Under the pieces are notes generated by a model that saw only the letters and a list, made by a program, of their open reading frames with translations, was not told the origin of the DNA and ran no database searches. This document shows, piece after piece, positions 1 through 64,000 of a DNA stretch of 64,000 bases. The stretch is from Parcubacteria group bacterium (GTDB lineage: Bacteria; Patescibacteriota; Patescibacteriia; UBA9934; GWF2-40-263). Each line of letters begins with the position of its first letter. Position 1 is the first letter of the stretch. The stretch spans positions 15,014 to 79,013 of the forward strand of contig JABMNZ010000008.1 in NCBI GenBank assembly GCA_013204395.1. Direction: 5' to 3'. The translations under genes were made by a program, and so were the position numbers.

Positions 1-500
1 CGTGCGAACACGGAGATGAGAGATCCTCCAAAGCCCAGACCGATGAGAGCGTTAATGTCGCCAGTCAATCCGTAGAAGCCAGCAACACCTAAGATGGCGA
101 GGCCAACAACGAAAAGTCCTGTGACAGCTCCACCACGAACAGCAACGTCCATGGCTTCAGATAGTCCAGTCTTTGCAGCTTCAGTGGTACGCACATTTGC
201 ACGCACACTTACGCTCATGCCGATGTAACCAGCGAGACTAGAGAGGATTGCCCCTACAGCGAAACCAAATGCGAGGCTCCAGCCAAGGACAACACCTAGA
301 ATAAAAAACATGATCACACCAATGGCTGCGATCACCTTATATTGTCTCGCCATGTAGGCGGACGCTCCTTCTTGAATCGCTAAAGCGATCCCCTTCATTT
401 TACCTTCTCCTGCTGGGCGTGCGAGAATCCACTTAATCAAGAGGCCTCCATAAAGGAGAGCTAAGATTCCTGCACCGATGGCGTATTGTATAATGGTCAT
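1..500 (-). CDS. hppA: Membrane-bound proton/sodium-translocating pyrophosphatase, N-terminal part; the 3' end of the gene runs past the window start
   Basis: Reverse-complement ATG at 498-500 gives MTIIQYAIGAGILALLYGGLLIKWILARPAGEGKMKGIALAIQEGASAYMARQYK... The reading frame stays open to nt 1. The product is strongly hydrophobic and polytopic, and the IQEGAxAYxxRQY motif is typical of the V-PPase N-terminus. It is absent from the ORF track because it has no stop inside the window. Confidence 0.7.
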   Translation of the reverse strand, partial: MTIIQYAIGAGILALLYGGLLIKWILARPAGEGKMKGIALAIQEGASAYMARQYKVIAAIGVIMFFILGVVLGWSLAFGFAVGAILSSLAGYIGMSVSVRANVRTTEAAKTGLSEAMDVAVRGGAVTGLFVVGLAILGVAGFYGLTGDINALIGLGFGGSLISVFA

Positions 501-575
501 ACGTACTCGATGGCAAATGCGAATTATAATTATTTAAGGGAAATACGGTCGTAATTCTAGGAAAATAGAGCACTT

Positions 576-1193
576 ATGTCAATCAGTAATACCCCCACTT
601 TCAAAATCGAACGAGAGTTGCGTGAGCAAGGATATAAATGGATTGTTGGAGTAGACGAGGCTGGGTGCGGTGCATTGGCCGGGCCAGTGGTTGCAGGAGC
701 TGTCATATTCCCTTTAGATTCAGACCTGGAAGGCATTAAAGATAGTAAACTTCTTAGTGAGAAGGCTCGTGAAGATCTTTATGAAGAAGTTACGGAGAGA
801 GCTGTGTCATGGGCATCGGGTCAGGCAAGTGTTGAGGAAATTGAAGAGATTGGAATCAGACCCGCGACGTATCTGGCCATGATGCGTGCAATAGAGGCCA
901 TAGAACAGGTAGACTATGTCTTAGTAGATGCGTGGACTTTACCAAACATGAAATTACCCCAGCGTGGAATCATTAAGGGGGACAGAACCGTGAAGTCGAT
1001 TGCCGCCGGTTCCATTATTGCAAAGGTGACACGTGACAGACAGATGCGTGAGCATGCACAGACATATCCAGCTTATGGATTTGAGGTGCATAAGGGGTAT
1101 GGGACCGCTGTTCATCGCCAAGCCATCAAAGACCACGGGCCATGTGGAATCCACAGGCTCTCTTATAAAACATTTCACCCAACATTAGTATGA
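576..1193 (+). CDS. rnhB: Ribonuclease HII
   Basis: GVDEAGCGALAGPVVAGAVIF matches the RNase HII catalytic motif (DEAGRG-type). Length about 205 aa. Confidence 0.9.
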   Translation: MSISNTPTFKIERELREQGYKWIVGVDEAGCGALAGPVVAGAVIFPLDSDLEGIKDSKLLSEKAREDLYEEVTERAVSWASGQASVEEIEEIGIRPATYLAMMRAIEAIEQVDYVLVDAWTLPNMKLPQRGIIKGDRTVKSIAAGSIIAKVTRDRQMREHAQTYPAYGFEVHKGYGTAVHRQAIKDHGPCGIHRLSYKTFHPTLV

Positions 1194-1558
1194 GTGACAA
1201 ACCAGAGAATGTACGGCCATGGGGACGTTATGACATTCTAGATGTTCAAGTAGATCATCAGGTTAAACGAATCGAAGTGTTGCCATCGGGACGTTTATCG
1301 TATCAGCGTCATCAGCGCCGTGAAGAATTTTGGATCGTTATCTCTGGTCGAGCACTTCTAACTCTCGATGATGTGGATACCAAGCACGGCCCCGGAGAGG
1401 TGATGTTGATTCCTTTGGGATCAAAGCATCGAGTTGCATGTGTGGGTAATGAGAAACTTGTGTTTATTGAAGTGCAACGTGGGGACTACTTTGGTGAGGA
1501 TGACATTGAACGTTTTTCAGATGATTACGGTCGTGAGGGAACCACATCTGCACATTGA
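1190..1558 (+). CDS. Cupin-domain protein (mannose-6-phosphate isomerase-like small cupin)
   Basis: 122 aa. RPWGRYDIL...SYQRHQRREEFWIVISG resembles the cupin_2 / MPI type II C-terminal signature. ATGA overlap with rnhB. Confidence 0.55.
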   Translation: MSDKPENVRPWGRYDILDVQVDHQVKRIEVLPSGRLSYQRHQRREEFWIVISGRALLTLDDVDTKHGPGEVMLIPLGSKHRVACVGNEKLVFIEVQRGDYFGEDDIERFSDDYGREGTTSAH

Positions 1559-1665
1559 CATAAGGGGTTAAATCGACTACACTTCTCGCTGCAAATTAAG
1601 CGATTTCTATCAATCTCAGGATTAAACAAATCATCGTTCAATCGGCTCTGGGCGTTCTACGCTCA

Positions 1666-2925
1666 TTGGTTTTTGTAAAACAACGCGGGGGTCCTTTGTT
1701 GAGTAAAATGGCCATGCCTCTTAAGGGGGTTGGTCTTTTTTTGACCAAGATTATCGGTGTGCCGATTTATCGTTTGGTATTGCTGTCACGAAGATACATG
1801 GCAAAGGTCATGGGTCCTGCAAAACATCGTGTAGCTTTCTTTATCTCGAATCGATATACCGTTCACGTGATGATGGGGGTGATTGTGGCCAGTGTGGTGT
1901 TTGTGAACCTAACGGCAAGAGATGTCCGTGCAGAAGACTTTGGTCAACAGAGTCTACTGTACGAGTTGGTGGCACAAGACGACAGTTATATTTTGGAGGT
2001 GGTAGAGGCTGGTAGTTCTGTTGTGTCACTTGGAACCAGTTCTTCTTATATGTCAGATACGATTGTGAACGCCAGACGTCATATCGATTTCAATTATCTC
2101 GAAGAGTCTTATGTGACGTCTAAGGTTGGTGAAGATGTTTCTGAGCCTGCACGAGATATCCCAGAGCGCGGTAGTATCGAGACTTATGTGATTGAATCTG
2201 GCGATACTCTTGGTGGGATCGCGGAGAAGTTTGGTTTATCTTTGTCGACGATCTTGTGGGCCAATGGTCTTTCTTATAACAGCACCATTCAACCAGGAGA
2301 TGATTTGAAAATTCTACCGCGTGACGGTGTGCTCTACACCGTCCGTAGCGGAGACACACTTTCCCGAATCGCAAGTCAGTACAGTGTCGACACAGATGTG
2401 ATCATGGCAAACAATGGCATGAGCAGCGCGAATAAGTTATCTATAGGTGATGAACTATTGTTGCCGGGGGGAGAACCTCCGTCTCCTGTAAGAACGGCGC
2501 GATCTAGTGCTTCTCTCTCAAGCTTGTTTACAGCCCCATCAAGTTCTGGGTCAACATCAGCCGCTGTTGGTGGATGGGTGTGGCCAACAGACTGGCGTGT
2601 GATTACTCAATACTATGGCTGGCGTCACACCGGACTAGATATTGATGGTGACTACTCTACCTATAGTTATGCAGCCCGTGGCGGTGTGGTGATCTACTCT
2701 GGCTGGCGCAGTGGATATGGATATACTGTAGAAATTGATCATGGAGATGGTTTTGTCACTAGATATGCTCATCATTCTAAGATTTTTGTGTCAGTGGGAG
2801 AGACTGTTTCCATTGGACAAGCTCTTGCCCAAACTGGAACGACTGGTCGCTCTACCGGAACCCATCTGCACTTTGAGATCATCAGAAACGGAAAGTTCCA
2901 AAACCCGCTTGATTACATTAGATAA
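1666..2925 (+). CDS. LysM-domain M23 family metallopeptidase (cell-wall hydrolase). The TTG start at 1666 is uncertain and an in-frame ATG at 1708 is also possible
   Basis: Two LysM repeats (YVIESGDTLGGIAEKFGLS..., YTVRSGDTLSRIASQYSVD...) are followed by the M23 core HTGLDIDG...GYGYTVEIDHGDGFVTRYAHHSK...GTTGRSTGTHLHFEI. There is an N-terminal TM segment. Confidence 0.85.
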   Translation: MVFVKQRGGPLLSKMAMPLKGVGLFLTKIIGVPIYRLVLLSRRYMAKVMGPAKHRVAFFISNRYTVHVMMGVIVASVVFVNLTARDVRAEDFGQQSLLYELVAQDDSYILEVVEAGSSVVSLGTSSSYMSDTIVNARRHIDFNYLEESYVTSKVGEDVSEPARDIPERGSIETYVIESGDTLGGIAEKFGLSLSTILWANGLSYNSTIQPGDDLKILPRDGVLYTVRSGDTLSRIASQYSVDTDVIMANNGMSSANKLSIGDELLLPGGEPPSPVRTARSSASLSSLFTAPSSSGSTSAAVGGWVWPTDWRVITQYYGWRHTGLDIDGDYSTYSYAARGGVVIYSGWRSGYGYTVEIDHGDGFVTRYAHHSKIFVSVGETVSIGQALAQTGTTGRSTGTHLHFEIIRNGKFQNPLDYIR

Positions 2926-2929
2926 TAAA

Positions 2930-2953
2930 CAGGGCCATAAGGGCCCTGTTTTG
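2930..2953 (+). terminator. Rho-independent terminator after the M23 peptidase gene
   Basis: cagggcc-ataa-ggccctg hairpin followed by a TTTT run. Confidence 0.55.
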
Positions 2954-2968
2954 ATATACTGCAATGGT

Positions 2969-3352
2969 ATGAATAAAATATGTACATCCTGTAAGAAAGA
3001 AGTTGATACATTGAATGAGCACTGTAAGGGGTGTGGCTTTACTCTTGTGCTAGAACCAGATGAGAAATTGAAGGTTCGTTATTTGCGCGGTCCGGCACTG
3101 GGAGCCCTTTTGTTTACTCAAGGATGGACATTTGGGGCACGAACCTATTTGTGGTTTCTCATTTCACTCATACCTGTTTTTGGAATAATCGCATTGTTTG
3201 CTTGTTTATTGTTTGGTAGGCGTTGGAGTTGGGAGCATGGTGGATGGTCGAGTTGGGAAGAGTTCCAAGAGCGAATGAAGTTGATGGATGGCATTGGTGT
3301 GGCATGGGTTGCACTTCTGCTTGGAATCTATCTATACTTCCGGCTGTTATGA
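2969..3352 (+). CDS. Small zinc-ribbon membrane protein (hypothetical). It sits 8 nt after an extended -10 element, so is possibly leaderless
   Basis: In-frame ATG at 2969 (MNKICTSCKKEVDTLNEHCKGCGF...) inside track ORF 2735..3352, whose 5' portion overlaps the peptidase. CxxC...CxxC is followed by two hydrophobic helices. TGaTATACT lies at 2952-2960. Confidence 0.4.
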   Translation: MNKICTSCKKEVDTLNEHCKGCGFTLVLEPDEKLKVRYLRGPALGALLFTQGWTFGARTYLWFLISLIPVFGIIALFACLLFGRRWSWEHGGWSSWEEFQERMKLMDGIGVAWVALLLGIYLYFRLL

Positions 3353-4014
3353 AACATTTAGCGATAATCATGGATGGCAATAGGCGTTGGGCAAAAAACA
3401 AAGGATTGCCAACACTTGAGGGGCATCGCCGTGGATATGACAATGTAAAGACGATAGGACTAGCCGCGCTTGAGCGCGGTGTTGAGTTTTTTACGGTTTA
3501 CGCCTTTTCCATCGAGAACTGGAAGCGGAGTGAGGAAGAGGTTGGGTACCTCATGGACCTGCTTTTGAGAGCGCTTACAAAAGATTTAAGTTTCTTTATC
3601 GAACATGATGTTCGGCTTAAAGTGATTGGTCGTCGGGAGGGGTTGAGTGAGAAGATCGTTACAGCCATCGATGACGCTGAACAGAAAACGTCACATGGAA
3701 AAGCTGGGCAGATTAATTTGTGTGTGAACTATGGGGGGCGTGCTGAGATTATTGATGGAGTTAAGAAAGTTATTGAAAATGGTCAGGAGGTTACTGAGGA
3801 AAATGTAAGTAGTGCCATCTGGGGCAGTGACATGCCAGAGCCTGACATGATTGTTAGGACGTCGGGTGAAAAAAGATTGTCTGGGTTTTTGACTTGGACG
3901 GGGGTTTATAGTGAGTTGAAGTTTATTGATACATTATGGCCGGACTTTTCTGTAGCGGAACTTGAAGAGTGTATTGGGGATTTTGGGAGGCGGCAGAGGA
4001 GGTTTGGAAAATAG
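3349..4014 (+). CDS. uppS: Undecaprenyl-diphosphate synthase (cis-prenyltransferase); start moved to ATG 3349 (MKHLAIIMDGNRRWA)
   Basis: IIMDGNRRWAK...GHRRGYDNVKTI...FTVYAFSIENWKRSEEEV are classic UPP synthase motifs. ATGA overlap with the upstream small ORF. Confidence 0.9.
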   Translation: MKHLAIIMDGNRRWAKNKGLPTLEGHRRGYDNVKTIGLAALERGVEFFTVYAFSIENWKRSEEEVGYLMDLLLRALTKDLSFFIEHDVRLKVIGRREGLSEKIVTAIDDAEQKTSHGKAGQINLCVNYGGRAEIIDGVKKVIENGQEVTEENVSSAIWGSDMPEPDMIVRTSGEKRLSGFLTWTGVYSELKFIDTLWPDFSVAELEECIGDFGRRQRRFGK

Positions 4015-4186
4015 AAACTATAATATTCCCTGAGCTTGTCGAAGGGGTATCTGACAGGCTGGTTTAGTTGATGATGGGGCGAGCTGATCACCGAGACAAA
4101 CTTGCGAGATCGGACGCATGTAGGCCGACTCGAAGTTGTCACGGTGCTCACTCGCCGTGGTTACCAATTGGTGGGTGGGGGGGATT

Positions 4187-4220
4187 AAAAAACAAGGTCC
4201 ATCGAGGACCTTGTTTTTTT
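4187..4220. terminator. Bidirectional rho-independent terminator (A-run / hairpin / T-run)
   Basis: aaaaaa-caaggtcc-atcga-ggaccttg-ttttttt. It lies downstream of the minus-strand lipoprotein gene. Confidence 0.5.
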
Positions 4221-4278
4221 TGGTAAGAAAAAAGCCCGCTGCGAATTGCAGGGGCGGAGTGAACCGCGTGGGTTCAGC

Positions 4279-4773
4279 TCAGTTGCGGCAGGTGACCAGG
4301 GAGCAGCCTTCGCCGCCGGGGTCGGACCAGAGCCAGACGTCCAGTTCCTCTCCGAGCCAGTTGGCACCGGACTCAGCGATGGTGTCGGCGCTGGCGCCGT
4401 TGCCTTCGCACAGGTCGCGACCGGAGTCGTAGTTGACGTTCCAACGCACGCACTGGACGTTGGAGACCACGACGGTGTAGCCCCTGTCGTCCAGGATGTC
4501 CTGGAGGTCGCTCAGATCAGCTTGGAAGAGGACTTCTCCCTCGAAGGACTCCTCGTCAACGATGTGCCAGCCCAGGAGGCCGACATCGGACTCGCGCTCG
4601 GCGAACTCCATGGTGAGGAGGGCTGAATCGGTCAGGGCGTCTGCCCAGACCTCGAAGGTGTCGCTGTCGCCGTTGGGGGCGGGGGTGTCGGGGTCACCAT
4701 CGGACGTGCCGACCAGGTCGGGCGCGCAGGCGGTGAGGGTGAGGCCCATCAGGGCCAGGAGCATGTGTCGCAT
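4279..4773 (-). CDS. Lipoprotein, function unknown (GC-rich insert)
   Basis: MRHMLLALMGLTLTAC is a signal peptide with a lipobox. The body is acidic and Cys-containing. The local GC is visibly much higher than the flanks. Confidence 0.6.
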   Translation of the reverse strand: MRHMLLALMGLTLTACAPDLVGTSDGDPDTPAPNGDSDTFEVWADALTDSALLTMEFAERESDVGLLGWHIVDEESFEGEVLFQADLSDLQDILDDRGYTVVVSNVQCVRWNVNYDSGRDLCEGNGASADTIAESGANWLGEELDVWLWSDPGGEGCSLVTCRN

Positions 4774-4849
4774 TGGGCGTAAGCCTCCTCCAGCATTTGT
4801 TTCGGGTGCTGGCTAGGCAGATTATCACCGTGACGGGCAATGTCAAGGA

Positions 4850-6364
4850 TTATAGCTCTATGGCGTCCTGTCCTCGGTATTGAAGCGCCTCAGCCAAATG
4901 TTCGACCTCAATGTCAGGTTTTCCCTCAAGATCTGCAATCGTGCGGGCAACTTTTCGGACACGCGTGTAGCCTCGTGCGGATAATTTATTGGTCCGCAAC
5001 GCTTGTTCCAAAAGAGACTTTCCATCAGGGGAAAGTTTGCAGAGTTCGTCTAACTGTCTGGTTGAGATCTCGTTGTTCGTTGAGGCTCGCTCCCCCATTC
5101 TTTTGCGCTGAACCATTCTGGCATTGTTTACACGTCTGCGAATGATCTCAGAACATTCAGGAAGATCCTCGGACAAAAGTTTTTCATGTTTAACAGCTGG
5201 AACTTCGATGACGATGTCGAATCGATCTAGTAATGGTCCTGAGATACGTTTTTGATATTTAATCACCTGGTCAAGTCGGCAGGTGCAGTGACGATTTGGG
5301 TTTGAAAAATGTCCGCACGGGCATGGGTTCATGGCAGCAGCTAATAGAAAGCGTGCTGGAAATTGCACAGAACCTGCTGCTCGTGAGACTGTCACATGTC
5401 CATCTTCAAGAGGTTGTCTGAGATGTTCAAGGGCGTAGCGAGAGAATTCTGGGAGCTCATCTAAAAATAAAACACCTCTATGTGCCAGTGAGACTTCGCC
5501 AGGCTTTGGCCACGCACCACCTCCGACGAGGGCGACAGCTGAAGCACTGTGGTGTGGCGTTCGAAAAGGTCGGGCTTGGATTAGGCCAATGTCTGGGAGA
5601 GAAATGCCGGCTATGGAGGCTATGGAAGTTACTTCCAGCGATTCTTCATATGACAGGTCTGGAAGAATTGATGGTAGAGATCTTGCAAGGAGTGTTTTAC
5701 CAGCGCCTGGAGGACCCTTTAAAAGAATATTATGAGCTCCAGCTGCGGCGATTTCCAATCCACGTTTTGCACCCTCCTGGCCTTTCACATCTGAGAAGTC
5801 ATATGGGTGTGATGAAACATCCTTTTGTTTTATTGTAGACGCTGGTTTGATTAGTTCAACACCCAGAAGATGATCAACAACTGTGCGGATGGAGTCTACC
5901 CCGTAGACCGTAAGACCACGCAGGGCACTAGCTTCTGCAACATTTTGTTCTGGAACAAAGAGAGTTTTCCTACCTGTTCTATGTGTCATTAGGGCTGTGG
6001 TGAGCGATCCCCTTACTGGTCGAATTGATCCATCAAGAGCTAATTCACCTATAAAGACAGAGGATTCAATACTTGGACGTGGGATGACACCCATGGCTAA
6101 TAGTATCGAGAGAGCAATGGGCAGATCGTAAACAGGTCCTTGCTTTCGAACATCAGCTGGAGCGAGGTTTACCGTCACACGACCACGAGGAAAACGAAAG
6201 CCGGTGTTTCTCATGGCAGCTCGTATTCGGTCCCGAGCTTCTTTGACAGAAGCATCTGGTAAACCAACTACAGAGAACGAGCGTAGCCCCATTGTCACAT
6301 CAGTTTCTACTGTGATTGGAACCGGCTCGATTCCAATGGTCGCACTTGTAATAATATGAAACAT
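4850..6364 (-). CDS. comM: YifB/ComM family Mg-chelatase-like AAA+ ATPase
   Basis: 504 aa. The N-terminal Lon-like domain MFHIITSATIGIEPV..., Walker A GPPGAGKT, and conserved C-terminal zinc-binding Cys residues match this family. Confidence 0.85.
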   Translation of the reverse strand: MFHIITSATIGIEPVPITVETDVTMGLRSFSVVGLPDASVKEARDRIRAAMRNTGFRFPRGRVTVNLAPADVRKQGPVYDLPIALSILLAMGVIPRPSIESSVFIGELALDGSIRPVRGSLTTALMTHRTGRKTLFVPEQNVAEASALRGLTVYGVDSIRTVVDHLLGVELIKPASTIKQKDVSSHPYDFSDVKGQEGAKRGLEIAAAGAHNILLKGPPGAGKTLLARSLPSILPDLSYEESLEVTSIASIAGISLPDIGLIQARPFRTPHHSASAVALVGGGAWPKPGEVSLAHRGVLFLDELPEFSRYALEHLRQPLEDGHVTVSRAAGSVQFPARFLLAAAMNPCPCGHFSNPNRHCTCRLDQVIKYQKRISGPLLDRFDIVIEVPAVKHEKLLSEDLPECSEIIRRRVNNARMVQRKRMGERASTNNEISTRQLDELCKLSPDGKSLLEQALRTNKLSARGYTRVRKVARTIADLEGKPDIEVEHLAEALQYRGQDAIEL

Positions 6365-6413
6365 AAAACCCCCAGCAATTACGCAGGGGGTTTATTGATA
6401 TCTTTAGACTAGT

Positions 6414-6926
6414 CTAATTTTCAGCTTCTGTCAATTCTGATTTACGTCTCTGTCTACGTTTCCGTCTGGAATTTAACAACAGCAACACTATTCCTAAAAC
6501 AATAATTACATCCGATAGGTTGATGGCAGATCTTTCAAACCAGATCATGTAGTCAACGGTGTATCCGTAAACAATTCTATCGTAAAGGTTGCCAGCAGCC
6601 CCAAGAACGATCACAAGTGAAGCGAAACTTACCCCAGGTTTTTTGATTCTGTCGTCGTATGCAATTTTTAGAAGCACCGCTCCTATGATGACTGAAAAAG
6701 CGATCACGAACTCCAGTTTAAATGGTATGTCGAACGCAATTCCAATATTTTTATGAATGGCTAACCCAAAGAGTTTTCCACCGACAAGACTTCCATTTTC
6801 AGGAAGTCTTTCAATGGCAAGAATTTTGAACCACTCATCGGCAAGAACGATCAAAGCGATCGGCAATAGGAGCCAAAAAGTTTTCTTTGTATACTTCACA
6901 CCTCTTGGGTGAGTGTTTTTTTGCAC
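6414..6926 (-). CDS. lspA: Lipoprotein signal peptidase (signal peptidase II)
   Basis: 170 aa with four TM segments. Motifs NLYDRIVYGYTVDYM and FNLSDV-like are typical of LspA. Confidence 0.75.
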   Translation of the reverse strand: MQKNTHPRGVKYTKKTFWLLLPIALIVLADEWFKILAIERLPENGSLVGGKLFGLAIHKNIGIAFDIPFKLEFVIAFSVIIGAVLLKIAYDDRIKKPGVSFASLVIVLGAAGNLYDRIVYGYTVDYMIWFERSAINLSDVIIVLGIVLLLLNSRRKRRQRRKSELTEAEN

Positions 6927-7270
6927 TGTATGCAGGAGCTAGAAGTTGGACGTGCAATAATCCTTTTTTCATTAATTGGTTGGGAGCAATATTTACATGT
7001 TCCGTACAAGCCTTCCTTAATTCGTTCGAGAGCTGACTCCACGTCTCTTAGGGCTTTTTCAAGTTCGTCCTCAAGAGAAAGATTGTTTGAAAATTGTGCG
7101 ACTTCAGATGCATTTTCATCGTCCTTGTCACCAAGATTTGGGAAATCTACCTCAAAATCAGTTTCCGTTGATTTTGTATTTCTGTGTGAGAAGCTACCCA
7201 ATTCCTTTTCAAGACGAGTTTTTTCACCCAAAAGATACTCTTTCATTTTTGCCTCAAATTCAGTGCTCAT
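6896..7270 (-). CDS. DksA/TraR-family C4 zinc-finger protein
   Basis: An acidic coiled-coil N-terminus is followed by CKYCSQPI...CIQC, a C4 zinc finger at the C-terminus. Confidence 0.6.
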   Translation of the reverse strand: MSTEFEAKMKEYLLGEKTRLEKELGSFSHRNTKSTETDFEVDFPNLGDKDDENASEVAQFSNNLSLEDELEKALRDVESALERIKEGLYGTCKYCSQPINEKRIIARPTSSSCIQCKKTLTQEV

Positions 7271-7299
7271 ACATTTTTTCTTTTAAAACATTACTGAAA

Positions 7300-7740
7300 T
7301 CGTATCACCATTTTTTAAAAATAAGAAGAGGGCCATTGTACCCGCGATCAAGAAGATTGAATCGGATTGGCCCTCACGTGTAGAGCCGGATAAAGAAGTT
7401 GGCCTAACTAGGCGTTGGGTTCTATGACAGGGGTCTGTCACACAACTCAACGCCCTTAAGACACGGACTTATTCCGGCAAGATGTTACTCTCCGCTTTAC
7501 CATTCATTGGTTTTACTCGCGAACGATCCTAAGACCGTCATAGTGCAAGCTAACCTAGAATTTTGATTTTGTTTTTGTTTCACTGCTTTCTGAACAGTAA
7601 AGTCGGTAAGACGTTTCCCTAAAGCACACGGGCGTGGGGCACCCGTCGACAAGCTGTCAACGCGATTTCGGGAAACCTCCCAAGAGTTGGTGTAAAAGAA
7701 CGACTTACAAATACATGATACCAAAAAAAAGACCTTTGGT
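7300..7740. ncRNA. Unassigned structured non-coding region (candidate ncRNA; tmRNA, RNase P and SRP signatures were looked for and not confirmed)
   Basis: A gap of about 450 nt with no credible ORF lies between the dksA-like gene and the 7858 gene. It holds several strong helices: gagggcc...ggccctc; ggcgttgGgt..tgacag-gggt-ctgtca..acTcaacgcc; gacggg...cccgtc. Confidence 0.25.
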
Positions 7741-7857
7741 CAATCGTGAAAGTTTAACTAATTTTAGGTACAAACGCGTATGAGTGGATACATTATGTGT
7801 TCGGTGCTTTCCTCCTCACTTAAAAGTTATCCACAGAAAAGGCGACATATAAAGAGT

Positions 7858-9069
7858 TTATCCACAGTCTTCGGTTGAAAGAGTGATTACATTTGAATAC
7901 TTATTCTTCTCAAGCGTAATGACTGAAAAACGATTGAAAATAGAGATCAAAGCAAGTCTTGGGTCGTAGAAATCAACGTTCATACTTTCAAAGATGAGAT
8001 CTGGACTAACAACGAAAGAAGCTCCGGCGCAGTACCCAGACACGTCATCAGTAGATTGTAGGTAGGACTCAAGAAGAGATTCACTCGTTGAAATAATGGC
8101 TTGGCTGTTGTCTAAGAGCCCAAAAAGTCCATCTGCTCGGAACACTCTGTTTCCTGAGATGCTTATTTCCTCCACTGTGACCATCGATGGTTCAATCTGA
8201 AGTTCTTCGTATATGCTTCCGTCGATCATTGTTCGTGAGAAAGTCGATGGGTTATTTGCAGCACTAATTCGTTGGATCTGCTTAATAAGTGCATTTTCAT
8301 CAATTGCCCCTTTGTTGAGGGTAATAAGAACACCATCTGTCTTAACGATTATTTCCCGTATCTCAGTAATATACGGGAAAAAGTCGGAGAATATTTCTGG
8401 AATTTCTATCTGATTCTGTTCTATTAAAGCGTGAGCAATAGAGCCTGTTTTTAAGAGGACCTCTTGTTTTTGTTGTTTTTCAGTTTCAAATTCGATTTTA
8501 ACATCGTTGTTTGCAATGAGGATATTTCCATGGCCATATCCTTCAATCCATAAACTCCCCAACCAGATTCTTGAAAATGATGGGAAAAATGATCTTCTAT
8601 GTGGCGCATCTACACCACTGATAGGTGCGAGAGTCTCAGAAAGTAGTATATATTGTCCTACTTTTTGTGTTGTAACACCAAGACTCTTGAAAAAACCTGG
8701 CTCAAGATCTTCTTCATTAGATCGGATTGCTACAGACCGGTGTCCGTCGTCTGTAAAAAATACAGCAAATTCACCCATGGTGAGACTAAGAATATCATCA
8801 GACTCAAGGCTTCGATTTGAAATAAGCGGAACGGAACTCAATAACTTATCAATATCCTCCATTGTTGAGTCATTTATCTGCAGATAGATGGCCGCCACCG
8901 TTCCATCAGGAGCGGCTGAGAATATAGAGACTCTACTCATCCAAACTGCAGATCCCCTCCACACAAGAACAGAAGCTATTACCCAAAACAACACCGAGAT
9001 CCAAACAACCCGTCGGCTATGACGGGTTGTTTTTCGGTGTTTTGATAGTGGAATATTGAGCCGTTGCAT
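7858..9069 (-). CDS. Hypothetical membrane-anchored protein; start moved to ATG 9069 (MQRLNIPL...) to avoid overlapping the end of pnp
   Basis: Long ORF with one N-terminal TM (VVWISVLFWVIASVLVW). I see no recognisable catalytic motif. Confidence 0.5.
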   Translation of the reverse strand: MQRLNIPLSKHRKTTRHSRRVVWISVLFWVIASVLVWRGSAVWMSRVSIFSAAPDGTVAAIYLQINDSTMEDIDKLLSSVPLISNRSLESDDILSLTMGEFAVFFTDDGHRSVAIRSNEEDLEPGFFKSLGVTTQKVGQYILLSETLAPISGVDAPHRRSFFPSFSRIWLGSLWIEGYGHGNILIANNDVKIEFETEKQQKQEVLLKTGSIAHALIEQNQIEIPEIFSDFFPYITEIREIIVKTDGVLITLNKGAIDENALIKQIQRISAANNPSTFSRTMIDGSIYEELQIEPSMVTVEEISISGNRVFRADGLFGLLDNSQAIISTSESLLESYLQSTDDVSGYCAGASFVVSPDLIFESMNVDFYDPRLALISIFNRFSVITLEKNKYSNVITLSTEDCG

Positions 9070-9070
9070 T

Positions 9071-11338
9071 TTAGCCTTGGTCACTTGACCCCTCTGGCTT
9101 GCGGGCCGGTGGGCGACTGCCACCACTGCCATTGCTACGTGGGCGAGTCCCATAGCTACTTCCACTCTCCCGTGGCTTGTAGGCTGGCTTTTCAGGGAGT
9201 TTATTACCAGGAGCGTCTTTCATCGAAAGGCTGATTTTTCCTCCGTCAGGAGAAACTTCCATCACCTTTACGTGCACTTCGTCTCCAAGCTTAACAATGT
9301 CAGTTACTTTTTCAACCCGCCATGGAGCCATCATACTTACATGCACCATTCCATCGCGCTTTGGCAAGAACTCTACAATCGCACCAAAGTCCATGATACG
9401 AACTACCTTTCCTTCGTAAATATCACCAACGACCACTTCTCTTGTTAGGTCCTTGATAGTATCGAAGGCTTTTTGAGCACCTTCAGCATCTGTTGATGTG
9501 ATCATTACGAGTCCATCGTCATCGATATCAATGGCGCTAACACCAGTTGACTCAATAAGACCGTTAATAGTTTTTCCTCCAGGACCGATAACATTTCCAA
9601 TAAGCTCAGGATTGATTCGTAGAGAAATGATACGTGGGGCGTATGGAGAAAGTTCTGGTCGAGGACCAGCGAGTTCTTTTTCAATTACATCCAGAATCTC
9701 ATAACGAGCGTCCTTAGCTTGTGTGAATGCCTGTTTCACGATGTCACGAGAAAGACCATCTGTCTTTGTGTCCATCTGAATAGCAGTAAGACCTTCACGT
9801 GAACCTGCAATCTTGAAATCCATTCCACCCTTTCCATCTTCAAGATCCTGCAAGTCTGTAATGACTTTCCATTCACCTGACTTTGTCATAGCTAGACCCA
9901 TGGCAAGTCCTGCAACAGGTGCTTTGATCGGAACACCAGCATCCATAAGAGCCAATGTTGATCCACATGTTGCTCCCATTGAGCTTGATCCATTAGAACC
10001 AAGAACTTCAGAGACGGCATGTATGGTGTAAGGGAAGCTTTCCTTGTCTGGCATCATTGGCAATAGGGCCTTTTCAGCTAGACCACCATGTCCGATGTCG
10101 CGCCGTGATGGGCCACGCATTGGTTTCACTTCACCAACAGAATATGGAGGGAAGTTATAGTGGTGGAAGTAACGCTTTGTTCCAACATGACGCATTCCAT
10201 CCAATGTTTGCTCATCTCCAGGGGCACCCAGTGTAACAATGCTCATGACCTGAGTTTCTCCACGGCTAAAGTGTGCGGAGCCATGAACTCGTGGAATTGT
10301 AGCAGCTTCTGAAATAAGCTCTCTGATTTCCGTGGTTTTTCGGCCGTCAACACGACGGTCTTCCTCAACGATGAGTCTGTGAATTTCTGATTCAAGTACT
10401 TCACCCGCGATGTCCGTTCCATATCTAACATGATCTTCGTCAACTCCCTGTTCAAGCAAGAATGCTTTTACACGATCTTTTAACTCTCCTTTTGCAGCAC
10501 CACGCTCACCTTTTGTTGCTTGTGGGGCCTTGAAAAAGAGTTCCTGAACCTGCTCCACGATGTAAGGAAGAGCTTGTGCCTCGATTTTTTCTCGTAGCGC
10601 CTGTGTTTCCTTTCCGCTTTCTGTTGTAACTGCGTTTGGATTAACTTTTTCTTTTCCAACAGCAGCTCGTACTTCTTCAATAAGTTTGATTGGGGCGGCC
10701 ATTTCATCAAGGCCAAACCAGAATCCACCTAGGGCAATATCTTCTGGAGCTTCATTTGCTCCACCTTCTACCATGATTACCTTGTCATTAAGACCAGCAA
10801 AGGTTAAGTCTAATGATGAGGTTTCGAGCTGAGTTCTGGTTGGATTTAAGATGTACTGATCATCACTGTATCCAACGCGTACGGCAGCTAGAGGGCCTCT
10901 CCATGGGATTTCACTTATATGAAGCGCGCAGCTGGCAGCGATAAGTCCAACCACATCTGGATCATTTTCTTGGTCGTAAGAGAGTGATGTGACGATGATT
11001 TGGATGTCATTGCGGATACTTTCATCAAACAATGGACGTAGTGCACGGTCAATCATGCGAGAGGTTAGGACCGCCTCGTCAGTGGGGCGACCTGCTCGTT
11101 TCATGAAACGACTTCCTTTAATACGGCCTGATGCGTAAAGGTTTTCCTCAAAGTCGACCATGAGAGGAAACCAGTTGAGCCCTTCGCGTAAGTAAGTGCT
11201 CATTGTGGCGGTTGCCAGTACGCTTGTGTCGCCATACTGAACAATGCAGGAACCTCCTGCTTGTTGGGCATACTTACCCACCTCAATAGAAAGAGTACGT
11301 CCTCCCCATTGGGTTTCAAAACGTTGTGCTTTTGACAT
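9071..11338 (-). CDS. pnp: Polyribonucleotide nucleotidyltransferase (PNPase)
   Basis: 755 aa with two RNase PH-like domains, KH and S1 domains, and a C-terminal G/S/R-rich tail. Synteny with rpsO upstream. Confidence 0.95.
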   Translation of the reverse strand: MSKAQRFETQWGGRTLSIEVGKYAQQAGGSCIVQYGDTSVLATATMSTYLREGLNWFPLMVDFEENLYASGRIKGSRFMKRAGRPTDEAVLTSRMIDRALRPLFDESIRNDIQIIVTSLSYDQENDPDVVGLIAASCALHISEIPWRGPLAAVRVGYSDDQYILNPTRTQLETSSLDLTFAGLNDKVIMVEGGANEAPEDIALGGFWFGLDEMAAPIKLIEEVRAAVGKEKVNPNAVTTESGKETQALREKIEAQALPYIVEQVQELFFKAPQATKGERGAAKGELKDRVKAFLLEQGVDEDHVRYGTDIAGEVLESEIHRLIVEEDRRVDGRKTTEIRELISEAATIPRVHGSAHFSRGETQVMSIVTLGAPGDEQTLDGMRHVGTKRYFHHYNFPPYSVGEVKPMRGPSRRDIGHGGLAEKALLPMMPDKESFPYTIHAVSEVLGSNGSSSMGATCGSTLALMDAGVPIKAPVAGLAMGLAMTKSGEWKVITDLQDLEDGKGGMDFKIAGSREGLTAIQMDTKTDGLSRDIVKQAFTQAKDARYEILDVIEKELAGPRPELSPYAPRIISLRINPELIGNVIGPGGKTINGLIESTGVSAIDIDDDGLVMITSTDAEGAQKAFDTIKDLTREVVVGDIYEGKVVRIMDFGAIVEFLPKRDGMVHVSMMAPWRVEKVTDIVKLGDEVHVKVMEVSPDGGKISLSMKDAPGNKLPEKPAYKPRESGSSYGTRPRSNGSGGSRPPARKPEGSSDQG

Positions 11339-11424
11339 ATGTTGGCTCCTGCAGAAGCTTAAGATATCGACCTGGTCGAAATCTCGTTGTTTCCACAGGA
11401 ACGGTTAGGTAATTAACTCATTTA

Positions 11425-11446
11425 GTCACTGGGAGATCCCAGTGAC
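11425..11446 (-). promoter_or_regulatory. Perfect 9-10 bp hairpin in the pnp 5' leader (candidate RNase III / autoregulation site)
   Basis: gtcactggg-agat-cccagtgac lies about 80 nt upstream of the pnp ATG. This is analogous to the E. coli pnp leader hairpin. Confidence 0.35.
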
Positions 11447-11464
11447 CCAATCAGCTAACGACGA

Positions 11465-12127
11465 TTAGAATTCAAGACGACGTGTGCGACTTTGCTCCTG
11501 CTCTTCAAGAGTTTCGTCTATTTCCATAAAGAACCCGGTTGTGTCACCTGTTTTCTTCTCAGGGACCTCCATTTGCTCTAATGCCTCTGTCTTTGCTTCG
11601 GTGGGACTAGTCTTTGTTCCCAATAACTTTGGTCCAATAAGATACCTACGTTGATTTGCAGATAAGTCGATATAATCATTTACCATTGCACGTAACTTTC
11701 CAGACGTTGTTTGTCCAAAAGCCATGACTTCTATCATTCGTCCTCGAGAATGAACGTAGCTCACCAAGGGCATAAAGTCTCCGTCTCCTGAGGCGATGAC
11801 CACAACGTCGAGTGTATCAAGCATTTGCACAACGTCGATAGCTAGTCCTACGTCCCAGTCTGCTTTTTTGGCTCCTGATGCGTACTCTTGTAGATCTTTG
11901 GCAATGGTCTCGATGCCGGCTTTTTCAAGGGCATCAAAAAAAGGTTTTTCCTGTCCGTCTTCTGTGGCAACAACGTAGGCCATGGCTCGAATGAGTTTTC
12001 TTCCAGCCACAGCATCTTCGACGATGTTCTTAAAGTTTACTTTGCGCTTAAATAAATTTCGTGCGCTGTAGTACATGTTTTGCGTGTCTATAAAAACTCC
12101 GACACGCTGGTCTTTGTGCTTAAACAT
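11465..12127 (-). CDS. NYN-domain (LabA/DUF88-like) protein inserted between rpsO and pnp
   Basis: VGVFIDTQNMYYSAR...VVIASGDGDFMPLVSYV matches the NYN/LabA nuclease-fold signature. Confidence 0.7.
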   Translation of the reverse strand: MFKHKDQRVGVFIDTQNMYYSARNLFKRKVNFKNIVEDAVAGRKLIRAMAYVVATEDGQEKPFFDALEKAGIETIAKDLQEYASGAKKADWDVGLAIDVVQMLDTLDVVVIASGDGDFMPLVSYVHSRGRMIEVMAFGQTTSGKLRAMVNDYIDLSANQRRYLIGPKLLGTKTSPTEAKTEALEQMEVPEKKTGDTTGFFMEIDETLEEQEQSRTRRLEF

Positions 12128-12140
12128 AAAAAGGGTGATT

Positions 12141-12179
12141 TAGTTTTAAAAAGCGAAATCCCTGCCCATGTGGGCAGGG
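12141..12179 (-). terminator. Rho-independent terminator downstream of rpsO
   Basis: ccctgccca-tg-tgggcaggg hairpin followed, on the minus strand, by a T-rich run. Confidence 0.55.
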
Positions 12180-12186
12180 TTATAGT

Positions 12187-12450
12187 TTACCTTAATTTGA
12201 GCTCTTCCTTTAATTTCTTGAGAGCAGAAGCATCTTCACGCTCTAAATACTTCATGAGCTTGCGACGTTCGTTTACCTTGCTGATCAAACCACGGCGTGA
12301 GGAATTGTCCTTTTTGTGCTCGCGCAAATGGATTGTCAGATCTGCAACCTCTGCGGTCAAAATGGCGATCTGGACCTGAGGTGAACCTGTGTCTGAATCA
12401 TGGGTGCGGAACTTCTTGATGATGTTCAGCTTTTTCTTGGCTGTGAGCAT
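12187..12450 (-). CDS. rpsO: 30S ribosomal protein S15
   Basis: 87 aa. GSPQVQIAILTAEVADLTIHLREHKKDNSSRRGL is the S15 signature. Confidence 0.9.
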   Translation of the reverse strand: MLTAKKKLNIIKKFRTHDSDTGSPQVQIAILTAEVADLTIHLREHKKDNSSRRGLISKVNERRKLMKYLEREDASALKKLKEELKLR

Positions 12451-12534
12451 AGTGGTTTATTTCATGGCAGGATCCTAGCAAGGGGGCTCATTCCCGGGCC
12501 AAGACACTGTCCTAGTTAGGTTGATTACGGCGCA

Positions 12535-12563
12535 ATCGTAGCGAAATAGACGGATTTCGTCAA
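12535..12563 (-). promoter_or_regulatory. Sigma70-type promoter for rpsO (minus strand): TTGACG-N17-TACGAT
   Basis: Read on the minus strand. The ATG is about 80 nt downstream. Confidence 0.4.
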
Positions 12564-12598
12564 GGGATTATGCAATCACTGGTATACTACAACTCGTT

Positions 12599-13816
12599 AT
12601 GCCGAATACACATCACAATCAATCTCATCCGTTTCGCACACATAGGTATTCACTTTCACATGTGGGAGCCTTGCCAGCTTTGGCTACTAATAGGTTGTTG
12701 GGATTTACTGCTAGTTCTGTTACGGGAATGTTCCTCCCAATTTTTCTTTACGAGTTTTTTGGGATGTCCATTCAGTTAGTGCTCCTTTGGTATGCCGTTA
12801 ACTTTATTGTAAAGATCCCTTTTCAGGTTTTGGGTGCAAAGATTTTTTCACGCACAGGCCTGGTTCCGTCAATGATTTTTGGAGTGCTTGGAATCATGCT
12901 TTTTTACTGGATGTTTTATTTGATCGATGCCGGTAGCACTATCAATCCATATACCCTTATGGGGGTTGGTATATTCGGACTCATGATTGTGAGTGTTTTT
13001 TACTGGTCTCCGTTCCATATCGACTTTGCTGAGTTCTCGTCAAAAACACACCGTGGCAAGCAGGTTGGGATTTTTTATGCAGTCCAGAGATTCATTAGTG
13101 TGATTGCCCCACTGGTTGCCGGGTGGATAATCACTCAGTATGGGTACAAAATAAACTTCGCTTTAGCATTGATAATTGTAAGTACTTCGATTGTTCCGTT
13201 GCTTTTTCTTCCTCCTTATAAGGTGACTTACGAGTTTGGTTTTTTAGAGAGTTTTCAAAAATTATTTTCCAAAAAGTTTCGTGGCATGACCACGTCTATG
13301 ATGGCGTACGGTGCTGAAAATATTGTTGGCTTTGCCGTGTGGCCAATTTTCCTTTTTTCAATTTTCGATGGCGACTATCTTAACGTTGGTGCATTTACTG
13401 CCGTGATAGTTGTTATTTCATTGGCTTTTGAAGTCTTCATTGGCAGAGCTTCAGATAAGTTTTCAGCCGTTCGCATGCTTAAGATGGGAACTGGTGTCTA
13501 TGCACTTGGGTGGGTATGGAAGGGCTTGGTTGAAACTGTTGTGGGTGTGTTCGCAGCCTCTACATTCCATAACATTGGTTCGATAATGCTACGCACTCCA
13601 ATGGACACTCTTATGTATGAGCAAGCTGCTGACAGTGGGCATTACGTAGATGAGTACACTGTGTTGCGAGAGATTGCCCTGTCCATGGGTCGTGTATCAA
13701 TGTTACTTTTCTTGATGTTGATTACAACTTACTTCTCTCTCTCAGTCACCTTTTTCATTGCTGCTCTGGTAAGTCTTGGGATTAATTCCCTGTCCGAGTA
13801 CCACGCGAAAAGTTGA
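12599..13816 (+). CDS. MFS-type transporter
   Basis: About 12 predicted TM helices with the general layout of the major facilitator family. TGgTATACT at 12580-12588 is an extended -10 element 10 nt before the ATG. Confidence 0.65.
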   Translation: MPNTHHNQSHPFRTHRYSLSHVGALPALATNRLLGFTASSVTGMFLPIFLYEFFGMSIQLVLLWYAVNFIVKIPFQVLGAKIFSRTGLVPSMIFGVLGIMLFYWMFYLIDAGSTINPYTLMGVGIFGLMIVSVFYWSPFHIDFAEFSSKTHRGKQVGIFYAVQRFISVIAPLVAGWIITQYGYKINFALALIIVSTSIVPLLFLPPYKVTYEFGFLESFQKLFSKKFRGMTTSMMAYGAENIVGFAVWPIFLFSIFDGDYLNVGAFTAVIVVISLAFEVFIGRASDKFSAVRMLKMGTGVYALGWVWKGLVETVVGVFAASTFHNIGSIMLRTPMDTLMYEQAADSGHYVDEYTVLREIALSMGRVSMLLFLMLITTYFSLSVTFFIAALVSLGINSLSEYHAKS

Positions 13817-13865
13817 CGCGGATCCAAGCTCTCGGTAGCGTTTAGATCCTAGGGAGGAAAGCTTC

Positions 13866-14654
13866 ATGGAACTTAAGCCACTTGAAGACTCGACCATTGT
13901 TTTAGCCGTAACGGTCGAACGCGAGTCTGATGGTGTCAGGCTTACGTTTACCAGCCACCCGCCGTTCGATCACGGCGTTCCAGACATAATCAGTGATACG
14001 TTCACACACAAGTGGGCACTTCATGCATCGCCTGGACAGTATCTTTTTCGGTACGACCCGTCTGAACCGAGTGAAGACGGGGGTGTGCGAATTCGGACAG
14101 GTGCTCCTGAAGGACACGATCCTGTACTCATGCACGAGATCACCATGGAGCTGGGAGAGGCTCTAGCAGCTAGTGGTGATTACTTGTATGAGTGTTTTCA
14201 AGAACTACCACCAGACGAAGATGTTGTTGGCGCCTTTAAGGAGTTCTTTCAAGACTTGGTGGATAACGCAAGGGAAACTGGGAGTTTAACCTCCTTGTAT
14301 CCCGAGATTGTGCCACTACTTCTGCTTCCTAGTGCTGAAGTTTCGTTCTTCAGAAATTCACTTCTGGCTTCTGGGACGGGAAGTCTGCTCGTTGTAGAGC
14401 TTCCTCCACGAGAGTCTGACTTCTTTAACCACATACAAAGCATACTCGAGCGAAGGCTTGAGCCGCGGCTGCGGGAGTGTGAAAAGGAGATCATCGCAAA
14501 CGAGATTCGAGCAACGATTCTCGCGATACGTCGCGCACCACCAGAGAGGGCGTGGGAACTCTTAGAAGTCATCAATCATCTTTCGGGAGTTTTCGGCCTT
14601 ACGATTCCTGAGCAGCCCGCTCTACACTGGAGCACTGTCACAGCCATAGGTTAA
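13866..14654 (+). CDS. Hypothetical protein
   Basis: 262 aa. No motifs recognised. The RBS-like GGAGGAAAG sits upstream of the ATG. Confidence 0.5.
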   Translation: MELKPLEDSTIVLAVTVERESDGVRLTFTSHPPFDHGVPDIISDTFTHKWALHASPGQYLFRYDPSEPSEDGGVRIRTGAPEGHDPVLMHEITMELGEALAASGDYLYECFQELPPDEDVVGAFKEFFQDLVDNARETGSLTSLYPEIVPLLLLPSAEVSFFRNSLLASGTGSLLVVELPPRESDFFNHIQSILERRLEPRLRECEKEIIANEIRATILAIRRAPPERAWELLEVINHLSGVFGLTIPEQPALHWSTVTAIG

Positions 14655-14657
14655 CGC

Positions 14658-14717
14658 CCGCATCTGCAACGATGCGGATTTTTTTAATCAAAAAACAGAC
14701 CCGTGAGGGTCTGTTTT
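14658..14717. terminator. Two back-to-back terminator hairpins, serving convergent genes
   Basis: ccgcatc-tgcaac-gatgcgg plus a T run. Then A-run / cagaccc-gtga-gggtctg / T-run. Confidence 0.6.
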
Positions 14718-14729
14718 GTCAGTTTCGGT

Positions 14730-15509
14730 TTAGAGCATTGAGTCGATAGCGGCGGCCACAGAGCTGAATGGTAGGGCTCCCTTGATTGGAGTTGCGTTAC
14801 CATCTTGGTCGATAATGAAGCTACCTGGAGTTCCTGTAACACCAGCAGCGGCTCCACCAGCTGCCTCTGCACGGACCTTATTAAGCGCATCGTCTCCATC
14901 ACGACATGTTGCGAACTCACTTGCGTTAAGTCCTAGGTCAGCTGCGAGCTGTACGTATAGGGCTTCTCCGAGTGTGGCACGATTCTCAAATAGAGCGTCG
15001 CCATACTCCCAGAACTTTCCTTGTTGACCAGCACACTCAGCAGCAACTCCAGCTGGTTCAGCGTTTGAGTGGAAGGAGAGAGGGAAGTTCCTCATTACCC
15101 AGCGTACCTGTCCGTCGTATTCTTCCATGACCTGCAGCATGGTTGGGTGGAAACGCTCACAGTATGGGCACTCATAGTCGGAGTACTCGATGATTGTGAT
15201 AGGAGCGTTTACATCACCTCTTATGTAGTCAGCGTCTGTAACAGCGGGGATGCCAGCAGAAGGAACTGCGGCGGAAGGTATTGCTGCGACAGCTGCTGCA
15301 GAAGGAGCTGCTGTTTTTGCGGAACTCCCATCAGCTAGGGCAAATCCTCCGCTACAGTTTCCTTGAAGAATACAGCTGCCGAGCAAGATGAATCCAATGG
15401 TTCCTATAGATAATATGGCGGTTCCAAATCCTAACCAGAAAGATTGCTTTGCTGGAAGAATATCAAAAATTGATTTTTTGTTATGTGTTGTATGTGGGTG
15501 TGAATCCAT
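14730..15509 (-). CDS. DsbA-like thioredoxin-fold thiol:disulfide oxidoreductase, membrane-anchored
   Basis: CPYC active site within YSDYECPYCERFHP. N-terminal TM and an Ala-rich linker. Confidence 0.7.
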   Translation of the reverse strand: MDSHPHTTHNKKSIFDILPAKQSFWLGFGTAILSIGTIGFILLGSCILQGNCSGGFALADGSSAKTAAPSAAAVAAIPSAAVPSAGIPAVTDADYIRGDVNAPITIIEYSDYECPYCERFHPTMLQVMEEYDGQVRWVMRNFPLSFHSNAEPAGVAAECAGQQGKFWEYGDALFENRATLGEALYVQLAADLGLNASEFATCRDGDDALNKVRAEAAGGAAAGVTGTPGSFIIDQDGNATPIKGALPFSSVAAAIDSML

Positions 15510-15553
15510 AGTATTTTTATTGTAAATTTGTAAACAGGATCTTTGAGGGGTAA

Positions 15554-15925
15554 TTACCCTCCATGCGATGCTGATAAGTGTGGTATGAACGTGTGGTTAG
15601 GTATGGGTGATTTTCTTGGGTTCCAAACTAAGTGAATTGGTTCACGTTTGACTGGGCGCAATGAGTTCAGGGACGCACACATCAGGCCAACAAGAGCTAC
15701 GAGTAGTAACTCCTTTGTTTGCACCGCCATATGTGTGCCAGGGTTGGTCCAAGTTGTTTGAGGCTCAATCTTCTCGGCTGAACAAGCTAATCCAGCGTTG
15801 GGGTCAGCTGTGGAAGTAAGACAGCTCCCCGAACTTATGAAAACAAAACCGCAGCCGATCATGGTAATGATCGTTGTGGCGGCGAGGAGTTTGCGGGTTA
15901 ATAAAACTCCCATAGAGGATTGCAT
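15554..15925 (-). CDS. Small Cys-containing membrane protein (hypothetical)
   Basis: 123 aa with 2-3 hydrophobic segments and several Cys. It has no CxxC, so it is not a canonical DsbB/VKOR. Confidence 0.3.
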   Translation of the reverse strand: MQSSMGVLLTRKLLAATTIITMIGCGFVFISSGSCLTSTADPNAGLACSAEKIEPQTTWTNPGTHMAVQTKELLLVALVGLMCASLNSLRPVKREPIHLVWNPRKSPIPNHTFIPHLSASHGG

Positions 15926-15960
15926 AGTATCATATCCCGCCAGTGCTATACTAGATAAGT

Positions 15961-16890
15961 ATGGTAAAGCAGATCGACAGATTGGTTACGGCTTTTCTGG
16001 AATATCTCGAGGTAGAACGAGGCCGTTCTCCCAAAACAATCCGGAATTATGATTTTTATTTGAGACGTTTTACAAAGTGGGCAAAGGCACCAGAACCAAG
16101 CGTGATAACAATGGACATGATTCATAAGTATCGCTTGTGGCTTAATCGAAAAGTGGCTGGTCGAGATGGAAAGACACTTAAGAAAACTACACAGAACTAT
16201 CATCTCATTGCTCTTAGGTCATTTTTAAAGTATCTCGCGCGTCAGGATATCCCCTCTCTTTCTCCAGAAAAGATCGAGCTGGCCAAACAAGAGCAACGAG
16301 AAGTCGCATTTTTAGAGGTTGAGGAATTGGATCGGTTGTTAGCTGCCCCTAAAGGTGTAGATCTTGTGACCCTGCGAGATCGGGCGATTTTAGAAATGCT
16401 TTTTTCTACAGGACTGCGCGTGAGCGAGATTTCAAATCTGAAGATTGAGCAAGTTAACCTCAAAAGAGATGAGTTTACGGTTAGGGGGAAAGGAGGAAAG
16501 CTGCGAGCTGTTTATATATCTAGCACTGCCAAGGAGGCGTTAAAGGCATATTTGGCAAAACGACGTGACACGTCCCCCTATTTATTCATATGTCATGACC
16601 AAGCAAAGTCAGGGCGAGAGAAAACTGGTGGTCTGACCCCAAGATCAATTCAGAGATTAGTTGAGAGATATGCAAAAAGCGCTGGGATCACCAAACACAT
16701 AACCCCCCACACCCTTCGGCACACTTTTGCAACGGACTTGTTAATGGGCGGGGCAGATATTAGGTCCGTGCAGTCCCTGCTAGGTCATGCGTCAATTACG
16801 ACTACCCAGGTGTACACTCACATCACGAACAAAAAGATGAAAGCCGTGCATCAGAAGTATCATGACCGTGCACGAAAAAACACCCAATGA
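15961..16890 (+). CDS. xerD: Tyrosine site-specific recombinase, XerC/XerD family
   Basis: LRDRAILEMLFSTGLRVSE...HTLRHTFATDLLMGGADIRSVQSLLGHASITTTQVYTH contains the full R..H..R..Y catalytic signature. Confidence 0.85.
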   Translation: MVKQIDRLVTAFLEYLEVERGRSPKTIRNYDFYLRRFTKWAKAPEPSVITMDMIHKYRLWLNRKVAGRDGKTLKKTTQNYHLIALRSFLKYLARQDIPSLSPEKIELAKQEQREVAFLEVEELDRLLAAPKGVDLVTLRDRAILEMLFSTGLRVSEISNLKIEQVNLKRDEFTVRGKGGKLRAVYISSTAKEALKAYLAKRRDTSPYLFICHDQAKSGREKTGGLTPRSIQRLVERYAKSAGITKHITPHTLRHTFATDLLMGGADIRSVQSLLGHASITTTQVYTHITNKKMKAVHQKYHDRARKNTQ

Positions 16891-16924
16891 CGGAAGCTAA
16901 GCTTCCGGCCCGTGGGTGTTTTTT
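16891..16924 (+). terminator. Terminator hairpin after xerD
   Basis: cggaagc-taa-gcttccg ... followed by a T run. Confidence 0.4.
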
Positions 16925-17024
16925 GATTGACAGGGGGGGGTTATCGCGTTAGTGTGTGGCCGCTATGACAGCTGGTTATGGCACAGTATCAACAGGTTAG
17001 AAGCAAGTTGTTGCAGGAGAAAAC

Positions 17025-17702
17025 ATGGATGCGGCTGGAATCGTAGAGAAAGGAAACGGTTTGATCGTGCGCTTCGCACCACTTCACGAGAGCGCAAAGG
17101 TGCTTCCCGGGGGGCTCGCAAGCATCATCGTCGATGGGAGGCGAGAGAGCCCGTGGAAGGAACAGTGGCGGTGTTCCAAGTGCAACCACAACTTCCTGGT
17201 CCACCCGACCGATGAGCAGTGCACGTGGTGTCATCAGGGGGTCGTGCAACAGCTCTGGACTGAGCGTCGCGTAGAGCGGGAGACTCTCGAGGCTCTGCAT
17301 CAGCGATGCTCTCAGGTCACAGCAGCCTTCGTTGTGGAGGCTGGTCACCCCATTCTTGTGGGGATGATCGAGCTCAGGCCGGTTGCCATGGATCAGCTCA
17401 ACGAACAGGTCGGCGCTGATGTGATCGCTGGGGTGCTCAGGCACTTCGGCCGCTCTGGAGCCTACTTCTTCGTTCAGCACCTCATCGTGGCTCCTCAGTG
17501 GCGCTCGCAAGGCATTGGGTCAAAGCTGCTTGAGCAAGCGATCAAGCGCGCGCAGCCAGATGCGCGCTCTGGCATCCCACTCATCTGCTTGGCGTCGCGC
17601 ACGCCGGTAGCTCAGGACTGGTTCGCCAAGCACCAGCTGGCAGCGGTACAGTTCATCAACGATCGGCACCTGCTGGTGGGCAACATCGTCCGCTCTGTCT
17701 AG
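17025..17702 (+). CDS. GNAT family N-acetyltransferase with an N-terminal zinc ribbon (GC-rich insert)
   Basis: CSKC...CTWC zinc ribbon, then GNAT motif A VAPQWRSQGIGSKLLEQA. GC is visibly higher than the flanks. A ctccgac-cacagc-gtcggag + T-run terminator follows at about 17735-17765. Confidence 0.7.
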   Translation: MDAAGIVEKGNGLIVRFAPLHESAKVLPGGLASIIVDGRRESPWKEQWRCSKCNHNFLVHPTDEQCTWCHQGVVQQLWTERRVERETLEALHQRCSQVTAAFVVEAGHPILVGMIELRPVAMDQLNEQVGADVIAGVLRHFGRSGAYFFVQHLIVAPQWRSQGIGSKLLEQAIKRAQPDARSGIPLICLASRTPVAQDWFAKHQLAAVQFINDRHLLVGNIVRSV

Positions 17703-17848
17703 AACGCCCTAGACTCAGGCTCTTACGGGCCAATCTGCTCCGACCACAGCGTCGGAGTTTTCATTTTCTACAGAAATGGTTACCATGCGCTCACGATCAC
17801 ACGATCATGTCACCTCGTTCGGTACAAAATAAATGCAACCACTCCTTT

Positions 17849-17925
17849 GGCTCGGTAGCTCAGTTGGATAGAGCAGGGGACTTCTAAGCCCAAGGTCACA
17901 GGTTCGAATCCTGTCCGGGCCACCA
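17849..17925 (+). tRNA. tRNA-Arg (anticodon TCT), CCA encoded
   Basis: Acceptor stem GGCTCGG/CCGGGCC and D-arm TAGCTCAGTTGGATAGAGC are identical to argU-type tRNAs. Anticodon loop is CTTCTAA. T-arm ACAGGTTCGAATCCTGT. The anticodon stem has only three clean G-C pairs as I fold it. Confidence 0.75.
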
Positions 17926-17952
17926 GAGTGGTTACATTTAATCCATTTACAT

Positions 17953-18663
17953 ATGACCAGAAACATTTTGCTATTTATTTCATTGCTTGCCATTGGTTTT
18001 GTGGTTCTCTCCATGGTGAAGGTGCCAGAAAATGAAACAGAGGTTTTTGTTCCAGAAGAAGTTGAGCAAGTGGTTGTGGAGATAGTTGAAGATACTCCGT
18101 TTGTTCAAGATGAAATGGATTCAACACGTGTTGAAGGAGCGGGGTTTCATTTTTTCATTCCAGACGGATGGTATGTCGATCCAGCACCAGAGATCTGGGA
18201 GCGATCTGGCGAAGGGTATTTCACGTATGGTTGGGTGAGGAATATTGAGAATGAATCCCCTTTTGGTCATGAGGACGAAGTTTCTTTCTCAGTTGCGAAT
18301 GTTCTTAAGGAAGATGTAAATTTTGATGAGGTTGTCTCTGGGTGGGCCGAGAGTGAGGAGCAAATGGCCGGAATTGTGAAATACATGCAAGAAGAGAGTA
18401 TCGCTCCTTATAACGAGGTCACCATGGATGATGTGGTTGTGGAGCTAGAAGAAACTGAATTTCTTGGAAAGAAGGCTTACGTAAATACACTTATTTGTTC
18501 CAAGCCTTGTTACATCGAAGGGAATCCACCTGCAATTGTTGCCTACTATTTAGATGATGGTGATTACGTCTGGATTCTGACAGCAAGAACAATCTATTCC
18601 GAGAAAGCTATTGATTTGTTAGATCAGGCAAAAGAAGTAATGGATAGTTTTGTACTAGAGTAG
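17953..18663 (+). CDS. Hypothetical secreted/membrane-anchored acidic protein
   Basis: N-terminal TM/signal ILLFISLLAIGFVVLSMV. Otherwise no motifs. Confidence 0.5.
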   Translation: MTRNILLFISLLAIGFVVLSMVKVPENETEVFVPEEVEQVVVEIVEDTPFVQDEMDSTRVEGAGFHFFIPDGWYVDPAPEIWERSGEGYFTYGWVRNIENESPFGHEDEVSFSVANVLKEDVNFDEVVSGWAESEEQMAGIVKYMQEESIAPYNEVTMDDVVVELEETEFLGKKAYVNTLICSKPCYIEGNPPAIVAYYLDDGDYVWILTARTIYSEKAIDLLDQAKEVMDSFVLE

Positions 18664-18708
18664 ACCCTTGATCAGGATCAATGATTCTGATATCCTCGGC
18701 ACTGTTAT

Positions 18709-18784
18709 GGCGGCTATGGTGAAACGGTTATCACACGGGCTTGTGGTGCCTGTATTACGGGTTCGATTCCCGTTAGCCGCCCCA
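18709..18784 (+). tRNA. tRNA-His (anticodon GTG) with encoded G-1 and CCA
   Basis: G-1 + acceptor GCGGCTA/TAGCCGC, discriminator C73, anticodon loop TTGTGGT, T-arm ACGGGTTCGATTCCCGT. A palindromic terminator follows at 18785-18825. Confidence 0.85.
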
Positions 18785-18964
18785 TATAAAAACCTCGGCT
18801 TCTGCCGGGGTTTTTATATGGGGCGGTGAATGAGGATGAGCCACCCGTCTGGTTCGATGATGGAGAGAGTGAGCGTAATAGACAAAAGTCGGTATGTTCC
18901 ACAACGACTTTTGTCTATTGCCGAACGAACGACATCAATATGGCCGGTACCTCTGCAGGGCCAT

Positions 18965-18977
18965 ATTCCCGTTAGCC
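18965..18977 (+). repeat. Degenerate direct copy of the tRNA-His 3' end (attcccgttagcc; 19/23 identity over gggNNNNattcccgttagccNcc)
   Basis: Compare 18766-18778 with 18965-18977. Confidence 0.4.
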
Positions 18978-19016
18978 ACCTCGTTTAAATACCTTTGCGC
19001 AAGCGATATTATTTGA

Positions 19017-19781
19017 CTAAATTTCCCCCATCAACCAGAGGTTTTCAAACAGATTCAGTTGGCCTAGTACTAGATCATTATTTTTAATCCTGATAGCAGT
19101 AACAGGTTGATTTGGAGTTGAAAATATCATATTTACCATCACTCCTGCTTCGGGATAAATGCGAACACCTGAAGGGTTTTCTATATTGTCAGGAAGATAG
19201 CGAATATCATAGAGATCTTCTTCCCCGGAAAGATCTTTCTGGAGCATTTGGCGGTGCGATTCATAAGAGATCATTCGAATCGTAATTCCCTGACCTCTGA
19301 TAACTTTATGGTAACGCTTCCAGAGGTGCCGCATGGTGAGTTCCATGAACTCTTCCCCACCTGTTCCAAGAATGTAAGACGTTCCACCACGTGGGACTTG
19401 TCTGATGAGTTCAGTTAAGAGCTCTAGGTAGGCCTCGTTTCCTTCATAGACAGTAATTTCTTGAACTGGATGAACCCCAAGCTCTGAAATTTTTGTAGCT
19501 ACATCCTTTGCAACTTCTGATTTTTGGATAAACTCCTGTTTGAGAATATTCGGGTCAGCAATGACAAACTGTTTTTTTCCTTTAATTTTGCTCTCAAGTA
19601 CATACTTTTTTTCAATGAGATGTTCTAAAGACGTATACACAACATTCCGGTGAAGACCGGTTTTTTTGATAAGTGGCCCACTTGTTACAGCTCCGAGCGC
19701 TGCTAATTCTAAGTACACCAAACTTTCATGCTCATTAAGACCTAGTGATAATAGATCGTTTTTTAAGGCTTTCTTATTCAT
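19017..19781 (-). CDS. TrmB-family transcriptional regulator
   Basis: N-terminal winged HTH (LSLGLNEHESLVYLELAALGAVTSGPLIKKTGLHRNVVYTSLEHLIEKKYV) plus a TrmB-like C-terminal domain. Confidence 0.7.
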   Translation of the reverse strand: MNKKALKNDLLSLGLNEHESLVYLELAALGAVTSGPLIKKTGLHRNVVYTSLEHLIEKKYVLESKIKGKKQFVIADPNILKQEFIQKSEVAKDVATKISELGVHPVQEITVYEGNEAYLELLTELIRQVPRGGTSYILGTGGEEFMELTMRHLWKRYHKVIRGQGITIRMISYESHRQMLQKDLSGEEDLYDIRYLPDNIENPSGVRIYPEAGVMVNMIFSTPNQPVTAIRIKNNDLVLGQLNLFENLWLMGEI

Positions 19782-19806
19782 GTGTTGATTCTATCACCTT
19801 TTTGGG

Positions 19807-19835
19807 TTGACAGCAATAGCATTATAGGGTATAGT
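19807..19835 (+). promoter_or_regulatory. Sigma70-like promoter TTGACA-N17-TATAGT
   Basis: It lies in the divergent intergenic region between trmB and ORF 19891. Confidence 0.4.
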
Positions 19836-19890
19836 CATTTGTCGAGTTGGAATACGTCCAGCGAGATGCAGGCAATGAAGCCTTTGGAGG

Positions 19891-20091
19891 ATGAACATGA
19901 ACGTTTTTATCGTCATGAAGATTGACGGGTGGGCAAACGGCAACCCCAAGGTCCTAAATGGACAGGTGCTGAACGTCTATCAGGATCGGTCCAACGCTGA
20001 GAAGGATGCGGGGGATCGAAATGCCGCAGAAGGGAGCGAGTACATCTGTTTCGAGGTGATTGAACGAACGGTTCTCACCGAAAATAAGTGA
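19891..20091 (+). CDS. Small hypothetical protein
   Basis: 66 aa ORF downstream of the promoter. Weak evidence only. Confidence 0.3.
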   Translation: MNMNVFIVMKIDGWANGNPKVLNGQVLNVYQDRSNAEKDAGDRNAAEGSEYICFEVIERTVLTENK

Positions 20092-20219
20092 CTCCCCTGC
20101 CCGAGGGTAATCAAATATCGGGCATTCCATTGAGGTGATCAGCCCAATGTTGATTCTCTCATAGAATACACATGCACAAAGTATAAACATTGAGCATTTC
20201 ACAAAAAGGAAAAACCATA

Positions 20220-20594
20220 ATGATTCACAGGACCCCGTTCGTCATTTTTGACGGCACCTTGTATCGAGTTCATGACAAGGGCGAACTTGTGTCGGTCATG
20301 GCCTCCCGTGGAAAGGTGCACTCAACGGTGAAGTTGCTCGTCGAATACCCAGGCAATTACGACAGGCCGGAACCTCGTTTGGATATGCTCTTTAGTGAGT
20401 GCAACTGTCCTGTAAATGTGGACAATCACTACGACGAAGATTGCTCTTGCATTGGAGACACGATTTCTTCAGGCAAGTACTTCATCTTCGAGACAAGGAC
20501 GCCAATGGTGGGTATTGGCCTCTGTCACGAGCTGATCCGCGCTGGATTTACCAGCGAGGAGATCCTCCTCATCAAGGATGTCAAGCAGGATTAG
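20220..20594 (+). CDS. Hypothetical Cys-containing protein; start moved to ATG 20220 (MIHRTPF), which is preceded by AAAAAGGAAAAACC
   Basis: ORF track 20190..20594. RBS-like purine run before 20220. A hairpin cccgtcggg...agacggg follows the stop. Confidence 0.45.
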   Translation: MIHRTPFVIFDGTLYRVHDKGELVSVMASRGKVHSTVKLLVEYPGNYDRPEPRLDMLFSECNCPVNVDNHYDEDCSCIGDTISSGKYFIFETRTPMVGIGLCHELIRAGFTSEEILLIKDVKQD

Positions 20595-20678
20595 CTTTGC
20601 AAACTCCCTCCCCGTCGGGTTCATAGACGGGATTCCCTTTTAGGAAAGAAATACTTTTTTCTTGAAAGGGAATCCAAG

Positions 20679-21026
20679 ATGATCTTGGTGACCACCCAAC
20701 AACTGGAGGTTTCCATGGACATCGATACCAACATTCAGCACACGGTTCACCCCCTGGTCGTGGAGTGGTTGGAGGCACTGATGCAGGCCTTTGACCTCAA
20801 GTTCGTCCAGGTGGGGCAACTGCTGGCCTATCACATTCCTGGAGTGGGGGAGTACGATCCAGAGCGTACGACGGTTAAGGCGACGATCACCTGCTCCACG
20901 GCCCGCTTCTCCTTCATGCTGAGTCGTTGGCACACGGATGAAGGTGAGGAGTGCTCTGATGTCTCCGCTGCAAAGGTTGAAGTAGACTTCTTCTACCACA
21001 ACAGCAGCTTTGGCAGAGCGTCGTAG
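20679..21026 (+). CDS. Hypothetical protein
   Basis: 115 aa with AAAGGGAA upstream. A terminator-like accaccg..ccggtggt + TTT follows. The overlapping minus ORF 20640..21086 was judged less likely. Confidence 0.35.
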   Translation: MILVTTQQLEVSMDIDTNIQHTVHPLVVEWLEALMQAFDLKFVQVGQLLAYHIPGVGEYDPERTTVKATITCSTARFSFMLSRWHTDEGEECSDVSAAKVEVDFFYHNSSFGRAS

Positions 21027-21166
21027 TTCCCCAACCGCCCCTTCCGTCGGGCGAGACAACAATAGACGGTTCTGACCACCGAGCATTCTGCCGGTGGTTT
21101 TCCCTTTTCCAATTATCCAACGTTGGATAATTATGTCCTTGCTGTAATAAAAAATCCCCTGTTGCG

Positions 21167-22126
21167 TCAGGGGGTGAAGGTGAGGAGTACGTCGTCCACT
21201 TCCAAGAAGAAGGAGGGTGGAGAGTATTCCAGGTTGCAGCGATGTGCCCAGAAGTCGAGCATCGGCTGCATGTCTTGCTTGAGATCTGGCCTGCCTTGGA
21301 ACGTGAGGTTGTTGGAGAGTGCGAAGAGCGTGAAGCTCATGGGGCCGAGGTCCTGAGGCTCAATTGTTTCGACCAGAACTCGGTCTTGAGCGCGGCTCAT
21401 GAGCTCAGCGATGACCTCCTTTGGGTCGGCACTTCCATCTTTTGCTGCGTGGACCAGCGTTCCAGTCTGGCTCATCACTTGTCCGAGGTAGAGAGATTCA
21501 ACGGCCACGGGGTTCATCCCATAGTCCGTTAGAACATCTATGGCACACTGCTTGTAGCTCCTGAATGCATTCCTTGAGCACGATCGCCATGTGCTGACGT
21601 CCCATTCTCGATCCTTGGCTAGTTCGCGGCACTCTTTATCGATCTGACCTGGGGTTTCGGCACACTCGGAGCCAGCGATGGTGAATGCGAGTTTCGCGGC
21701 GTCGCGATCCCCATCTTCAATGCGGTATGCGAGAGCGTTTTGAAGCAGGTCTTCTGTTTGGTCTTGGTCCAGTCCACAAAGGGCGATCACACCTGCGGGG
21801 TCACTGCTGTTACCCGCCACCAGAAGCAGGGCTGAGAGATCCTCTTGAGTGACGCTTGAGTCAGCAAAAGCTTTGCAAGCCAGAGCGAACCGTTCCTTGT
21901 AGGAACTCAGAGCTTGCAAGGCCACGATGATCTGTTGGCGTTGTCGATCCAGGGCGACGGCACGCCCACGCTCGGTTGTTGTCTCGTCGCGGGGAGAGAC
22001 GACTTGGGATGTTTGCTCCCCACTTCTGAAGGAGAGAACTACCAGCAGGAGTATCAATGCAAGTAGAGTGACAAGGCAAGATCGACGCATGGCACCTCCT
22101 CTATTCACTGTACTGGCAGAAAGCAA
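21167..22126 (-). CDS. Hypothetical secreted/anchored Cys-containing protein (GC-rich)
   Basis: Signal/TM MRRSCLVTLLALILLLVVLSF. It is co-directional with, and immediately downstream of, the 22179..23447 gene. Confidence 0.5.
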   Translation of the reverse strand: MLSASTVNRGGAMRRSCLVTLLALILLLVVLSFRSGEQTSQVVSPRDETTTERGRAVALDRQRQQIIVALQALSSYKERFALACKAFADSSVTQEDLSALLLVAGNSSDPAGVIALCGLDQDQTEDLLQNALAYRIEDGDRDAAKLAFTIAGSECAETPGQIDKECRELAKDREWDVSTWRSCSRNAFRSYKQCAIDVLTDYGMNPVAVESLYLGQVMSQTGTLVHAAKDGSADPKEVIAELMSRAQDRVLVETIEPQDLGPMSFTLFALSNNLTFQGRPDLKQDMQPMLDFWAHRCNLEYSPPSFFLEVDDVLLTFTP

Positions 22127-22178
22127 AAGACACCAGAGTAAAAGAAAAACCCGCTTGATTAGCGAGTAGTAGTAGTTT

Positions 22179-23447
22179 CTAGAGCTGGCTAAGCCACCAG
22201 TTCCACAGAGAGTTTTTAACTTCCCCAGAGTGCCAGTCTACGGCATACCCAGGCAGTCGTACCGATTTGAGAGCCTTGAGGTGATCACGAGTATTGGGAA
22301 ACCAGAGTGGTCCAATCTGTCCCAGGACCTGAAGGTGTCGATACATTTCGTGGTTGCGTTTGGTTCTAGTGAACTTGTCATTGAGATGATCACGGATAGT
22401 TGTGACCAACTGTTCCGTTGACCCACAGACGACTCGTCCGTTGTCTGCACGGTGAAGCCGTCCGATGATTTTGCGGTCCCAGTAGTGCTTGTCACTATCA
22501 GGATTTGGGGGAGATGTATCCTCCTCGTGGAACAATGGAGCCACCCAGAGCTTCTCTTGTGTGAACTTGAGAAACTCTTCGGCATCGGCGCGCGTGGCTG
22601 TCCGGACTCTGTTGCCCGTTTGTACTCCTACGACCACATACTTCCATCCACGTCGATCTCTCAGTGTCCGTCCACGCTCTAACTTGAGCAGTGTGGAGAA
22701 CAGCCGTTTGCGCCTATCGATGACGTAGATCAGGAATCGACGGTTTTTCTTCATCTGCACAGCTCGACACATCATGAAGTCGACCTTCAGCTGACCCATT
22801 TGCGCACGGATCACTTTTGTTTGGCGATTGATGCGACGCTTGTCAAATGCCAGACGGATTGTTCCTGTTGGTTGATCTGCATCCCTTACTTGAGTTGCAA
22901 ACCAGACGGTCTGAGAGACACTGGGAATAAAGACGCGCTCCCAGCAAAGAGCTTCGATGTGCTCAAGATCCTTTGCTACCCAGTACTCAGGGTCGTACTT
23001 CTCGATCGCGTAGATCTGCATGGCGATCCCGAGGTTTCGCCTTGCCTCGAAGTGTCGTCTGAATTCCAGATGAGAGGCGTGCGTTCCAGGGTCGGTTGAT
23101 GCCAACTTGAGCAGGTGCACTGGGTCCAGGCAGTTTGCGATGGTGTTATGCAGGGCAAGGCGGTCTCTGAGTGGGCGAAAGTGCTCACGGATAACCAGCT
23201 CTACCAACTCAACAGCTCTGCCAATGAAGAACGACATTTGTCGTCTGAACTCACGAGAACCAAGTAGGGCATCTACCCTGTCTGGATTTGAGTGGGTCTG
23301 GATGTAGGCGATGTAGAGCGCATCGCGGTCTTTCAGACCTTCTTCGACAAGACGTTTGTAGACCTGCCCCATCTCCGTGATGAGAGACATTTCCTCTGGG
23401 AGTGATCGGAACTGCAAGGCTTCGTCAGGGTAGAACTTTTTCAACAC
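22179..23447 (-). CDS. Hypothetical 422-aa Arg/Trp-rich protein (GC-rich), function unknown
   Basis: Long clean ORF. No Walker, DxD, HxH or YADD motifs were seen. The C-terminal RTKRNH (Rx4H) stretch could be HEPN-like, but that is speculative. Confidence 0.55.
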   Translation of the reverse strand: MLKKFYPDEALQFRSLPEEMSLITEMGQVYKRLVEEGLKDRDALYIAYIQTHSNPDRVDALLGSREFRRQMSFFIGRAVELVELVIREHFRPLRDRLALHNTIANCLDPVHLLKLASTDPGTHASHLEFRRHFEARRNLGIAMQIYAIEKYDPEYWVAKDLEHIEALCWERVFIPSVSQTVWFATQVRDADQPTGTIRLAFDKRRINRQTKVIRAQMGQLKVDFMMCRAVQMKKNRRFLIYVIDRRKRLFSTLLKLERGRTLRDRRGWKYVVVGVQTGNRVRTATRADAEEFLKFTQEKLWVAPLFHEEDTSPPNPDSDKHYWDRKIIGRLHRADNGRVVCGSTEQLVTTIRDHLNDKFTRTKRNHEMYRHLQVLGQIGPLWFPNTRDHLKALKSVRLPGYAVDWHSGEVKNSLWNWWLSQL

Positions 23448-23602
23448 GTGGTAACTTCCTCAGGATCAGCAAGATGACGTTTGACGACTTTATGGGCTTT
23501 TTCCGTTCCAGTCAATCAGATCAACCAATTAAACCACTTTACTCTGAAAAACCGATTTTTTACCTAGTACAAGTAAGAAAAACTTATCCCCGTGGCTATT
23601 CC

Positions 23603-23631
23603 TTGACACCACAAGTATGTTGCTATAGTAT
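23603..23631 (+). promoter_or_regulatory. Near-consensus sigma70 promoter TTGACA-N17-TAGTAT driving the 23743 gene
   Basis: Read directly from the sequence. It leaves a leader of about 105 nt. Confidence 0.45.
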
Positions 23632-23742
23632 TCCCGCCGTTCGTCGCAAAAACCGCGGCAGCTACGTACCGATGCGTTCCATCGGATTCGAGATCGTCCA
23701 AAGGCATCAACAACCCGCCTGAGGACACACTGGAGCAGACCC

Positions 23743-24909
23743 ATGATCCTTCGTACCCCCCGCTTCGGCACGTCACTCGTGCTGGCACTCGACCTCGACA
23801 TCGACCTCATCGGTCACCACTTCAACGCCCCCGGCAAGCCCCTCAAGGAGGGCACGCAGGACGTCAAGGTCAGGACCTACCAGGCGGCCAACGACGTCGA
23901 GTACTCGACCTTCAACGGCCAGTTCGACGCCGTCTCCGCGCTCGTGCGCGAGCAGGGCATCAACCCCGCGCTGATCCTCGCCGAGGGCGACAACGCCACG
24001 ACGCTGGACAAGAAGAGCACCCGCGACGAGCTCAAGCTGCAGGTCATCGCCATCACGCGGACCCCCGCGGGCATGACCCTGGCGCAGGCGCAGGCCTCCA
24101 TCGGCAAGTCGGACATCGAGTCCCGCTTCAAGAAGAGCTACGTCTACGTCCACTTCATCGCGGCGATGGACGACGGCATCGACATCTCCTCGGTGGGCGG
24201 CTCCAAGTACACCGGCCCCTGGGCGCAGTTCGCCAACGCCGTGCGGATCGACCGCTACGTCGACAGCGACACCCGGACCATCGCCGGCTCCAAGGGGAGC
24301 ACCAAGGTGGTGAACTTCTACGGCCGCAACGGTGACCGCACCACGCTGGCGATGTACACCGGCAGCCTCGAGAGCACCAAGGTCCTGACCAGCGGCGTCG
24401 ACATCGGCGAGCAGCTGCGGCAGGCCCCCAACAACACCTTCCTGCTGCAGGCGGTGCTGGACTCCAGAGCGCCCTACAGCACCAACGTGGACGCCATCGC
24501 CCGCTTCCTGGACGGCATCGACGCCGAGCTCAACTGGATCGAGCACGTCGTCGACGGCTCCATCACGGAGATGGCCGGCGTCGACGACACCAACAACTTC
24601 ATCTTCACGCTGCAGGATGGCGACTACGCCCACATGCCCGTGACGATGGTGCAGACCGACGAGACCACGACCCTCGTGCCCTCCAGCGCCTTCGGCGTGA
24701 AGGCGACGGACATCGGGAGCGACGACAACGTCGCCCAGATCGCCCGCGTGTCCTTCCGGACCGGCCTGCTGGTCAGCGTCGACCAGAACGGTGGCGAGGA
24801 GGCGATCCGCTTCTCCGACCTGAACCTGGGCAAGGGCGACGACTCGTCCTACGGCCAGCTCGTGGCCACCATGGTCAAGGCGGCCGGCACCGACCAGCTC
24901 GCGGCCTAG
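23743..24909 (+). CDS. Hypothetical high-GC protein, possibly structural (phage capsid-like). Unverified
   Basis: 388 aa. GC in this stretch is about 63 % (two 60-nt lines counted by hand). Composition is Gly/Thr/Asp/Ala-rich with no enzymatic motifs. A terminator follows at about 25010-25040. Confidence 0.55.
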   Translation: MILRTPRFGTSLVLALDLDIDLIGHHFNAPGKPLKEGTQDVKVRTYQAANDVEYSTFNGQFDAVSALVREQGINPALILAEGDNATTLDKKSTRDELKLQVIAITRTPAGMTLAQAQASIGKSDIESRFKKSYVYVHFIAAMDDGIDISSVGGSKYTGPWAQFANAVRIDRYVDSDTRTIAGSKGSTKVVNFYGRNGDRTTLAMYTGSLESTKVLTSGVDIGEQLRQAPNNTFLLQAVLDSRAPYSTNVDAIARFLDGIDAELNWIEHVVDGSITEMAGVDDTNNFIFTLQDGDYAHMPVTMVQTDETTTLVPSSAFGVKATDIGSDDNVAQIARVSFRTGLLVSVDQNGGEEAIRFSDLNLGKGDDSSYGQLVATMVKAAGTDQLAA

Positions 24910-25103
24910 GTCGCACCTGAACGAAGTCTGACCACGTCAGGCTGCCCATGGAGTAATAAGGCCACACGCGGGTCTTGTTCCTCCCCCACGTCCCGCTTCG
25001 GCAGGCCGTGGGTTTTTTCTTTAACTGTGTTTTACTAAATCAAGCAAAATAAAAACCACAGCATGGTAGTTGCTGCGGAGACGTTGGGAGACATGAGGTT
25101 GGT

Positions 25104-25481
25104 CTAGGTGTGAATGCCGATCCAAGCGTAGTAACAGATCAGAATGGCCACCCCCAGGTAGGTGTGAATACCGATGTGAGTCAGTGTTCCAACGAACCAA
25201 TCGTCCTCATCTGATGGGAGGTGGATTCTTTCACCACTGACCAGAGCGAAGAAGGCGAGGACTCCAGAGATCAGCCCTATGATCCCCACGATTACCAGGG
25301 ATATCCACCAAAGCCATCCATTGAGGATGTTGAGGCTCAGGATGATGGGCATGCTGATCATCACAAAACCAATAGCAACTGTCAGTCCACTTCGTGCGTA
25401 CCACTTGAGGTAGTCCATGTAAGACCTTTCTGTCCATGGATAGGACGCCTGGATGGTGCAAGAATAGCTCTGTTTTGTCAA
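25104..25481 (-). CDS. Small polytopic membrane protein (hypothetical)
   Basis: 125 aa with 3 TM segments. Confidence 0.45.
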   Translation of the reverse strand: MTKQSYSCTIQASYPWTERSYMDYLKWYARSGLTVAIGFVMISMPIILSLNILNGWLWWISLVIVGIIGLISGVLAFFALVSGERIHLPSDEDDWFVGTLTHIGIHTYLGVAILICYYAWIGIHT

Positions 25482-25509
25482 TCCTTCAGGTGCGGTACAC
25501 TACCCACAC

Positions 25510-28188
25510 ATGACTGATAAACAACCAATATTTCTTGTCTTAGACGGGAATGCCCTGCTTCATCGCGCATGGCATGCTTTGCCACCCATGACCACAAAAG
25601 ATGGTCTTGTTGTAAACGCAGCCTATGGCTTTGCCATGATTACAGAGAAGATGATCGAGACGTTCAAGCCAGATTATATGGCCGTGGCTTGGGACTTGCC
25701 TGGTGGAACATTTAGAGATGAGATTTACAAGGATTACAAAGCTGGTCGAGAAGAAAAAGAACAGGAACTTTACGACCAGATTGATATCATTCAAGAAATT
25801 TTAGAAGCTTTTGGTATTCCATCGGTGGAAGCAGCAGGCTTTGAGGCGGATGACATAATAGGGACTCTTAGTGCCAAAGCAAGCAAAAAAGGTTACAAGA
25901 CATTGATAGTCACGGGTGATTTAGACGCTCTGCAATTAGTCGATGACGATGTGCATGTAGTCTTTTTTATTAAGGGGATCAGCCAGACTAAGATTTACGA
26001 TCGTGATGCTGTGCAGGAGCGCTATGGCCTAACGCCCGAGCAAGTAATCGACTATAAGGCATTGAAGGGAGATTCAAGCGATAACATTCCTGGGCTAAAG
26101 GGGGTTGGCGATAAGACCGCAGCGGCGCTACTGCAGGCTCATGAAACGATTGATGGAATTTATAAGGCTATTGAAAATGATGAGGTGGCGGAAAAGTTTG
26201 CAAAGAAGTTTCGTGGGTTTGAAAAAGATGTGGAGATGTCAAAAACTCTCGTAACCATTGTGAGAGATATGAAACTGGACTTTGAATTTTCGTCTGCAAA
26301 ATTGAGTTCTCCAGATTTTGAGAAGCTCTTACCCTTATATAAAGATTTGGAGTTTAGAACGCTCATACGTAAGCACAGTGGTGCTGGTGGTGCTTCTGAG
26401 ATGCCACCTCCCCCGATTGATAGTATGGATGTCGATAATTTTGATGGGGGGGAAGACGTGGTTGTAGATGGAGATATTCAGATAGTACGTGTTGGTCAAG
26501 AGTATTCGATCGAGAAGTTTAAAGGAGCTCCAGTCGGCGTGTTGATTGCAGAACAACCTGCGGACTTGTTTGGGGCTACCATGGCAGCACTCTCTGTTTC
26601 TGGAAATGGTCAGACAATCGTGTTAGTAAATCCGTCAGAAGAAGATCTGGAGAAGATTTTTGTTGGGCTCTCAAGTGCAGAGACGCTTGTAACGCATGAT
26701 CTAAAGCAGCTTATGCATCAGGTGGAGCGCCGGATTACGTTTCAGGCATTCGATACAATGATCGCTAGTTACCTGCTAAATGCAGGAACTCGAGCACATG
26801 ATCTTTCGATGGTGATTCACAATCACATAGATGAGAAAGTTTCAGAAATTCCCAAGATGTTTGCAAAGGAAAAGGACTATCAGAAATTTGGACAGGTTAC
26901 AGCTACACTCCCACGCCTGGCATTAAAGATGCGAGAAGCTTTGGTAGAGGCCGGTCAAGAAGAAGTTTTTGATGATATTGAAATGCCACTTGTACCAGTA
27001 TTGTATCAGATGGAAATTGACGGGATAGAGCTAGATACTGATTCCCTCGCAGTCTTTTCAAAAAGCTTAGCTAAACGAATAGATGAACTTTCTAACAAAG
27101 TTACTAGCCTCGCTGGAGAAGAGTTTAATTTGAACTCACCTTCTCAGCTTGCGGTGATATTTTTTGAGACGCTTAATTTACCAACCAAGGGAATCAAAAA
27201 AACAAAGACGGGATATTCCACCGCGGCAAGCGAGCTGGAGAAACTGTGGAATCAGCACGAGATTGTTCCGTTGATTGGAGAGTACCGTGAGCTAGCCAAA
27301 CTTCAGTCAACATATGTAGAGGCTTTGCCGAAGTTGGTGAAGAGCGATGGACGTATTCACACAACGTACAATCAGGCAGTGGCTGCGACTGGTCGTCTTT
27401 CTTCTTCTGAGCCAAATTTGCAGAACATTCCAATTAAGACCGAGCTTGGCAGAGAGATTCGCAAAGCATTTGTTGTTCCTAAAGGTAAAGTGCTTATAGC
27501 GGCTGATTACAGTCAGATTGAATTGCGACTGATTGCTGTCCTTGCAAAAGACAAACCGTTTATAAGAGCATTTCAAGACGGGGCGGATATTCACACACGC
27601 ACAGCCTCAGAGGTGTGGGAGATTGCTGAGGAAGATGTGACAAAGGATCAGCGCCGCGCTGCCAAGGCTATTAATTTCGGAATAATGTATGGCATGGGTC
27701 CACGATCCTTATCTCGATCGACTGGCTTGAGTTTTTCTGAGGCTAAAGAGTTCATTCAGAAGTATTTTGAAATACATACAGCAGTGCGTGATTTTATGGA
27801 CGAGACAAAGGCTCTTGCCCACACACAAGGGTATGTCGAAACATTGTTTGGAAGACGACGATACTTTCCTGAGATTGATAGCGGGGTGCCAATGCTTGTA
27901 GCTTCTGCAGAGCGCATGGCGATTAACCATCCACTACAGGGCACGGCGTCAGACCTAATGAAGAAGGCCATGCTTGCAACAGACGGATGGTTGAGAACCA
28001 GTGGGTGGCCAGCAAAGATGCTCTTGCAAGTTCATGACGAATTGGTGCTGGAGTGTGACAAGGCCGCTGTAGAGGCTGTGACAAAAGGCCTAAGAGAGAT
28101 GATGGAAGATGTTGCGAGCTTCGATGTGCCTTTAGTGGTGGATGTAGAGGTTGGGAAAACCTGGGGGGATATGTCGGAGATAGATTAA
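25510..28188 (+). CDS. polA: DNA polymerase I
   Basis: 892 aa with 5'-3' exonuclease, 3'-5' exonuclease-like and polymerase domains. Motifs DYSQIELR and QVHDELV are present. Confidence 0.97.
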   Translation: MTDKQPIFLVLDGNALLHRAWHALPPMTTKDGLVVNAAYGFAMITEKMIETFKPDYMAVAWDLPGGTFRDEIYKDYKAGREEKEQELYDQIDIIQEILEAFGIPSVEAAGFEADDIIGTLSAKASKKGYKTLIVTGDLDALQLVDDDVHVVFFIKGISQTKIYDRDAVQERYGLTPEQVIDYKALKGDSSDNIPGLKGVGDKTAAALLQAHETIDGIYKAIENDEVAEKFAKKFRGFEKDVEMSKTLVTIVRDMKLDFEFSSAKLSSPDFEKLLPLYKDLEFRTLIRKHSGAGGASEMPPPPIDSMDVDNFDGGEDVVVDGDIQIVRVGQEYSIEKFKGAPVGVLIAEQPADLFGATMAALSVSGNGQTIVLVNPSEEDLEKIFVGLSSAETLVTHDLKQLMHQVERRITFQAFDTMIASYLLNAGTRAHDLSMVIHNHIDEKVSEIPKMFAKEKDYQKFGQVTATLPRLALKMREALVEAGQEEVFDDIEMPLVPVLYQMEIDGIELDTDSLAVFSKSLAKRIDELSNKVTSLAGEEFNLNSPSQLAVIFFETLNLPTKGIKKTKTGYSTAASELEKLWNQHEIVPLIGEYRELAKLQSTYVEALPKLVKSDGRIHTTYNQAVAATGRLSSSEPNLQNIPIKTELGREIRKAFVVPKGKVLIAADYSQIELRLIAVLAKDKPFIRAFQDGADIHTRTASEVWEIAEEDVTKDQRRAAKAINFGIMYGMGPRSLSRSTGLSFSEAKEFIQKYFEIHTAVRDFMDETKALAHTQGYVETLFGRRRYFPEIDSGVPMLVASAERMAINHPLQGTASDLMKKAMLATDGWLRTSGWPAKMLLQVHDELVLECDKAAVEAVTKGLREMMEDVASFDVPLVVDVEVGKTWGDMSEID

Positions 28189-28200
28189 ACTTTTTTTATG

Positions 28201-28228
28201 AAAAAAGACCGCCTTGGCGGTCTTTTTG
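28201..28228 (+). terminator. Rho-independent terminator after polA
   Basis: A-run, gaccgcc..ggcggtc hairpin, T-run. Confidence 0.6.
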
Positions 28229-28242
28229 ATTGCAGGTAGGTC

Positions 28243-29226
28243 GTGGGGTATGATGGCGCTGTTATGTTGATATTTATCTACGGTGATGACACGTTTAGAG
28301 TTCAGGAGAAGGTACGTGTCATGAAAGACGCCTTTAAAGAGAAGTTTGATCCAACTGGAATGAACACAGCTGAGTATTCTGGGAAACTTGTTCTTGGAGA
28401 CGTGATTCAATCAGTAAGATCACTTCCATTTTTGGGAAAAAAGCGAATGATTGTCATTCGGGATCTGATTGATGTCACTGAGAAGGCGGACATGAAAGTA
28501 TGGGTTGAAGGCCTTGTTGATGCGCCAGATAGCTCCATTGTTGTTTTTTGGGAAACGGCCGAACCATCTAAGCTCGAGAAAAAGCCTCTTTTTAAAACAC
28601 TGCAGGAAGCTGCTGAAGTTCATCACTATGTCTTCCCGCAGTTACAAGGTGCTGAGTTGGGTAGATGGGTTGCTAAGCGTGTGAGAGACCGTGGCGGATC
28701 TATTGATGTGGCCGGACAGCGCGCACTTGTTGAGCGAGTCGGGGCAGATCTGTGGCAGATGGATCAAGAGATCGGCAAGCTTGTTGCCTATGCTGGTGAG
28801 GGACAGATTACCCCCATGATGGTAAATGACCTGGTTCATGCAAGTTTTGAGGGAAAGATATTTGGACTGATTGATGCAATTTCACAGCGTCGCACCAATG
28901 AAGCTATCAAACTTTTGCAGAAAGAAAGATGGAGCGGTGCAAATGACCATTATTTGCTTACCATGCTAGGAAGACAGGTTAGAATATTACTTGGAGCTAG
29001 GGCGCTCCTTGATTCTGATCCAGGTGCAGGAAAACAGAGATTTGCTGATGTTATGGGCCTGCATCCGTTTGTGGCAGGAAAAGCTCTTGATCAAGCTCGA
29101 AGATTTTCTATTGAATCATTAAGAAATGTTCACGATAAGTTGTATACTTTTGACTATCAGTTAAAAACAGGCCAGATCGCTGCTGATCTGGCTGTTGATT
29201 TGACTACAATAGACCTGATTACGTAG
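28243..29226 (+). CDS. holA: DNA polymerase III delta subunit. GTG 28243 is the track start; an in-frame ATG at 28264 (MLIFIYGDD) is also possible
   Basis: The delta-subunit N-terminal pattern IYGDDTF...VRV is followed by a helical domain of typical length. Confidence 0.7.
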   Translation: MGYDGAVMLIFIYGDDTFRVQEKVRVMKDAFKEKFDPTGMNTAEYSGKLVLGDVIQSVRSLPFLGKKRMIVIRDLIDVTEKADMKVWVEGLVDAPDSSIVVFWETAEPSKLEKKPLFKTLQEAAEVHHYVFPQLQGAELGRWVAKRVRDRGGSIDVAGQRALVERVGADLWQMDQEIGKLVAYAGEGQITPMMVNDLVHASFEGKIFGLIDAISQRRTNEAIKLLQKERWSGANDHYLLTMLGRQVRILLGARALLDSDPGAGKQRFADVMGLHPFVAGKALDQARRFSIESLRNVHDKLYTFDYQLKTGQIAADLAVDLTTIDLIT

Positions 29227-29246
29227 TTGGATCTAATTCCGGGTAA

Positions 29247-29278
29247 CAAAAAACAGACCCTTGCGGGTCTGTTTTTTT
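29247..29278. terminator. Bidirectional terminator between holA and rpsT
   Basis: aaaaaaa-cagaccc-ttgc-gggtctg-ttttttt. Confidence 0.6.
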
Positions 29279-29546
29279 ATGCGCTTGTAAGAGCGTTGAG
29301 CCTCTTCATCATTCGTGACTTGTATCGAGCGACTGTGTTTTTCTTCAACACATTCTTTTGAGCTGCCTTATCCATTTTCTTTCCAACAAGCTGTGCGACA
29401 CTTTTTGCCTCCTCAACTTGCTTTGAAGTTATGGCTTTTCGGAGCTTTACTCGTAAAGACTTGATCTCAGCTTTAACAATCTTGTTTCGCTGAGCGTGTT
29501 TGTCGCTCTGTCTAAGAGCCTTCTTTGCATTTTCCAGGTTTGGCAT
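29277..29546 (-). CDS. rpsT: 30S ribosomal protein S20
   Basis: 89 aa. MPNLENAKKALRQSDKHAQRNKIVK... is the S20 signature. Confidence 0.85.
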   Translation of the reverse strand: MPNLENAKKALRQSDKHAQRNKIVKAEIKSLRVKLRKAITSKQVEEAKSVAQLVGKKMDKAAQKNVLKKNTVARYKSRMMKRLNALTSA

Positions 29547-29722
29547 AGTAAATATGTTTGAGAGAGATAAGTTAGCTGCTGTGCTAACTGAGACGTCGGA
29601 ATTATAGCTGAACTGCTATATATGTCAATCTTTCACGGTGGTCACAATGGAGACCATTCTCAGAACTAATATCTGTGTCGTAAAATACTCTTGTGAATAA
29701 TGGGCACTGTTCCAGGTGTATT

Positions 29723-30838
29723 CTATTCAGAGCTTGGGATAGTTAGTTCTAGAGGGTCCAACTCTTTTCCGGCAGTACCGCCAGTGATTTTGTAGATGTC
29801 CTTATCAACCTTCTTTAGTTCTAATGAAGATGCTGTATATGCACGTACTGTTGTCTCAAGATGCTTCCCTACTCGATTATGGTGATCCTCGTATGCGTTC
29901 ATATGACGCATCAGTTTCTCTGCCTGACTTTGGATGTCCTTTACCGAGTCCTCTATCTGAAGTGCTTTCAGTCCCAGCATTACGGTTTGAAGATAAGCAA
30001 AAAATGATGTTGGCGAGACAATCATCACACCCTTTTCAAAAGCATATTCGATCAGGTTTCTCGTATTCACCTTAACGGTACCTACGTTTTGTGAGATTAG
30101 ATTGTGATAGACACCTTCGGCTGGTACGAACATGAAGGCAAAGTTTGTTGTGCCCATTTCCGGCTGTATGTATTTAGAAGTTTCATCAATCCGCAGTTTT
30201 ACATCGGATTTGAATTCTCTTTCAAGAATTACTCGCCGATCATCATTTGTTTCCTGTGAAACTCTGTTGTAATTTTCAAGGGAAAACTTTGCGTCAATAG
30301 GGACAATCAGATCCTTTACGAACAAGACAGCGTCTGGAATAAGCTTTTGACCTGTTTTTTCATCTGTTCCAAGGTGATACTGCATTTTATAGTGGCCTGG
30401 AGGCAGAACCTGATCTAGCAGTGATTCAAGCCAATATTCACCAAGAATTCCGCGCTGTTTCGGATTTTTAAGTATATTTTCTAGGCTCTGGAGTTGTTTT
30501 GAGAACCCTAGAACTTGTTTATTTGTTTCATCTAATGTTGTTAGTTTTTCTGTTACATCTCTAATTATCCCAGACGTGTGTCTAAAGTGCTTCTGGAGAG
30601 TCGTTGAGGATTCTTGAAGATTTTCTACGAGACGATTGTGGATTGTATCTAGTTTTCCCTCCACTTCTTTTCTTTGGGAGTTAGTGGTTTCCTGAATCTC
30701 TCGTCTTAATTCATTTATATTGTTTAATAGGTCGGCACCATTTGACTCATCTTTTGTTTTAAACTGCTTCACAATCAAATACATCAATGTTATAGCGAGC
30801 AGGATAATTATTAGTGCCAGGAATGTATCAGTAGTCAT
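29723..30838 (-). CDS. rmuC: DNA recombination protein RmuC
   Basis: N-terminal TM, long coiled coil, and the C-terminal RmuC nuclease-like region (FAFMFVPAEGVY...MIVSPTSFFAYLQTV). Confidence 0.8.
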   Translation of the reverse strand: MTTDTFLALIIILLAITLMYLIVKQFKTKDESNGADLLNNINELRREIQETTNSQRKEVEGKLDTIHNRLVENLQESSTTLQKHFRHTSGIIRDVTEKLTTLDETNKQVLGFSKQLQSLENILKNPKQRGILGEYWLESLLDQVLPPGHYKMQYHLGTDEKTGQKLIPDAVLFVKDLIVPIDAKFSLENYNRVSQETNDDRRVILEREFKSDVKLRIDETSKYIQPEMGTTNFAFMFVPAEGVYHNLISQNVGTVKVNTRNLIEYAFEKGVMIVSPTSFFAYLQTVMLGLKALQIEDSVKDIQSQAEKLMRHMNAYEDHHNRVGKHLETTVRAYTASSLELKKVDKDIYKITGGTAGKELDPLELTIPSSE

Positions 30839-30938
30839 ATTTGGCTTTGACGCTAGTAAGTCAGTGACGTATTATTACGTCGCCAAACAAGTATATCACG
30901 CATTTTTACACTGATACTCTTTGGGAATAGTCAACCAT

Positions 30939-31014
30939 GTCCTTGTAGCTCAACAGGATAGAGCGCATCCCTCCTAAGGATGACATGGGGGTTCGAGCCC
31001 CTCCAGGGACACCA
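30939..31014 (+). tRNA. tRNA-Arg (anticodon CCT), CCA encoded
   Basis: Acceptor GTCCTTG/CAGGGAC, D-arm TAGCTCAACAGGATAGAGC, anticodon stem CATCC/GGATG with loop CTCCTAA, T-arm GGGGGTTCGAGCCCCTC. Confidence 0.85.
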
Positions 31015-31278
31015 GGAACCTTCTTTTTCAAAACATAGTTGAGAGTGTTTCACATGAAACTACTCAAAGTGGTCTGTTGGAATGGAAAGGAATTGAATTT
31101 ATGAAAAGACGACAGGAAACTGCCGTTTTTTGTTTATTTGGCAACACAGGGGTAGACAAATGTGCCAGAATGTGGATAACTGCACTTTTACTTGCCTTTT
31201 AAGCACTAATTCTATATAGTACAGTACTTTATGCTTCCTTGAGCACGATTTTATTGCTAAGATTAGCGAATAAATAGA

Positions 31279-31307
31279 TTGACTACATTTAGTATTCATG
31301 GTATACT
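31279..31307 (+). promoter_or_regulatory. Near-consensus sigma70 promoter TTGACT-N17-TATACT driving the surface-protein operon
   Basis: Read directly. The RBS GGTAGAGG then the ATG at 31328 follow. Confidence 0.55.
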
Positions 31308-31327
31308 CTATTTGGTAGAGGTTCTAT

Positions 31328-32233
31328 ATGATATTACGACTTTTCACCTTTGCACTTGTGGGGTTTTTTGTATGCACAGGTTTTGTGCAAGCAGAGATGA
31401 CATCCACAAACTACGAGATTCGGTGGGACACGTTCAGCACCGGTGGTTCTGATACCTCTAGCTCATCCACATATTTGCTCAGAGACTCAGTGGATGGATC
31501 AGGTGCTGCAAGATCATCAAGCTCTAGCTACACCTTGAGTCACGGTTACAGGGAGGGGGTGAATGATCAGGTAATTACATTTGATGTACAGGTTCAGGAT
31601 AGGAGTGATGAACGCTCTGTTTCTACGCTTTCTGGTACGACAATTACCACATCAGTGAGCGGGATCTCTGTATCTGACTATGTGGTTCTCGTTCAAGATA
31701 AGGGAGCTGCTCAGATTGCGGCAGTTGGCAAGGTAATAAGTATTGGAGCATCTTCAATAGTGGTGGACAGCCTCACAAACGGAGGTATTGCACCAACTAT
31801 TGATGGAAGTAACGACTATTTGTACCAAATGGACGCTTCTGCAATTGCTTTAGGGACATTATCATCATCAACATTTAGCACAGGGATTATATCTATGGAG
31901 GTAAGTGCGACAAATGATAACGGCTATGTGGTGCAAATGTTCGAGGATGGGGACATGCGGGCTGGGAGCAATACAATAACTGATGTGTCCGATGGGGCAG
32001 TGACTTTGGGTGCTACGGAGTATGGGGCACGATCATCTGACGTCTCGTTGGCATCAACTACTTTCGATACGGTAGATTCGGCAATCACAACTACTTACCA
32101 GGACGTTGTAACAGAATCTTCAGCAAGTTTTACGAGCAGAAACTTCATTACTGTCAAAGCATCGATTGCTGCAGGAGCAGCTAGTGGTTCGTACGCACAA
32201 ACTCTTTCTTTCATAGCATCAGGGAATTTCTAG
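31328..32233 (+). CDS. Secreted Ser/Thr-rich protein with a WxL-like C-terminus
   Basis: Signal peptide MILRLFTFALVGFFVCTGFVQA. The C-terminal GSYAQTLSFIASGNF resembles the WxL-domain terminal motif [GN]xYxxT[LI]x[WF]xL. Confidence 0.45.
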   Translation: MILRLFTFALVGFFVCTGFVQAEMTSTNYEIRWDTFSTGGSDTSSSSTYLLRDSVDGSGAARSSSSSYTLSHGYREGVNDQVITFDVQVQDRSDERSVSTLSGTTITTSVSGISVSDYVVLVQDKGAAQIAAVGKVISIGASSIVVDSLTNGGIAPTIDGSNDYLYQMDASAIALGTLSSSTFSTGIISMEVSATNDNGYVVQMFEDGDMRAGSNTITDVSDGAVTLGATEYGARSSDVSLASTTFDTVDSAITTTYQDVVTESSASFTSRNFITVKASIAAGAASGSYAQTLSFIASGNF

Positions 32234-32235
32234 AT

Positions 32236-33174
32236 ATGAAGCGACTAGTTCTAACAATTGCATTGTCACTACTAATGCCGGGGATAGTTTCCGCAGCAAG
32301 TGTTTCACCGTCTCTTTTGGAGATCACAGCAGAAAGAGGGGAAACCACTGAGGAATCTATCTCTGTCATTAACACGAGCAGAATTGATAAGACGTATTAC
32401 TTGGACGTCATTGAATTCATTGCCCGTAAGGAAGGAGGGGAACCACAGTTCCTTACATCAGGAGAATCAAATTCCGAACACCTTGGTTGGTTTTCGTTTA
32501 AAACTGACACGGTAATTGTTCCGGCTGAAAGTGTTGGAGAAGTCGTGTTTGATGTAAGTGTTCCTCCAAATGTCCCATCAGGTGGGTACTACGCGGCGGT
32601 TACAATCTCAGAATCACCAGAAGATCTGTTGGCAAGCAATGGCACGATGATTGATGCAAAGATTGCCGTACTTATGCTCATTACCGTTGAAGGTGAGACT
32701 ATCGAGTCTGCACGATTACTGGATTTCATGAGTGATATGTCTGGAGGCTTGTTGTCGACATTGGATCTTGATACTCAATATCGCATTCAAAACCAGGGAA
32801 ATGTACACATTTTTCCAAGCGGGACGATATCAGTCACAGATTTCTTCGGGCGAGCAATTAGTGAAATAGATGCTAACGAAACATTAGGGCGTGTTCTTCC
32901 AGATTCAACACGTGCATACAAGGCATCCATTTCATCTGGAGATCACGTTGGTTGGTATGAGTTAATCAATCATCAGGCACAGTATTTTGCGATCGGTCCA
33001 ATGACGGTAACGCTGGACTTGATGTACGGAAATGATTCACTTCCAATCCAAGCACAATTCTCATTCTGGTTAATTCCGTGGCAGTTAGGGCTTACAGTCA
33101 TCTTATTGGTAGTCCTGCTCCTTCTTGTTTACAAACTTGGTGCTCGTGCATCAAGGAGGACATACAAATCATAA
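32236..33174 (+). CDS. Cell-surface protein resembling the DUF916/DUF3324 family (WxL-locus partner): signal peptide plus a C-terminal TM anchor
   Basis: Signal MKRLVLTIALSLLMPGIVSA. The PSGGYYAAVTIS motif is DUF916-like. A C-terminal TM LTVILLVVLLLLVYKL is followed by a basic tail. Confidence 0.5.
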   Translation: MKRLVLTIALSLLMPGIVSAASVSPSLLEITAERGETTEESISVINTSRIDKTYYLDVIEFIARKEGGEPQFLTSGESNSEHLGWFSFKTDTVIVPAESVGEVVFDVSVPPNVPSGGYYAAVTISESPEDLLASNGTMIDAKIAVLMLITVEGETIESARLLDFMSDMSGGLLSTLDLDTQYRIQNQGNVHIFPSGTISVTDFFGRAISEIDANETLGRVLPDSTRAYKASISSGDHVGWYELINHQAQYFAIGPMTVTLDLMYGNDSLPIQAQFSFWLIPWQLGLTVILLVVLLLLVYKLGARASRRTYKS

Positions 33175-33180
33175 ACATGT

Positions 33181-36100
33181 GTGCGTACGATCATCAACGC
33201 AACTCGAAACATCTTATTAGTCGCGGTTCTAGCAACGGCGATTGTTATGGGTGCTTCACAGGTGTCGGCAGCGACGCTTACTGTAGGGAATGATTATTCT
33301 TCGACACTGCAAATTTCCCAGCAGGCGAACCATTCAGTGATCTTTACAACCCCAACAGGTATAGCAGAAGGTGAAACTCTTACGATTACTTTTGCCACAG
33401 CTTTCAACACATCTTCAATCACTGAGGACGATGTCGATATTGCTGACGATGGTGTTGACCTAACAACCAGCTCAACATGTGCGTCTACTGAGCAGGCATC
33501 AGTGTCAATTGCTTCTGATGTAGTGACGATTACTATTTGTGCTGGTGATGGCGGTGCAATTGCAGCAGCCAGCCAGGTTACTGTCGAGATTGGCACGAAC
33601 GCCTCTTCTTCAGGAACGGGTGCAAACAAAGCCACAAATCCATCAGGTGCTGGAACATATTTTGTAACTATAGCTGGAACGTTCAGTGATCGAGGTTCAA
33701 TAGCTCTTCCGATTGGTGGAGACGACAGTATTCCAGTCTCAGTGACGGTTCCTGAGGTGGAGAGTGGTGGTGGTGACACGCTAGAGGATTCAACCGCTCC
33801 ATCAATAAGCGGGTTAGTAGTTTCTTCAATATCATCGACTTCAGCCATTGTTTCGTGGAGTACAGACGAATCAGGGACTTCGGTGGTTAATTACGGACTG
33901 ACAGAATCGCTTGAGCTTGAAAGTTTTTCAGAGAGTGGTTATGCAACATCTCATGTTGTGACGATGACTGGTCTTGTGGAAGGTCAGACATATTACATAA
34001 GTGCTACTTCAGCAGATTCAATTGGAAATTCGGCGACTTCCAGCACAACAGCTTTCACAACCTTGGATCTTACTCCACCTGTACTTTCAGATATTGAAGT
34101 AATCGACATTACTTACGATTCTGCGCGAGTTACTTGGACAACTGATGAGTCTGCGAATAGCATCGTTTCATATGGCGAAACTGATGCATATCTATTGTCT
34201 GCATCTACCAGTGCATTCGTTACTTTGCACAGCGTTCTACTTTCTGGGTTGAGTGAAGGAACTGAATATCATTTTCAAGTTGGTTCAACCGATCAATCTT
34301 CAAACCAAGTTTTTTCAAGTGATGAAACGTTTACGACAGGTGAGAATCTCCCACCATCAAATGTTTCTGGATTGGTAATAGTGAGTGGAATAAGTAAGTT
34401 GTCACTTTCCTGGACGAATCCGACCGACGATGATTTGGCTGGAATTCGCGTGCTGTTTTGTGAAGATGAATATCCTGACAGTCCCACTGATACAGACTGT
34501 TCAATTACAAATTATGGTCTTGTTGAGGAAGCTACGTTATCGGGCTTAACAGCGGGGGTTACGTACTACCTGGGGGTATTTACTTATGATGATGTAGGGC
34601 AGTTTGCTTCTGGCGCGCTTGGAATTGGGTTACCAAGTGCTCCAGAAGAAGAGTTGCCCTCAGAAGAAGATGATTCTGAGGATGAGTCGGATGAAGATAC
34701 TGGCAGCGGAGACGATCCTGTGGATGAGCCCACAGACGATTCTGAGTCAGGTGATTCCGACGAAGGAGGCGATGACGGTGACAGCTCGGACACAGACGGT
34801 TCCACGGACCTGGCGGTTTTTTGTGGAGATGGTGTGTGTTCAGGGTCTGAATCTCAAGCATCGTGTCCAATCGATTGTGCCAGCGATAGTGAGCCAACCT
34901 CCCTGGGTGCGGAGGAAGGTGAGTTGTCAGATGGCGATATCGAATACTTAGTAGCAGATCGATCTATTTCGCTTGAGACCACCAGCTCCGGTGTGGTCGA
35001 AGTACTTCCCACAAGTACGCTAAGCGTTCAGATCCATGCACGTGAGCTGTCTGATAATGTCAGCTCTATACAGCTGTCAATTGGCAGCGAATTGTTCCTA
35101 CTGTCTCTCGATGAGACGCTCGTTCTTTACAACGCAGATGTTACCGTACCAGCCCAATCGGGCATTCAGCAGGTAACCGTTCTCGTTTTATACGATGACG
35201 GCTCCACTGAAACGGTTTCTTCATACCTGCGTGTAGTCACTCCAGGCTACATATATCAGGTCATCGATGGTGAAGAAGTCGCAGTAACAGACGCAAACAT
35301 TACACTCTATGAAGTTGTTGGTGGAGAACAAATTGTTTGGGATGGGTCCCCATACGATCAGTTCAACCCAATAACTGTTAACTCAGATGGAACATTCTCT
35401 TGGTATGTACCAAACGGTACATACATTGTAGAAGTTCAAGCAGAAGGTTTTGAGACTACAAATTCTGGCCAGCTTGTAATCACAAATTCGATTGTGAATC
35501 ATCGCATTGCCATCGCATCGTACGAGCGTGTGCAGGACGAGGATCCAGTTACTGATGCAGAATCTGAGGATGACGAAAAAGAAACTATTACCGTTATTGG
35601 TGTAATTGAGACAATGCTCGATTATAAACCACTTCAGGCGGTAAGGGAGTCCCTCGAAGTAGTTCGAGATCTTCCAGGTGTTGAAGGGGCAGCAGAGGTT
35701 TCTGTCCCCACACTTGCCATTACTGCAGGGGCAAGTGTGGTGATGCTTTCTGTCGCATTCGATTTCCTTCCTTTCCTACAATATCTTTTCACAGCGCCAG
35801 TACTATTTTTCTGGCGTCGACGTAGGAAGAGTTACGGGGTCGTTTATAACGCTATCTCCAAGACTCCAGTAGATCTTGCAGTGGTGCGTCTCTTCAAAGT
35901 CACGGCTCAAGATGAGGCGGCTGGTTTGCCTGGCCGTCTCGTCAAGAGTCGAGTTACAGATAAAGGGGGTAGATATTTCTTCCTGGTTGACCCAGGAAGG
36001 TATCGTATAACAGCTACAAAAGGTGGGTTTCAGTTCCCATCTGAGTACATGGCTGGAGAAAAGACAGACGGTCAGTATCTAGATGTTTACCATCTCGAGC

Positions 36101-36666
36101 CGATCGAAGTTACAGAGGCAAGTGCGGTTATCTCCGCAAATATTCCGCTCGATCCTCTGCAGCAAAGTTCTGCTCAGGCAGCTACTTCGTATAAGAGAGG
36201 TCGGCTTCTACGACACATGCAACACACAGTCGCGTTTGCAGGTGTGATAGCGGCAGTTATCTTCGCAATCATCCGCCCAACACCGTTTTCAGTAGGAATG
36301 ATTGTTATACAGCTCTGTGTGCTCGTTCTTGCAAAGCGTTTGGCACGCCCAAGGAAACCAATTAGCTGGGGAGTTGTTTACGACAAGGGCACTGGAAGAC
36401 CACTATCTAGAGTTGTTACTCGTATCTTTGAGCCAAAGTACAACAAGGTTCTTGAGACTCAAGTGACCGATAGCAAGGGTAGATACTCGTTCATGCTTGG
36501 ACCAAACACGTATTACGCCACCTTCCAAAAAGATGGGTTTCACACAGTCGAGGTTCGTCCAATTGATTACTCTCAGTTAAAGGAGCCAGTTGATTTCTCT
36601 GAGGAGGTTGGACTTGAACCAGACGTCACAGCATCAACACCACCACAGCCACCATCAAATATTTAG
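33181..36666 (+). CDS. Large (1161 aa) polytopic surface protein with three FN3-like domains, an acidic linker, a Cys-knot motif and three CarboxypepD_reg-like domains separated by TM helices
   Basis: Three repeated FN3-like units (…SWSTDESGTSVVNYG…, …TWTTDESANSIVSYG…, …SWTNPTDDD…). Linker EEDDSEDESDEDTGSGDD… Cys motif CGDGVCSGSESQASCPIDC. Three repeats of the type VTDANITLYEV…GTYIVEV. At least two multi-helix TM blocks. Confidence 0.7.
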   Translation: MRTIINATRNILLVAVLATAIVMGASQVSAATLTVGNDYSSTLQISQQANHSVIFTTPTGIAEGETLTITFATAFNTSSITEDDVDIADDGVDLTTSSTCASTEQASVSIASDVVTITICAGDGGAIAAASQVTVEIGTNASSSGTGANKATNPSGAGTYFVTIAGTFSDRGSIALPIGGDDSIPVSVTVPEVESGGGDTLEDSTAPSISGLVVSSISSTSAIVSWSTDESGTSVVNYGLTESLELESFSESGYATSHVVTMTGLVEGQTYYISATSADSIGNSATSSTTAFTTLDLTPPVLSDIEVIDITYDSARVTWTTDESANSIVSYGETDAYLLSASTSAFVTLHSVLLSGLSEGTEYHFQVGSTDQSSNQVFSSDETFTTGENLPPSNVSGLVIVSGISKLSLSWTNPTDDDLAGIRVLFCEDEYPDSPTDTDCSITNYGLVEEATLSGLTAGVTYYLGVFTYDDVGQFASGALGIGLPSAPEEELPSEEDDSEDESDEDTGSGDDPVDEPTDDSESGDSDEGGDDGDSSDTDGSTDLAVFCGDGVCSGSESQASCPIDCASDSEPTSLGAEEGELSDGDIEYLVADRSISLETTSSGVVEVLPTSTLSVQIHARELSDNVSSIQLSIGSELFLLSLDETLVLYNADVTVPAQSGIQQVTVLVLYDDGSTETVSSYLRVVTPGYIYQVIDGEEVAVTDANITLYEVVGGEQIVWDGSPYDQFNPITVNSDGTFSWYVPNGTYIVEVQAEGFETTNSGQLVITNSIVNHRIAIASYERVQDEDPVTDAESEDDEKETITVIGVIETMLDYKPLQAVRESLEVVRDLPGVEGAAEVSVPTLAITAGASVVMLSVAFDFLPFLQYLFTAPVLFFWRRRRKSYGVVYNAISKTPVDLAVVRLFKVTAQDEAAGLPGRLVKSRVTDKGGRYFFLVDPGRYRITATKGGFQFPSEYMAGEKTDGQYLDVYHLEPIEVTEASAVISANIPLDPLQQSSAQAATSYKRGRLLRHMQHTVAFAGVIAAVIFAIIRPTPFSVGMIVIQLCVLVLAKRLARPRKPISWGVVYDKGTGRPLSRVVTRIFEPKYNKVLETQVTDSKGRYSFMLGPNTYYATFQKDGFHTVEVRPIDYSQLKEPVDFSEEVGLEPDVTASTPPQPPSNI

Positions 36667-36673
36667 GAGGAAT

Positions 36674-39600
36674 ATGTTGCTTAAGAGAAGTACACAATTT
36701 GTAACACTCACACTCGTCATCCTTTCTTTGATGGCAGTGTTTGGGGTTGTGTTGTCTGCTGCTCCACCTAATGTGGTTACCTATCAAGGACGAGTTCTTG
36801 ATACTAATGGGGTACCATCAAGCAGCTCTAGCCTCACTATGAAGTTCTTCTTTTATGACGCATCGTCGTCTGGAACATGTCTCTGGTCAAACTCTAGTGC
36901 TGACTGTGATAGTAATACACCAGCCTCAACCACTGGTAGAAGCGTCACCCTAACAACAGGATTGTTTACTCAGAATCTCGGTGATACATCTGATTCTTTC
37001 GCAGCCGTTGCAGATTCTGTGTTTGGCGATAATACATCTGTCTATCTTGAGGTGGACATCGCCGGAGAAACACTCTCTCCAAGAAAGAGGCTTACGGCAG
37101 CACCGTATGCAATTAATGCTCAGCGTCTTGATGGTATAGATTCAACGGGATTTTTAGCCTCAACAGGAGATACGGGAACAGGAATCTTCGATTTCACAGC
37201 AGCAACACTTGCTGGTGCGTCCCCATTCGTATTCGAGGGGACAACAGCAAACGATTTTGAAACAACATTCACGTTCACAGACCCAACAGGTGACAATGTT
37301 TACACATTCAAAGACGGGTCAGGAACAATTGCGTTCACAAGCGACATTTCAGGGACGGGTCTTTGGGAAGATGGTGTGTCTGGTGTATTCGAAGATGATG
37401 AAGCTGTTATTATCGGATCAAATGCCGCATTTACCTATGGTTCTGGTGGCGTGGGAGATTTGCAAGTATTCGATGAACTTGAGGTAATGGGAGACACATT
37501 TATAGACAACGATCTTGTTGTGGGTGCATCGACAAGCTCGACCGAGACTCTTTCCCATACATCTTTTACGCTCGATGGTGATGATCTGTTCGTTGCTGGG
37601 ACATTAGGGGTTGAAGGAGTTGTTTATTCAGATGGAGGGTTTACAGCAAGTACAACAACAACGTTTGGTGCAGGCGCTATTACCACCACAGGCTCGACAG
37701 ACTTAGCTCTGACGATTGCCGGTGGTGATTTGACGTTTGCACAAAACACTACCATTGGTGATGGGGGTGACACCATCGCAATTAGCACATCTGACTGGAA
37801 CATTACAGCAACAGGAAATCTTTCTGGTATTGGGACGATTGCAACAGATGGTGATGCCACACTGGGTGCTGACCTCATAATCTCTTCAGGTGTACGTATC
37901 GGGACAGGATCAACTCCAGCTAGTTTTACTGCTCTAGCAAACGACAGCCTGTTTGTTGAAGGGGCTATAGAGGTAGATGGTGCTGCTCGCTTTGACTCAA
38001 CAATGGATATCAATGGCATTCCTTCCATTGGAGCAGACATTACCTTTAATGCTGCCACCCCAACTATTGTTATTACAAATGGAGAAACATTTGCAATTAC
38101 CGACGGAACAAATACACTTTTTTCTTTGGTGGATGGTGGAACTGGCGGGAACCTAATTCTTACTGGAGATCTCACGATTGCTGGGGATGATTTAACCATG
38201 GACACCAATACAGCGGGCTTTCTCTTGGTAGGTGATGGAACAAATTACAACCCAGTCGATATTAGTGGAGACATAGATTTAGATTCCTCGGGTGTTGCAA
38301 CTGTCCAAGCTAACTCCGTGGCCCTTTCCACAGACACAACTGGTAACTATGTTGCAACCGTTAGTGATGCTGGTAATGGCACCATTACCGTTGGAGGTGC
38401 TGCTGGAGAAGGAACCGTCATTACTCTTGATGCGGTAAACGTGAACTGTAACGATTGTCTAGACTTTGCTGAGCTCTCGGATGCCCTTACCCTAGACGCC
38501 TCCACATCCATAACCATGGATAGCACGGACCAACTTCTTATAACCAATGGAGGTACTGGAGACGTCATCTTCAATCTTTCTTCTACCGGAGACTTTGTTA
38601 TTCAAGATAATGGGACACCAAGCTTTACTGCTTCTGACAATGGAGCGTTTACGTTTGATGGTGCTGTTACATTTAATTCAGCAACCACACATACACTTGC
38701 CACTAGTGAGAGCATTGCGATATCCAATAATACGGCGACGGCAGACACTTTTGATATTTCGGTTACAGCAGCAGGTAATGATGCGCAAGAGATAAACTTC
38801 ACTCTCGGTAATGACGGAGACAATGACACAGTCAATGCCTTGGAGATCAACGTCACGTCTGCCACGACAGGTGAGGAGGATGTTATTCGGGGGTTACATA
38901 TCGCACCACTGTCTTCAGCTGATGCTAGCGTGACAGAACAAGCGCTTGTGATTGGCTCTGGCTGGGATACAAATTTGTTTTTCAATGATACGTCAACAGT
39001 TATTGAATTGGCTGATACTGGCGTAATCACGTGGAGAGAAGCTGGAGGTACTAATACCCTCATGACCCTCACAGATAATGCCAACGTCGGCGACTTGCTC
39101 ATCTCCGGTGATTTCACGATTCAAGGCGACAATCTAGATTCAGCAGGAGCCCCTCTTGTTCTAAATGCTACAGCCGCCGACGAAGTGCGTGTTGGTACAG
39201 GTACTCCTGGGGTGGCGACAGGTGCGGGGGACTTCTATGTCACAAGCGACATAGAAGCTGATGGAAATTTGAATATTGCTGGGTCTGCGACGATTGGAAG
39301 CCTTGTTTGTAATGACTGTTTTGACTTTACTGAGTTTGCTGATGCGCTTGCTTTAGACGCCTCCACATCCATAACCATGGATAGCACGGACCAACTTCTT
39401 GTAACCAATGGAGGTGCTGGAGACGTCATCTTCAACCTTTCTTCTTCTGGTGATTTCGTGATTCAAGATGGGGCTACGCCAATATTTACAGCTGGAGGCG
39501 ATGGCACGTTTACGTTTGATGGTGCCACAACATTTAACACAGATGTGACCTACACCTTAGTTGCGACAGAGAACGTGGCTATTACAAACACATCTGCAGA

Positions 39601-42600
39601 AACAGAAGTTCTAGATCTGACAGTAACTGCAGCAGAGAATGATGGGGCTGAGATTAATTTTACTCTTGGTAATGATGCTGATGCTGACATAGTAAACGCT
39701 CTTGAGATTCGAGCTACATCAGCTTCCACGGGTGATGCGGATGTGCTTAGGGGTATAAATATCGCCCAGCTTTCTTCCTCTGATCCTACTGTTTCAGAAA
39801 TTGCTCTTAGAATAGCGAATGGGTGGGATTCAAATCTTACGTTCGCAGACACATCAACATTTATTGATATCTTGGACACAGGAGTTTTTACATTTAGAGA
39901 GCTTGGTGGCAACAATACCCTCATGACCCTCACAGATAATGCCAACGTCGGAGATCTTGCGCTTACCGGTGACCTTACCGTTAATGGTGACGACATTTCG
40001 TCAGATTCAAATCTATCCATTGCGGCAACGGGGTATGTCCGTATTGGGGACTCTGGAACACCGGGTTCTGCATCTGATGACGATTCTCTTTATGTGGAGG
40101 GTAAGCTTGAAGTAGATGCAACATCAACCTTCGATGGTGTTGTACTTGGAAATAATGACACTACCTTCACTCTATCAGGAACAAATAATTTTCTTATTGA
40201 AAATGGAAGCGCTACTAGTGATTTATTTAGTGTTAAAATAAGTTCAGCACAAAGCAATGGTGAGACGATTCAGTTCGGTCTGGCAGATGATGGTGATGCA
40301 GATACTCTTTCTGCGCTTAATATAGCCGTAACGTCTGCAGCCACAGGTGATGCGGATGTGCTAAGTGCTCTTAACATTGCAAACCTAGCTTCAGCAGATG
40401 GGACGGTTATTGAGACAGCGATTATTATAGGAACTGGTTGGGATACGGGAATTTCCCTTGGAGCTAACTCAATTGTCGGCACAACTGGATTGATTGATTA
40501 CACCAACTTCGATGTTCTTGCTACGGGTGCAATTCAGGTAACACCAAACGTGGGACTAGATACCAATGCGGGGGGGGTGCTTTCTCTTGCTACTACAAAT
40601 GCGACTTCGATTACCACTGGTAACGCGCTGACAACATTCTCGCTTGCGGGCACAGGACTCACAACACTGAATATTGCTACAGCTAACTCTACGGCAGCCA
40701 CACTGAACCTTGCGACTTCTAATCAGGCAAACGTTATTAATATCGGAACGGGTACGGGTATCGATGATATTAATATTGGAGGAGGAGGAACGGGGGTTGA
40801 TACGATAAATATCGGAGATTCTACAGCAACAGTTGCTATACAAGGTGGTTCGATTACATTCACGCCAGGTGATGATGATGGTTCTGGAAGTGGTAGTGAA
40901 GGAGGATTGGTAAAGATGGAATTGAGTCACACCGGAAGCCTTGCTTATGCTCAAGACCCTCAATTTCTGATTGAAGCAGACGGTCCAAGTAATAATAACT
41001 TTACGGGCGTATTTAAGATTGTTCATGCTCCGCCGTCAGATCGATCCGGTGCCTTTGACTTTGCGACTCAGTATATTCAGTTTGACGGAGTGGCAACAAC
41101 AGACAACACGACCCACCAAGCCATCGTAATTGACGGGAACCTTGCAGATGATGGTTCGGATGATAATTTTTATGCCTACGCCGCAAGAATAAATCAGGGT
41201 GACACTTCAGATGTCGCGGTCACTGGGTATGGTGCTGTAGGAGTCATGATTATCAATGAAAATAACACGACAACAGATGCGGGAGACAACTTAGCTGGAT
41301 TCTATTATGACAATCAAGATACGGACGCGGTAACCGTCGATGCATTTAAAGCTGTGTCCAGCGGATCCGCTATTACAGACGGTCTAGATGTCTCCGATTC
41401 AGATATTGTAAATGGTGTGAACGTTGGAGAAAACTTTGTTCTCTATAATGTCTATAGAACGTATGATCTCTCTGGTTCTGGGCTTGTTTGGGAAGATACA
41501 GATGGTAATGACCTCATGATCCTCTCTGATGCGGCGAATGAAGGAGATCTGCTTGCCACTGGAGACATCACAGCAGATGATTTTATCTGTACTGACTGTC
41601 TTGATTTCGCTGAGCTTGCTGATGCCCTTACCGTAGACGCTTCCACGTCCGTCACAATGAATAGCACTGACCAACTTCTTTTCACAAACGGCGGTACTGG
41701 AGACATTATTTTCAATCTTTCATCCACCGGAGATTTTGTGATTCAAGATGGTGGGAACACACGGTTTAGTGTGAACGATTCAGGTGTGACGACAATTGGA
41801 ACAGGGTCAGCTCCGACGGCAGACATGTTAGCTGTTACAAATGCTGGTTTTGCTACAACGACAACAGATGTTAATGCAGCTTCATTCATACACACAGCCT
41901 CGAATGTATCTTCCTCAGCGGTTTACATTGACGGAGCTTTTGCATCTACTACAACTGGTTTGACCTACAACATCTTGGAACTTGGCGCGATTACTCCAAC
42001 CAATACAACAGGAACAGACAATGTGAATGGACTTTTTATTGGGATAATGACTGATGCAACTGTAACAATTAAGTCAGCGGCAATAGATATTTCTACTGGT
42101 TGGGATGTTGATTTCTCTCTCCAAAATTCAGAATTCGTCAGTAACTCTACTGATGGAAAAGTACGTTTTGGTGGGAGTGGAGGTGCAAGCGATACTGATC
42201 TTGTCTTTAATCTTGATGATGCAACTGGTCCAGTACTCCAGTCTACAAGTGATGAGATTGAAATTGATGCCACACTTACCGTTGATTTGATGAATGTTGG
42301 GGCAACCCAGTTTGCCTTATGCCACCCAAACAGCGACTTGATTGATGAGGCGATTGGTGATTGTTCCGGCGCCCCTACGGCTGATTACGCTGAGCAATAC
42401 CCTGTAGCTGCTGGAGTAGGTTTTGGTGATATCGTGGTTCCGTCTACTACCGTGGTTGTCACCAACGATGGTGATGAGATTGTTCAGATGGTTAAGAGCA
42501 GTGAGCCTTACTCTGGCCCTGTTGTCGGCATTGTTTCAGATAACTTTGGGGACTTTACCTCCGCTGGTTACAACATAGATGAAAGTGATAACCCAATGCC

Positions 42601-44431
42601 CGTAGCTCTTGTTGGTCGTGTTCCGGTGAAGGTGACGGCTGAGGGGGGTGATATTTCTGTGGGTGATTACCTAACAACATCATCAACTCCAGGTGCTGCC
42701 ATGCGCGCAACAAAGGTTGGTCGTGTAATTGGTATGGCCTTAAGTGATTGGGATGGTGTGTCTGCAACCGTCATGGTGCAGGTTAACAATTCCTGGTCCA
42801 TGGGAGATGTGATTGGTACGGACGGCGTTTCCACACTCGTTACTGATAACGTCGTTATTTCTCAGTTGAACGAGGCGACAGCGCAGGACACATCTTTCTC
42901 TAGTTACGGATTAGCTCTTAGAGGAAGCGCTTGGGATGGAGATGAGGCGCAAGCGGTTGAGATGATGCTTCAGAACGTTGTTGAAGACGAAGACAATTAT
43001 CGGCTTAGCGTTCGCAATACAGCTGATTCAGAAGTCGCTTATATTACAAACGAAGGAATCATGCGTATTGCAGGTGACATGGTTATTGGCGGCAACTTGT
43101 ATCCTTCAGATAGAGGAGTGCCACAGACGGACAAATATATTTATTACGATGGATCAGCGGGGCCAGGTGGAGACTTCATGCGTACCAACGCTAGCGGTTG
43201 GTCTACGGGGAGTTATGACTTTGCTGAAATGTTCCCATCCACGCAGAAACTAACAGCAGGTGAGTTGGTTGCCTTCTCGGGTAGTGGTCACAACGTACAA
43301 CGTGCAACAGGTGCAGAGGGTGAACAGCTTGCTGGAATCATTTCTACCCGTCCTGGGTTCTTGGCGGGCGAAAACATAGAAGGGGCGTATCCAGTGGCAT
43401 TAGCCGGTCGTGTTCCAACACGTGTAAGTACAGAAGGAGGAGCCATTGCCGTAGGTGATCCTCTTACCATTTCATCTTCACAAGGAATTGCCATGAAGGC
43501 GAAAGAAGCTGGCATGATCGTTGGTTATGCCCTTGAGGCTTATCGCGGTGGATCAGATAACTTGATTCTTACCTATGTGAATCTTAGTTACTGGGTTGGT
43601 GAGACAACAAGCGTCATGCCTGGTACAGATAATCGCGCCTCTGGCTTTGCCACATCTGGAACGAGCAACTTCACCAGCCTGAACATGAGCGGCAACATCT
43701 ATATGGGAACGAATTCCATCACTGGAATCGGTCGTCTTGAGGGTCTTACTGATGCTTGGTCTATTGAGCAGGATGGAACCATTACAACCACTGGTTTGAT
43801 TGTGAGTCTCGCAGAAAATTATCAGGGGGACCAAGTCGAGACCATGGCGGTTACATCTCCTGAGGTCATGATCACTCTTACCGGCACAGCGATTCTTGAA
43901 GACGGTCAGGCTGAAGTTCGATTCGAACAAGTCGCACCAGAATTTAACGACATAATTAGTGCAGAGGCACCGATTCGAGTACTCGTTACTCCAAGTGGAC
44001 CGGTTTCTCTCTATGTCTCAGAAAAAGATCAGAACCACTTTGTGGTAACTCGATTTGCTGGTGAGGGAGATGTCGAATTCGATTGGATGGTCACCGCCTA
44101 TCGTCGTGGTTACGAGCCAGAAGAAATCGAAGAAGTGATAGAGGAGGAGATGGTTGATGAAGTTATCATCGAACCTGTCGTTGAAACGGTGCTCGTGGAG
44201 GACGAACTATCCACTGAGCCTGTCGAAGTGGTCGTAGAAGAAGTCGTCGAAGAGATTGAAGTTATCCAGCCAGTCGAGACAGATCTCACGACATTGTTTA
44301 TTGAGTTAACAGAAGAAGTAGTCGAAGATCCTGTAGATCCTGCAACTCCGGAGAGCCCGGATGAAATCCTTATTGATGAGACAAGTGAGGTTGATGGCGG
44401 CGAATCAGTCGAGACACCACCAAACTTGTAA
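36674..44431 (+). CDS. Giant (about 2585 aa from ATG 36674) secreted repetitive surface protein, adhesin/fibre-like, with a duplicated C-terminal module
   Basis: RBS AGGAGG then ATG 36674 and signal peptide MLLKRSTQFVTLTLVILSLMAVFG. Long internal DNA and protein repeats (CNDCLDFAELSDALTLDASTSITMDSTDQLL[IV]TNGG[TA]GDVIFNLSS[ST]GDFVIQD, three times). A duplicated C-terminal module begins DYAEQYPVAAGVGFGDIVVP... and again YDFAEMFPSTQKLTAGELVAF... The acidic EEVVEE tail ends the protein. Confidence 0.75.
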   Translation: MLLKRSTQFVTLTLVILSLMAVFGVVLSAAPPNVVTYQGRVLDTNGVPSSSSSLTMKFFFYDASSSGTCLWSNSSADCDSNTPASTTGRSVTLTTGLFTQNLGDTSDSFAAVADSVFGDNTSVYLEVDIAGETLSPRKRLTAAPYAINAQRLDGIDSTGFLASTGDTGTGIFDFTAATLAGASPFVFEGTTANDFETTFTFTDPTGDNVYTFKDGSGTIAFTSDISGTGLWEDGVSGVFEDDEAVIIGSNAAFTYGSGGVGDLQVFDELEVMGDTFIDNDLVVGASTSSTETLSHTSFTLDGDDLFVAGTLGVEGVVYSDGGFTASTTTTFGAGAITTTGSTDLALTIAGGDLTFAQNTTIGDGGDTIAISTSDWNITATGNLSGIGTIATDGDATLGADLIISSGVRIGTGSTPASFTALANDSLFVEGAIEVDGAARFDSTMDINGIPSIGADITFNAATPTIVITNGETFAITDGTNTLFSLVDGGTGGNLILTGDLTIAGDDLTMDTNTAGFLLVGDGTNYNPVDISGDIDLDSSGVATVQANSVALSTDTTGNYVATVSDAGNGTITVGGAAGEGTVITLDAVNVNCNDCLDFAELSDALTLDASTSITMDSTDQLLITNGGTGDVIFNLSSTGDFVIQDNGTPSFTASDNGAFTFDGAVTFNSATTHTLATSESIAISNNTATADTFDISVTAAGNDAQEINFTLGNDGDNDTVNALEINVTSATTGEEDVIRGLHIAPLSSADASVTEQALVIGSGWDTNLFFNDTSTVIELADTGVITWREAGGTNTLMTLTDNANVGDLLISGDFTIQGDNLDSAGAPLVLNATAADEVRVGTGTPGVATGAGDFYVTSDIEADGNLNIAGSATIGSLVCNDCFDFTEFADALALDASTSITMDSTDQLLVTNGGAGDVIFNLSSSGDFVIQDGATPIFTAGGDGTFTFDGATTFNTDVTYTLVATENVAITNTSAETEVLDLTVTAAENDGAEINFTLGNDADADIVNALEIRATSASTGDADVLRGINIAQLSSSDPTVSEIALRIANGWDSNLTFADTSTFIDILDTGVFTFRELGGNNTLMTLTDNANVGDLALTGDLTVNGDDISSDSNLSIAATGYVRIGDSGTPGSASDDDSLYVEGKLEVDATSTFDGVVLGNNDTTFTLSGTNNFLIENGSATSDLFSVKISSAQSNGETIQFGLADDGDADTLSALNIAVTSAATGDADVLSALNIANLASADGTVIETAIIIGTGWDTGISLGANSIVGTTGLIDYTNFDVLATGAIQVTPNVGLDTNAGGVLSLATTNATSITTGNALTTFSLAGTGLTTLNIATANSTAATLNLATSNQANVINIGTGTGIDDINIGGGGTGVDTINIGDSTATVAIQGGSITFTPGDDDGSGSGSEGGLVKMELSHTGSLAYAQDPQFLIEADGPSNNNFTGVFKIVHAPPSDRSGAFDFATQYIQFDGVATTDNTTHQAIVIDGNLADDGSDDNFYAYAARINQGDTSDVAVTGYGAVGVMIINENNTTTDAGDNLAGFYYDNQDTDAVTVDAFKAVSSGSAITDGLDVSDSDIVNGVNVGENFVLYNVYRTYDLSGSGLVWEDTDGNDLMILSDAANEGDLLATGDITADDFICTDCLDFAELADALTVDASTSVTMNSTDQLLFTNGGTGDIIFNLSSTGDFVIQDGGNTRFSVNDSGVTTIGTGSAPTADMLAVTNAGFATTTTDVNAASFIHTASNVSSSAVYIDGAFASTTTGLTYNILELGAITPTNTTGTDNVNGLFIGIMTDATVTIKSAAIDISTGWDVDFSLQNSEFVSNSTDGKVRFGGSGGASDTDLVFNLDDATGPVLQSTSDEIEIDATLTVDLMNVGATQFALCHPNSDLIDEAIGDCSGAPTADYAEQYPVAAGVGFGDIVVPSTTVVVTNDGDEIVQMVKSSEPYSGPVVGIVSDNFGDFTSAGYNIDESDNPMPVALVGRVPVKVTAEGGDISVGDYLTTSSTPGAAMRATKVGRVIGMALSDWDGVSATVMVQVNNSWSMGDVIGTDGVSTLVTDNVVISQLNEATAQDTSFSSYGLALRGSAWDGDEAQAVEMMLQNVVEDEDNYRLSVRNTADSEVAYITNEGIMRIAGDMVIGGNLYPSDRGVPQTDKYIYYDGSAGPGGDFMRTNASGWSTGSYDFAEMFPSTQKLTAGELVAFSGSGHNVQRATGAEGEQLAGIISTRPGFLAGENIEGAYPVALAGRVPTRVSTEGGAIAVGDPLTISSSQGIAMKAKEAGMIVGYALEAYRGGSDNLILTYVNLSYWVGETTSVMPGTDNRASGFATSGTSNFTSLNMSGNIYMGTNSITGIGRLEGLTDAWSIEQDGTITTTGLIVSLAENYQGDQVETMAVTSPEVMITLTGTAILEDGQAEVRFEQVAPEFNDIISAEAPIRVLVTPSGPVSLYVSEKDQNHFVVTRFAGEGDVEFDWMVTAYRRGYEPEEIEEVIEEEMVDEVIIEPVVETVLVEDELSTEPVEVVVEEVVEEIEVIQPVETDLTTLFIELTEEVVEDPVDPATPESPDEILIDETSEVDGGESVETPPNL
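38495..38539 (+). repeat. 45-nt segment identical to 39356-39400, at the core of the roughly 160-nt units repeated at about 38447, 39308 and 41588 inside the giant gene
   Basis: gacgcctccacatccataaccatggatagcacggaccaacttctt is identical in both copies. A second family, accctcatgaccctcacagataatgccaacgtcgg, occurs at about 39055 and about 39917. Confidence 0.7.
39356..39400 (+). repeat. Second copy of the 45-nt identical intragenic repeat
   Basis: See the 38495 entry. Confidence 0.7.
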
Positions 44432-44445
44432 TATCAAAAACTATT

Positions 44446-44648
44446 GATACGTAAACAGAAGGGGTCTCTGCAAGAATCTAGTGCGAGGTCAAAGTGAGGA
44501 ATTTTGCTCAGAGTTTTTTTCAAGATGACGAAGTGATATGGAAATATCATTGAGGAGTCATGAAAGAAACTCTGAGTGAAATGACCGCTTTGGGGCCGTG
44601 CTAGATTCTTGCAGAGGTCCCAAAGTCACACGACCTCCTACACGTATC
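44446..44648 (+). repeat. About 200-nt nested inverted-repeat element downstream of the giant gene (structured RNA or MITE-like candidate)
   Basis: Outer arms gatacgt...acgtatc. A 16-bp perfect stem ctctgcaagaatctag (44466-44481) pairs with ctagattcttgcagag (44601-44616). An inner 10-bp stem ctcagagttt (44507-16) pairs with aaactctgag (44567-76). Sub-hairpins gaggtc..gacctc and tgatat..atatca add to it. Confidence 0.5.
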
Positions 44649-45021
44649 AAAACGCTCTTTTAGATAATCTTATCGGGCCACTCAGTTCTTCTTTATTAAA
44701 GGAGGATCGTGATGGCCCGTACAGAGGCTCCATGCTTCCTCTGTAGTGGTACGCAGCCATATGAGGTTCACACAATGAAACTCTGGCATACCCAGTCTAG
44801 CGTTGCTAGGCATGTTTGCCACGCAAGGAAGATGTTCAAGGCTATACAGATCGCTCTTGTATGACCTTGGATGGGTCTTTAGGGCCCACACAATTGAATA
44901 GCAAAGAAACGTGAGAACCCCACACTCGCGTTCTTTGCATTCTGGGGGTTTTTAAAATTGGCGGATTTGAGATCTATGAGTGCCTTGTGAACAACGTTTC
45001 TCTCTAGTCCTGTTATAATAG

Positions 45022-47400
45022 GTGCATATGAATTCTTGGGGAGAACATTTGCGATCAGCTACACGAGGTTGTTTATACCTGCTCGTTTTTTTATTGCCAT
45101 TGATCGCCTTGTCGGTCTCGCTTGAACCCCTTGAATTCAACAAACAAACACTTCTCTTGCTGCTGACATCAGGGGCTGCTCTGTGTTGGCTGGGATCCAT
45201 GGTCGTTGAAAAAAGACTTACGTTCAAACGAGGGCTCATGAACGCACTGCCGCTTGTGTGGGTGGGCGCGTTTATTCTTCCCGCCATCTACTCCATTGCT
45301 CCCTATGTATCTTGGGTTGGCACACACTCTCAGCAGTATGTAAGTGTTTTAACCGCTGGAGCTGTGGCTGTCTTGATGTACCTACTGGCTAACACCTCTA
45401 CAACCAGGGCACATCATCAGCGCATGCACAGTGTCATAACACTCTCAGCAGCCGCGACAGCCCTAGCGACGACATCATTACTGTTCTTCGGTGTTTCTTT
45501 TTTTGGGTCACTTACAGAATCACTGGCTTTTAATAGCGTCGGAACATTAGCGAGCTTGGCTATTTTTCTTACTGCCGTAACGAGCTTTCTTATTGCTTCT
45601 TTGGTGGCACATGAAAAGGAAGATTCGTTATTAGCCGATGGCGTTTGGGGAAAATTTCAAAAGTTGTTCATTCTATTTCTTGCGATCGACACATTTGTTA
45701 TTTTGCTTTTGATCGATAATAAGGGGCTGTGGCTCCTGTGGGTTGTGGCGATGCTCATCCCATTTGTCTTTGCCTTTTTTCGCGCAAAGGATTTTTCGCA
45801 CCAAGAGAGACTGCTTTTCCCGCTGGTTCTTGCCGTTGCTGCCTTACCCTTCTGGTTTTTCTTAGCCTCTCCACTCACGATCGCGATTCCCATTGAAGTG
45901 AGTCCTGACACAGAAAGTTCGATGGCCATTGCCCAGCAGGCCCTTGATACGCATTCTAGTAGTTATGGATCTGGACCCGGAACCTATGCCATGGACTACG
46001 CACGGTTCCACGATGAACGTGTTAATCAAACAGACTTTTGGAACACAAGATTTGATCGAGCTTCATCTCACGTACTCACATTGCTCCCAACCATGGGTAC
46101 CCTTGGAGTGAGTTTGCTTGGTTTGTTTGTACTTATTTTGTTTATGAGAGCCATCCACCAAACATTGGTGAAACCAGGGCGGGATGAATGGTTGGAGAGT
46201 TTCGTCCACATAACTCCTTGGATCGTTCTAGTAATAAGCGCCTTTCTTTTCCCCTGGAACATGACCCTTACGGTATTATTTGGTGTCTTCTCTGGGCTTC
46301 TTTTATCACAAACACTTCCGCGGTCAACAAACAGATCATTTGATAAGTCTCCCGCCCTTGCTCTTCTTGCCTCAACGCTATTAGTGGCTCTTTCACTGGG
46401 GCTCTTAGTGGGTGTGTTTGTTACCACTCAACGCTATGTGGCTCAGCGAGCATTTGCCCAGGCTGTAGAAATCGATCGGTCTGGAGGTGAGCTAAAGGAT
46501 ATTGTGGCTTCCCTGGACAAAGCAACATCTCTTAATCGATTTGACGATACTTATTTCCGTAATCTTGCTGATGCACTTTTGCTTCGCACCGATGAAGAAC
46601 TCAAGGGGGTTAATAGTGTTGATACCCTCACACCTGAAAGTGCTCAGTACATCCAATCGCTTGTTGCCGCAACTGTTAATGCAGCGGCGCGCGCCACAGA
46701 TCTCTCACCAGAGAATGCATTAAATTGGCTTGTTCGTGGTCGGATTTATCAAGAACTTATTCCCATCATGAGCACGGCATCAGAATTTTCCATTTCGAGT
46801 TTTGTTCGGGCGGTGGAACTTGAACCACTGAATCCTTCGCACTGGACTGAACTAGGAATAGCTTATCTCGCCGTCGCCCAGCATATCCAACCAATGACAG
46901 CGGCAGAAGATAAAGAGGCGGCGGCTCAGGCACTTACCACGCACACAGAGTTTCTTGCTTCTGCTCAAAGTTCATTTATTAGGGCGACGGAACTAAAACC
47001 AAACTACGCTCAAGCTCACTATCAACTATCATTGGCTTTTCAGAGGCAGGGTCGCATTGATGAGGCTATTACAAAAATGGAAAGCGTGGCAGCTTATAAT
47101 CAAATTGATGTTGGTGTGCTATTCCAGTTGGGTCTCCTATACCTACAAAGAGGGGATGCTGGTGATGTGGCACTCGCTCAAGCTGCTCTAGAGAGAACTA
47201 TTTCTTTAGCCCCAAGTTATGCAAATGCTTACTGGTTCTTAGCAACGGTGTACGAGGCACAGGGAGATCTTAGTCGCGCAGTGCAAGCAGTTGAGGCTGT
47301 TCTGAGTCTTGAGCCAAATAATCGTCTAGTACAAACACGTCTAGATCGTCTCCTGCAAGGTAATCCAACTGGGGAGTTACCAGAGGCACTAGTAGAATAA
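45022..47400 (+). CDS. Polytopic membrane protein (O-antigen ligase/Wzy-like) fused to C-terminal TPR repeats. GTG 45022 is the track start; an ATG at 45028 is also possible
   Basis: The N-terminal roughly 450 aa holds 10 or more TM helices. The C-terminal roughly 300 aa has TPR-like repeats (AQAHYQLSLAFQRQGRIDEAI..., ANAYWFLATVYEAQGDLSRAV...). Confidence 0.65.
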   Translation: MHMNSWGEHLRSATRGCLYLLVFLLPLIALSVSLEPLEFNKQTLLLLLTSGAALCWLGSMVVEKRLTFKRGLMNALPLVWVGAFILPAIYSIAPYVSWVGTHSQQYVSVLTAGAVAVLMYLLANTSTTRAHHQRMHSVITLSAAATALATTSLLFFGVSFFGSLTESLAFNSVGTLASLAIFLTAVTSFLIASLVAHEKEDSLLADGVWGKFQKLFILFLAIDTFVILLLIDNKGLWLLWVVAMLIPFVFAFFRAKDFSHQERLLFPLVLAVAALPFWFFLASPLTIAIPIEVSPDTESSMAIAQQALDTHSSSYGSGPGTYAMDYARFHDERVNQTDFWNTRFDRASSHVLTLLPTMGTLGVSLLGLFVLILFMRAIHQTLVKPGRDEWLESFVHITPWIVLVISAFLFPWNMTLTVLFGVFSGLLLSQTLPRSTNRSFDKSPALALLASTLLVALSLGLLVGVFVTTQRYVAQRAFAQAVEIDRSGGELKDIVASLDKATSLNRFDDTYFRNLADALLLRTDEELKGVNSVDTLTPESAQYIQSLVAATVNAAARATDLSPENALNWLVRGRIYQELIPIMSTASEFSISSFVRAVELEPLNPSHWTELGIAYLAVAQHIQPMTAAEDKEAAAQALTTHTEFLASAQSSFIRATELKPNYAQAHYQLSLAFQRQGRIDEAITKMESVAAYNQIDVGVLFQLGLLYLQRGDAGDVALAQAALERTISLAPSYANAYWFLATVYEAQGDLSRAVQAVEAVLSLEPNNRLVQTRLDRLLQGNPTGELPEALVE

Positions 47401-47410
47401 AATCGATATC

Positions 47411-47438
47411 AAAAAAGCGAGCATAAGCTCGCTTTTTG
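47411..47438 (+). terminator. Rho-independent terminator after the TPR-membrane gene
   Basis: aaaaaa-gcgagc-ataa-gctcgc-ttttt. Confidence 0.65.
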
Positions 47439-47541
47439 ATTACAGTAGATACTGATGGAATGAGGATGGCCTGCCTGCCAGCCATAGCTTCATCACAGGA
47501 GTGCACAATACGTTCCCCTTCGCTGAAGCTTCGGAGGACAG

Positions 47542-47580
47542 CCGTCGCTCCATCAACTAACAATACTGATGGAGCGACGG
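47542..47580 (-). other. Perfect 14-bp hairpin immediately 3' of tRNA-Ala (processing/termination signal?)
   Basis: ccgtcgctccatca-N11-tgatggagcgacgg. No T-run follows on the tRNA strand. Confidence 0.4.
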
Positions 47581-47581
47581 C

Positions 47582-47657
<76 letters not shown>

Positions 47658-47856
47658 ATAACGATCTGCAGGATACCGTAAAGTTTTTCTCCTAGCAAAC
47701 CAATCGGAAAAAGAAAACCACCGCAGCCCGTCAAGATCGACGAACTACGGTGGAACACCCTGGTTACTCGTGCGAGGGGGATCCTCACCAGGGTGTTAGT
47801 GACTTGTCATGGACCCATCGTCCATTGAGTCGTGGTTATTGAATGTTGCTTGTCCT

Positions 47857-48555
47857 CTAGCCCATGGATCGAACGTGAGACCATCCACAGCCGAGCGCGA
47901 TCCACTCGAGTTGATGATCGAGGTTCAGTTGTCCGTGGAAGACGTGGCCTCTCTTACCGGTGAACTGCATGAGTAGCGGAGAGGACGCACCCTCACGGTA
48001 GACACCGAAGGGACTGGCCTTGAGAATACCGCCGTAGAGTGTGACGCTAGCGCCCGGTATTCCTCGGTTGATGTCCTGCAGGAGAATCGGCTCATCCGAT
48101 GGAAGCTTGATTCCTAGGACCTTGAGGTGCTGGGGCCAAGGAATCGAGTGCATGTTCGAGAGGGCTGAGAGCAGGATGTCTCGCGGGATTTCGTAGTCCA
48201 GCGCCAGTCGTGCTGATTGGCGTGCCTCCCACTCATCTGTTGGCGAGAGGAAGGTGTTGGTCCAAGAACAGCTCATTACCCATCTGTGCTTGGGGTTGTA
48301 TCCCACCACGTGCAGATGTCTGCCACTGAGGTCTTCGATGGTGAAGTTGAAGAGGCCTTCGCCGGTTCCTTGCTCGAGCATGAGCACGCGCCCGCGAGCT
48401 GAGACTTCCGTCCGCTCGTTTGTGCGGATACGGATCACGATCTCTCGGAGCATGCCCATGCAGATGGGGTCGACAACCGTCAGCAGTAGATCGAGCTTGT
48501 CTGGGCCCGATGTTACTGGAAAGCGCCCTGCGGCGCGGATTTCAGTTTCATCCAT
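47857..48555 (-). CDS. Hypothetical protein (GC-rich); start moved to ATG 48555 (MDETEIRAAG)
   Basis: Track ORF 47857..48687. The upstream in-frame extension overlaps a minus-strand terminator hairpin at 48599-48646 (gccccacacttcc..ggaagtatggggc + T-run). Confidence 0.45.
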   Translation of the reverse strand: MDETEIRAAGRFPVTSGPDKLDLLLTVVDPICMGMLREIVIRIRTNERTEVSARGRVLMLEQGTGEGLFNFTIEDLSGRHLHVVGYNPKHRWVMSCSWTNTFLSPTDEWEARQSARLALDYEIPRDILLSALSNMHSIPWPQHLKVLGIKLPSDEPILLQDINRGIPGASVTLYGGILKASPFGVYREGASSPLLMQFTGKRGHVFHGQLNLDHQLEWIALGCGWSHVRSMG

Positions 48556-48805
48556 TTTCTGTTCCCTTCGCGAACAGTTGTGCGACTCAATAAAGAAAAG
48601 CCCCACACTTCCTCCCTCACGCAAGAAAAGGAAGTATGGGGCGCCGGGCTGAGCCCGGCAGACCGAGCGATCCACGCTGGGGGGCATGGCTCTAGCTCGG
48701 CAAACCGAGACTTACCGCAGGGGTGACGTCTCGGTTTAGCACATGCACCTATTAGGCACGGCTGGTTAGTCCAGCCATGGGGGTCCCCTTAAGGGCATGT
48801 GGGTC

Positions 48806-49117
48806 TCAAAGTCTGAAGGTTGGTCCCGAATGGGTGAGCAAAAGCTCGTTGATACTCTGCTCATCGAGTTGCCTGATTTCCTCAGTGGTTGAGGCGGTCT
48901 GCGTTGAGTCAGCTGGTTCCTGGGTCTGGATCAGAGCGTCCTTGACCGTGTTGCGCGCCCACGAGATGGGGATCGACATCAAGAAGCAGAAGAGCATGAA
49001 TGCTGCGAAGGCACGCTTGCCATCAGCAAAGACGCTTCTTGACAGCTCCCCAAGGATAAATCCCAGCAGCAGAGCGTTCAACAAGAAGCTCAGGTTCATC
49101 AGTAGTACAGGGTCCAT
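48806..49117 (-). CDS. Small membrane protein (GC-rich); start moved to ATG 49117 (MDPVLLMNLSF)
   Basis: 2 TM segments. Confidence 0.4.
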   Translation of the reverse strand: MDPVLLMNLSFLLNALLLGFILGELSRSVFADGKRAFAAFMLFCFLMSIPISWARNTVKDALIQTQEPADSTQTASTTEEIRQLDEQSINELLLTHSGPTFRL

Positions 49118-49143
49118 GGATTTTCCTCCTCTATTGCATTGCG

Positions 49144-50031
49144 TTAGCTCACTGGACACTCGGTCCAGGAGCCATCTTCACTGAAGGTGCGTCCGCTCTC
49201 GGTGCCGTCGGCATCTGGAACAACGTAGCACTGGTCGATGCGTTCGACACGTTTGGGATCTGCGCACGGTCCCCATCCACCGCTTGGCAGATGTTGCATG
49301 GGAAGGGCGTAGCCTTGAGCACATCCTACCACGTGGCACCCACCAGGCTCTGGTCCGCCAGCTTGGCCGTGGATGAGCTTGAAGCCGGTGCACAGTGGGT
49401 GGGTGTCTCCCTTGGATTCTTCGGGAAGGGTGCGGATACGCGCACGTGGATGTGTCATGACCGGGGTCACCACGACAGGTTCGGAGCTTTCTTCCAGAAC
49501 CGTGACTTGGAATGGGTCACGTTCGATCTCTGACGCCGCGGAATCGCCATCACCCGAGTCATCATCGTCAGTGGCACTGACGTCGTCACCCGAATCGTCA
49601 TCATCGGCTTCGACGCTCAGGCTCGGTAGCTCGGTTGAGACTACAGATAGCTCGGGGAGCTGTCCGATCGCACGGGTGAGCAGGGCGATCAGGTCCTTGT
49701 CTTGTGTGATGATGATCGTCTGTCCTTTGGGGCCACCCTCGACCACCGTGAGCCCATCGGGTTCAGTTTCTCGATCTTCTTGATCCTGCTGTTCAGGAAT
49801 TCCTTCGGACGGATGCTCTGAGGTAAGACCTTTGAGGATCCGTGAAGGGGTCATGGTGCCACCGATACAGAGGATCACTCCTCCGATGATGAACACAGGC
49901 AGAGCTGCTTTGTGAGGAGAGTCCCCACGTCTTTGCAGTCGCCAGCCGATCCAAAGGACAAAGAGTCCGATCAGCACAAAGAGTCCATCTACGGCCGTCA
50001 AAAGTGGATCCATGGACGTGCCTCCTTCCAT
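49144..50031 (-). CDS. Membrane-anchored protein with an acidic linker and a Cys-rich C-terminal domain (GC-rich)
   Basis: TM LLTAVDGLFVLIGLFVLWIGW. DDDDSGDD repeats. The C-terminal domain has 8 or more Cys. Confidence 0.5.
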   Translation of the reverse strand: MEGGTSMDPLLTAVDGLFVLIGLFVLWIGWRLQRRGDSPHKAALPVFIIGGVILCIGGTMTPSRILKGLTSEHPSEGIPEQQDQEDRETEPDGLTVVEGGPKGQTIIITQDKDLIALLTRAIGQLPELSVVSTELPSLSVEADDDDSGDDVSATDDDDSGDGDSAASEIERDPFQVTVLEESSEPVVVTPVMTHPRARIRTLPEESKGDTHPLCTGFKLIHGQAGGPEPGGCHVVGCAQGYALPMQHLPSGGWGPCADPKRVERIDQCYVVPDADGTESGRTFSEDGSWTECPVS

Positions 50032-50166
50032 TGTATTTGCTCAAGCGGCGAGAAACCTCGTCGCTTCAGTTAAATAGCCCTGCGCGCCATCTCCCGAGGG
50101 GAGGAGATGGGGCAGGGCACCGAGCAGAAGCGCTCGGTAGTATTGGACGGTGTAACCGCCCGTTCT

Positions 50167-52200
50167 CTATTTGGGGGCGGTGGTCATCTGACAGGAGTGA
50201 GCCGTTGCCGGATCACTGCCGATGCAGATGGCAAACGCCTTGGCGCCGGACTGCCGACACTCGAAGATCGTTCCCGCTTGCCCACTGGTGAGCGTTCCAG
50301 TCCCTTTGACAGGACACTTCTGGGTATTCACCATGGACGTCGCGTACGACTCCGTCGCTTCGACCCTGGCCTTGAGATCTCTCTCTCGGCTCTGGCTGCC
50401 TTGCATGTCTGTGCGGAGAGCACGGATTTCCCTTTGCGTTGCGCTCAGGTCCGAAGCAATGCTGCTGACTCGCCTTCGGGTGTCTCGCTCCAGATTCCCC
50501 ACGTCATCACGGAGATCATCGACGACGGTAACTGCCTGTGTTGCAAGACTCTCGTATCCGTCTCTCTCACGCGTGAGGATGACGATCTTCGCATCCTTTT
50601 CCGTGTGTTCCGCGATGGCACCAGCGAGGGTTTCGCCGTACTGTCGCAGTCGCTCGGACTGTTTGCTCAGCTCGGCGTCCAGACCTTGGTCTCGTGACAG
50701 ACTGGCATTTCGGTCCAGTGTGTCCTCACGAAGGAGGAAGGCCGTGATCGCCAGTCCTAGTAGGACAAGAAGCGCGGTGAGTGACCACAGGGCAGAGGCG
50801 GGCACGAGCTGCTCACGCTTGACCTTGCGGACGGCGGGAGCGACTTCGGCCTTGCCTGGGATCGGCATGCGGCCTGCACGTCCCATGGACCCGGAGCGAC
50901 TTCGCTTGGGAGGAGCTGTAGGGAACAATCCGTCAGATCGATCGTCCTTGATCTCCCATTCCGTTGGGTCTTGGTCTCGCAGAGCTTCGTTCAGCGGGTC
51001 GACTTCTTCATGGCTGAGGAGCGGTCCGCTCTCGGCCACGGGGAACCTTGCTCCGATGGATGCAGGCTTGCCCCCTGTGACGTCTTCTCCACGCAGTCGC
51101 GCAACGGAACGCTCGAAGCTTTGCAGATCGATGCGCACACCCGACAGAGCCAGGGCCACATCTGCAATGGCTTCTGCACGAGCCTCATTGTCCAGTTCTC
51201 CCTCCGGAAATACTCCAGACACGAGATCATGCACGGTGGCGTAGCTGTCGAACGCAGACGCTTCCTCTGGTGGGGTGATCTCGGGGATCAAGACCAAGTA
51301 CGGAGCCATGTCCTCTGCCGTCGGCGGAGGGACATCCTCCAGGTCATCGCCGTCCAGCTCGGAATCGTCGAGATCAGGCACCTGTGGAGCGTTGACCTCG
51401 GCGGCGAGCTGGCGCAGCACTACTTCGGACTGGAGGTTCTCAAACTGGTGTGCATTCTGGTACCGCACGATGACGTAACCAAGAAGTTCGGGGTTCGGCT
51501 CCAGGTTTCCCAGAAGTACCCGAGTGATCACCGCGAGGTCACGCCCCTCCAGTCTTGATGGGGCTTCTGCAACGATTCGCTGGACCTGCGGACCGCCGTC
51601 TACTCCTAGGTAGGGAGCTTCCGACACGTTCACAAGTCGACCCAAGCTCTCTTGGATCAGGCGGACCTGACCTTCCAGAGTCTTCAGGTCATGCTCCTCG
51701 TATTCGGGGACCCACTCATTGACGACCTTGAGATCAACGTTGGCGCGCCGGTCGAGCCTCTCTTGCTCTCGTGCCTTGTCGGCCGCGGCTTGCTCAGCAG
51801 CTGCTCTCAAGCCCGCCTGTCGTGCGTCCTCGGATCGGTCACCGGTCATCAGAACGATGACCGGAACATCAGGTTCAACTTCTGCTTTTTGAGCCACTTC
51901 AATCTCCAAGCTCATGGTTGAGTCAGACGGCAAAGCGTCCGGGGTGTCGGTGACAGGGGAGTCCGGGATCGGAATCGCGTTGCTCAAGTGATCAGGTGGA
52001 TCTCTCGGATCCGACGACCTGAGTCGAATCGGCGCAGGCAAGGTCCGGGGACCGCCTGGGGGTTCTTCGTTGCCCATCAGCCCTCCTTGTATCAATCCAA
52101 CAGAGTGTGTCATTAATGCCTCTTCTAAAGAGCGCCCCGTCTCTTCCAGATGAAAAGACGTGAGGTCGAGGTCAATGCAAAACATTGAAATCGACCCCAC
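50167..52200 (-). CDS. Large hypothetical single-pass membrane protein with an extracytoplasmic coiled-coil and Cys-containing C-terminus (GC-rich)
   Basis: 677 aa. Acidic N-terminal half, TM LWSLTALLVLLGLAITAFLL, coiled-coil, and a Cys-rich terminus. Confidence 0.5.
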   Translation of the reverse strand: MGSISMFCIDLDLTSFHLEETGRSLEEALMTHSVGLIQGGLMGNEEPPGGPRTLPAPIRLRSSDPRDPPDHLSNAIPIPDSPVTDTPDALPSDSTMSLEIEVAQKAEVEPDVPVIVLMTGDRSEDARQAGLRAAAEQAAADKAREQERLDRRANVDLKVVNEWVPEYEEHDLKTLEGQVRLIQESLGRLVNVSEAPYLGVDGGPQVQRIVAEAPSRLEGRDLAVITRVLLGNLEPNPELLGYVIVRYQNAHQFENLQSEVVLRQLAAEVNAPQVPDLDDSELDGDDLEDVPPPTAEDMAPYLVLIPEITPPEEASAFDSYATVHDLVSGVFPEGELDNEARAEAIADVALALSGVRIDLQSFERSVARLRGEDVTGGKPASIGARFPVAESGPLLSHEEVDPLNEALRDQDPTEWEIKDDRSDGLFPTAPPKRSRSGSMGRAGRMPIPGKAEVAPAVRKVKREQLVPASALWSLTALLVLLGLAITAFLLREDTLDRNASLSRDQGLDAELSKQSERLRQYGETLAGAIAEHTEKDAKIVILTRERDGYESLATQAVTVVDDLRDDVGNLERDTRRRVSSIASDLSATQREIRALRTDMQGSQSRERDLKARVEATESYATSMVNTQKCPVKGTGTLTSGQAGTIFECRQSGAKAFAICIGSDPATAHSCQMTTAPK

Positions 52201-52387
52201 GCTTTCTTCCCATAGAAAAGAGGGGGATTTGTTGACTAGCTAGCTTATAAGAGCCTACACAGGAGACTAGTCTTTTTATCTATTGTAAGGGAAGGAGTCT
52301 GTCAAAAAAAGCCCTGTTTGTCAAGGGAGAGTGCCCAGTGGGGGTTGACGGAGATGTGGGCTAGTAGTAGCCTTCCTCCGTTCCGGT

Positions 52388-53371
52388 TTGTGGCACCCGG
52401 CACGTCCACCTTGTAGCCACACAGAGGAAGCAGATGAAAAACCCCAGTCCTTTGCCCCCCCGATGTCGCTGATGGGCGCTCGGCTCGAACTTCGGCTGCG
52501 AGCGGCCGTCGTTGAATCCACCCCCGATGAGGATTACGAAGACATCGATGACCTCGATGACGATCCCGTCGTCCGCATCACGGACCTGTCGGAAGTTCGG
52601 TGCTTGGACATGTACGAGTGTGAGGACTTCTTCTACACCCTCGCTCACGAGCTCGGCCTGACGGCGGTGCCCGTGGGTGACTACGTCTTTACCACCAGCC
52701 TGCAAGGGTTGGAGGTCGTGGAGGTCCCCGAGCAGTGGGGTGACAAGGGTTGTCAGGCCATCATGGACCGATTCCCGGTCGGCGGAAGGGCTCTCCAGCA
52801 GGAGCTGATCACCAGCCTGGTCGAGTGGCCGCTGGCGGTCAACATCACGGAAGCGGCGAAGATGCTCTTCCAAGGTGCGCTGTCTCTCGTGGCTGAGCGT
52901 CTCGGAAGTGGTGATGAGCTGGCCGAGGACTTCCTCACCATCAAGCCGCTCTCCCCGCGTGAGAACGGTGCGATGGAGATCATGCAGACGCTGGTCGACG
53001 AGATCATGGTGCTCACCTCCCCGGATCCCCGAGGCTTCCCCTCGCTGATCGTCGAGGTCGTCCGTTGGGAACCCAGCCCCGTCGGGAACTGGTTGAACGC
53101 CGCGCTCGCCACCGCCATGCAGGAGACCATCAAGGACAACAAGAAGGAGTGGGTCACCGAGTGGCTGGTGGCCTGTGACGCGCGACTGGTTGCCGTGCGA
53201 GCGGACGCCGAGGCGAGGTTCACTCGCGCTGCCAGTCAGAACGAGGCGGTCCGTGCCCTCTTCGCGAGCGATGAGCCCGCTGAGTCGGACGCCAGCGAAG
53301 GGCCGTCCTTCCAGGACTCCAGTCCGACCCCCGGTGCGGATACCGAGGGCCAGTCGCAGCACGGAGCCTGA
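52388..53371 (+). CDS. Hypothetical acidic protein (GC-rich)
   Basis: 327 aa with no motifs. A terminator ccccgcga-tacgca-tcgcgggg + T-run lies at 53403-53429. Confidence 0.45.
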   Translation: MWHPARPPCSHTEEADEKPQSFAPPMSLMGARLELRLRAAVVESTPDEDYEDIDDLDDDPVVRITDLSEVRCLDMYECEDFFYTLAHELGLTAVPVGDYVFTTSLQGLEVVEVPEQWGDKGCQAIMDRFPVGGRALQQELITSLVEWPLAVNITEAAKMLFQGALSLVAERLGSGDELAEDFLTIKPLSPRENGAMEIMQTLVDEIMVLTSPDPRGFPSLIVEVVRWEPSPVGNWLNAALATAMQETIKDNKKEWVTEWLVACDARLVAVRADAEARFTRAASQNEAVRALFASDEPAESDASEGPSFQDSSPTPGADTEGQSQHGA

Positions 53372-53509
53372 CTCCACAACGCGCTGAACAACTTGTTCAG
53401 CACCCCGCGATACGCATCGCGGGGTTTTTATATTGACGTTTTTCTCTTTCTTCCCTAACCTTCTCTCTCCAGCGACTTTCTCGTCTGGACCCCCCTGATT
53501 GGAGGAGAC

Positions 53510-54532
53510 ATGACCGAATGGGATATCCCAGACGATCCTGAAGACGCGACGTTTTCACTCGTCATCGAGGTGAGCGCATCTGTAAGTGGGGTGCCTCAGT
53601 ACGAAGTCCGGACTCTTCCCATGATCGAGTTCAAAGTATCTCAAGAGGAGTGCATGGAACTTCTGGCTGCAAGGGGTGCCGCACCTTCTCCTCGCTTTGG
53701 CACCTACGTTGTGCTTGCGGATCGCAACCGTGTGTACGTGCTGTCAGCCCCCGAAGGTACGACTCTGGAAGAGCGTCAGTTCATTGCAGGGGCCGTTCGT
53801 GAGAGTCTGCAGGAGTGTCGAGGTCAGTTGGTTGCGATCGCACAGCGGTTGGATCCAGACACGATCAGGGAGGTAGCCATCGCGGCTGTCCGTTCTGTGG
53901 TGGAAGTGAGACGTTTGGAGGATCCCCTTCATGACGATCTGGAGATCCCTGGCCCGAAGCACATTCGGATTGTTGCAGGTTGTTCCGCAGAGGACTTCAC
54001 TACCTTTGGGCTCATGATGATTTCTCCTGGGGTTGGAACTCCTGTTACCAGACTCAAGCCTGGTGCATATTCGATCCACGATGTGAGTGTGTTGGCTTGT
54101 CCCAGGACCCCACGTGGTCCAGTCGACGTGCTGGTCGCGCTCATGCCATCGGATCGGCTGTTGGCAAGAGTCGTGCACGCGGCTCTGGTGACTCGGATAC
54201 AAGAAGCGATTCCTCGGGTCTACAGCGAAGTCCTGATGGGTCTGGCTGTAGCGACCGAGCTGAAGATCCTGCGGTCTGAGCGCTTGTTGGATGAACTCAA
54301 GCGAGCAGGAGCGATCGACCAACATGCGTTCGCTCTGGCAGCGGAACATCGGGAGACCACAGATCGCGCCGAAGCAGAGGAAGCGAAGGAGACACGTGCG
54401 GCCGCAAGGCTTCAGACGCATCTTGAACGCGGCCGCGAACAAATGGCTTTGGGGCAGGACGATCCAGAGGTCACAGATGATTCAGGGTCAGATCTCGATC
54501 CTGATGGAACTACGACGGTTCCTGAAGCGTAG
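53510..54532 (+). CDS. Hypothetical protein (GC-rich)
   Basis: 340 aa with no motifs. A terminator cccgcg-aattacgtcg-cggg + T-run lies at 54555-54580. Confidence 0.45.
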   Translation: MTEWDIPDDPEDATFSLVIEVSASVSGVPQYEVRTLPMIEFKVSQEECMELLAARGAAPSPRFGTYVVLADRNRVYVLSAPEGTTLEERQFIAGAVRESLQECRGQLVAIAQRLDPDTIREVAIAAVRSVVEVRRLEDPLHDDLEIPGPKHIRIVAGCSAEDFTTFGLMMISPGVGTPVTRLKPGAYSIHDVSVLACPRTPRGPVDVLVALMPSDRLLARVVHAALVTRIQEAIPRVYSEVLMGLAVATELKILRSERLLDELKRAGAIDQHAFALAAEHRETTDRAEAEEAKETRAAARLQTHLERGREQMALGQDDPEVTDDSGSDLDPDGTTTVPEA

Positions 54533-54585
54533 AGCACGCCTGAAGTGAGCCAATCCCGCGAATTACGTCGCGGGTTTTTTATATC

Positions 54586-54614
54586 TCGACACGGGGTAGA
54601 TCTCGAGCTATACT
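54586..54614 (+). promoter_or_regulatory. Sigma70 promoter TCGACA-N17-TATACT. The -10 ends 9 nt before the ychF ATG, so the transcript is leaderless or nearly so
   Basis: Read directly from the sequence. Confidence 0.5.
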
Positions 54615-54623
54615 CGGCTTCAT

Positions 54624-55697
54624 ATGTTGCAAGTAGGTATTGTTGGGCTCCCAAACGTTGGCAAGTCCACACTTTTTCAGACGCTTACCAAAAAACAGGT
54701 TGACTGTGCGAATTTTCCGTTCTGTACAATCGAACCAAACATTGGTGTTGTTGAGGTACCTGATGAGAGGATCGACACACTTTCAAAAATAACTTCTTCT
54801 GAAAAAGTGATACCAACAGCGATCGAGTTTGTTGATATTGCCGGGCTTGTTAAGGGGGCACATAAAGGAGAAGGACTTGGAAACAAGTTTCTCGCCAATA
54901 TTCGTGAAGTGGACATGATTGTGCACGTGGTGCGAGACTTCGTAGATGAGAATGTTCACCATGTTGATGGAACGATCGATCCCGCACGAGATGTTGAGAT
55001 CATTGAGATCGAGCTGGCCATGGCTGATATCGGAACCGTGGATAAGCGACTGAATCTTGTTCGGGGAAAACTGAAATCAGGAAAAACAAAAGAGCTTGAG
55101 ATGCAGTCTGGGGCTTTAGAGAAAATATTTGAAGCGCTAGAACAGGGAAAGATGGCAAACACCATTGAGCTTACAGATGATGAAGAACTTCTTTTGAGCG
55201 ACATGAGTCTTTTGACCCGCAAGCCAATTCTTTATGTGGTGAACGTGGCAGAGGACGCTTCGATGACCGACTGGAAGAGCCCGCTTGGACCAGAACGTCT
55301 AGCAATGCCAATTAGCATAAAGCTTGAGTCAGAGATCATGGATATGGATGGGGAAGAGCAGAAGATGTTTCTTTCAGAGCTCGGTCTTGAGAAATCAGGA
55401 TTGGATCGACTCATCACTAAGTGCTATGAACTTCTAGATTTGATTACGTATTTTACTTCTGGAGAAAAAGAAACACGCGCTTGGACTATTGCGCGTGGAA
55501 CTAAGGCCCCTCAGGCCGCCGGAAAAATTCATACAGATTTTGAAAAAGGATTCATTCGCGCCGAGGTGATTGCCTACGATGACTTCGTGGCTGCTGGGGG
55601 AGAGTCAGGCGCGCGAGATGTTGGAAAACTTAGGGTTGAAGGAAAGGAGTACGTGATGGTAGACGGCGATGTGTGTCACTTCAGGGTGAGTACTTAG
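54624..55697 (+). CDS. ychF: Ribosome-binding ATPase YchF (Obg-family GTPase)
   Basis: MLQVGIVGLPNVGKSTLFQTLT...NFPFCTIEPN...DIAGLVKGAHKGEGLGNKFL, with a TGS domain at the C-terminus. Confidence 0.9.
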   Translation: MLQVGIVGLPNVGKSTLFQTLTKKQVDCANFPFCTIEPNIGVVEVPDERIDTLSKITSSEKVIPTAIEFVDIAGLVKGAHKGEGLGNKFLANIREVDMIVHVVRDFVDENVHHVDGTIDPARDVEIIEIELAMADIGTVDKRLNLVRGKLKSGKTKELEMQSGALEKIFEALEQGKMANTIELTDDEELLLSDMSLLTRKPILYVVNVAEDASMTDWKSPLGPERLAMPISIKLESEIMDMDGEEQKMFLSELGLEKSGLDRLITKCYELLDLITYFTSGEKETRAWTIARGTKAPQAAGKIHTDFEKGFIRAEVIAYDDFVAAGGESGARDVGKLRVEGKEYVMVDGDVCHFRVST

Positions 55698-56938
55698 TGT
55701 GAGAACACAAAGATGTCTCTGGCGATGAACTGATCTGAGCGACTATAGAGATAGTCGGCCTCGACGGTATAACCAAGGTTAGAAAGAAGATCATTGATTG
55801 GAAGGCGGTACCATGTATAGGCCTGTCCCCCGGAGCCTTGGCGAAGGGGGGCTTTTTGTTTGAAGGCAGGGAAGGCTACGACGGCTTTGCCACCTGGTTT
55901 AAGAAGAGACTTCAGGACCGCGAAAGAATCTTTGTACATTGGCAGCAAGTCCCTCTCAATCTTTTTCATTTCAAATGGATCTACATGCTCTCTGCGTGGG
56001 GTGCCAAGAAATACTTCTGTAACAATTGCATCAACCGGATCACTGTATTGAGTTTGTAGATCTGCAGCGGCGGAAGTGAAGATGGATAGATCGGGAGTAG
56101 TGATACCAAACTTTTCAACAAGCCAAGTTGTATTTGTTTGCGTGTCCTCTGTCGCTTTTTCTGAAATGTCACTGGCGATCATTTTTTTATAACCCAAAAG
56201 TCCTGCTTCCATAAGTACGGTACCCGAACCGCAGAATGGATCTAAGAGGCTGGCGCCATGAGGGTCAACTCCACTTAGATTGATCATGAGTCTAGCGAGT
56301 TTGGGTGGAAGCATGCCAGATCGTCGGTCTCGTGCTGGTCTTCCTATGTCGCGTGCCTCCCAGCTGCGGAAATCTTGCACGCTTTCTGTTTGCCCAATGA
56401 GAACACGTCCTCCACCTTGGGCGAAGAGAATGTATTCTCCACCGGACGGTAGTAGGTTATTTGTTTCAACAACAGCAGATGAGAGGATCGGTTCCTTGCT
56501 TGAAACAAATCGCACAGGTCGCCCGGATTCTCTTAGTTGTTTTTTTATTCTAACCCCCAGGCTGTTCAAGTCTTTTTCCAGCGCGCGAGTTAGTGAAACA
56601 TCCCCGGCGTTGTAAACACTAATACCGAAGCTAATCTTATTCTTTCCCATGGCACCTGATGCGTAAGAGGCAATGAGCTGAGTGGCATCATCTTCGTCCC
56701 AGCCATCAAGTTCTCCAATGATATGACCAATCTTCACAATACCAGCCAGACGCTCTTGAAGAGCTCCGAGGTTCTTCTCTGAAATGTCCGCTAGAAGCAC
56801 TTTGTCAGTAGATTGGATAATTTTAAAGCCATCGCCAAGTACGGCGTTTAGCTCTGCAATACTGAGTTCAGATTGTGCTCCAAGGATGAAATAGACCATA
56901 GATAAGGTTTGCCTGCTCATTATTGACCAAAAATGCAA
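55694..56938 (-). CDS. THUMP-domain class I SAM-dependent RNA (m2G-type) methyltransferase, UPF0020 family. The likely start is ATG near 56920 (MSRQTL...)
   Basis: LDPFCGSGTVLMEAG is SAM motif I (DPMCGSGT-type). A D-I-S-x block and an N-terminal THUMP-like region are present. Confidence 0.65.
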   Translation of the reverse strand: MHFWSIMSRQTLSMVYFILGAQSELSIAELNAVLGDGFKIIQSTDKVLLADISEKNLGALQERLAGIVKIGHIIGELDGWDEDDATQLIASYASGAMGKNKISFGISVYNAGDVSLTRALEKDLNSLGVRIKKQLRESGRPVRFVSSKEPILSSAVVETNNLLPSGGEYILFAQGGGRVLIGQTESVQDFRSWEARDIGRPARDRRSGMLPPKLARLMINLSGVDPHGASLLDPFCGSGTVLMEAGLLGYKKMIASDISEKATEDTQTNTTWLVEKFGITTPDLSIFTSAAADLQTQYSDPVDAIVTEVFLGTPRREHVDPFEMKKIERDLLPMYKDSFAVLKSLLKPGGKAVVAFPAFKQKAPLRQGSGGQAYTWYRLPINDLLSNLGYTVEADYLYSRSDQFIARDIFVFSH

Positions 56939-57019
56939 AGAAAGCTAGGATGCCACCGTTAATCACTAACTGTCCAAGACCCTAATGGGTTGCTCGAGGC
57001 TACTCGAGCCAGTACGCTT

Positions 57020-57625
57020 ATGAAAGAATACGAACTCTTTTACCTCGTACCGTCGCAGTTTACAGACGACGAAGTCACTGGTATCCAGAAGATTGTCGCT
57101 GACCTGCTGAAGGCTAACGAGGCAACGATTCTCCGTGATGAGAATCTGGGAAAGGTCACTCTGGCTTATCCAATCAAGAGGGTGACTCATGGCACATACG
57201 TCATCGTTCACTTTGACGCTGAACCATCTGTTATCAAGGAGCTTGATCGAAAGCTAAAGCTTACAGATGAAGTATTGCGCCACATGCTTCTTGCTCGCGC
57301 AGCAGGAGCTGTTGAGAAAAAGATCGACCTTAGCTCTTACGTGGCACCCCTTAATGAAGAGGGTCGACGTACCATGGGTGAGGAAGAAAAAGAAGAAGCT
57401 CCACGAGCACCACGAGCACCACATTCAGCTCCAGCAGCACCGGTCGCACCAGCGACACCGACTGAACCTAAAGAACCGGCCGTAGAAGCTCCAGTTGAAG
57501 AAGTGGTAAAGATCGCTCCTCCAACACCGTCAGCCACAACGGCTGAGGAAACAAAGATGACCATGGAAGAGTTGGATCAGAAGCTCGATAAAATTCTAGA
57601 TGGTGACATTGCAGACAATATTTAA
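57020..57625 (+). CDS. rpsF: 30S ribosomal protein S6 with a long Ala/Pro/Glu-rich C-terminal extension; start moved to ATG 57020 (MKEYELFYLV)
   Basis: The S6 core is MKEYELFYLV...GKVTLAYPIK..HGTYVIVHFDAEP. The acidic/AP-rich tail runs about 100 aa. Confidence 0.85.
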   Translation: MKEYELFYLVPSQFTDDEVTGIQKIVADLLKANEATILRDENLGKVTLAYPIKRVTHGTYVIVHFDAEPSVIKELDRKLKLTDEVLRHMLLARAAGAVEKKIDLSSYVAPLNEEGRRTMGEEEKEEAPRAPRAPHSAPAAPVAPATPTEPKEPAVEAPVEEVVKIAPPTPSATTAEETKMTMEELDQKLDKILDGDIADNI

Positions 57626-57636
57626 TTGACATACGT

Positions 57637-58095
57637 ATGTATTCACTCAATCGAGCGACCATCATCGGAAATCTTACTCGCGAGCCGGAATTGAAGCAGA
57701 TTCCCTCTGGTCAAAAAGTCTGTTCATTTGCCGTGGCCACTAATCGTTCATGGAAAGATCCAAGTGGAGCAAAGCAGGAGGCGTCTGAGTTTCACAATGT
57801 TGTGGCTTGGGCAAAGCTTGCTGAGATTTGCGCACAGTATCTTAAAAAGGGCAGCAAAGTGTATATCGAAGGACGACTTCAGACACGTGACTGGGAGGGT
57901 CAAGACGGTGTACGTCGATATCGAACTGAGATTGTGGCCGAGAATATGATTATTCTTGATAAGCCATCTGGTGGAGGTGGTGGAAATTACACTCCTGGAA
58001 CACCAAGTGCGTTCGTTCCACCTCAGGCCCCTGCCATCAGTGACCCAGCGCCAAACCCCGATGATGAAATCATGATTGAAGATATCCCATTTTAA
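57637..58095 (+). CDS. ssb: Single-stranded DNA-binding protein
   Basis: OB fold NRATIIGNLTREPELK...FHNVVAWAKLAE, a Gly-rich linker, and the C-terminal DDEIMIEDIPF acidic tip. Confidence 0.9.
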   Translation: MYSLNRATIIGNLTREPELKQIPSGQKVCSFAVATNRSWKDPSGAKQEASEFHNVVAWAKLAEICAQYLKKGSKVYIEGRLQTRDWEGQDGVRRYRTEIVAENMIILDKPSGGGGGNYTPGTPSAFVPPQAPAISDPAPNPDDEIMIEDIPF

Positions 58096-58098
58096 ACT

Positions 58099-58326
58099 AT
58101 GACAAATAACAACATCGTGAAGAAGCAAAAGCAATGCTACTTCTGCTACAACAACATCCAAGACGTTGATTATAAGGATGTAACCATTTTGCGCCGGTTT
58201 CTATCTTCCTTTGCTAAGATCGTTCCACGAAAGCGCTCAAAGGTTTGCATGAAACATCAACGAACCCTTAACACAGCCATCAAGAGAGCTCGTGTTATGG
58301 CCCTCCTTCCATTCGTACAAAATTAA
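58099..58326 (+). CDS. rpsR: 30S ribosomal protein S18
   Basis: CYFC..., DYKDVTILRRFLSSFAKIVPRKRSKVCMKHQRTLNTAIKRAR. Confidence 0.85.
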   Translation: MTNNNIVKKQKQCYFCYNNIQDVDYKDVTILRRFLSSFAKIVPRKRSKVCMKHQRTLNTAIKRARVMALLPFVQN

Positions 58327-58327
58327 C

Positions 58328-59155
58328 ATGCCCTCAAAACAGGACATGATGAGGCGGCTTGCCATGTGGCAGGACGTTGAAGACAAGATCCACGCCTTTT
58401 TCAAAGCGCGTGGATTTGTTTTTGTCAGAACACCACTTCTTACTCGTCATCCCGGGATGGAGCCTAATTTAGATCCCATCGAGACTCGGGTCCATATCAC
58501 AAACCCAAGTACAGAGGTAAGTGCTGGGTTAATCACTTCACCGGAATATGCGATGAAGAAGTTGTTGGGCGCGGGAATGGAACGTATTTATACGATCACG
58601 CCAGTTTTCAGAGATAAAGAATCTATTGGTCCTCATAATCTTCCTGAGTTCAGCATGCTTGAGTGGTATGCGCCTGGAGGTTATATGGATCTTGTTGATG
58701 AGACTGAGAAGTTACTTCAGTACGTTCTTGAGGATGACACACAATGGGCAAGATTGTCTTATGCTGATGCAGGAGTAGATTCCTTTGGGGATCCACACAC
58801 GGACAAGAAAAGATTTTTCGTGACAGAGTATCCAGTGGATCAGGCATCGCTAGCACGGTTAAGTGATGATGGGAGCTATGCTGAACGGTTTGAGGCTTTT
58901 GGTGATGGATTGGAACTGTGTAATGGTTTTTGTGAACTCACTGATGTGGCCGAGCAGCGCAAACGTTTTGAACAAGAGCAAGAGGAGAGACGTCAGTTAG
59001 GAAAGACTATCTTTCCAATTGATGAGGATCTCTTGAAAGCCCTTGGTCAGATTAAGGGATCGGTTTACGGCAATGCTCTTGGCCTTGACCGGCTCATTAT
59101 GCTCAAGTACGCTGAGCGCGATATCAGAGACATTCAACTTTTATACTTTTGCTAG
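58328..59155 (+). CDS. epmA: Elongation factor P--(R)-beta-lysine ligase (EpmA/PoxA, a class II lysyl-tRNA synthetase paralog); start moved to ATG 58328
   Basis: Class II aaRS motifs (FVFVRTPLLT...; TPVFRDKE; GDGLELCNGFCEL) are present in a protein of about 275 aa that lacks an anticodon-binding domain. It sits adjacent to efp. Confidence 0.75.
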   Translation: MPSKQDMMRRLAMWQDVEDKIHAFFKARGFVFVRTPLLTRHPGMEPNLDPIETRVHITNPSTEVSAGLITSPEYAMKKLLGAGMERIYTITPVFRDKESIGPHNLPEFSMLEWYAPGGYMDLVDETEKLLQYVLEDDTQWARLSYADAGVDSFGDPHTDKKRFFVTEYPVDQASLARLSDDGSYAERFEAFGDGLELCNGFCELTDVAEQRKRFEQEQEERRQLGKTIFPIDEDLLKALGQIKGSVYGNALGLDRLIMLKYAERDIRDIQLLYFC

Positions 59156-59724
59156 TTATGCCATCACCAAACGATATTAAGAAAGGAACAATTATCAATC
59201 GCAATGGAGATTTGTTGTTGGTCGTAGATTTTCAAAGAGTTTCACCTGGTAAAGGTGGTTCCTTCGTGCGAACAAAAACAAAAAATTTAAGAACGGGGAA
59301 GGTGCTTGAAGAAAATTTGAAAGCAGCTGAACCCATGGTGTTTGAGGATGTTCAGTATAAAAAGATGCAGTATCTTTTTAACGACGGAAACCTGTATACG
59401 TTTATGGATAACCAGACGTTTGAACAGGTCTCCATTTCAAAAGACGAGATGGAAAGTGAGATTCCTTATCTGAAGGAGGGATTAGAGATTACTGTGGTTA
59501 TGCATAATGAAGCTGCTGTTACAGTGTCTCTTCCACAGAAGATTGAATATACCGTTGTTTATACAGAGCCTGCTGTAAAAGGAGATACTGCCTCAGGAAA
59601 TGTCCTGAAGGAAGCTGAGATGGATAATGGGCTTATTGCAAAAGTGCCAGCGTTTATTCATCAGGGAGATGTGGTAGTGATTAATACAGATACAGGTGCC
59701 TATTCAGAACGCATAAGTAAATAG
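59149..59724 (+). CDS. efp: Elongation factor P
   Basis: SPGKGGSFVRTKTKNLRTGKV (contains the conserved modified-lysine loop KGG) and three OB/KOW-like domains. A terminator ccccgc-gtt-gcgggg + T-run lies at 59736-59760. Confidence 0.9.
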   Translation: MLVMPSPNDIKKGTIINRNGDLLLVVDFQRVSPGKGGSFVRTKTKNLRTGKVLEENLKAAEPMVFEDVQYKKMQYLFNDGNLYTFMDNQTFEQVSISKDEMESEIPYLKEGLEITVVMHNEAAVTVSLPQKIEYTVVYTEPAVKGDTASGNVLKEAEMDNGLIAKVPAFIHQGDVVVINTDTGAYSERISK

Positions 59725-59770
59725 ATAAAAGAAAAGGCCCCGCGTTGCGGGGTCGTTTTTGTTTCCAGAT

Positions 59771-60439
59771 CTACCGTGGTTGGCGGATCGGGATGAATCC
59801 TCGGTGTTGTTGGTGCCAATGCTGTGGCGCTGTGCTGAGGATTCTTCTCTCGATGAGCCGTGGGGATCGTTGTGGGAAAAAGATCTTCTTGGCCGCGCGG
59901 GCCTGTTCGATCAGTTCCCTTACTCGCGTCTGTTGCCGCCTCTGTTCCTTGTGTAGTGCATGTAGGACGCGGTCGCCTACAAGTTCCATCAGGCTGAATC
60001 TCTGTGTGGGAGGGTTGCGACGAGATCTGCCGATGTTGATGCGAACACCGAAAAGGCGATGCCGTCCGAAGTTTCGAAAACGACGAACAATGTCCTTGAT
60101 GGCCCAGGCAACCCGCACGGCGATTCGTGAAATCGACTGATGACGAGAAGCAATAATCTCGATGTAAACACGAACACCTCGCCTTGTGGTGCTCAGCGCG
60201 GCTACAGCGAAGTCAGTCATCTTGCGACGGTTGTCCCTGCGAAGGGTCAACTGCATCTCGAAAGTGGGTTCATGTCTTGCGTGTGGTGGTGGGAGGATCC
60301 TGAGATCCACTCTCTGGGAGATGTTTCCCTTTGTTCCACGAGTGAGTTCATGTGGGACTGCCATTCGTGACAGTTCTTCACTGAGCTCAAGCTCCAACTC
60401 AAGTCCAGCTTTAAATCCACCGTGACGTCGATTGCCCAT
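59771..60439 (-). CDS. Hypothetical Arg-rich basic protein (GC-rich insert between efp and recA). It is not RecX-like by eye
   Basis: 222-aa open frame, unlikely by chance. No Cys, and no HUH or DDE motifs. Composition differs from both neighbours. Confidence 0.4.
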   Translation of the reverse strand: MGNRRHGGFKAGLELELELSEELSRMAVPHELTRGTKGNISQRVDLRILPPPHARHEPTFEMQLTLRRDNRRKMTDFAVAALSTTRRGVRVYIEIIASRHQSISRIAVRVAWAIKDIVRRFRNFGRHRLFGVRINIGRSRRNPPTQRFSLMELVGDRVLHALHKEQRRQQTRVRELIEQARAAKKIFFPQRSPRLIERRILSTAPQHWHQQHRGFIPIRQPR

Positions 60440-60495
60440 GCATTCTCTCCCCAGCGTTGATCGCTGAATTAATCGTAACGGTTGAGAGAGTATCT

Positions 60496-60532
60496 GACAA
60501 GAAAGCAGGGCCTATGGCCCTGCTTTCTTGTC
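60496..60532 (-). terminator. Perfect 17-bp hairpin overlapping the recA stop codon
   Basis: gacaagaaagcagggcc-tat-ggccctgctttcttgtc. No clear T-run follows on the recA strand. Confidence 0.45.
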
Positions 60533-61559
60533 ATCGTGCTAGTTCACCTGCTTCTATGGCTGTTTCTATATCTTCACGCAACTTTTTTGTGACCTTTGGG
60601 TTTTCTTTGAGGAACAATTTTGCACTTTCTCGTCCGAGCCCCAATTTTTCTTCCCCGTAGTAATAGTTGTTTCCTTTTTTCTCCAGAACACCATAGGGGA
60701 CACCTAGCTCTAGAAGATCTCCCGTGATAGAAATTCCCTCGTTGTACATGATGTCGAACTCACAGGTACGGAATGGGGGAGCGACTTTATTTTTAACAAT
60801 CTTTACCTTAGTACGGTTTCCTATAATTTTTTCGGCTTGTTTGATCTGTGCACTGCGTCGGATTTCAATTCGCACAGAAGAGTAGAACTTGAGAGCCTTA
60901 CCTCCCGTGGTGGTCTCTGGGTTTCCAAACACGACACCGATCTTCATGCGGATCTGGTTGATGAAGATGACGGTGGTGTTTGATTTGCTGACAATGGCTG
61001 CCAGCTTGCGGAGAGCCTGGGACATGAGACGAGCATGAAGACCCATATGAGAGTCACCCATGTCGCCTTCAATTTCTGCTCTAGGTGTAAGGGCAGCGAC
61101 CGAATCGATCACGATGACATCCACGGCGCTTGAGCGGACGAGTGTTTCTACAATCTCAAGGGCCTGTTCTCCTGTGTCAGGTTGTGAGATGAAAAGCTCG
61201 TCGATGTTTACGCCGATCTTTTGTGCATATTCTGGATCCAGAGCGTGCTCAGCATCTACGAAGGCAGCAAGGCCGCCATTTTTTTGAACTTCAGCAACGA
61301 TGTGTTGAGCGAGCGTTGTTTTTCCAGAAGACTCTGGGCCATAGATCTCGATGATACGTCCTCTTGGGACACCTCCGACTCCAAGGGCAAGATCTAGTGA
61401 TAAACACCCCGTGGATATGGACTCCACTTTCATGGTTTGAGCCTCTCCAAGACGCATGATGGCTCCGTCGCCAAAACGCTGTTTAATTTGAGCAATAGCA
61501 TCAAGTGCAGCCTTTGAACGTGCGTCCGTGTCTAGTGCTTTCGTGATTTGTTTAGCCAT
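60531..61559 (-). CDS. recA: Recombinase A
   Basis: 342 aa. [20 protein letters not shown] (Walker A), the L1/L2 loops and overall identity to RecA are unmistakable. Confidence 0.97.
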
Positions 61560-61625
61560 ATAATAGAATTTCAGGGAATCAATTGTGGGTAGCTTAACAG
61601 GGTAGGTAAAAGATACAAGAGGGTA

Positions 61626-61838
61626 TTATTCTGCGTCATCAAGCATGGACCATGGCTTATTATCCATAAGCTTTTTCTGGGCCTCCCAAGGGGTAAACAC
61701 CCCAATGGGACTGTTATGCTTCATGATCACGTACCGTTTGTTACTGGTTGGTTTTGTGATAAGAGCGAAGTTTCTTAAAAAATCTCGCACTGAAATGGGC
61801 TCGGTTTTTATTTTGCTAGCCATAGGGGTAGGGATCAT
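61626..61838 (-). CDS. Phd/YefM-like antitoxin-fold protein, with no adjacent toxin
   Basis: ISVRDFLRNFALITKPTSNKRYVIMKHNSPIGVFTPWEA fits the Phd/YefM N-terminal pattern. Length 70 aa. Confidence 0.4.
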   Translation of the reverse strand: MIPTPMASKIKTEPISVRDFLRNFALITKPTSNKRYVIMKHNSPIGVFTPWEAQKKLMDNKPWSMLDDAE

Positions 61839-61863
61839 GACTTACCTGTCTATTAAATCAGCT

Positions 61864-61894
61864 TGTCAGACTTTTGTCAAACAATTGTCTGACA
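61864..61894. promoter_or_regulatory. Inverted repeat tgtcagac-N15-gtctgaca upstream of the Phd-like gene (candidate operator)
   Basis: Read directly. It lies 26-56 nt upstream of the start at 61838. Confidence 0.35.
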
Positions 61895-62116
61895 ATATAA
61901 AAACAAAAAAACCGTGTTAACGGTTTATCTCCATAAGTGTTGAGGAAGCCTGTCTTGGTAAGGTCTGTACTCCTCACTTTGATTTGTTCCTCATCACTTA
62001 TGGGGCCCCGAGCAATAGCTAACGAAACCCCGTATCCCGCTAGGCGGAACGGCTCTCGAGCTTGTTGCTCGGGTTGTGCCTGTCATGACCCAGGGGTCAA
62101 CGACAGGTCGTTGTTC

Positions 62117-62791
62117 TTAGGAAGTCTCGCTCACTTCCACTTGCGGGCAGGACTCATGGCCCAGAGCACGCATGTCAGCTCCGGCGCGTAGCCACAGCTG
62201 GTCTAGGACTTGCTGCGGAGTGATGCCGTGGGTGTCGAACGCGACGACAAAGGGGTCGCCATCAAGTTCGTTACTTACCCTGTAACCCACGGGGCAGCGC
62301 CAGGAAGTGCCGTTTATGCCAGCACCGAGCATCCTATTAATCTGCAGTGAAGCGATCAGGAGCCTTCGGATTGCTTCAGTGGCTTCCTGCCAGAATTGAA
62401 GTATGGTCGGCATCCAGAGCTCTGGATCCAGAATGGTCCCTTGTAGGTTTGCATCGGTCAAGATGGCCCCGTGCAGACGTGAGAAGGTCAAGGTGGCCCC
62501 GGTCAAGTTGGCCCCGGTCAGGTCAGCTCCTACCAGGTCAGCCTCATCAAGGCTGGCATTGACCATGACCGCAGCAGCGAAACTTGCCCTGCGAGCATGG
62601 ACCTTCTTCATGTTGGCCCCGGTCAGGTCAGCATACGTGAGGTCCGCGCCAGTCATGAAGATTCTTTGCAAGTCAGAATCACGGAGATCCAGCTGACTTC
62701 CTTTTACCTTTCGACGCTCAGCGATCGCCTCACGGCCAAGCTTGGCAGCGGCGTAGTCTTCTCTGTCGGCCACGTTGGCCTCCGGTTTCAC
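62117..62791 (-). CDS. Pentapeptide-repeat protein with a conserved C-terminal domain ending LGHESCPQV (GC-rich)
   Basis: Tandem A(D/N)LxG pentapeptides (ADLTYADLTGANM...GADLTGANLTGATL). Confidence 0.7.
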   Translation of the reverse strand: MKPEANVADREDYAAAKLGREAIAERRKVKGSQLDLRDSDLQRIFMTGADLTYADLTGANMKKVHARRASFAAAVMVNASLDEADLVGADLTGANLTGATLTFSRLHGAILTDANLQGTILDPELWMPTILQFWQEATEAIRRLLIASLQINRMLGAGINGTSWRCPVGYRVSNELDGDPFVVAFDTHGITPQQVLDQLWLRAGADMRALGHESCPQVEVSETS

Positions 62792-62847
62792 CGAGGGGAT
62801 TCATCGGTGGTTGATTGGAGAGACTCCATCGCTCAGCTCGAGAAAAT

Positions 62848-62925
62848 CGAGGGGAATGATGGAGTCCCGAGTGCAAGCGAACGGGAATCCACGTCTTGGA
62901 TCCGTGCGCTTGGCTCGGGCGTTCG
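62848..62925. repeat. About 75-bp upstream element duplicated at 63733-63807, with a shorter third trace at about 61960
   Basis: gatggagtcccgag[tc]gcaagcga...gcgcttggctcgggcgttcgt is shared. ggtctgtactcct is found at 61965 and 63706. Confidence 0.45.
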
Positions 62926-62927
62926 TT

Positions 62928-63596
62928 CTAGATCTGCGGACAGCTCTCGTGGCCCAGCTCGCGCAGGTCCGACTCGCGTCGGGCCCAGAGCTCGTTGAGC
63001 ACCTGCTGGGCGGTCACGGCGTGGCCGTACCAGGCGTGCGTGAAGCCGGTGAAGCTGGCCTGCCCCTGCGGGAAGTCGTTGCCCATGACTCCGTCGGGAG
63101 ACTGGCTCAGGTTCTTCCAGCTGGGGTTGCTGATGTGCCTGGGGTCGTCCAGGAGGTCGATGACCTCTTCGCGCAGCTCACGATCCGCAGCATCCCACTG
63201 GGTGCCGAGAATCTCGAACCACACGTTGGGATCCAGGAAGGTTCCCTCCAGGTCGGCCTCCTCCATGGTGGCGCCGTTGAAAAACGCACCCTTGAGAATC
63301 GCCTCCGTGAGGTCAGCGTAGCTCAGGTCCGAGTTGCTGAAGGCCACGCCCGAGAGGTCAGCCCCCGAGAAGTTGGTCCACACGCACTTGGTCCTCCAGA
63401 GGCTCGCACCGCTCAGGTCCGAGCCCGAGAGGTTGGCACCGGAGAGGTCGGCTCCGCCCCACTCCATGAACATGAGGTTCATGCCCGAGAGGTTGGCAGC
63501 GGTCAGGTCCAGCTTGCCGCCGGGGTTCGCCGTGTTCCAGGCGTCGACAGCAGCTTTCCCTTCGAGAACGAGAGCGATGTGCTTGGGGTTGGCCAT
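62928..63596 (-). CDS. Pentapeptide-repeat protein, paralog of 62117..62791 (C-terminus LGHESCPQI)
   Basis: ANLSGMNL...ADLSGANLSGSDLSGASL. Same domain order and similar length to its neighbour. Confidence 0.7.
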   Translation of the reverse strand: MANPKHIALVLEGKAAVDAWNTANPGGKLDLTAANLSGMNLMFMEWGGADLSGANLSGSDLSGASLWRTKCVWTNFSGADLSGVAFSNSDLSYADLTEAILKGAFFNGATMEEADLEGTFLDPNVWFEILGTQWDAADRELREEVIDLLDDPRHISNPSWKNLSQSPDGVMGNDFPQGQASFTGFTHAWYGHAVTAQQVLNELWARRESDLRELGHESCPQI

Positions 63597-63803
63597 GAAG
63601 GCTCCTTTTCTTCAACTTAACCCAGTTAACGGGACGAGAAGATCTCGTATGTTCGGTGAATATGAATTGCGTTCTGAAACTCCACCCCTAACGAGACGCA
63701 ACCAGGTCTGTACTCCTGATGGTCTCGTCATAGATGGAGTCCCGAGCGCAAGCGATCAGGACCCCGTCATGGGTCTCAAGCGCTTGGCTCGGGCGTTCGT
63801 GTG

Positions 63804-64000
63804 CTAGTCCAGGTCCTGGTCGAACTCTTCGAACCAGGCCGGCTCGTCATCGTCAAACCCACCTTCCAGATCGAGACGTCGATCTGCCCAGTAGTCGAAC
63901 CAGACTTCAGCCTGCACCATCACCGCATCGTCATCGTCACCGACGTCTTCTTCGTCGGAAAACAGCAGGAGGTGGGGAGGCAGTTCCTGCTCGGCATGGA
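63804..64000 (-). CDS. Partial CDS (C-terminal 65 aa only) of an acidic protein; the rest lies beyond the window end
   Basis: The minus-strand frame is open from the window edge to TAG at 63804-63806 and reads ...SDEEDVGDDDDAVMVQAEVWFDYWADRRLDLEGGFDDDEPAWFEEFDQDLD*. Confidence 0.3.
   Translation of the reverse strand, partial: HAEQELPPHLLLFSDEEDVGDDDDAVMVQAEVWFDYWADRRLDLEGGFDDDEPAWFEEFDQDLD

What the first reader, a model, noticed from the sequence alone, without database searches (positions are those of the whole stretch)
4100..64000. Mosaic base composition: six or more GC-rich inserts of hypothetical surface/secreted genes in a low-GC housekeeping backbone
Hand counts on single 60-nt lines give about 33 % GC in polA, about 47 % in pnp and about 63 % in the 23743-24909 gene (two lines).

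The GC-rich blocks lie at 4.2-4.8, 17.0-17.7, 19.9-25.0, 47.8-54.5, 59.8-60.4 and 62.1-64.0 kb. Each carries lipoprotein, secreted, Cys-rich, Arg-rich or pentapeptide-repeat proteins. Each is bounded by host-like AT-rich promoters and hairpin terminators. The 47.8 kb block abuts tRNA-Ala, and the 17 kb block sits between xerD and tRNA-Arg.

This pattern suggests repeated acquisition from a high-GC donor. If the organism is an epibiont of high-GC Actinobacteria, as Saccharibacteria-type CPR are, host-to-symbiont transfer is an attractive hypothesis. The alternative is a chimeric assembly.
Basis: partly seen in the sequence, partly recalled or inferred. Interest (0 to 1): 0.65.

Follow-up and report, generated by a model that had tools for sequence, protein, structure and literature searches.

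The report
GC-rich orphan-gene islands in a CPR genome
About a quarter of this stretch of an Uhrbacteria-like (CPR) bacterial genome consists of real, GC-rich cassettes of lineage-specific unknown genes that sister species carry at the same places, so they are not host DNA or assembly errors, and one of them holds 98 % G/C at silent codon positions in a way that must be actively maintained.

Summary
The mosaic is real. Six blocks (15.5 kb, 24 % of the window) have 54-62 % GC against a 45.4 % backbone. It is not an assembly chimera: a Logan assembly of another run and contigs of a congener (~88 % DNA identity) show the same junctions and the same GC contrast.

The backbone is Uhrbacteria-like CPR, not Saccharibacteria. 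Apart from a GNAT and two pentapeptide proteins, the GC-rich genes match no Pfam, NCBIfam, PHROG or PADLOC model. The three searched against 5.8 billion proteins have full-length relatives only in contigs of the same clade, in the same synteny. None is named actinobacterial, so host-to-symbiont transfer is not supported.

The blocks lie in hotspots between core genes, and their content varies between species.

The extreme gene (23743-24909, GC3 0.98) has a syntenic ortholog with GC3 0.97. Its silent G/C-to-A/T differences are about 12 times rarer than the backbone process predicts, while C-G swaps are 3.6 times commoner. Its bias is therefore maintained, not decaying.

For the moderately GC-rich islands, an old import from a GC-richer pool, possibly CPR, is equally possible. 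The force that maintains the bias is unresolved.

The parts
4279..4773 (-). Block 1: 164-aa lipoprotein-like orphan (MRHMLLALMGLTLTAC lipobox). GC 0.66, GC3 0.87.
   Evidence: No family hits. The ortholog in congener B has the same GC3, 0.88. The Logan assembly bridges both junctions.
17025..17702 (+). Block 2: 225-aa GNAT acetyltransferase with an N-terminal Cys-rich segment, lying between the XerC/D-type recombinase gene and tRNA-Arg(TCT). GC3 0.72-0.73.
   Evidence: Pfam PF13508, 35.9 bits against a cutoff of 27. tRNA at 17849-17925. Ortholog at the same place in the congener. No plasmid match.
21167..23447 (-). Block 3, left part: two orphan genes. hyp319 (21167-22126) has a signal anchor; hyp422 is at 22179-23447. 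GC3 0.59-0.60.
   Evidence: Orthologs in the congener are 88-94 % identical with ordinary synonymous divergence.
23603..25018 (+). Block 3, core: the hyp388 transcription unit.
- Promoter-like TTGACA-17-TAGTAT at 23603-23631.
- About 110-nt 5'UTR (GC 0.59), with GGAG 7 nt before the ATG.
- CDS 23743-24909 (388 aa; GC3 0.98, GC1 0.60, GC2 0.42).
- 3'UTR (GC 0.62).
- Terminator hairpin plus T-run at 24985-25018.
   Evidence: Ortholog with GC3 0.97. dS 0.24 and dN 0.23, against flanking dS of 0.58-0.62. Family of 33 among 1.84 billion representatives. AF2 pLDDT 84.
47582..47657 (-). tRNA-Ala(GGC) at the left edge of block 4. Its 5' end, not its 3' end, faces the island.
   Evidence: Logan contig _1469 starts inside it. 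The junction is bridged in the congener contig.
47857..54532 (.). Block 4: five orphan genes.
- hyp276: 47857-48687 (-)
- hyp295: 49144-50031 (-), two TM helices plus an acidic, Cys-rich tail
- hyp677: 50167-52200 (-), one TM helix and coiled coil
- 302-aa gene: 52463-53371 (+)
- hyp340: 53510-54532 (+)
GC3 is 0.55-0.79 and GC1 is 0.62-0.70.
   Evidence: Orthologs in the same order between the TPR gene and ychF in the congener, and hyp677 plus same-sized neighbours in the same interval on the JGI contig. Absent from six more distant relatives. The + strand is chosen for 52463-53371 from the indel pattern.
59771..60439 (-). Block 5 (weak): 222-aa Arg-rich orphan between efp and recA. GC3 0.54.
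   Evidence: A 222-aa ortholog (90 % identical) in the congener, and a 220-aa gene at the same place in the JGI contig.
62117..63596 (-). Block 6: two paralogous pentapeptide-repeat proteins that share a C-terminal domain (33 % identical). penta1 is at 62117-62791 (GC3 0.65) and penta2 at 62928-63596 (GC3 0.88). GC-rich sequence continues to the window end.
   Evidence: Pfam PF00805, 80 and 106 bits. Paralogy. penta2 has one full-length ortholog (83 %), and all other hits cover only the repeats. In the congener, five other GC-rich genes stand in the place of penta1.
18766..21110 (+). The tRNA-His 3' end (18766-18795) is duplicated at 18965-18994. It is followed by a 2.1-kb segment (19007-21110: TrmB regulator and small ORFs) that the congener lacks at this place.
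   Evidence: repeat, 25 of 30 nt; alignment gap. This is an att-like footprint. The segment is only partly GC-rich.

Best explanation
The GC-rich blocks are genuine chromosomal cassettes of clade-specific accessory genes. They include a lipoprotein, membrane-anchored and acidic or Cys-rich proteins, pentapeptide proteins and a GNAT. They sit in a few variable hotspots between core genes of an Uhrbacteria-like CPR bacterium.

Shown:
- The cassettes are inherited with the chromosome. They are in the same places with the same GC contrast in a congener.
- The hyp388 family lies next to polA even in a distant Uhrbacteria genome.
- The excess G+C is concentrated at synonymous third positions.
- In the best-resolved case (hyp388, GC3 0.98) the excess is held there by a force acting on silent sites. 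G/C-to-A/T silent changes are almost absent while C-G swaps are frequent. The only tolerated A/T-ending codons are mostly GGT and CGT. C is preferred over G on the coding strand whichever way the gene points.
- The preferred codon set is the one towards which the ribosomal-protein genes S15, S18 and S20 also lean.

Inferred:
- The most likely force for the extreme genes (hyp388, and probably the lipoprotein and penta2) is selection on codon or mRNA composition in abundantly made, fast-evolving envelope or accessory proteins.
- The moderately GC-rich islands (GC3 0.55-0.79, with raised GC1 and GC2) look like genes that spent a long time in a 55-60 % GC background. They are most simply old imports, predating this genus, from a GC-richer pool within the CPR. 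Uhrbacteria-like contigs of 57-62 % GC exist. These islands are now decaying slowly or are weakly maintained.

Neither class is actinobacterial host DNA, and neither is an assembly artefact.
For: Reality and continuity.
- The Logan assembly of run SRR28106091 is 99.98 % identical over window 15510-38185 and bridges blocks 1-3. It also covers 47612-60760.
- Congener contigs (GCA_041294345.1, GCA_041294325.1 and GCA_041294365.1; ~88-89 % DNA identity) are colinear. They show 56-65 % GC islands in a 46-48 % backbone at the same positions.

Lineage restriction.
- hyp388 has 3 hits, hyp677 has 5 and penta2 has 2 full-length hits among 5.8 billion proteins. All hits whose context could be read are in the same synteny.
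- There are no Pfam, NCBIfam, PHROG or PADLOC hits for the orphans.
- The proteins tried against viral contigs, phages and plasmids gave no hit.

Maintenance in hyp388.
- The ortholog has GC3 0.97 at 67-69 % aa identity, while the flanking proteins are 94 % and 82 % identical.
- All 36 silent differences are between G/C-ending codons, or are GGC/GGT and CGC/CGT.
- S<->W silent differences are 0.020 per site against 0.24 expected. C<->G differences are 0.118 per S site against 0.033 in the backbone.
- The backbone process would leave GC3 at or below 0.89, about 43 A/T-ending codons. Observed: 9 and 11.
- GGT and CGT are enriched among the A/T-ending codons (p=0.02 and 1e-4).
- The distant syntenic homolog in L003 has the top preferred-codon score of its locus.

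Direction of bias.
- S15, S18 and S20 rank 1st, 2nd and 4th of 36 backbone genes for the hyp388 codon set (p=0.002).

Decoupling of codon positions.
- hyp388 has GC1 0.60 and GC2 0.42, as in the backbone, with GC3 0.98.
Against: - The ribosomal-protein genes are only mildly biased (preferred-codon fraction 0.36-0.52 against 0.96). EF-P and SSB are not biased at all. This is odd if translational selection were strong enough to fix 98 % of the codons in one gene.
- The UTRs of hyp388 (GC 0.59-0.62) and the spacers inside islands (0.48-0.59 against 0.38-0.47) are also GC-enriched. Codon selection alone cannot explain that.
- For block 4 the drop in S<->W differences (0.53x) is matched by a drop in C<->G differences (0.64x). 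There is therefore no specific evidence of maintenance in block 4.
- The low divergence of the lipoprotein gene is shared with its normal-GC neighbour uppS.
- Only two species have DNA available, so no substitution could be polarised.
- There are no expression data.
- Not every accessory insert is GC-rich. The congener has a 1.98-kb insert with GC3 of 0.35-0.48 inside block 4.
- No donor was identified for the moderately GC-rich islands.
Confidence: 0.5

Rival explanations
1. Continuing exchange with a GC-rich mobile or pan-lineage gene pool. On this view the cassettes, hyp388 alleles included, spend most of their evolutionary time in GC-rich CPR relatives or in their extrachromosomal elements. 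They are repeatedly swapped into the same hotspots by recombination in the conserved flanks. Their composition therefore reflects the pool, not this chromosome.
For: - Gene content differs between species at the hotspots.
- Uhrbacteria-like contigs of 57-62 % GC exist.
- Synonymous divergence in block 4, the GNAT and the lipoprotein gene is about half or less of the backbone's. That would follow from exchange after speciation.
- hyp388 alleles show 3.6 times more C-G swaps than the backbone, as if they were older than the species split.
- There is an att-like tRNA-His repeat, and tRNAs lie at two block edges.
- A published survey found that most gene transfers in Patescibacteria occur between Patescibacteria (PMC12455944).
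Against: - The blocks contain no integrase, transposase, phage or plasmid gene, and no flanking direct repeats were found in block 4.
- The identity profile across hyp388 shows no sharp breakpoints, and its promoter and 5'UTR are conserved.
- Codon choice in hyp388 and the lipoprotein gene (CCC only, no CCG) is the opposite of the GC-rich Uhrbacteria-like contigs, which prefer CCG.
- GC1 and GC2 of hyp388 are backbone-like.
- No member of the supposed pool was found among 5.8 billion proteins.
Confidence: 0.25
2. GC-biased gene conversion. On this view the hotspots recombine often, and a repair bias towards G/C raises GC at all weakly constrained sites in and around the cassettes.
For: - The GC excess extends to UTRs and spacers inside islands.
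- Islands coincide with regions of variable content and patchy divergence.
- Suppression of G/C-to-A/T changes with free C-G swaps is what gBGC predicts.
- gBGC has been proposed for bacteria (PMC4450053).
Against: - The reported bacterial effects are a few per cent of GC3, not 0.40 against 0.98 (my recollection of PMC4450053).
- Low-divergence segments, possibly recently exchanged, such as uppS, hyp262 and part of the giant gene have ordinary GC3.
- The codon-specific pattern is not expected from a plain G/C bias. GGT and CGT are tolerated, CCC is used but never CCG, TTG is absent, and C exceeds G on the coding strand on both replication strands.
- The GC-rich tract of hyp388 starts near the predicted transcription start and ends at the terminator.
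Confidence: 0.12
3. One reading: repeated recent transfer from a high-GC donor such as an actinobacterial host of an epibiotic CPR cell, with the imports now ameliorating.
For: - The composition is atypical. tRNA genes lie at two block edges and a recombinase gene lies beside block 2.
- GC1 and GC2 are raised in block 4, as in genes from a GC-richer genome.
Against: - No actinobacterial or other non-CPR full-length homolog was found for the three genes searched.
- Orthologs are in the same synteny in congeners and on a third contig.
- The GC contrast is conserved across ~12 % DNA divergence.
- hyp388 does not ameliorate.
- The backbone is Uhrbacteria-like, for which no actinobacterial host is known (the host statement is my own knowledge).
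- Tetranucleotide signatures give no donor signal. Islands against their own backbone give r=0.51, and the best foreign locus gives 0.55.
Confidence: 0.05
4. Chimeric assembly or binning artefact that joins high-GC and low-GC organisms.
For: The only evidence is that one Logan contig ends inside tRNA-Ala, at the left edge of block 4.
Against: - Every other junction is bridged by a different assembler on another run at 99.98 % identity.
- All junctions, the tRNA-Ala one included, are reproduced in contigs of a different species from three assemblies.
Confidence: 0.01

Closest known systems
Genomic islands and intra-phylum gene exchange in Patescibacteria (mSystems 2025, PMC12455944)
   Same: These are discrete, compositionally atypical accessory regions in small CPR genomes, and most inferred exchange is between Patescibacteria. 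In this window the content also varies at fixed hotspots, and two blocks lie next to tRNA genes.
   Different: The blocks here carry no mobility genes and are conserved with their composition across species. They are GC-richer than the chromosome; from my own knowledge, bacterial islands are usually AT-richer. One cassette shows active maintenance of its composition, which that paper does not describe.
Hypervariable surface-structure loci with persistently atypical composition, such as the low-GC O-antigen and capsule clusters of enterobacteria (my own knowledge, not tested here)
   Same: The chromosomal position is fixed between conserved genes. The cell-surface genes are divergent or alternative, and alleles may be older than the species. 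The composition stays different from the chromosome over long periods.
   Different: The sign is opposite (GC-rich, not AT-rich). The genes are orphans, not sugar-pathway genes. In hyp388 the deviation is almost purely at synonymous sites.
Extreme codon bias of very highly expressed bacterial genes (translational selection)
   Same: NNC and NNG codons are used almost exclusively, with GGT and CGT tolerated. The coding strand prefers C whichever strand the gene is on. The direction is the same as in the S15, S18 and S20 genes.
   Different: The ribosomal-protein genes of the same genome are far less biased, and EF-P and SSB are not biased. The UTRs are also GC-rich. Expression is unknown.
GC-biased gene conversion in bacteria (Lassalle et al. 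2015, PMC4450053)
   Same: GC3 is raised in regions likely to recombine, and G/C-to-A/T fixation is suppressed.
   Different: The magnitude is far larger. The pattern is codon-specific and bounded by the transcript. Low-divergence, possibly recently exchanged, segments with normal GC3 lie alongside.

Membership tests
Classical horizontally acquired genomic island | Base composition differs from the chromosome | tested here: met
   54-62 % against 45.4 % GC. GC3 is 0.54-0.98 against 0.34-0.48 in most backbone genes.
Classical horizontally acquired genomic island | Integrase, transposase or other mobility genes inside or at the edge | tested here: not met
   No Pfam, PHROG or NCBIfam mobility hit in any block. 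The only recombinase is a XerC/D-type gene beside block 2, conserved as a core gene in the congener.
Classical horizontally acquired genomic island | Insertion at the 3' end of a tRNA gene with flanking direct repeats | tested here: not met
   tRNA-Ala faces block 4 with its 5' end, and no flanking repeat was found. Only tRNA-His has a 3'-end duplicate, beside a 2.1-kb strain-specific segment.
Classical horizontally acquired genomic island | Patchy distribution: absent from close relatives | tested here: inconclusive
   Blocks 1-5 and penta2 are present in the congener. Block 4 genes found no homolog in six more distant contigs, where TPR and YchF lie 65 bp to 6.2 kb apart. penta1 and the congener's five genes are species-specific.
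Host-derived (actinobacterial) genes in an epibiont | Closest homologs in the putative host lineage | tested here: not met
   hyp388, hyp677 and penta2 have full-length hits only in same-clade contigs, where the context could be read. The other island genes were checked only against family libraries and the fetched loci.
Host-derived (actinobacterial) genes in an epibiont | Composition decaying towards that of the recipient (amelioration) | tested here: not met
   For hyp388, GC3 is 0.98 and 0.97 where at most 0.89 is expected, and S<->W differences are 0.08 times the expectation. For block 4 the test is inconclusive.
Prophage or plasmid remnant | Homology to phage or plasmid proteins | tested here: not met
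   No meaningful PHROG hit for 10 island proteins: the only match was a marginal one for the GNAT (E=0.0085, family of unknown function). No relative in IMG/VR for hyp388 or hyp677. No tblastn hit in INPHARED or PLSDB for the three proteins tried.
Integron cassette array | Integron-type integrase next to the cassettes | tested here: not met
   The recombinase scores 139.5 bits on TIGR02249 (cutoff 265) and about 250 bits on the XerC and XerD models. attC sites were not searched.
Translationally selected, highly expressed genes | Preferred codons are the same as in ribosomal-protein genes | tested here: inconclusive
   S15, S18 and S20 rank 1st, 2nd and 4th of 36 backbone genes for the hyp388 codon set (p=0.002). 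However, only four ribosomal-protein genes are in the window, their bias is mild, and S6, EF-P and SSB are unbiased.
Translationally selected, highly expressed genes | High measured expression | not testable with these tools
   No transcriptome or proteome is available. Only a consensus-like promoter, a GGAG site and a strong terminator were seen.
gBGC tract | GC enrichment also at non-coding sites of the tract | tested here: met
   Island spacers have 0.48-0.59 GC against 0.38-0.47 for backbone spacers. The hyp388 UTRs have 0.59-0.62.
gBGC tract | A/T-to-G/C alleles favoured in polymorphism, and locally high recombination | not testable with these tools
   This needs population read data.
Pentapeptide-repeat proteins (Pfam PF00805) | Tandem pentapeptide repeats above the Pfam threshold | tested here: met
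   80.4 and 105.6 bits against a cutoff of 20.2 for 62117-62791 and 62928-63596.
GNAT acetyltransferases (Pfam PF13508, PF00583) | GNAT domain above the Pfam threshold | tested here: met
   35.9 bits (cutoff 27) and 28.9 bits (cutoff 20.7) for 17025-17702.

The most novel reading that the evidence does not exclude
This CPR lineage may keep a set of fast-evolving envelope or host-interaction genes in a separate, selection-maintained 'GC-ending codon dialect'. In hyp388 no A/T-only trinucleotide occurs anywhere in 1,167 nt. One possible purpose is to couple their translation to a particular tRNA subset or growth state. Another is to make their mRNAs resistant to AU-directed RNA decay. On this reading, composition is a regulatory property of the gene class and not a record of ancestry.
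Probability: 0.15. Interest if true: 0.8.

Novelty: new variant of a known kind. Interest (0 to 1): 0.5.

Why it matters
Atypical composition is routinely read as recent foreign origin, and in CPR symbionts as a clue to the host. Here that inference fails. GC-rich islands make up about a quarter of a 64-kb stretch. They are lineage-specific and inherited with the chromosome. In at least one gene the composition is actively held far from the genome's equilibrium.

Three consequences follow:
1. Composition-based HGT, host-prediction and binning methods should be used with caution on Patescibacteria genomes.
2. Gene callers fail in a specific way on such genes. They call the stop-free antisense 'shadow' ORF of GC3-rich genes, which happened in several public assemblies.
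3. A small, structurally confident but unmatched protein family (hyp388) is singled out as a likely abundant, fast-evolving component of Uhrbacteria cells and is worth targeting in proteomes.

Tried and rejected
- AF2 on the single hyp388 sequence failed (pLDDT 31). With a 23-sequence alignment it succeeded (pLDDT 84, pTM 0.82).
- Foldseek against PDB and BFVD gave only partial beta-propeller-like matches (TM at most 0.35). No fold or function could be assigned.
- A profile of the hyp388 family against PDB sequences and Pfam gave nothing.
- Tetranucleotide z-score correlations did not discriminate. Islands against their own backbone gave 0.51, backbone parts against the rest gave 0.54-0.66, and the best unrelated locus gave 0.55.
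- The PADLOC scan was empty, so a defence-island reading has no support.
- No direct repeats flank block 4.
- Rfam found only the four tRNAs.
- An antigenic-variation model based on silent cassettes was rejected, because hyp388 has no paralog or partial copy in the window.
- A DGR-type mechanism was considered and dropped. The Pfam scans of the island genes showed no reverse transcriptase, and A is not depleted relative to T in the gene (AT skew is positive at 24.0-24.5 kb).
- The in-gene dN/dS of about 1 for hyp388 is not taken as positive selection, because its dS is suppressed. Against the flanking dS it is about 0.4.
- Exact look-ups of P0001 and S18 returned nothing.
- Cluster look-ups gave no organism names for hyp388 family members.
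- Literature searches found no report of this pattern in Uhrbacteria or other CPR.

Full report
OBSERVATION

The window has 48.5 % GC overall. In 500-bp windows most of it lies at 39-50 %. Six stretches reach 52-66 %. With block limits set from the profile and the ORFs, 250-bp windows give a backbone of 45.5 +/- 3.9 % (n=194, maximum 54 %) and blocks of 57.9 % (n=61).

The blocks are:
- 4101-4850: 62.1 %
- 17001-17760: 59.9 %
- 20600-25015: 56.4 %
- 47660-54560: 58.2 %
- 59771-60439: 54.3 %
- 61980-64000: 59.5 %

Together they cover 15.5 kb, or 24 % of the window.

The excess is mostly at third codon positions. GC3 is 0.54-0.98 in block genes against 0.34-0.48 in most backbone genes; a few small backbone genes are higher (DUF3307 0.63, S15 0.57, S18 0.52).

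Four details need correcting:
- polA is 45 % GC, not 33 %.
- 19.9-20.6 kb is not GC-rich.
- The 59.8-kb block is weak.
- The 17-kb gene is a GNAT acetyltransferase, not a surface protein.

tRNA-Ala abuts the 47.8-kb block. The 17-kb block lies between a XerC/D-type recombinase gene and tRNA-Arg.

WHAT THE BACKBONE IS

The backbone genes are RNase HII, a LysM-M23 peptidase, UppS, YifB, LspA, PNPase, S15, DsbA, a XerC/D-type recombinase, PolA, HolA, S20, RmuC, YchF, S6, SSB, S18, EpmA, EF-P and RecA.

PolA is closest to Candidatus Uhrbacteria MAGs (61 %, 57 % and 57 % identity). The next hits are other Parcubacteria at 45 % or less. NCBI labels the source 'Parcubacteria group bacterium', with locus tags HQ488_* on a contig of 90,663 bp. 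The organism is therefore a CPR bacterium, but not a Saccharibacteria-type one.

NOT AN ASSEMBLY ARTEFACT

A Logan assembly of run SRR28106091, made with a different assembler, contains a 39-kb contig. It is 99.98 % identical to window 15510-38185 and extends to before the window start. It thereby bridges blocks 1, 2 and 3. A 13-kb contig covers window 47612-60760 and bridges the right edge of block 4 and both edges of block 5.

Its left end falls inside tRNA-Ala. That is the only junction this assembly does not bridge.

All junctions, that one included, recur in a different species, here called 'B'. B is at ~88-89 % DNA identity and is represented by GCA_041294345.1, GCA_041294325.1 and GCA_041294365.1. 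Logan contigs from SRR29660416 and SRR29660417 are 99.9 % identical to B.

B shows the same mosaic. Its islands have 56-65 % GC in a 46-48 % backbone at the homologous positions.

WHAT THE GC-RICH GENES ARE

Only three island genes match a Pfam family: the GNAT and the two pentapeptide-repeat proteins. The rest match nothing in Pfam, NCBIfam, PHROGs or PADLOC. The proteins tried against IMG/VR contigs, INPHARED phages and PLSDB plasmids also matched nothing.

The translations show the following:
- a lipoprotein signal (4279-4773, minus strand);
- a signal anchor (hyp319);
- two TM helices plus an acidic, Cys-rich tail (hyp295);
- one TM helix plus coiled coil (hyp677);
- an Arg-rich basic protein (hyp222).

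Searches against 5.8 billion proteins gave:
- 3 hits for hyp388: itself, B at 67 %, and a JGI contig at 65 %;
- 5 hits for hyp677: itself, 86 %, 59 %, 53 % and 51 %;
- for penta2, itself and one full-length ortholog at 83 %, with all other hits covering only the repeats.

The JGI contig (50,480 bp) carries both the hyp388 and the hyp677 orthologs. They lie in the same synteny as here: hyp388-DUF3307-TrmB-PolA-HolA-S20-RmuC, and recA-220 aa-efp...ychF-346 aa-741 aa-295 aa...TPR.

No hit carries an actinobacterial name.

HOTSPOTS

In six more distant Uhrbacteria-like contigs (YchF 60-72 % identical), the TPR gene and ychF are 65 bp, ~0.4, ~0.8, 1.9, 1.9 and 6.2 kb apart. No homolog of any block-4 gene is present in them. 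Here the interval is 7.2 kb.

The hotspots differ between species in these ways:
- B has block 4 plus a 1.98-kb low-GC insert inside it, with two genes of GC3 0.35 and 0.48.
- The JGI relative has a longer island.
- Between recA and penta2, B has five other GC-rich genes where this window has penta1. They include a lipoprotein-like gene with GC3 0.91.
- Window 19007-21110 (TrmB and small ORFs) is missing at this place in B. It begins right after a duplicate of the tRNA-His 3' end.

The blocks therefore occupy a few variable inter-core-gene sites. They carry no integrase, and block 4 has no flanking repeats.

The related contigs themselves range from 42 to 62 % GC. A GC-richer gene pool therefore exists within the lineage.

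THE EXTREME GENE (hyp388, 23743-24909, plus strand)

Composition. GC1 is 0.60 and GC2 is 0.42, as in the backbone, but GC3 is 0.98.

Codon use:
- AAG, GAG and CAG: 100 %
- NNC in two-fold families: 99 %
- CCC 10 : CCG 0
- no TTG
- the nine A/T-ending codons include three GGT and one CGT

Evidence that the plus frame is the real one:
- PGAP and JGI call it.
- Indels against B are in-frame.
- 33 family members exist among 1.84 billion representatives.
- A 23-sequence alignment gives a confident AF2 model, with pLDDT 84 and pTM 0.82.

Several pipelines instead called the stop-free antisense ORF. That ORF is an automatic by-product of having almost no A at sense third positions.

Function. The fold has no convincing match. 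Foldseek TM-scores are at most 0.35, with partial propeller-like hits. Sequence profiles match nothing in PDB or Pfam.

Comparison with B:
- The protein is 67-69 % identical, while its neighbours are 94 % and 82 % identical.
- The B gene has GC3 0.97.
- By Nei-Gojobori, dS is 0.24 and dN is 0.23. The neighbours have dS of 0.58 and 0.62 with dN/dS of 0.05 and 0.17.
- All 36 silent differences are between G/C-ending codons, or are GGC/GGT and CGC/CGT.
- G/C<->A/T silent differences are 0.020 per site against ~0.24 expected from the backbone process.
- C<->G differences are 0.118 per G/C site against 0.033 in the backbone.

If the gene had been 100 % G/C-ending at the split and had then followed the backbone process, each copy should now have GC3 of about 0.89, or about 43 A/T-ending codons. 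They have 9 and 11.

GGT and CGT are over-represented among those exceptions (p=0.02 and 1e-4).

A distant Uhrbacteria MAG (PolA 56 % identical) has a family member 2.7 kb upstream of polA. It has GC3 0.61 against ~0.44 and the highest preferred-codon score of its locus.

This gene is therefore old in the lineage, and its silent-site composition is maintained, not decaying.

The transcript. The GC-rich tract runs from just after a promoter-like TTGACA-17-TAGTAT (23603-23631) to a terminator (24985-25018). The 5'UTR has GC 0.59 and the 3'UTR 0.62. The DNA just outside has 0.39-0.40.

WHICH FORCE?

The codon set preferred by hyp388 is also the one towards which S15, S18 and S20 lean. They rank 1st, 2nd and 4th of 36 backbone genes (p=0.002).

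The preference for C over G at four-fold sites follows the coding strand, even where it opposes the replication-strand skew.

These points, together with the tolerance of GGT and CGT, favour selection at the codon or mRNA level in abundantly expressed genes.

Against this:
- The ribosomal-protein genes are only mildly biased (0.36-0.52 against 0.96).
- EF-P and SSB are unbiased.
- The UTRs and island spacers are GC-enriched too.

GC-biased gene conversion would explain the spacers. It would not explain the codon-specific pattern or the size of the effect. In addition, low-divergence segments with normal GC3 lie alongside.

THE OTHER ISLANDS

Suppression of G/C<->A/T silent differences scales with GC3:
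- ratio to expectation 0.08 for hyp388;
- 0.08 for the lipoprotein gene;
- 0.28 for the GNAT;
- 0.44-0.62 for block 4 and penta2;
- ~1 for hyp319, hyp422 and hyp222.

This trend is not conclusive. In block 4 the C<->G differences are reduced about as much (0.64x against 0.53x). The block may simply share a more recent ancestor with B's copy. The low divergence of the lipoprotein gene is shared with its normal-GC neighbour uppS.

Block-4 genes have raised GC1 (0.62-0.70) and GC2 (0.44-0.48). That fits genes that lived long in a 55-60 % GC genome.

The divergence between the available species is shallow. Only about 20 % of any excess would have decayed per lineage. An old import that is ameliorating slowly therefore cannot be told apart from weak maintenance.

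Tetranucleotide signatures give no donor signal.

VERDICT

The chimeric-assembly alternative is excluded. Transfer from an actinobacterial host is not supported.

The islands are lineage-specific accessory cassettes in variable hotspots, a known kind of feature in Patescibacteria (PMC12455944). Their polarity is unusual, because they are GC-rich.

One clearly documented cassette has an extreme silent-site composition that is actively maintained. The cause of that maintenance is the open and interesting part.

Noticed in passing
window 18766-18795 and 18965-18994; 19007-21110: The 3' end of tRNA-His is duplicated 199 bp downstream (25 of 30 nt). The duplicate sits at the left edge of a 2.1-kb segment (TrmB-family regulator and small ORFs) that the congener lacks at this place. 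In a third relative TrmB sits next to polA instead. This looks like an att-type footprint of an integration or rearrangement.
   Followed up: partly
window 23773-24633 (-), 52361-53377 (-), 62775-63620 (+): Long stop-free antisense 'shadow' ORFs overlap GC3-rich genes. In other public assemblies of this organism and its congener, gene callers annotated the first two as the genes, in place of the real ORFs on the opposite strand. The third lies antisense to penta2, which Pfam supports as the real gene. For 52361-53377 a 1-bp indel against the congener at 52455 breaks the minus ORF. All indels inside the plus ORF (52463-53371) are multiples of three.
   Followed up: yes
window 4015-4222: This ~200-nt spacer between uppS and the lipoprotein gene has a TATAAT at 4016 and a bidirectional terminator at 4190-4222. 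The surrounding region (window ~3500-5000) is 95-98 % identical to the congener, while DNA further out is 84-88 % identical. It has no Rfam match. It could be a small RNA, or only part of a recently exchanged segment.
   Followed up: no
window 47582-47657 (tRNA-Ala); Logan contig SRR28106091_1469: The independent assembly breaks exactly inside tRNA-Ala, at the left edge of the largest island. This could be chance, a repeat, or a population polymorphic for the island. The junction is intact in the congener.
   Followed up: partly
window 33181-36666 and 36590-44431: Two giant genes encode proteins of 1,161 aa (fn3, purple-acid-phosphatase N and CarboxypepD_reg domains) and 2,613 aa. The second is 3,035 aa in the congener. 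Its identity to the congener is patchy, from 70 % DNA identity at 41.5-42.5 kb to 93-95 % further on.
   Followed up: no
L166 6800-8731 (congener), inserted at about window 53542: The congener carries a 1.98-kb insert inside block 4, with a 160-aa and a 413-aa gene (faint T4SS_pilin hit). It has backbone-like or lower GC (GC3 0.35 and 0.48). Accessory DNA in this lineage is therefore not always GC-rich.
   Followed up: partly
L173 6294-10087 (congener, between recA and the penta2 ortholog): Five further GC-rich orphan genes (GC3 0.70-0.91) stand where this window has penta1. One is a lipoprotein-like gene with GC3 0.91. A further GC-rich block follows ftsK at the other end of that contig (GC3 0.71-0.78).
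   Followed up: partly
window 3501-5000, 7001-7500, 11001-11500, 12001-12500, 42501-44500, 52001-52500, 56501-57000, 58001-58500: Divergence from the congener is itself mosaic. Segments of 93-98 % identity are interspersed in an 83-89 % background, which suggests homologous exchange between the two species. These segments do not coincide systematically with the GC-rich blocks.
   Followed up: partly
window 62117-62791 and 62928-63596: The two pentapeptide-repeat proteins share a non-repeat C-terminal domain (...QQVL..LW.R...D.R.LGHESCPQ). Among full-length proteins it was seen only in the close ortholog of penta2. It is an uncharacterised domain fused to the repeats.
   Followed up: no

Follow-up and report, generated by a model that had tools for sequence, protein, structure and literature searches.

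What is encoded by a GC-rich segment of a Candidatus Uhrbacteria (CPR) genome in which two unclassified genes are transcribed away from each other, and did this segment arrive from outside? The window (the whole 64,000-nt stretch of DNA that was analysed) carries there an ORF for a 422-aa protein, hereafter F0, and a divergent ORF for a 388-aa protein. A preliminary description had taken them for a possible novel defence or phage-derived system in an island of foreign composition. Both ORFs are real (Table 1), and so is the rise in GC content (0.50-0.66 across 20-25 kb, ~0.45 in the flanks). Neither protein matched any family in Pfam, PHROGs, PADLOC or NCBIfam, in keeping with the label "unclassifiable" given to F0, and public databases hold no functional annotation for either. 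The explanation that we favour, with a confidence of about 0.55, is that F0 is a highly divergent RSH-fold synthetase, that the 388-aa protein is an abundant beta-rich envelope or surface protein, and that the region is a chromosomal module specific to the Ca. Uhrbacteria lineage rather than a foreign island. Similarity of fold, conservation of residues, synteny, codon statistics, dN/dS and the conservation and covariation of the leader are observations; enzymatic activity, acceptor, level of expression, localisation and any functional link between the two genes are inferences.

Table 1. Coordinates of the features discussed, in positions of the window
Feature	Position	Strand	Basis
Strain-specific 2.1-kb indel, adjoining tRNA-His (18710-18784)	19007..21110	.	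comparison with L021
TrmB paralogue in indel	19017..19781	-	PF01978, E 8e-8
Consensus promoter in indel	19807-19835	+	scan
Three small ORFs in indel	19891-20091, 20190-20594, 20679-21026		
F16, 319 aa, N-terminal hydrophobic segment and 8 Cys	21167..22126	-	sequence
Terminator-like hairpin and T-run between F0 and F16	22149..22167	-	scan
F0, 422 aa, divergent RSH-fold putative pyrophosphokinase	22179..23447	-	homologues, AF2, Foldseek, dN/dS
F0 RSH-like catalytic core, aa 236-385	22293..22742	-	conserved residues, 45 sequences
F0 promoter-like site, TTGACT-N17-TAAAGT	23487..23515	-	consensus scan, 9/12
Promoter of the 388-aa gene, sigma-70 type, near consensus, TTGACA-N17-TAGTAT	23603..23631	+	consensus scan, 10/12
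Conserved structured 5' leader of the 388-aa gene	23631..23742	+	covariance models
Leader parts: P1; P2; P3; SD GGAG	23639-23662; 23669-23685; 23696-23726; 23732-23735	+	
388-aa acidic Cys-free protein (group A)	23743..24909	+	GC3, codon table, AF2, Foldseek, dN/dS
Antisense ORF (286 aa) within the 388-aa gene, probable by-product not gene	23773..24633	-	residue make-up
F22, small membrane protein (125 aa), between polA and the 388-aa gene	25104..25481	-	conserved in L003, L006, L021

About 45 full-length homologues of F0 were found, all of them in Uhrbacteria/Patescibacteria. The gene is single-copy across the lineage and lies between polA and GNAT-XerD in most loci; 15 of the 18 mapped GTDB-genome and look-up loci share this slot, and the distant L016-L018 differ. 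The identity of F0 between loci tracks that of polA, XerD and DsbA, which indicates vertical inheritance, and a dN/dS of 0.08 relative to the closest relative reveals strong purifying selection over its whole length. In every Uhrbacteria locus with comparable core genes, the GC3 of F0 is at least that of its core neighbours, and in most it is ~0.1-0.2 higher. The segment itself consists of two parts, a conserved block and a strain-specific indel. L021, the closest relative, lacks the indel, and its flanks align at 83-88%. The TrmB-family gene that had been placed directly upstream as a regulator is real, but it lies within this insertion and is absent from the closest relative. It is 77% identical to the TrmB of L006, which occupies a different position, and 22-28% identical to those of other loci, which adjoin or lie near polA in the locus maps.

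An island acquired horizontally, with a capsid-like structural protein as part of a new defence or phage-derived system, would account for the raised GC, for the empty result of every library search tried and for an insertion next to tRNA-His. Against this, insertion-like behaviour is limited to the TrmB/small-ORF segment, synteny with core genes is kept, no capsid fold is present (see below), and relatives are absent from phage records and IMG/VR. Furthermore, the orthologues of F0 and of the 388-aa protein share the raised GC3 in every lineage, so that composition does not indicate a recent foreign origin. A defence function is likewise unsupported, as F0 had no PADLOC match and was found neither in IMG/VR nor in phage collections. 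We consider this reading largely refuted, and very improbable.

To what fold F0 belongs was addressed with an AF2 model (pLDDT 92.6). The top 38 Foldseek matches in the PDB were all small alarmone synthetases (RelP, RelQ, SAS1, SAS2), with a probability of 0.84-0.99 in 33 of them, although the similarity is weak by other measures (E ~0.02, target-normalised TM-score 0.38-0.46, high rmsd). In the model, aa 1-175 form a helical domain and aa 176-235 an additional beta region; the catalytic core and a conserved C-terminal tail follow. The core elements follow the order beta1-alpha-beta2-alpha-beta3-beta4-beta5-alpha, which we take to be that of the RelQ SYNTH core. The RSH motifs had been read from the F0 alignment before any fold search, and the fold search is independent of them. 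The donor-site residues are R245-x-K247-x3-S251-x3-K255-x2-R258 and D264-x2-G267-x-K269, and their conservation among the 45 sequences is 100% or at least 96%, except for S251 (82%); Y322, E345/Q346 and N365-H366-x2-Y369-R370 in the core are likewise invariant or nearly so. The F0 residues match one for one the donor-site set of FaRel2 (R64/K66/S70/K74/R77, D90/G93/R95, Y128 and E145; PMC11782079). Of 1,917 ORFs, F0 alone carried the composite motif; none of 20,000 shuffles had it, and 79 of 120 RelQ proteins did.

The suspicion that the 422-aa protein, which is indeed Arg/Trp-rich and basic (pI 9.8, R 11%, W 2.6%), is enzyme-like was borne out. A HEPN identity, proposed from a C-terminal Rx4H stretch, was rejected: the motif exists (R361-x4-H366, with N365 and H366 invariant), but it sits inside an alpha/beta RSH-like nucleotidyltransferase core rather than in a HEPN fold.

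The best and sole consistent structural matches of F0 are RelQ/RelP (SAS1/SAS2; PDB 5DEC, 6EWZ, 6FGK, 2BE3), with which it shares the donor motif R-x-K-x3-S-x3-K ... D-x2-G-x-[RK]. Unlike them, F0 is twice as long, owing to the helical N-domain and extra beta strands, has Gln at +1 after the catalytic Glu (E-Q) rather than at +2 (E-x-Q), and is confined to Uhrbacteria/Patescibacteria among the homologues found. None of the sequence-based methods tried connects F0 to RSH: none of the 45 members matched PF04607 with E allowed up to 10, a PDB profile search with F0 did not find RSH, and hhalign against RelQ profiles gave a probability below 1%, with shallow profiles (Neff ~2) and no secondary structure used. 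This failure, together with the E-Q arrangement and the large novel extensions, is what could be expected if an RSH-like fold served another chemistry, e.g., protein or small-molecule nucleotidylation, or a non-catalytic nucleotide-binding regulator. We find this rather improbable, since invariance extends to the whole triphosphate-binding set, the Mg-binding Asp, the Glu and the Tyr that we map to the G-loop, a pattern that is hard to explain without RSH-type catalysis.

The model and the conserved residues make a very divergent pyrophosphate-transferring enzyme of the RelA/SpoT type the most likely identity of F0, which represents a new, HMM-invisible RSH-like family. It would bind ATP-Mg via R245/K247/S251/K255/R258 and D264, and move the beta-gamma pyrophosphate onto the 3'-OH of an acceptor whose base would stack on Y322, while E345 would take part in catalysis. 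The product may be an alarmone such as (p)ppGpp or (p)ppApp, with a housekeeping or regulatory function, and the novel 175-aa helical domain may control the activity.

Alternatively, F0 could be a toxic small alarmone synthetase of the CapRel kind, inhibiting itself until an N- or C-terminal extension senses a trigger and then acting as an effector of immunity or abortive infection by pyrophosphorylation of tRNA 3'-CCA ends; the variable flanks would mark a defence hot spot. FaRel2 and CapRelSJ46 (PDB 7ZTB; PMC11782079, PMC9712102), which are tRNA-pyrophosphorylating toxSAS, share the fold and donor site; F0 has large extra domains in one polypeptide, as has fused CapRel, its core has a very basic pI of 10.4 (11.2 in the beta region before it), and PIN-MazE pairs and an IS1595 transposase adjoin it in several loci. 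However, toxSAS modules are patchy, whereas F0 is fixed in its syntenic position, vertical and under purifying selection throughout. Its extension is N-terminal and helical, in contrast to the C-terminal zinc-finger-like domain of the FaRel2/CapRelSJ46 type, and F0 is not mobile and has neither the pZFD/YXXY element nor an antitoxin gene; no conserved small co-directional or antitoxin-like neighbour was present in the mapped loci. The lack of PADLOC, phage and IMG/VR matches also weighs against this effector, which we regard as possible but unlikely. A housekeeping or regulatory role of F0 is favoured over a toxin by its single-copy, mostly syntenic and vertical occurrence without such a neighbour.

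The 388-aa protein is acidic, Cys-free and, as described, Gly/Thr/Asp-rich. In its model (pLDDT 83.5) the N-terminal third is alpha/beta and the C-terminal part resembles a beta-propeller. Foldseek ranked propellers (WD40, Ctf4, AztD, Kelch, BNR) highest in both PDB and BFVD, but these matches are weak (E 2e-4 to 1e-2) and extend over only part of the chain, and Pfam detects no repeat family. No capsid fold was retrieved from either collection and tblastn against 50,697 phage records gave zero matches; hence, the proposed capsid or phage-coat-like identity was rejected. The gene has 23 distant relatives and evolves fast: dN is 0.23, dS 0.24 and dN/dS 0.98 (0.03-0.30 in ten neighbour genes), consistent with relaxed or diversifying selection.

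Its codon usage is extreme, with a GC3 of 0.98 (C3 0.65, G3 0.33) compared to ~0.41 in core genes, and orthologues in L001, L003, L012, L019 and L021 reach 0.96-0.99 whatever the background. In the window, S20 and recA also favour C-ending codons, and S20 G-ending ones as well. Rather than high expression, biased gene conversion in a recombining block could be the source of the extreme GC3; dS is lower across F8..F22 than in the flanks. The antisense ORF is probably a by-product: its residues are mostly G, A, V, D, E, L, R, H, Q and P, as first-position G/C opposite a gene with GC3 ~1 would produce, and an equivalent ORF has been mis-called as a gene in a relative's NCBI record.

Upstream of the 388-aa gene the predicted promoter was confirmed (Table 1). 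Its -35 and -10 boxes and the conserved upstream blocks CTTATCCCCG and GAAAAACCGATTTTTT are kept where the downstream proteins are 39% identical or not detectably related. The promoter-like site of F0 lies back to back with it, and other loci have a GTCAA(T) block, which reads TTGAC on the F0 strand, in the same position. A covariance model of the leader, built from 4 sequences, finds it 5' of unrelated group B genes (E 3e-9 in L013; ~5e-5 in L007, L008 and L009), and a second model in independent metagenome loci (E 3e-16 to 8e-13); Rfam gave no match. Helix P1 is paired in 96.9% of cells. Its covariation score of 0.548 was reached by none of 500 shuffles, which gave 0.393.

The near-consensus promoter, the conserved leader with its initial stem-loop and the near-exclusive C/G-ending codons suggest very high output, and the protein is probably made in very large amounts. 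S-layer genes, e.g., Lactobacillus slpA, likewise combine strong, efficient promoters, long structured 5' UTRs, biased codons and high variability among relatives (PMC3666127), and an acidic, Cys-free composition may be counted as a further likeness. In contrast to S-layer proteins, the 388-aa protein is small (about 40 kDa), has no detected SLH or other anchoring domain and is predicted to adopt a propeller-like rather than a known S-layer fold; its N-terminal hydrophobic segment is short, atypical and contains Asp, which makes secretion uncertain. Most plausibly, it would be a major envelope or surface protein.

Downstream of F0, F16, described as a co-transcribed secreted Cys protein, does have a hydrophobic N-terminal segment and Cys residues (Table 1), but its co-transcription with F0 is doubtful because of the terminator-like hairpin between them. 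F16 homologues follow F0 in L001 (51% identity), L003, L012 and L021, and not in other loci.

The gene pair does recur elsewhere: a divergent gene of extreme GC3 lies upstream of F0 in about 17 of 28 related loci. The partners form two protein families (groups A and B) with no detectable similarity and with the near-consensus promoter and leader in common. F0 and its neighbour could be a functional module, in which a nucleotide signal from F0, or a tRNA isoacceptor modification, controls the neighbouring gene through a riboswitch-like leader or the exclusive C/G-ending codons. Back-to-back promoters, the recurrence of the pair with two dissimilar partner families, covarying leader helices outside any Rfam family and a candidate pseudoknot (ACG:CGU -> CUG:CAG, in a manual alignment) speak for such control. 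Yet F0 stands without a partner in about 8 loci, and the leader persists without a gene in 3; the absence of the partner from about a third of F0 loci argues against obligate coupling. The alignment behind P2 and the pseudoknot is subjective, with P2 only 51% paired in the model-made one, thermodynamic z-scores of the leader are mostly unremarkable, and an mRNA stabiliser is a simpler account of the 5'-terminal stem-loop. We judge such a control module quite improbable. What the locus reveals is a new RSH-like family that is paired with an unusual, probably hyper-expressed gene.

The 422-aa protein F0 has 45 full-length homologues (~425 aa, 35-93% identity), none of them annotated, and the named ones belong exclusively to Ca. 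Uhrbacteria or Patescibacteria. The alignment revealed invariant motifs, in the order RRKRLxSTLLKLERGR, DRRGWKYVV, Y..D, EQLVTT and NHxxYR, which at the sequence level appears typical of RSH synthetases. An AlphaFold2 (AF2) model was built from the alignment (pLDDT 92.6, pTM 0.91) and compared with the PDB using Foldseek. The best 38 matches were all small alarmone synthetases (RelP, RelQ, SAS1, SAS2, 2BE3 and 3L9D), with a probability of 0.84-0.99 in 33 of the 38 and a lowest value of 0.44; E-values were ~0.02 and target-normalised TM-scores 0.38-0.46. The succession beta1-alpha-beta2-alpha-beta3-beta4-beta5-alpha of the model is what we take to be the element order of the RelQ SYNTH core, an alpha/beta fold with a five-stranded mixed sheet. 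A HEPN-like stretch had been suspected near the C-terminus of F0; HEPN proteins combine an Rx4-6H motif with an all-alpha fold. The R361-x4-H366 residues are indeed present, but no HEPN structure was found among the 50 Foldseek matches listed; the consistent structural matches of the chain are alpha/beta RSH enzymes, and N365/H366 are read as an RSH-type H..Y[KR] helix motif.

The donor site of F0 was compared with that of FaRel2, in which the triphosphate is bound by R64, K66, S70, K74 and R77, the Mg-binding Asp D90 is followed by G93 and R95, Y128 is the G-loop Tyr, and E145 and Q147 on beta5 recognize the donor adenine (PMC11782079). The first five residues correspond, with identical spacing, to R245, K247, S251, K255 and R258 of F0, D90/G93/R95 to D264/G267/K269 and, more tentatively, Y128 to Y322 and E145/Q147 to E345/Q346. 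In RSH synthetases the G-loop Tyr stacks on the acceptor base, and the Glu of E-x-Q is catalytic. Within the R-x-K-x3-S-x3-K-x2-R motif, which spans the end of beta1 and the helix after it, R245, K247 and K255 are present in 45/45 sequences, R258 in 44/45 and S251 in 37/45 (82%). In D-x2-G-x-[RK], located at the start of beta2, D264 and G267 are found in 45/45 and K269 in 43/45, with one further sequence carrying R. Both Y322, just ahead of beta4, and E345, on beta5, are found in all 45 sequences, and the donor-site residues other than S251 are invariant or at least 96% conserved; the Gln lies at +1 from E345, versus +2 in E-x-Q. Across all loci, which together contain 1,917 ORFs, the composite motif R.K...[ST]...K..R.{3,30}D..G.[KR] was matched only by F0 proteins. 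It was present in 79 of 120 RelQ proteins, and shuffling F0 20,000 times gave no match.

Against this assignment, none of the sequence methods detected a relationship to RSH. PF04607 matched 0 of the 45 members, even at E-values up to 10, and no RSH protein was returned when the alignment of F0 was used as a profile against the PDB, the sole match being a spurious designed helical repeat. With hhalign, comparison of F0 with three PDB RelQ sequences and with ~120 RelQ homologues gave probabilities below 1% using shallow profiles (Neff ~2); the homologues retrieved were all at least 67% identical, which left the RelQ profile with little depth and weakens the test. Taking these results together, we estimate a probability of roughly 65-70% that the core of F0 is RSH SYNTH-like and that its ATP-donor site is intact. 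In the model a helical N-terminal domain of 175 aa and additional strands appear to be built onto this core. F0 looks like a putative RelA/SpoT-type pyrophosphokinase, and the best-supported reading is that it represents a previously unrecognised, HMM-invisible family of predicted RSH-like pyrophosphokinases fixed in the Uhrbacteria chromosome.

Positions of the features discussed (nucleotides of the window, or residues of F0 for elements of the AF2 model)
Feature	Position	Strand	Description
F0	22179..23447	-	422 aa
388-aa gene	23743..24909	+	group A
319-aa ORF	21167..22126	-	Cys protein
TrmB-family gene	19017..19781	-	PF01978
TTGACA-N17-TAGTAT promoter	23603-23631		
Leader hairpin P1	23639-23662		
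Leader hairpin P2	23669-23685		
Leader hairpin P3	23696-23726		then GGAG, ATG
2.1-kb segment	19007-21110		TrmB paralogue; ORFs of 66, 134 and 115 aa
Promoter in 2.1-kb segment	19807-19835		11/12 consensus; small ORFs follow, plausible RBSs
tRNA-His	18710-18784		
tRNA-Ala	47582-47657		
Syntenic GNAT	17025-17702	+	
Antisense ORF	23773-24633	-	286 aa; rejected as a gene
High-GC3 ORF	4279-4773	-	164 aa
Giant ORF	36590-44431	+	2,613 aa
Second GC-rich stretch	47857-54532		five ORFs of 276-677 aa
GC-rich patch	62117-63596		two pentapeptide-repeat proteins (PF00805)
F0 beta1	236-244		AF2 model
F0 helix	249-257		AF2 model
F0 beta2	266-277		AF2 model
F0 helix	286-299		AF2 model
F0 beta3	305-308		AF2 model
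F0 beta4	325-335		AF2 model
F0 beta5	338-350		AF2 model
F0 helices	after 350		AF2 model

The synteny of F0 was analyzed in 18 loci, drawn from GTDB genomes or found by contig look-up, and 15 of these have F0 in one and the same chromosomal slot: RmuC-S20-holA-polA is followed by a short variable stretch, then F0, another short variable stretch and GNAT-XerD-F8-DsbA-MFS-S15; the most distant loci, L016-L018, have other neighbours. The identity of F0 to each locus follows that of the core genes: in the nearest lineage polA is 80%, XerD 87% and F0 64% identical, and in the remaining lineages polA is 63-68% and F0 39-46% identical. Relative to L021, the closest relative of the window, F0 is 93% identical and has a dN/dS of 0.08, the same as polA (0.07). 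No match to F0 was obtained by tblastn against phage records, nor by a profile scan of IMG/VR. F0 is not a recent acquisition, but a conserved, vertically inherited gene of the lineage. Its neighbours vary on both sides among loci. The 319-aa Cys protein gene lies beside F0 in the window, L001, L003, L012 and L021, and in the window a terminator-like hairpin separates the two; PIN-MazE, DUF5680 and, upstream in five loci, an AhpC-like redoxin are other variable neighbours. The redoxin (AhpC/TSA-like, membrane-anchored, ~360 aa) is inserted between F0 and the extreme-GC3 gene in L001, L003, L008, L012 and L019, immediately upstream of F0 and in the orientation of F0, and is missing from the window.

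Typical toxSAS modules are mobile bicistronic or tricistronic units. They are patchily distributed and carry a conserved small antitoxin gene (PMC7229694). In contrast, no conserved co-directional small ORF accompanies F0, which sits in a fixed syntenic slot and tracks the core genes in identity. Since F0 shows neither patchiness nor an antitoxin gene, is found neither in phage records nor in IMG/VR, and PADLOC is silent, we favour a putative role in regulatory or housekeeping nucleotide synthesis. The main rival is a self-inhibited CapRel-like effector, with which the very basic core (pI 10.4) and the extra domains of F0 would agree, but the fixed slot and the lack of an antitoxin-like gene argue against it.

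The region had been described as a GC-rich island of foreign composition housing a possible defence or phage-derived system. The ORFs named in that preliminary description are present, and the promoter ahead of the 388-aa gene was confirmed. The proteins F0, 388-aa and 319-aa had no meaningful match in Pfam, PHROGs, PADLOC or NCBIfam, and searches of six ORFs of the region against these libraries returned nothing useful except TrmB and GNAT. No model of PADLOC-DB 2.0 matched any of the three proteins, and one small ORF of the region gave chance-level Cas3 fragments only. Rfam detected only tRNAs, both across the window at the gathering threshold and across the region at E-values up to 1. With no PADLOC match and F0 not among phage records or in IMG/VR, the defence system was not borne out. 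The island itself is measurable, with a GC content of 0.50-0.66 at 20-25 kb of the window versus ~0.45 around; a recent foreign origin does not follow from it, since orthologues of the 388-aa gene share the extreme composition. On the whole, the preliminary description rested on a real observation and was right about the recurrence of the gene pair, but its interpretation was mostly wrong.

The 388-aa gene, which is divergent from F0, has a GC3 of 0.98 (C 0.65, G 0.33), compared with ~0.41 for the core genes of the window. It contains no AAA, GAA or CAA codon, ~2% of its codons end in T, and it uses CTC/CTG, CGC/CGG and AGC or TCC/TCG. Its orthologues in L001, L003, L012, L019 and L021 have GC3 values of 0.96-0.99 despite 25-69% protein identity and differing backgrounds, which rules out recent horizontal transfer as the source of the high GC. 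A partner-gene GC3 of ~0.97 is maintained where the genome core has 0.39-0.64; a distant member of the family, from a low-GC lineage, has merely 0.49. In most loci GC3 is also raised in F0, GNAT, the 319-aa gene, F22 (a 125-aa membrane protein gene) and DUF3307. The syntenic GNAT has a GC3 of 0.73, and its orthologues 0.48-0.86, always higher than local core genes. Both S20 and recA of the window favour C-ending codons, and S20 also G-ending ones, as would be expected if well-expressed genes were under selection for these codons.

Between the window and L021, the 388-aa gene has a dN of 0.23 and a dS of 0.24 (dN/dS 0.98). For ten neighbouring genes dN was 0.03-0.11 and dN/dS 0.03-0.30, and for polA, holA and DsbA dS was ~1.1-1.5 and dN/dS 0.06-0.07. 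The 388-aa protein thus changes 2-9 times faster than its neighbours, and synonymous change in its gene is 4-6 times slower than in polA, holA and DsbA. Synonymous divergence is lowered to 0.1-0.6 across the entire F8..F22 block relative to the flanks. Individual values in this block (window 15554-25481) were 0.28 for F8, 0.11 for GNAT (very low), 0.41 for F14, 0.37 for F16 (the 319-aa gene), 0.45 for F0 and 0.63 for F22, and those of the flanking core genes 0.87 for XerD, 1.14 for DsbA, 1.08 for polA and 1.5 for holA. The block may reflect more recent exchange or recombination, or a codon-bias constraint. Because dS is low across all of it, biased gene conversion is also a possible contributor to the GC3 of the 388-aa gene.

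To survey the pair, all ORFs with a GC3 of at least 0.85 were listed in the loci. In L002/L005, L006, L007, L008 and L013 the same place and divergent orientation are taken by a gene of a second family, group B (220-330 aa, GC3 0.94-0.99), whose products begin with MRSxxLTLLLAISGF and end in LAPAYGAxA. No similarity between the two groups was detectable (BLAST E >0.04; hhalign probability <1%). The independent metagenome loci L024, L029, L030, L031 and L032 show the same picture. Among the ~28 loci with enough upstream sequence, ~17 carry the extreme-GC3 gene, 3 a leader remnant alone, and 8, from low-GC or distant lineages, neither gene nor leader. The pair does recur, as a divergent extreme-GC3 gene beside F0, the partner protein itself not being conserved. 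With start codons placed from the leader, most group A and B proteins have a short hydrophobic N-terminus, e.g. MRSLTLLLAVSGF. In most of them this is a stretch of 10-12 residues (LTLLLAISGF or LVLAL), and both families (the window; L002 6913-7791; L007 1728-2615; others) end in a similar short motif, ...QLAA or ...LAPAYGAxA. Judging by these sequences, the terminal motifs may serve both families as targeting signals.

Sequence conservation is much higher upstream of the partner gene than in the gene itself, and covers the -35 and -10 boxes, the blocks CTTATCCCCG and GAAAAACCGATTTTTT, and a ~110-nt leader with three hairpins (P1-P3), which has no match in Rfam. A covariance model of the leaders of four group A genes placed the element immediately in front of group B genes (L013, E 3e-9; L007, L008 and L009, ~5e-5). 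A second model located it in unseen metagenome loci (E 3e-16 to 8e-13), as well as gene-less remnants in L004, L025 and L034. These remnants (L004 9816-9865(-), L025 3196-3245(-), L034 3816-3865(-); E 0.0008-0.003) lie upstream of F0, that of L004 between polA and F0, with no extreme-GC3 gene behind them, suggesting loss of the partner gene with partial retention of its regulatory region. Hairpin P1 has good support: 96.9% of its cells are paired and 7/7 pairs vary, 3 of them on both sides; its covariation score is 0.548 versus 0.393±0.034 for shuffled alignments (0/500 reach it) and 0.09-0.17 with the partners slid. P2 appears in most single-sequence folds with a variable register, and 51% of its cells are paired in the model-made alignment. 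P2 and a pseudoknot are tentative assignments from single-sequence folds and a manual alignment register. The simplest explanation for a stem-loop close to the 5' end, following a near-consensus promoter, is an mRNA-stabilising leader.

An exhaustive HMMER search yielded 23 relatives of the 388-aa protein (330-425 aa). A hypothetical protein from a 'Parcubacteria group' MAG matches it at 100% identity, which, with the taxonomy of the named F0 homologues, assigns the window to a CPR genome. In the AF2 model of the 388-aa protein (pLDDT 83.5) the N-terminus is disordered, an alpha/beta part is present and the C-terminal half is all-beta. With Foldseek, beta-propellers were matched (E 2e-4 to 1e-2) in the PDB (Vps15 WD40, Ctf4, AztD, Cdc20, prolyl oligopeptidase propeller) and in BFVD (Kelch, BNR, RCC1, WD40). 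The protein had been taken for capsid-like, but no capsid was present in the best 50 matches from either database, and neither PHROGs nor tblastn against 50,697 phage records gave a match. In the public record of L021, an antisense ORF (335 aa, 4912-5919(+)) is annotated in place of the true GC3-0.96 gene (4567-5760(-)); its equivalent in the window was rejected as a gene. Extreme-GC3 genes of these genomes are prone to such wrong-strand calls, the NCBI example being the closest relative itself.

S-layer genes combine a strong promoter, a structured 5' UTR, codon bias and a hypervariable sequence (PMC3666127). The 388-aa gene likewise has a strong promoter, a structured leader, extreme codon bias and rapid divergence, and its product is acidic, Cys-free and has a short hydrophobic N-terminus. 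S-layer proteins also have a signal peptide and a cell-wall anchoring domain, are highly abundant and form a lattice; in the 388-aa protein, Pfam detected no SLH, other anchoring or any other domain. The gene is probably hyper-expressed, as judged from promoter and codon usage, and fast-evolving, encoding a beta-rich protein behind a conserved structured leader. Because a GC3 of ~0.97 is maintained, two families stand behind one promoter and leader, and dN/dS is ~1, the partner gene product is a good candidate for the main envelope protein of Uhrbacteria, one that evolves rapidly.

A TrmB-family regulator had been placed directly upstream of the pair. However, the 2.1-kb segment that contains it has no counterpart in L021, where the flanking sequence aligns at 83-88%. 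This segment abuts tRNA-His, and its three small ORFs have no homologues in related loci and no family matches. The TrmB is 77% identical to a TrmB located elsewhere in L006 and 22-28% identical to the TrmB genes of other loci, which are next to or near polA. The segment is a strain-specific indel with no evident link to F0, and looks like a small insertion beside the tRNA gene. Elsewhere in the window, a second GC-rich stretch (GC 0.57-0.60), whose five ORFs have no Pfam match, adjoins tRNA-Ala, and one of the two proteins of the pentapeptide-repeat patch has a GC3 of 0.88. The 164-aa ORF (GC3 0.87, no Pfam match) has a lipoprotein-like N-terminus (MRHMLLALMGLTLTAC...) and is isolated amid low-GC3 neighbours, and the giant ORF has no Pfam match at E-values up to 1e-3.

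We also considered whether F0 and its neighbour form a new regulatory module, in which alarmone production or tRNA-isoacceptor inactivation by the RSH fold is read out by the envelope-protein gene. In such a module F0 would either synthesise an alarmone or switch off particular tRNA isoacceptors, and the divergently transcribed gene of a hyper-abundant envelope protein would read the signal through its conserved, Rfam-absent structured leader, which would be a new riboswitch class, or alternatively through its exclusive dependence on C/G-ending codons. Any coupling between F0 and the 388-aa gene would be hypothetical, and we consider the module as a whole very improbable; if true, it would directly link nutritional or translational state to surface-coat production in minimal CPR cells. 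Censuses of RSH enzymes depend on HMMs (PMC7229694). In a full-text literature search we found no paper on alarmone signalling (ppGpp) in CPR/Patescibacteria/Uhrbacteria, and none connecting Uhrbacteria with RSH enzymes. If active, F0 would add to the RSH-like enzymes a subfamily that carries extra structural elements and is restricted to a single candidate lineage, and it offers a concrete protein for testing whether these organisms carry out (p)ppGpp, (p)ppApp or tRNA-PP chemistry.

What the first reader, a model, noticed from the sequence alone, without database searches (positions are those of the whole stretch)
31279..44431. Four-gene cell-surface operon: WxL-like protein, DUF916/3324-like anchor protein and two giant multi-domain proteins behind a consensus promoter
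These are the sequence observations. A near-perfect sigma70 promoter (TTGACT-N17-TATACT) precedes four co-directional, tightly spaced genes. Every one has a signal peptide or TM anchor. Together they span 13 kb, about 20 % of the window.

The inference runs as follows. Gene 1 ends in a WxL-like motif. Gene 2 has the PSGGYY core and C-terminal TM that define DUF916/DUF3324 proteins, the established partners of WxL proteins in Firmicute surface loci. Here they are fused into an operon with two giant proteins. One is an 1161-aa polytopic protein with three FN3-like and three CarboxypepD_reg-like modules. The other is a roughly 2600-aa repetitive fibre-like protein.

In a streamlined low-GC genome that spends this much coding capacity on one surface apparatus, this could be a dedicated cell-cell attachment or host-attachment system that has not been described as such.
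Basis: partly seen in the sequence, partly recalled or inferred. Interest (0 to 1): 0.8.

Follow-up and report, generated by a model that had tools for sequence, protein, structure and literature searches.

The report
Pilus-like surface appendage locus in Uhrbacteria
This is a strictly conserved gene cluster of an ultrasmall (CPR/Patescibacteria) bacterium that most likely builds a cell-surface attachment appendage, and it is a stripped-down relative of the "Pam" pilus described in 2026 whose helper protein is also related to the WxL surface systems of Gram-positive bacteria.

Summary
The genes, the promoter and the export signals are real. The source is a Parcubacteria/Uhrbacteria-type genome bin. 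GC is 48.5 %, so it is not low-GC.

- **Gene 2** is a true remote homologue of the WxL-interacting protein WxLIP (DUF916). It has two beta-sandwich domains and a C-terminal membrane helix. WxLIP is its best solved-structure match, followed by chaperone-usher chaperones.
- **Gene 1** is not a WxL protein. It has no W-x-L motif and no Pfam hit. It matches the CPR pilus models PamT and Pam_pilin_C below their curated cut-offs, and its C-terminal domain resembles donor-strand pilins.
- **Gene 3** begins with the N-terminal domain and linker strand of two-domain Pam-type pilins. Three FN3 domains and a membrane module follow.
- **Gene 4** begins with a domain like that of Bdellovibrio mosaic adhesive trimer (MAT) fibres.
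- **A fifth gene**, a many-pass membrane protein with TPR repeats, always follows.

The gene order is invariant wherever the contig reaches far enough: 54 of 54 genomes for genes 1-4, and 11 of 11 for gene 5. In some relatives the gene-1 N-terminal motif is fused directly onto gene 3, and gene 2 is absent.

Best model: gene 3 is the anchor, gene 1 the tip subunit joined by strand complementation, gene 2 the chaperone and gene 4 the fibre. This is a new variant of a known kind.

The parts
31279..31307 (+). Sigma-70-type promoter TTGACT-N17-(TG)TATACT. It ends 20 nt before the gene-1 ATG, so the leader is very short.
   Evidence: Read directly. The scan gives 10/12 matches plus TG. An element matching at least 10 of 12 positions is present in 22 of 30 relatives, mostly at the same distance from the ATG.
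31328..32233 (+). Gene 1 (301 aa): PamT-like tip or pilin subunit. Residues 1-22 are a signal peptide. Residues 23-78 are a highly conserved S/T-rich N-terminal motif with three S-x-x-Y-x-[ILV] units. A C-terminal acceptor-type beta domain follows, interrupted by a small beta-barrel insertion at about residues 83-146.
32236..33174 (+). Gene 2 (312 aa): membrane-anchored chaperone of the WxLIP/PapD type. It has a signal peptide, two beta-sandwich domains, a C-terminal transmembrane helix (residues 282-311) and a basic cytoplasmic tail.
   Evidence: AF2 pLDDT 91.6. Foldseek ranks WxLIP 9i25_C/9i1y first, followed by CsuC, CfaA, Caf1M and DraB. The family profile hits EfmWxLIP1 at E 3e-7. PF06030 is hit in 23 of 42 relatives.
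33181..36666 (+). Gene 3 (1161 aa): candidate base or anchor. In order it has a signal peptide, a pilin-type N-terminal domain plus linker strand (residues ~28-194, DNA 33262-33762), three FN3 domains (~205-480), an acidic spacer and a Cys motif, then an Ig/transthyretin-like region. The membrane module has hydrophobic segments at 840-871 and 1012-1056, each followed by a basic stretch and a CarboxypepD_reg-like domain.
   Evidence: Pfam fn3 x3 and CarboxypepD_reg x3. Hydrophobic segments. An HMM of the N-domain hits the N-terminal halves of the two-domain pilins P0341 (3e-21), P0337 (5e-13) and P0349 (9e-8). The alignment runs through the linker strand, PVSVTV against TVSATV.
36674..44431 (+). 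Gene 4 (2585 aa): giant fibre. It has an N-terminal signal or anchor, then a MAT-fibre-like N-domain of about 140 aa. Repeats of about 290 aa lie at ~473-760, 787-1040 and 1586-1840. A duplicated C-terminal module lies at ~1905-2046 and 2183-2311, followed by an acidic E/V-rich tail. Residue numbers count from 36671, so they are one higher than numbering from the ATG.
   Evidence: Bdello_MAT_N matches at E 1e-6, 1e-6 and 6e-8 for this protein and two orthologues, all below the cut-off. Self-BLAST shows the repeats. No Pfam, PHROG or PDB-sequence hits. Orthologue length ranges from 1091 to 4559 aa.
45022..47400 (+). It is conserved directly downstream of gene 4.
   Evidence: Pfam TPR families at residues 650-770. 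Hydrophobic segments. Present after gene 4 in 11 of 11 loci that reach far enough, and in L001 and L087. The membrane part has no Pfam hit.
30939..31014 (+). tRNA-Arg(CCT), marking the upstream boundary of the locus. Further upstream lie rmuC, rpsT, holA and polA.
   Evidence: ARAGORN and Rfam. Pfam on the flanking genes. The same flanking genes occur in L001 and L002.

Best explanation
The locus encodes a Sec-exported, usher-less surface appendage of a single-membrane CPR bacterium. It is put together by chaperone-assisted beta-strand complementation, as proposed for the CPR Pam pilus.

**Roles proposed for each gene**
- Gene 3 is the membrane-embedded base and stalk. Its N-terminus is a pilin-type N-domain plus linker (donor) strand, but it lacks an acceptor domain. 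It can therefore plug into a subunit but cannot be extended itself.
- Gene 1 is the distal subunit. Its C-terminal acceptor domain is first held by gene 2, the membrane-anchored WxLIP/PapD-like chaperone. It is then completed by the gene-3 linker strand. Its conserved N-terminal triple S-x-x-Y-x-L motif ends up at the outer end.
- Gene 4 is a giant fibre of variable length with a MAT-type N-domain. It is the reach and adhesion element, possibly docked on this tip.
- Gene 5 is a conserved membrane/TPR accessory of unknown role.

**Shown**: the homologies, the folds, the invariant gene order and the natural fusion.

**Inferred**: strand complementation between genes 3 and 1, chaperone hand-off by gene 2, the number of gene-1 copies (one cap or a homopolymer), docking of gene 4, and a role in host attachment.
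For: - **Gene 2.** The fold and the sequence profile match WxLIP and chaperone-usher chaperones. AlphaFold2 has been reported to predict a DUF916 strand inserting into WxL (PMC10599100). PamC and PamD are described as PapD/FimC-like chaperones with a C-terminal transmembrane helix.
- **Gene 1.** It is significantly related to PamT and Pam_pilin_C. Its C-terminal domain resembles donor-strand pilins. An aromatic C-terminus is conserved in 116 of the 150 listed profile hits.
- **Gene 3.** Its N-domain and linker strand are homologous to the N-terminal half of two-domain pilins that carry the gene-1-type C-terminal domain.
- **Partnership elsewhere.** Gene-2-like chaperones sit beside Pam_pilin_C-type pilins in other CPR loci, L004 and L088.
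- **Gene order.** Among 80 species-level genomes, gene 2 follows gene 1 in 76 of 77 loci with room. The gene-3 N-domain follows in 70 of 70, the gene-3 membrane module in 61 of 61 and the gene-4 N-domain in 54 of 54.
- **Natural fusion.** P0340 is gene-1 residues 1-75 (53 % identity) joined to gene-3 residues 296-1145 (37 % identity over 854 aa). The gene-1 C-terminal domain, gene 2 and the gene-3 N-domain are all missing, and the gene-4-like and gene-5-like genes still follow. P0343 has the same architecture in a second assembly.
- **Gene 4.** It and its orthologues match the MAT N-domain, which is thought to bind a cell-surface element.
Against: - No complex could be modelled, so no strand insertion was seen. 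This holds for genes 3 and 1, genes 2 and 1, and gene 1 with itself.
- The Pam matches are below NCBIfam's curated cut-offs (30.5 against 55 bits; 45.9 against 240 bits).
- The Pam paper describes PamT as a tip subunit without a donor strand. A long gene-1 filament is therefore uncertain.
- The MAT N-domain match is weak (28.6 bits against a cut-off of 60).
- There is no expression or localisation evidence. The organism is uncultured.
Confidence: 0.6

Rival explanations
1. This is a static WxL-type surface complex, not a pilus-like assembly. Gene 2 acts as in Firmicute WxL clusters: it is a permanent membrane tether that holds gene 1 at the cell surface by inserting a strand. Genes 3 and 4 are separate adhesins that are merely co-regulated.
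For: The closest solved relative of gene 2, by both structure and sequence profile, is WxLIP rather than a pilus chaperone. WxLIP is proposed to bind and stabilise WxL on the surface. A small protein, a WxLIP-like protein and large proteins together mirror the layout of a WxL cluster.
Against: Gene 1 lacks both W-x-L motifs and any WxL Pfam signal. The gene-3 N-terminus is a pilin N-domain plus linker strand, which has no role in this model. The natural fusion drops gene 2 and puts the gene-1 motif directly on gene 3. That argues the partner of gene 1 is gene 3, not gene 2.
Confidence: 0.17
2. This is a long homopolymeric Pam-type filament. Gene 1 polymerises head-to-tail. The third N-terminal S-Y-x-L-x-x-G-Y unit acts as donor strand into the C-terminal domain of the next subunit. 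Gene 2 catalyses exchange, and gene 3 terminates and anchors the fibre.
For: The N-terminal motif is highly conserved yet modelled as disordered in the monomer, as donor extensions often are. Its third unit occupies the position of the linker strand of two-domain pilins in an alignment. Gene 1 is the most conserved protein of the locus: 65 % mean column identity against 36 % for gene 2.
Against: PamT, the closest described relative, is modelled as a single tip subunit. In the fused variants one copy of the motif is covalently attached to the anchor, and no acceptor domain or chaperone is encoded nearby. No multimer model could be made.
Confidence: 0.15
3. The locus is a domesticated or remnant phage tail-fibre module, or simply unrelated surface proteins sharing a promoter.
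Against: No other phage genes are present. The locus sits between polA-holA-rpsT-rmuC-tRNA-Arg and a TPR gene in distant relatives. The gene order is invariant in 54 of 54 genomes. Gene 4 has no PHROG hit. The fusion links gene 1 to gene 3.
Confidence: 0.05

Closest known systems
Pam pilus of Candidatus Mycosynbacter amalyticus (Saccharimonadia), Troman et al. 2026, bioRxiv 10.64898/2026.03.03.709456
   Same: It is restricted to CPR bacteria. All parts are exported by Sec. The pilin C-terminal domain is a truncated Ig-like acceptor. The chaperones are PapD/FimC-like and carry a C-terminal transmembrane helix. A tether with FnIII domains and a transmembrane helix plugs into the last pilin. There is no usher. 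A 'tail fibre-like' protein is conserved nearby.
   Different: This locus has one pilin-like gene (PamT-like, with a beta-barrel insertion) instead of PamA, B, E and T. It has one chaperone instead of two. The tether is a 1161-aa polytopic protein that carries a full pilin N-domain. A 2585-aa fibre and a TPR membrane protein lie in the same invariant cluster. The lineage (Parcubacteria/Uhrbacteria) is not discussed in the paper. All scores are below NCBIfam's Pam cut-offs.
WxL clusters of Firmicutes (WxL proteins plus WxLIP = DUF916-DUF3324-TM), Hassan et al. 2023, PMC10599100; PDB 9i25 and 9i1y
   Same: Gene 2 shares the WxLIP architecture and is its detectable homologue. The cluster logic is the same: a small secreted protein, a membrane-anchored two-Ig-domain partner and large surface proteins. 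Insertion of a WxLIP strand into its partner has been predicted.
   Different: There is no WxL domain and no W-x-L motif in any of the four proteins. No DUF3324 Pfam hit was found. The organism is a CPR bacterium, not a Firmicute.
Classical and archaic chaperone-usher pili (Pap, Fim, Csu, CFA/I, Caf1)
   Same: The gene-2 fold matches CsuC, CfaA, Caf1M and DraB. The gene-1 C-terminal domain resembles CsuA/B, CS17, FimA and the FimH and PapG pilin domains. A terminating subunit that can donate a strand but cannot accept one is analogous to FimI and PapH (from general knowledge).
   Different: There is no usher and no outer membrane. The chaperone is membrane-anchored. There is no sequence similarity.
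Mosaic adhesive trimer (MAT) fibres of Bdellovibrio bacteriovorus, Caulton et al. 2024, PMC10769870
   Same: Gene 4 and its orthologues match the conserved MAT N-terminal domain directly after the signal sequence. They are long, modular and variable in length.
   Different: The match is below the curated cut-off. No S74 domain was detected by Pfam. Trimer formation and tip domains were not tested. The repeat modules have no known relatives.

Membership tests
[quoted passage not shown] | WxLIP: DUF916 (PGBD) plus DUF3324 (HBD) beta-sandwich domains plus a C-terminal transmembrane helix | tested here: inconclusive
   The architecture and fold are met. WxLIP is the top Foldseek match at E 8e-13. 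The family profile hits EfmWxLIP1 at E 3e-7, over the PGBD domain only. The window protein itself has no PF06030 or PF11797 hit. 23 of 42 relatives hit PF06030 and none hits DUF3324.
WxL cluster | Two or more proteins with a WxL domain (dual Trp-x-Leu motif, PF13731) | tested here: not met
   No WxL Pfam hit for any of the four proteins or for 40 gene-1 relatives. Gene 1 has one Trp and no W-x-L; genes 3 and 4 have no W-x-L either.
WxL cluster | Peptidoglycan binding of the WxL and PGBD domains | not testable with these tools
   This needs biochemistry.
CPR Pam pilus (Troman et al. 2026; NCBIfam NF058579, NF058581) | Pilin with a C-terminal truncated Ig-like acceptor domain (CPR_Pam_pilin_C) | tested here: inconclusive
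CPR Pam pilus | PamT equivalog (score of at least 240 bits) | tested here: not met
   45.9 bits, matching only model positions 6-117. The best score among 67 wider relatives is E 3e-22, still below the cut-off. Gene 1 is a homologue, not an equivalog.
CPR Pam pilus | PapD/FimC-like chaperone carrying a C-terminal transmembrane helix | tested here: met
   AF2 model with two beta-sandwich domains and helix 282-311. Foldseek matches to CsuC, CfaA, Caf1M and DraB. Direct comparison with PamC and PamD was not possible because their sequences are not held.
CPR Pam pilus | Membrane tether with FnIII domains whose N-terminus plugs into the last pilin (PamR) | tested here: inconclusive
   Gene 3 has three fn3 domains and transmembrane segments, plus a pilin N-domain and linker strand. 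It is four times larger than PamR, and no complex was modelled.
CPR Pam pilus | Filament formed by donor-strand exchange | not testable with these tools
   This needs a multimer prediction or cryo-EM.
Chaperone-usher pathway | Outer-membrane usher (PF00577) | tested here: not met
   No usher hit in any of the four proteins.
MAT fibre superfamily (Bdellovibrio) | Conserved beta-rich N-terminal domain of about 130 aa directly after the signal peptide (NF053851) | tested here: inconclusive
   E 1.1e-6, 28.6 bits against a cut-off of 60, covering model positions 4-160 of 162. The two orthologues score 1e-6 and 6e-8.
MAT fibre superfamily (Bdellovibrio) | Intertwined trimeric beta-prism shaft with a variable C-terminal tip, with or without an S74 domain | not tested
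   No structure prediction was available for gene 4. Pfam shows no Peptidase_S74.

The most novel reading that the evidence does not exclude
The WxL clusters of Firmicutes and the Pam pili of CPR bacteria may be two branches of one ancient assembly system of single-membrane bacteria. That system would be usher-less and driven by a membrane-anchored chaperone using strand complementation. In Uhrbacteria it would be reduced to a single-joint device. The gene-3 stalk captures one gene-1 tip adaptor. The adaptor's triple S-x-x-Y-x-L motif would be the docking site for the N-domains of the trimeric MAT-like giant fibre. This would give a modular host-attachment organelle whose joint can be replaced by a covalent fusion.
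Probability: 0.25. Interest if true: 0.75.

Novelty: new variant of a known kind. Interest (0 to 1): 0.58.

Why it matters
CPR/Patescibacteria are thought to live attached to host cells, but attachment machinery is known only for a few cultured Saccharimonadia.

- This locus gives a concrete, strictly conserved candidate attachment apparatus for the uncultured Uhrbacteria/Parcubacteria branch.
- It shows that the newly described Pam-type assembly exists in a minimal form: one subunit, one chaperone and one anchor.
- It ties that machinery by sequence and structure to the WxLIP proteins of Gram-positive WxL clusters, a link not made in either literature as far as it was searched.
- It provides a natural split-versus-fused pair that predicts which parts touch each other.
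- Each prediction can be tested directly by multimer modelling, co-expression or cryo-ET.

Tried and rejected
- Pfam WxL, DUF916 and DUF3324 on the window proteins gave no hits. The link for gene 2 appeared only through family-wide scans and profiles.
- Sequence searches of solved structures with genes 1, 2 and 4, and with the gene-1 profile, gave nothing significant.
- Foldseek of gene 1 against the PDB gave no significant match.
- PHROGs returned only an FN3-type hit for gene 3.
- HMMs of genes 1 and 2 against genes 3 and 4 showed no hidden pilin C-terminal domain or chaperone domain in the giant proteins.
- The third homologue search, using the gene-3 N-domain, returned only 13 fragments. 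The link to two-domain pilins was made locally instead.
- The contigs carrying P0341 and P0343 were too short to give context.
- NCBIfam on the pam-like locus L088 gave nothing above the curated cut-offs.
- Pfam on the membrane part of gene 5 gave no hit, so the idea of an O-antigen-ligase or glycosyltransferase role is unsupported.
- Rfam found only tRNAs in the window.
- No terminator-like site was found on the + strand between gene 4 and gene 5.
- M. amalyticus Pam protein sequences could not be obtained. PamC and PamD were never compared directly with gene 2.


Full report
**What is there**

The window holds four tightly packed + strand ORFs:

| Gene | Coordinates | Length |
|---|---|---|
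| 1 | 31328-32233 | 301 aa |
| 2 | 32236-33174 | 312 aa |
| 3 | 33181-36666 (GTG start) | 1161 aa |
| 4 | ends at 44431 | see below |

The best start for gene 4 is the ATG at 36674, directly behind AGGAGG. This gives 2585 aa. Residue numbers for gene 4 below count from 36671, so they are one higher.

The promoter TTGACT-N17-TATACT with an extended -10 TG lies at 31279-31307, 20 nt before the gene-1 ATG. Such matches are not enriched in this region: 12 were found where 24 were expected from shuffles. What makes this one credible is conservation. An element matching at least 10 of 12 positions is present in 22 of 30 relatives. It is mostly TTGAC[T/G]-17-TATACT at 19-21 nt from the ATG.

Upstream lie polA, holA, rpsT, rmuC and tRNA-Arg(CCT). 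The window is 48.5 % GC and the locus 46 %, so 'low-GC' is wrong.

Identical proteins are on record from a 'Parcubacteria group bacterium' genome bin (locus tags HQ488_01750 and HQ488_01755). Relatives are mostly Candidatus Uhrbacteria.

**Gene 2**

- The window protein has no Pfam DUF916 or DUF3324 hit.
- 23 of 42 relatives hit PF06030, now named WxLIP_PGBD, weakly.
- The family profile hits Enterococcus faecium WxLIP1 (PDB 9i25_C, 9i1y_A) at E 3e-7. This is the only significant solved-structure sequence match.
- The AlphaFold model is confident (pLDDT 91.6). It shows a signal peptide, two beta-sandwich domains and a C-terminal membrane helix at residues 282-311.
- Foldseek ranks WxLIP first (E 8e-13). 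The chaperones of chaperone-usher pili follow: CsuC, CfaA, Caf1M and DraB.

**Gene 1**

- No Pfam WxL signal exists in gene 1 or in 40 relatives. The protein has one Trp and no W-x-L.
- NCBIfam instead gives CPR_pilus_PamT (E 4e-12, N-terminal half of the model) and CPR_Pam_pilin_C (E 3e-7). Both are below their curated cut-offs. 40 of 40 and 35 of 40 relatives hit these models.
- These models derive from the Pam pilus of Ca. Mycosynbacter amalyticus. In that system two-domain pilins polymerise by donor-strand exchange. Membrane-anchored PapD-like chaperones (PamC, PamD) assist. PamT caps the tip, and an FnIII/transmembrane protein (PamR) tethers the base.
- In the gene-1 model, residues 1-78 are low-confidence although highly conserved. 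The rest is confident.
- A profile search of 1.84 billion representatives found 1041 relatives. Many are PamT-like proteins of 210-240 aa that lack a roughly 60-aa beta-barrel insertion present in gene 1. Some are two-domain pilins that share only the C-terminal domain. Two are large proteins that share only the N-terminal motif.

**Gene 3**

- Pfam confirms three fn3 and three CarboxypepD_reg stretches. Hydrophobic segments lie at 840-871 and 1012-1056.
- An HMM of its N-terminal domain (residues 28-200) hits the N-terminal halves of P0341 (3e-21), P0337 (5e-13) and P0349 (9e-8). These same proteins carry the gene-1-type C-terminal domain.
- The alignment runs through the linker strand: 'DDSI-PVSVTV' in gene 3 against 'DDxV-TVSATV' in the pilins. 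After that point the pilins continue into the acceptor domain and gene 3 continues into FN3 domains.

Gene 3 therefore has the donor half of a Pam-type pilin but not the acceptor half. That is the property expected of a terminating anchor.

**Gene 4 and gene 5**

- Gene 4 has no Pfam, PHROG or PDB-sequence relatives.
- Its N-terminal domain and those of two orthologues match the N-domain of Bdellovibrio mosaic adhesive trimer fibres. The E-values are 1e-6, 1e-6 and 6e-8, below the cut-off. That domain is thought to bind a cell-surface element.
- Gene 4 has repeats of about 290 aa and a duplicated C-terminal module. Orthologues range from 1091 to 4559 aa.
- Gene 5 (45022-47400) is a protein with about 12 hydrophobic segments and C-terminal TPR repeats. 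It follows gene 4 in 11 of 11 relatives that reach that far, and in L001 and L087. Its membrane part has no Pfam match.

**Co-conservation**

A scan of species-representative genomes gave 80 loci, all from CPR-type genome bins.

| Feature downstream of gene 1 | Present / loci with enough contig |
|---|---|
| Gene 2 | 76 / 77 |
| Gene-3 N-domain | 70 / 70 |
| Gene-3 membrane module | 61 / 61 |
| Gene-4 N-domain | 54 / 54 |

The single exception for gene 2 has a masked run of N at that place.

More distant loci pair gene-2-like chaperones with Pam_pilin_C-type pilins:
- L004 reads pilin-chaperone-pilin-chaperone.
- L088 has a 1274-aa 'large pilin', a two-domain pilin, a chaperone, and a MazE gene as in the published pam neighbourhood.

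**A natural fusion**

P0340 (933 aa) consists of gene-1 residues 1-75 (53 % identity) joined to gene-3 residues 296-1145 (37 % identity over 854 aa). In its locus (L087) no gene-1 C-terminal domain, no gene 2 and no gene-3 N-domain are present. The gene-4-like fibre and the TPR gene still follow. P0343, from another assembly, has the same build.

Exactly the three parts proposed to form the non-covalent joint are dispensable once the gene-1 motif is covalently attached to the gene-3 stalk. This argues that gene 1 sits on gene 3 and that its N-terminal motif is the outward-facing functional element.

**Interpretation and limits**

The best-supported model is an usher-less, chaperone-assisted, strand-complemented appendage. 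Gene 3 is the base, gene 1 the tip (or possibly a polymer), gene 2 the chaperone and gene 4 the adhesive fibre.

- All Pam and MAT matches are below curated cut-offs.
- There are no expression data.

The Pam paper does not mention WxL/DUF916, Parcubacteria, Uhrbacteria, Paceibacteria or ABY1. A literature search found no paper linking WxL to donor-strand assembly. The WxLIP-Pam connection and this minimal five-gene form therefore appear to be undescribed. The general kind of machine, however, is known.

Noticed in passing
window 45022-47400: A 792-aa protein with about 12 hydrophobic segments and C-terminal TPR repeats always follows gene 4 in relatives: 11 of 11 loci that reach far enough, plus L001 and L087. 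The conserved cluster therefore has five genes. The membrane part has no Pfam match, so its role is unknown. A role in modifying the Ser/Thr-rich proteins is only a guess.
   Followed up: partly
window 48000-54000: GC rises to 57-60 %, against about 46-48 % around the locus. The long ORFs there, on both strands, had no Pfam hit at E 1e-5, and Rfam finds no RNA gene.
   Followed up: no
L087 1641-4442 (P0340); L086 879-3024 (P0343): Natural fusion proteins join the gene-1 signal peptide and N-terminal motif directly to the FN3/membrane body of gene 3. No gene-1 C-terminal domain or gene 2 lies nearby.
   Followed up: yes
L088 14-3838: A 1274-aa protein has several repeated copies of a segment resembling the gene-1 N-terminal motif and a C-terminal gene-1-type pilin domain. 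It lies next to a two-domain pilin and a gene-2-like chaperone. This 'large pilin' parallels the large WxL proteins of Firmicutes. NCBIfam gives it no hit.
   Followed up: partly
L012, L014, L016, L018 and many others among L005-L084: Many species-representative genome bins that carry this Uhrbacteria-type locus are titled 'uncultured Gammaproteobacteria bacterium' in their records. This looks like a labelling error.
   Followed up: no
window 34810-34870 (gene 3, residues ~546-565): A Cys-rich motif, FCGDGVCSGSESQASCPIDC, follows a strongly acidic spacer. The same C-x-D-x-x-C ... C-P-x-D-C pattern is kept in the fused relative P0340 (CGDDICSETESGFTCPSDC).
   Followed up: no
window 35700-36660 (gene 3, residues ~840-1161): The unit 'hydrophobic segment, then a basic stretch (RRRRK / RPRKP), then a CarboxypepD_reg-like domain' occurs twice. 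By the positive-inside rule these two domains may be cytoplasmic, which would be unusual for this domain type. Topology was not tested.
   Followed up: no
window 44432-45021: A 590-nt gap separates gene 4 from gene 5 here, whereas in most relatives the two genes abut or overlap. No terminator-like site was found on the + strand in the gap.
   Followed up: partly
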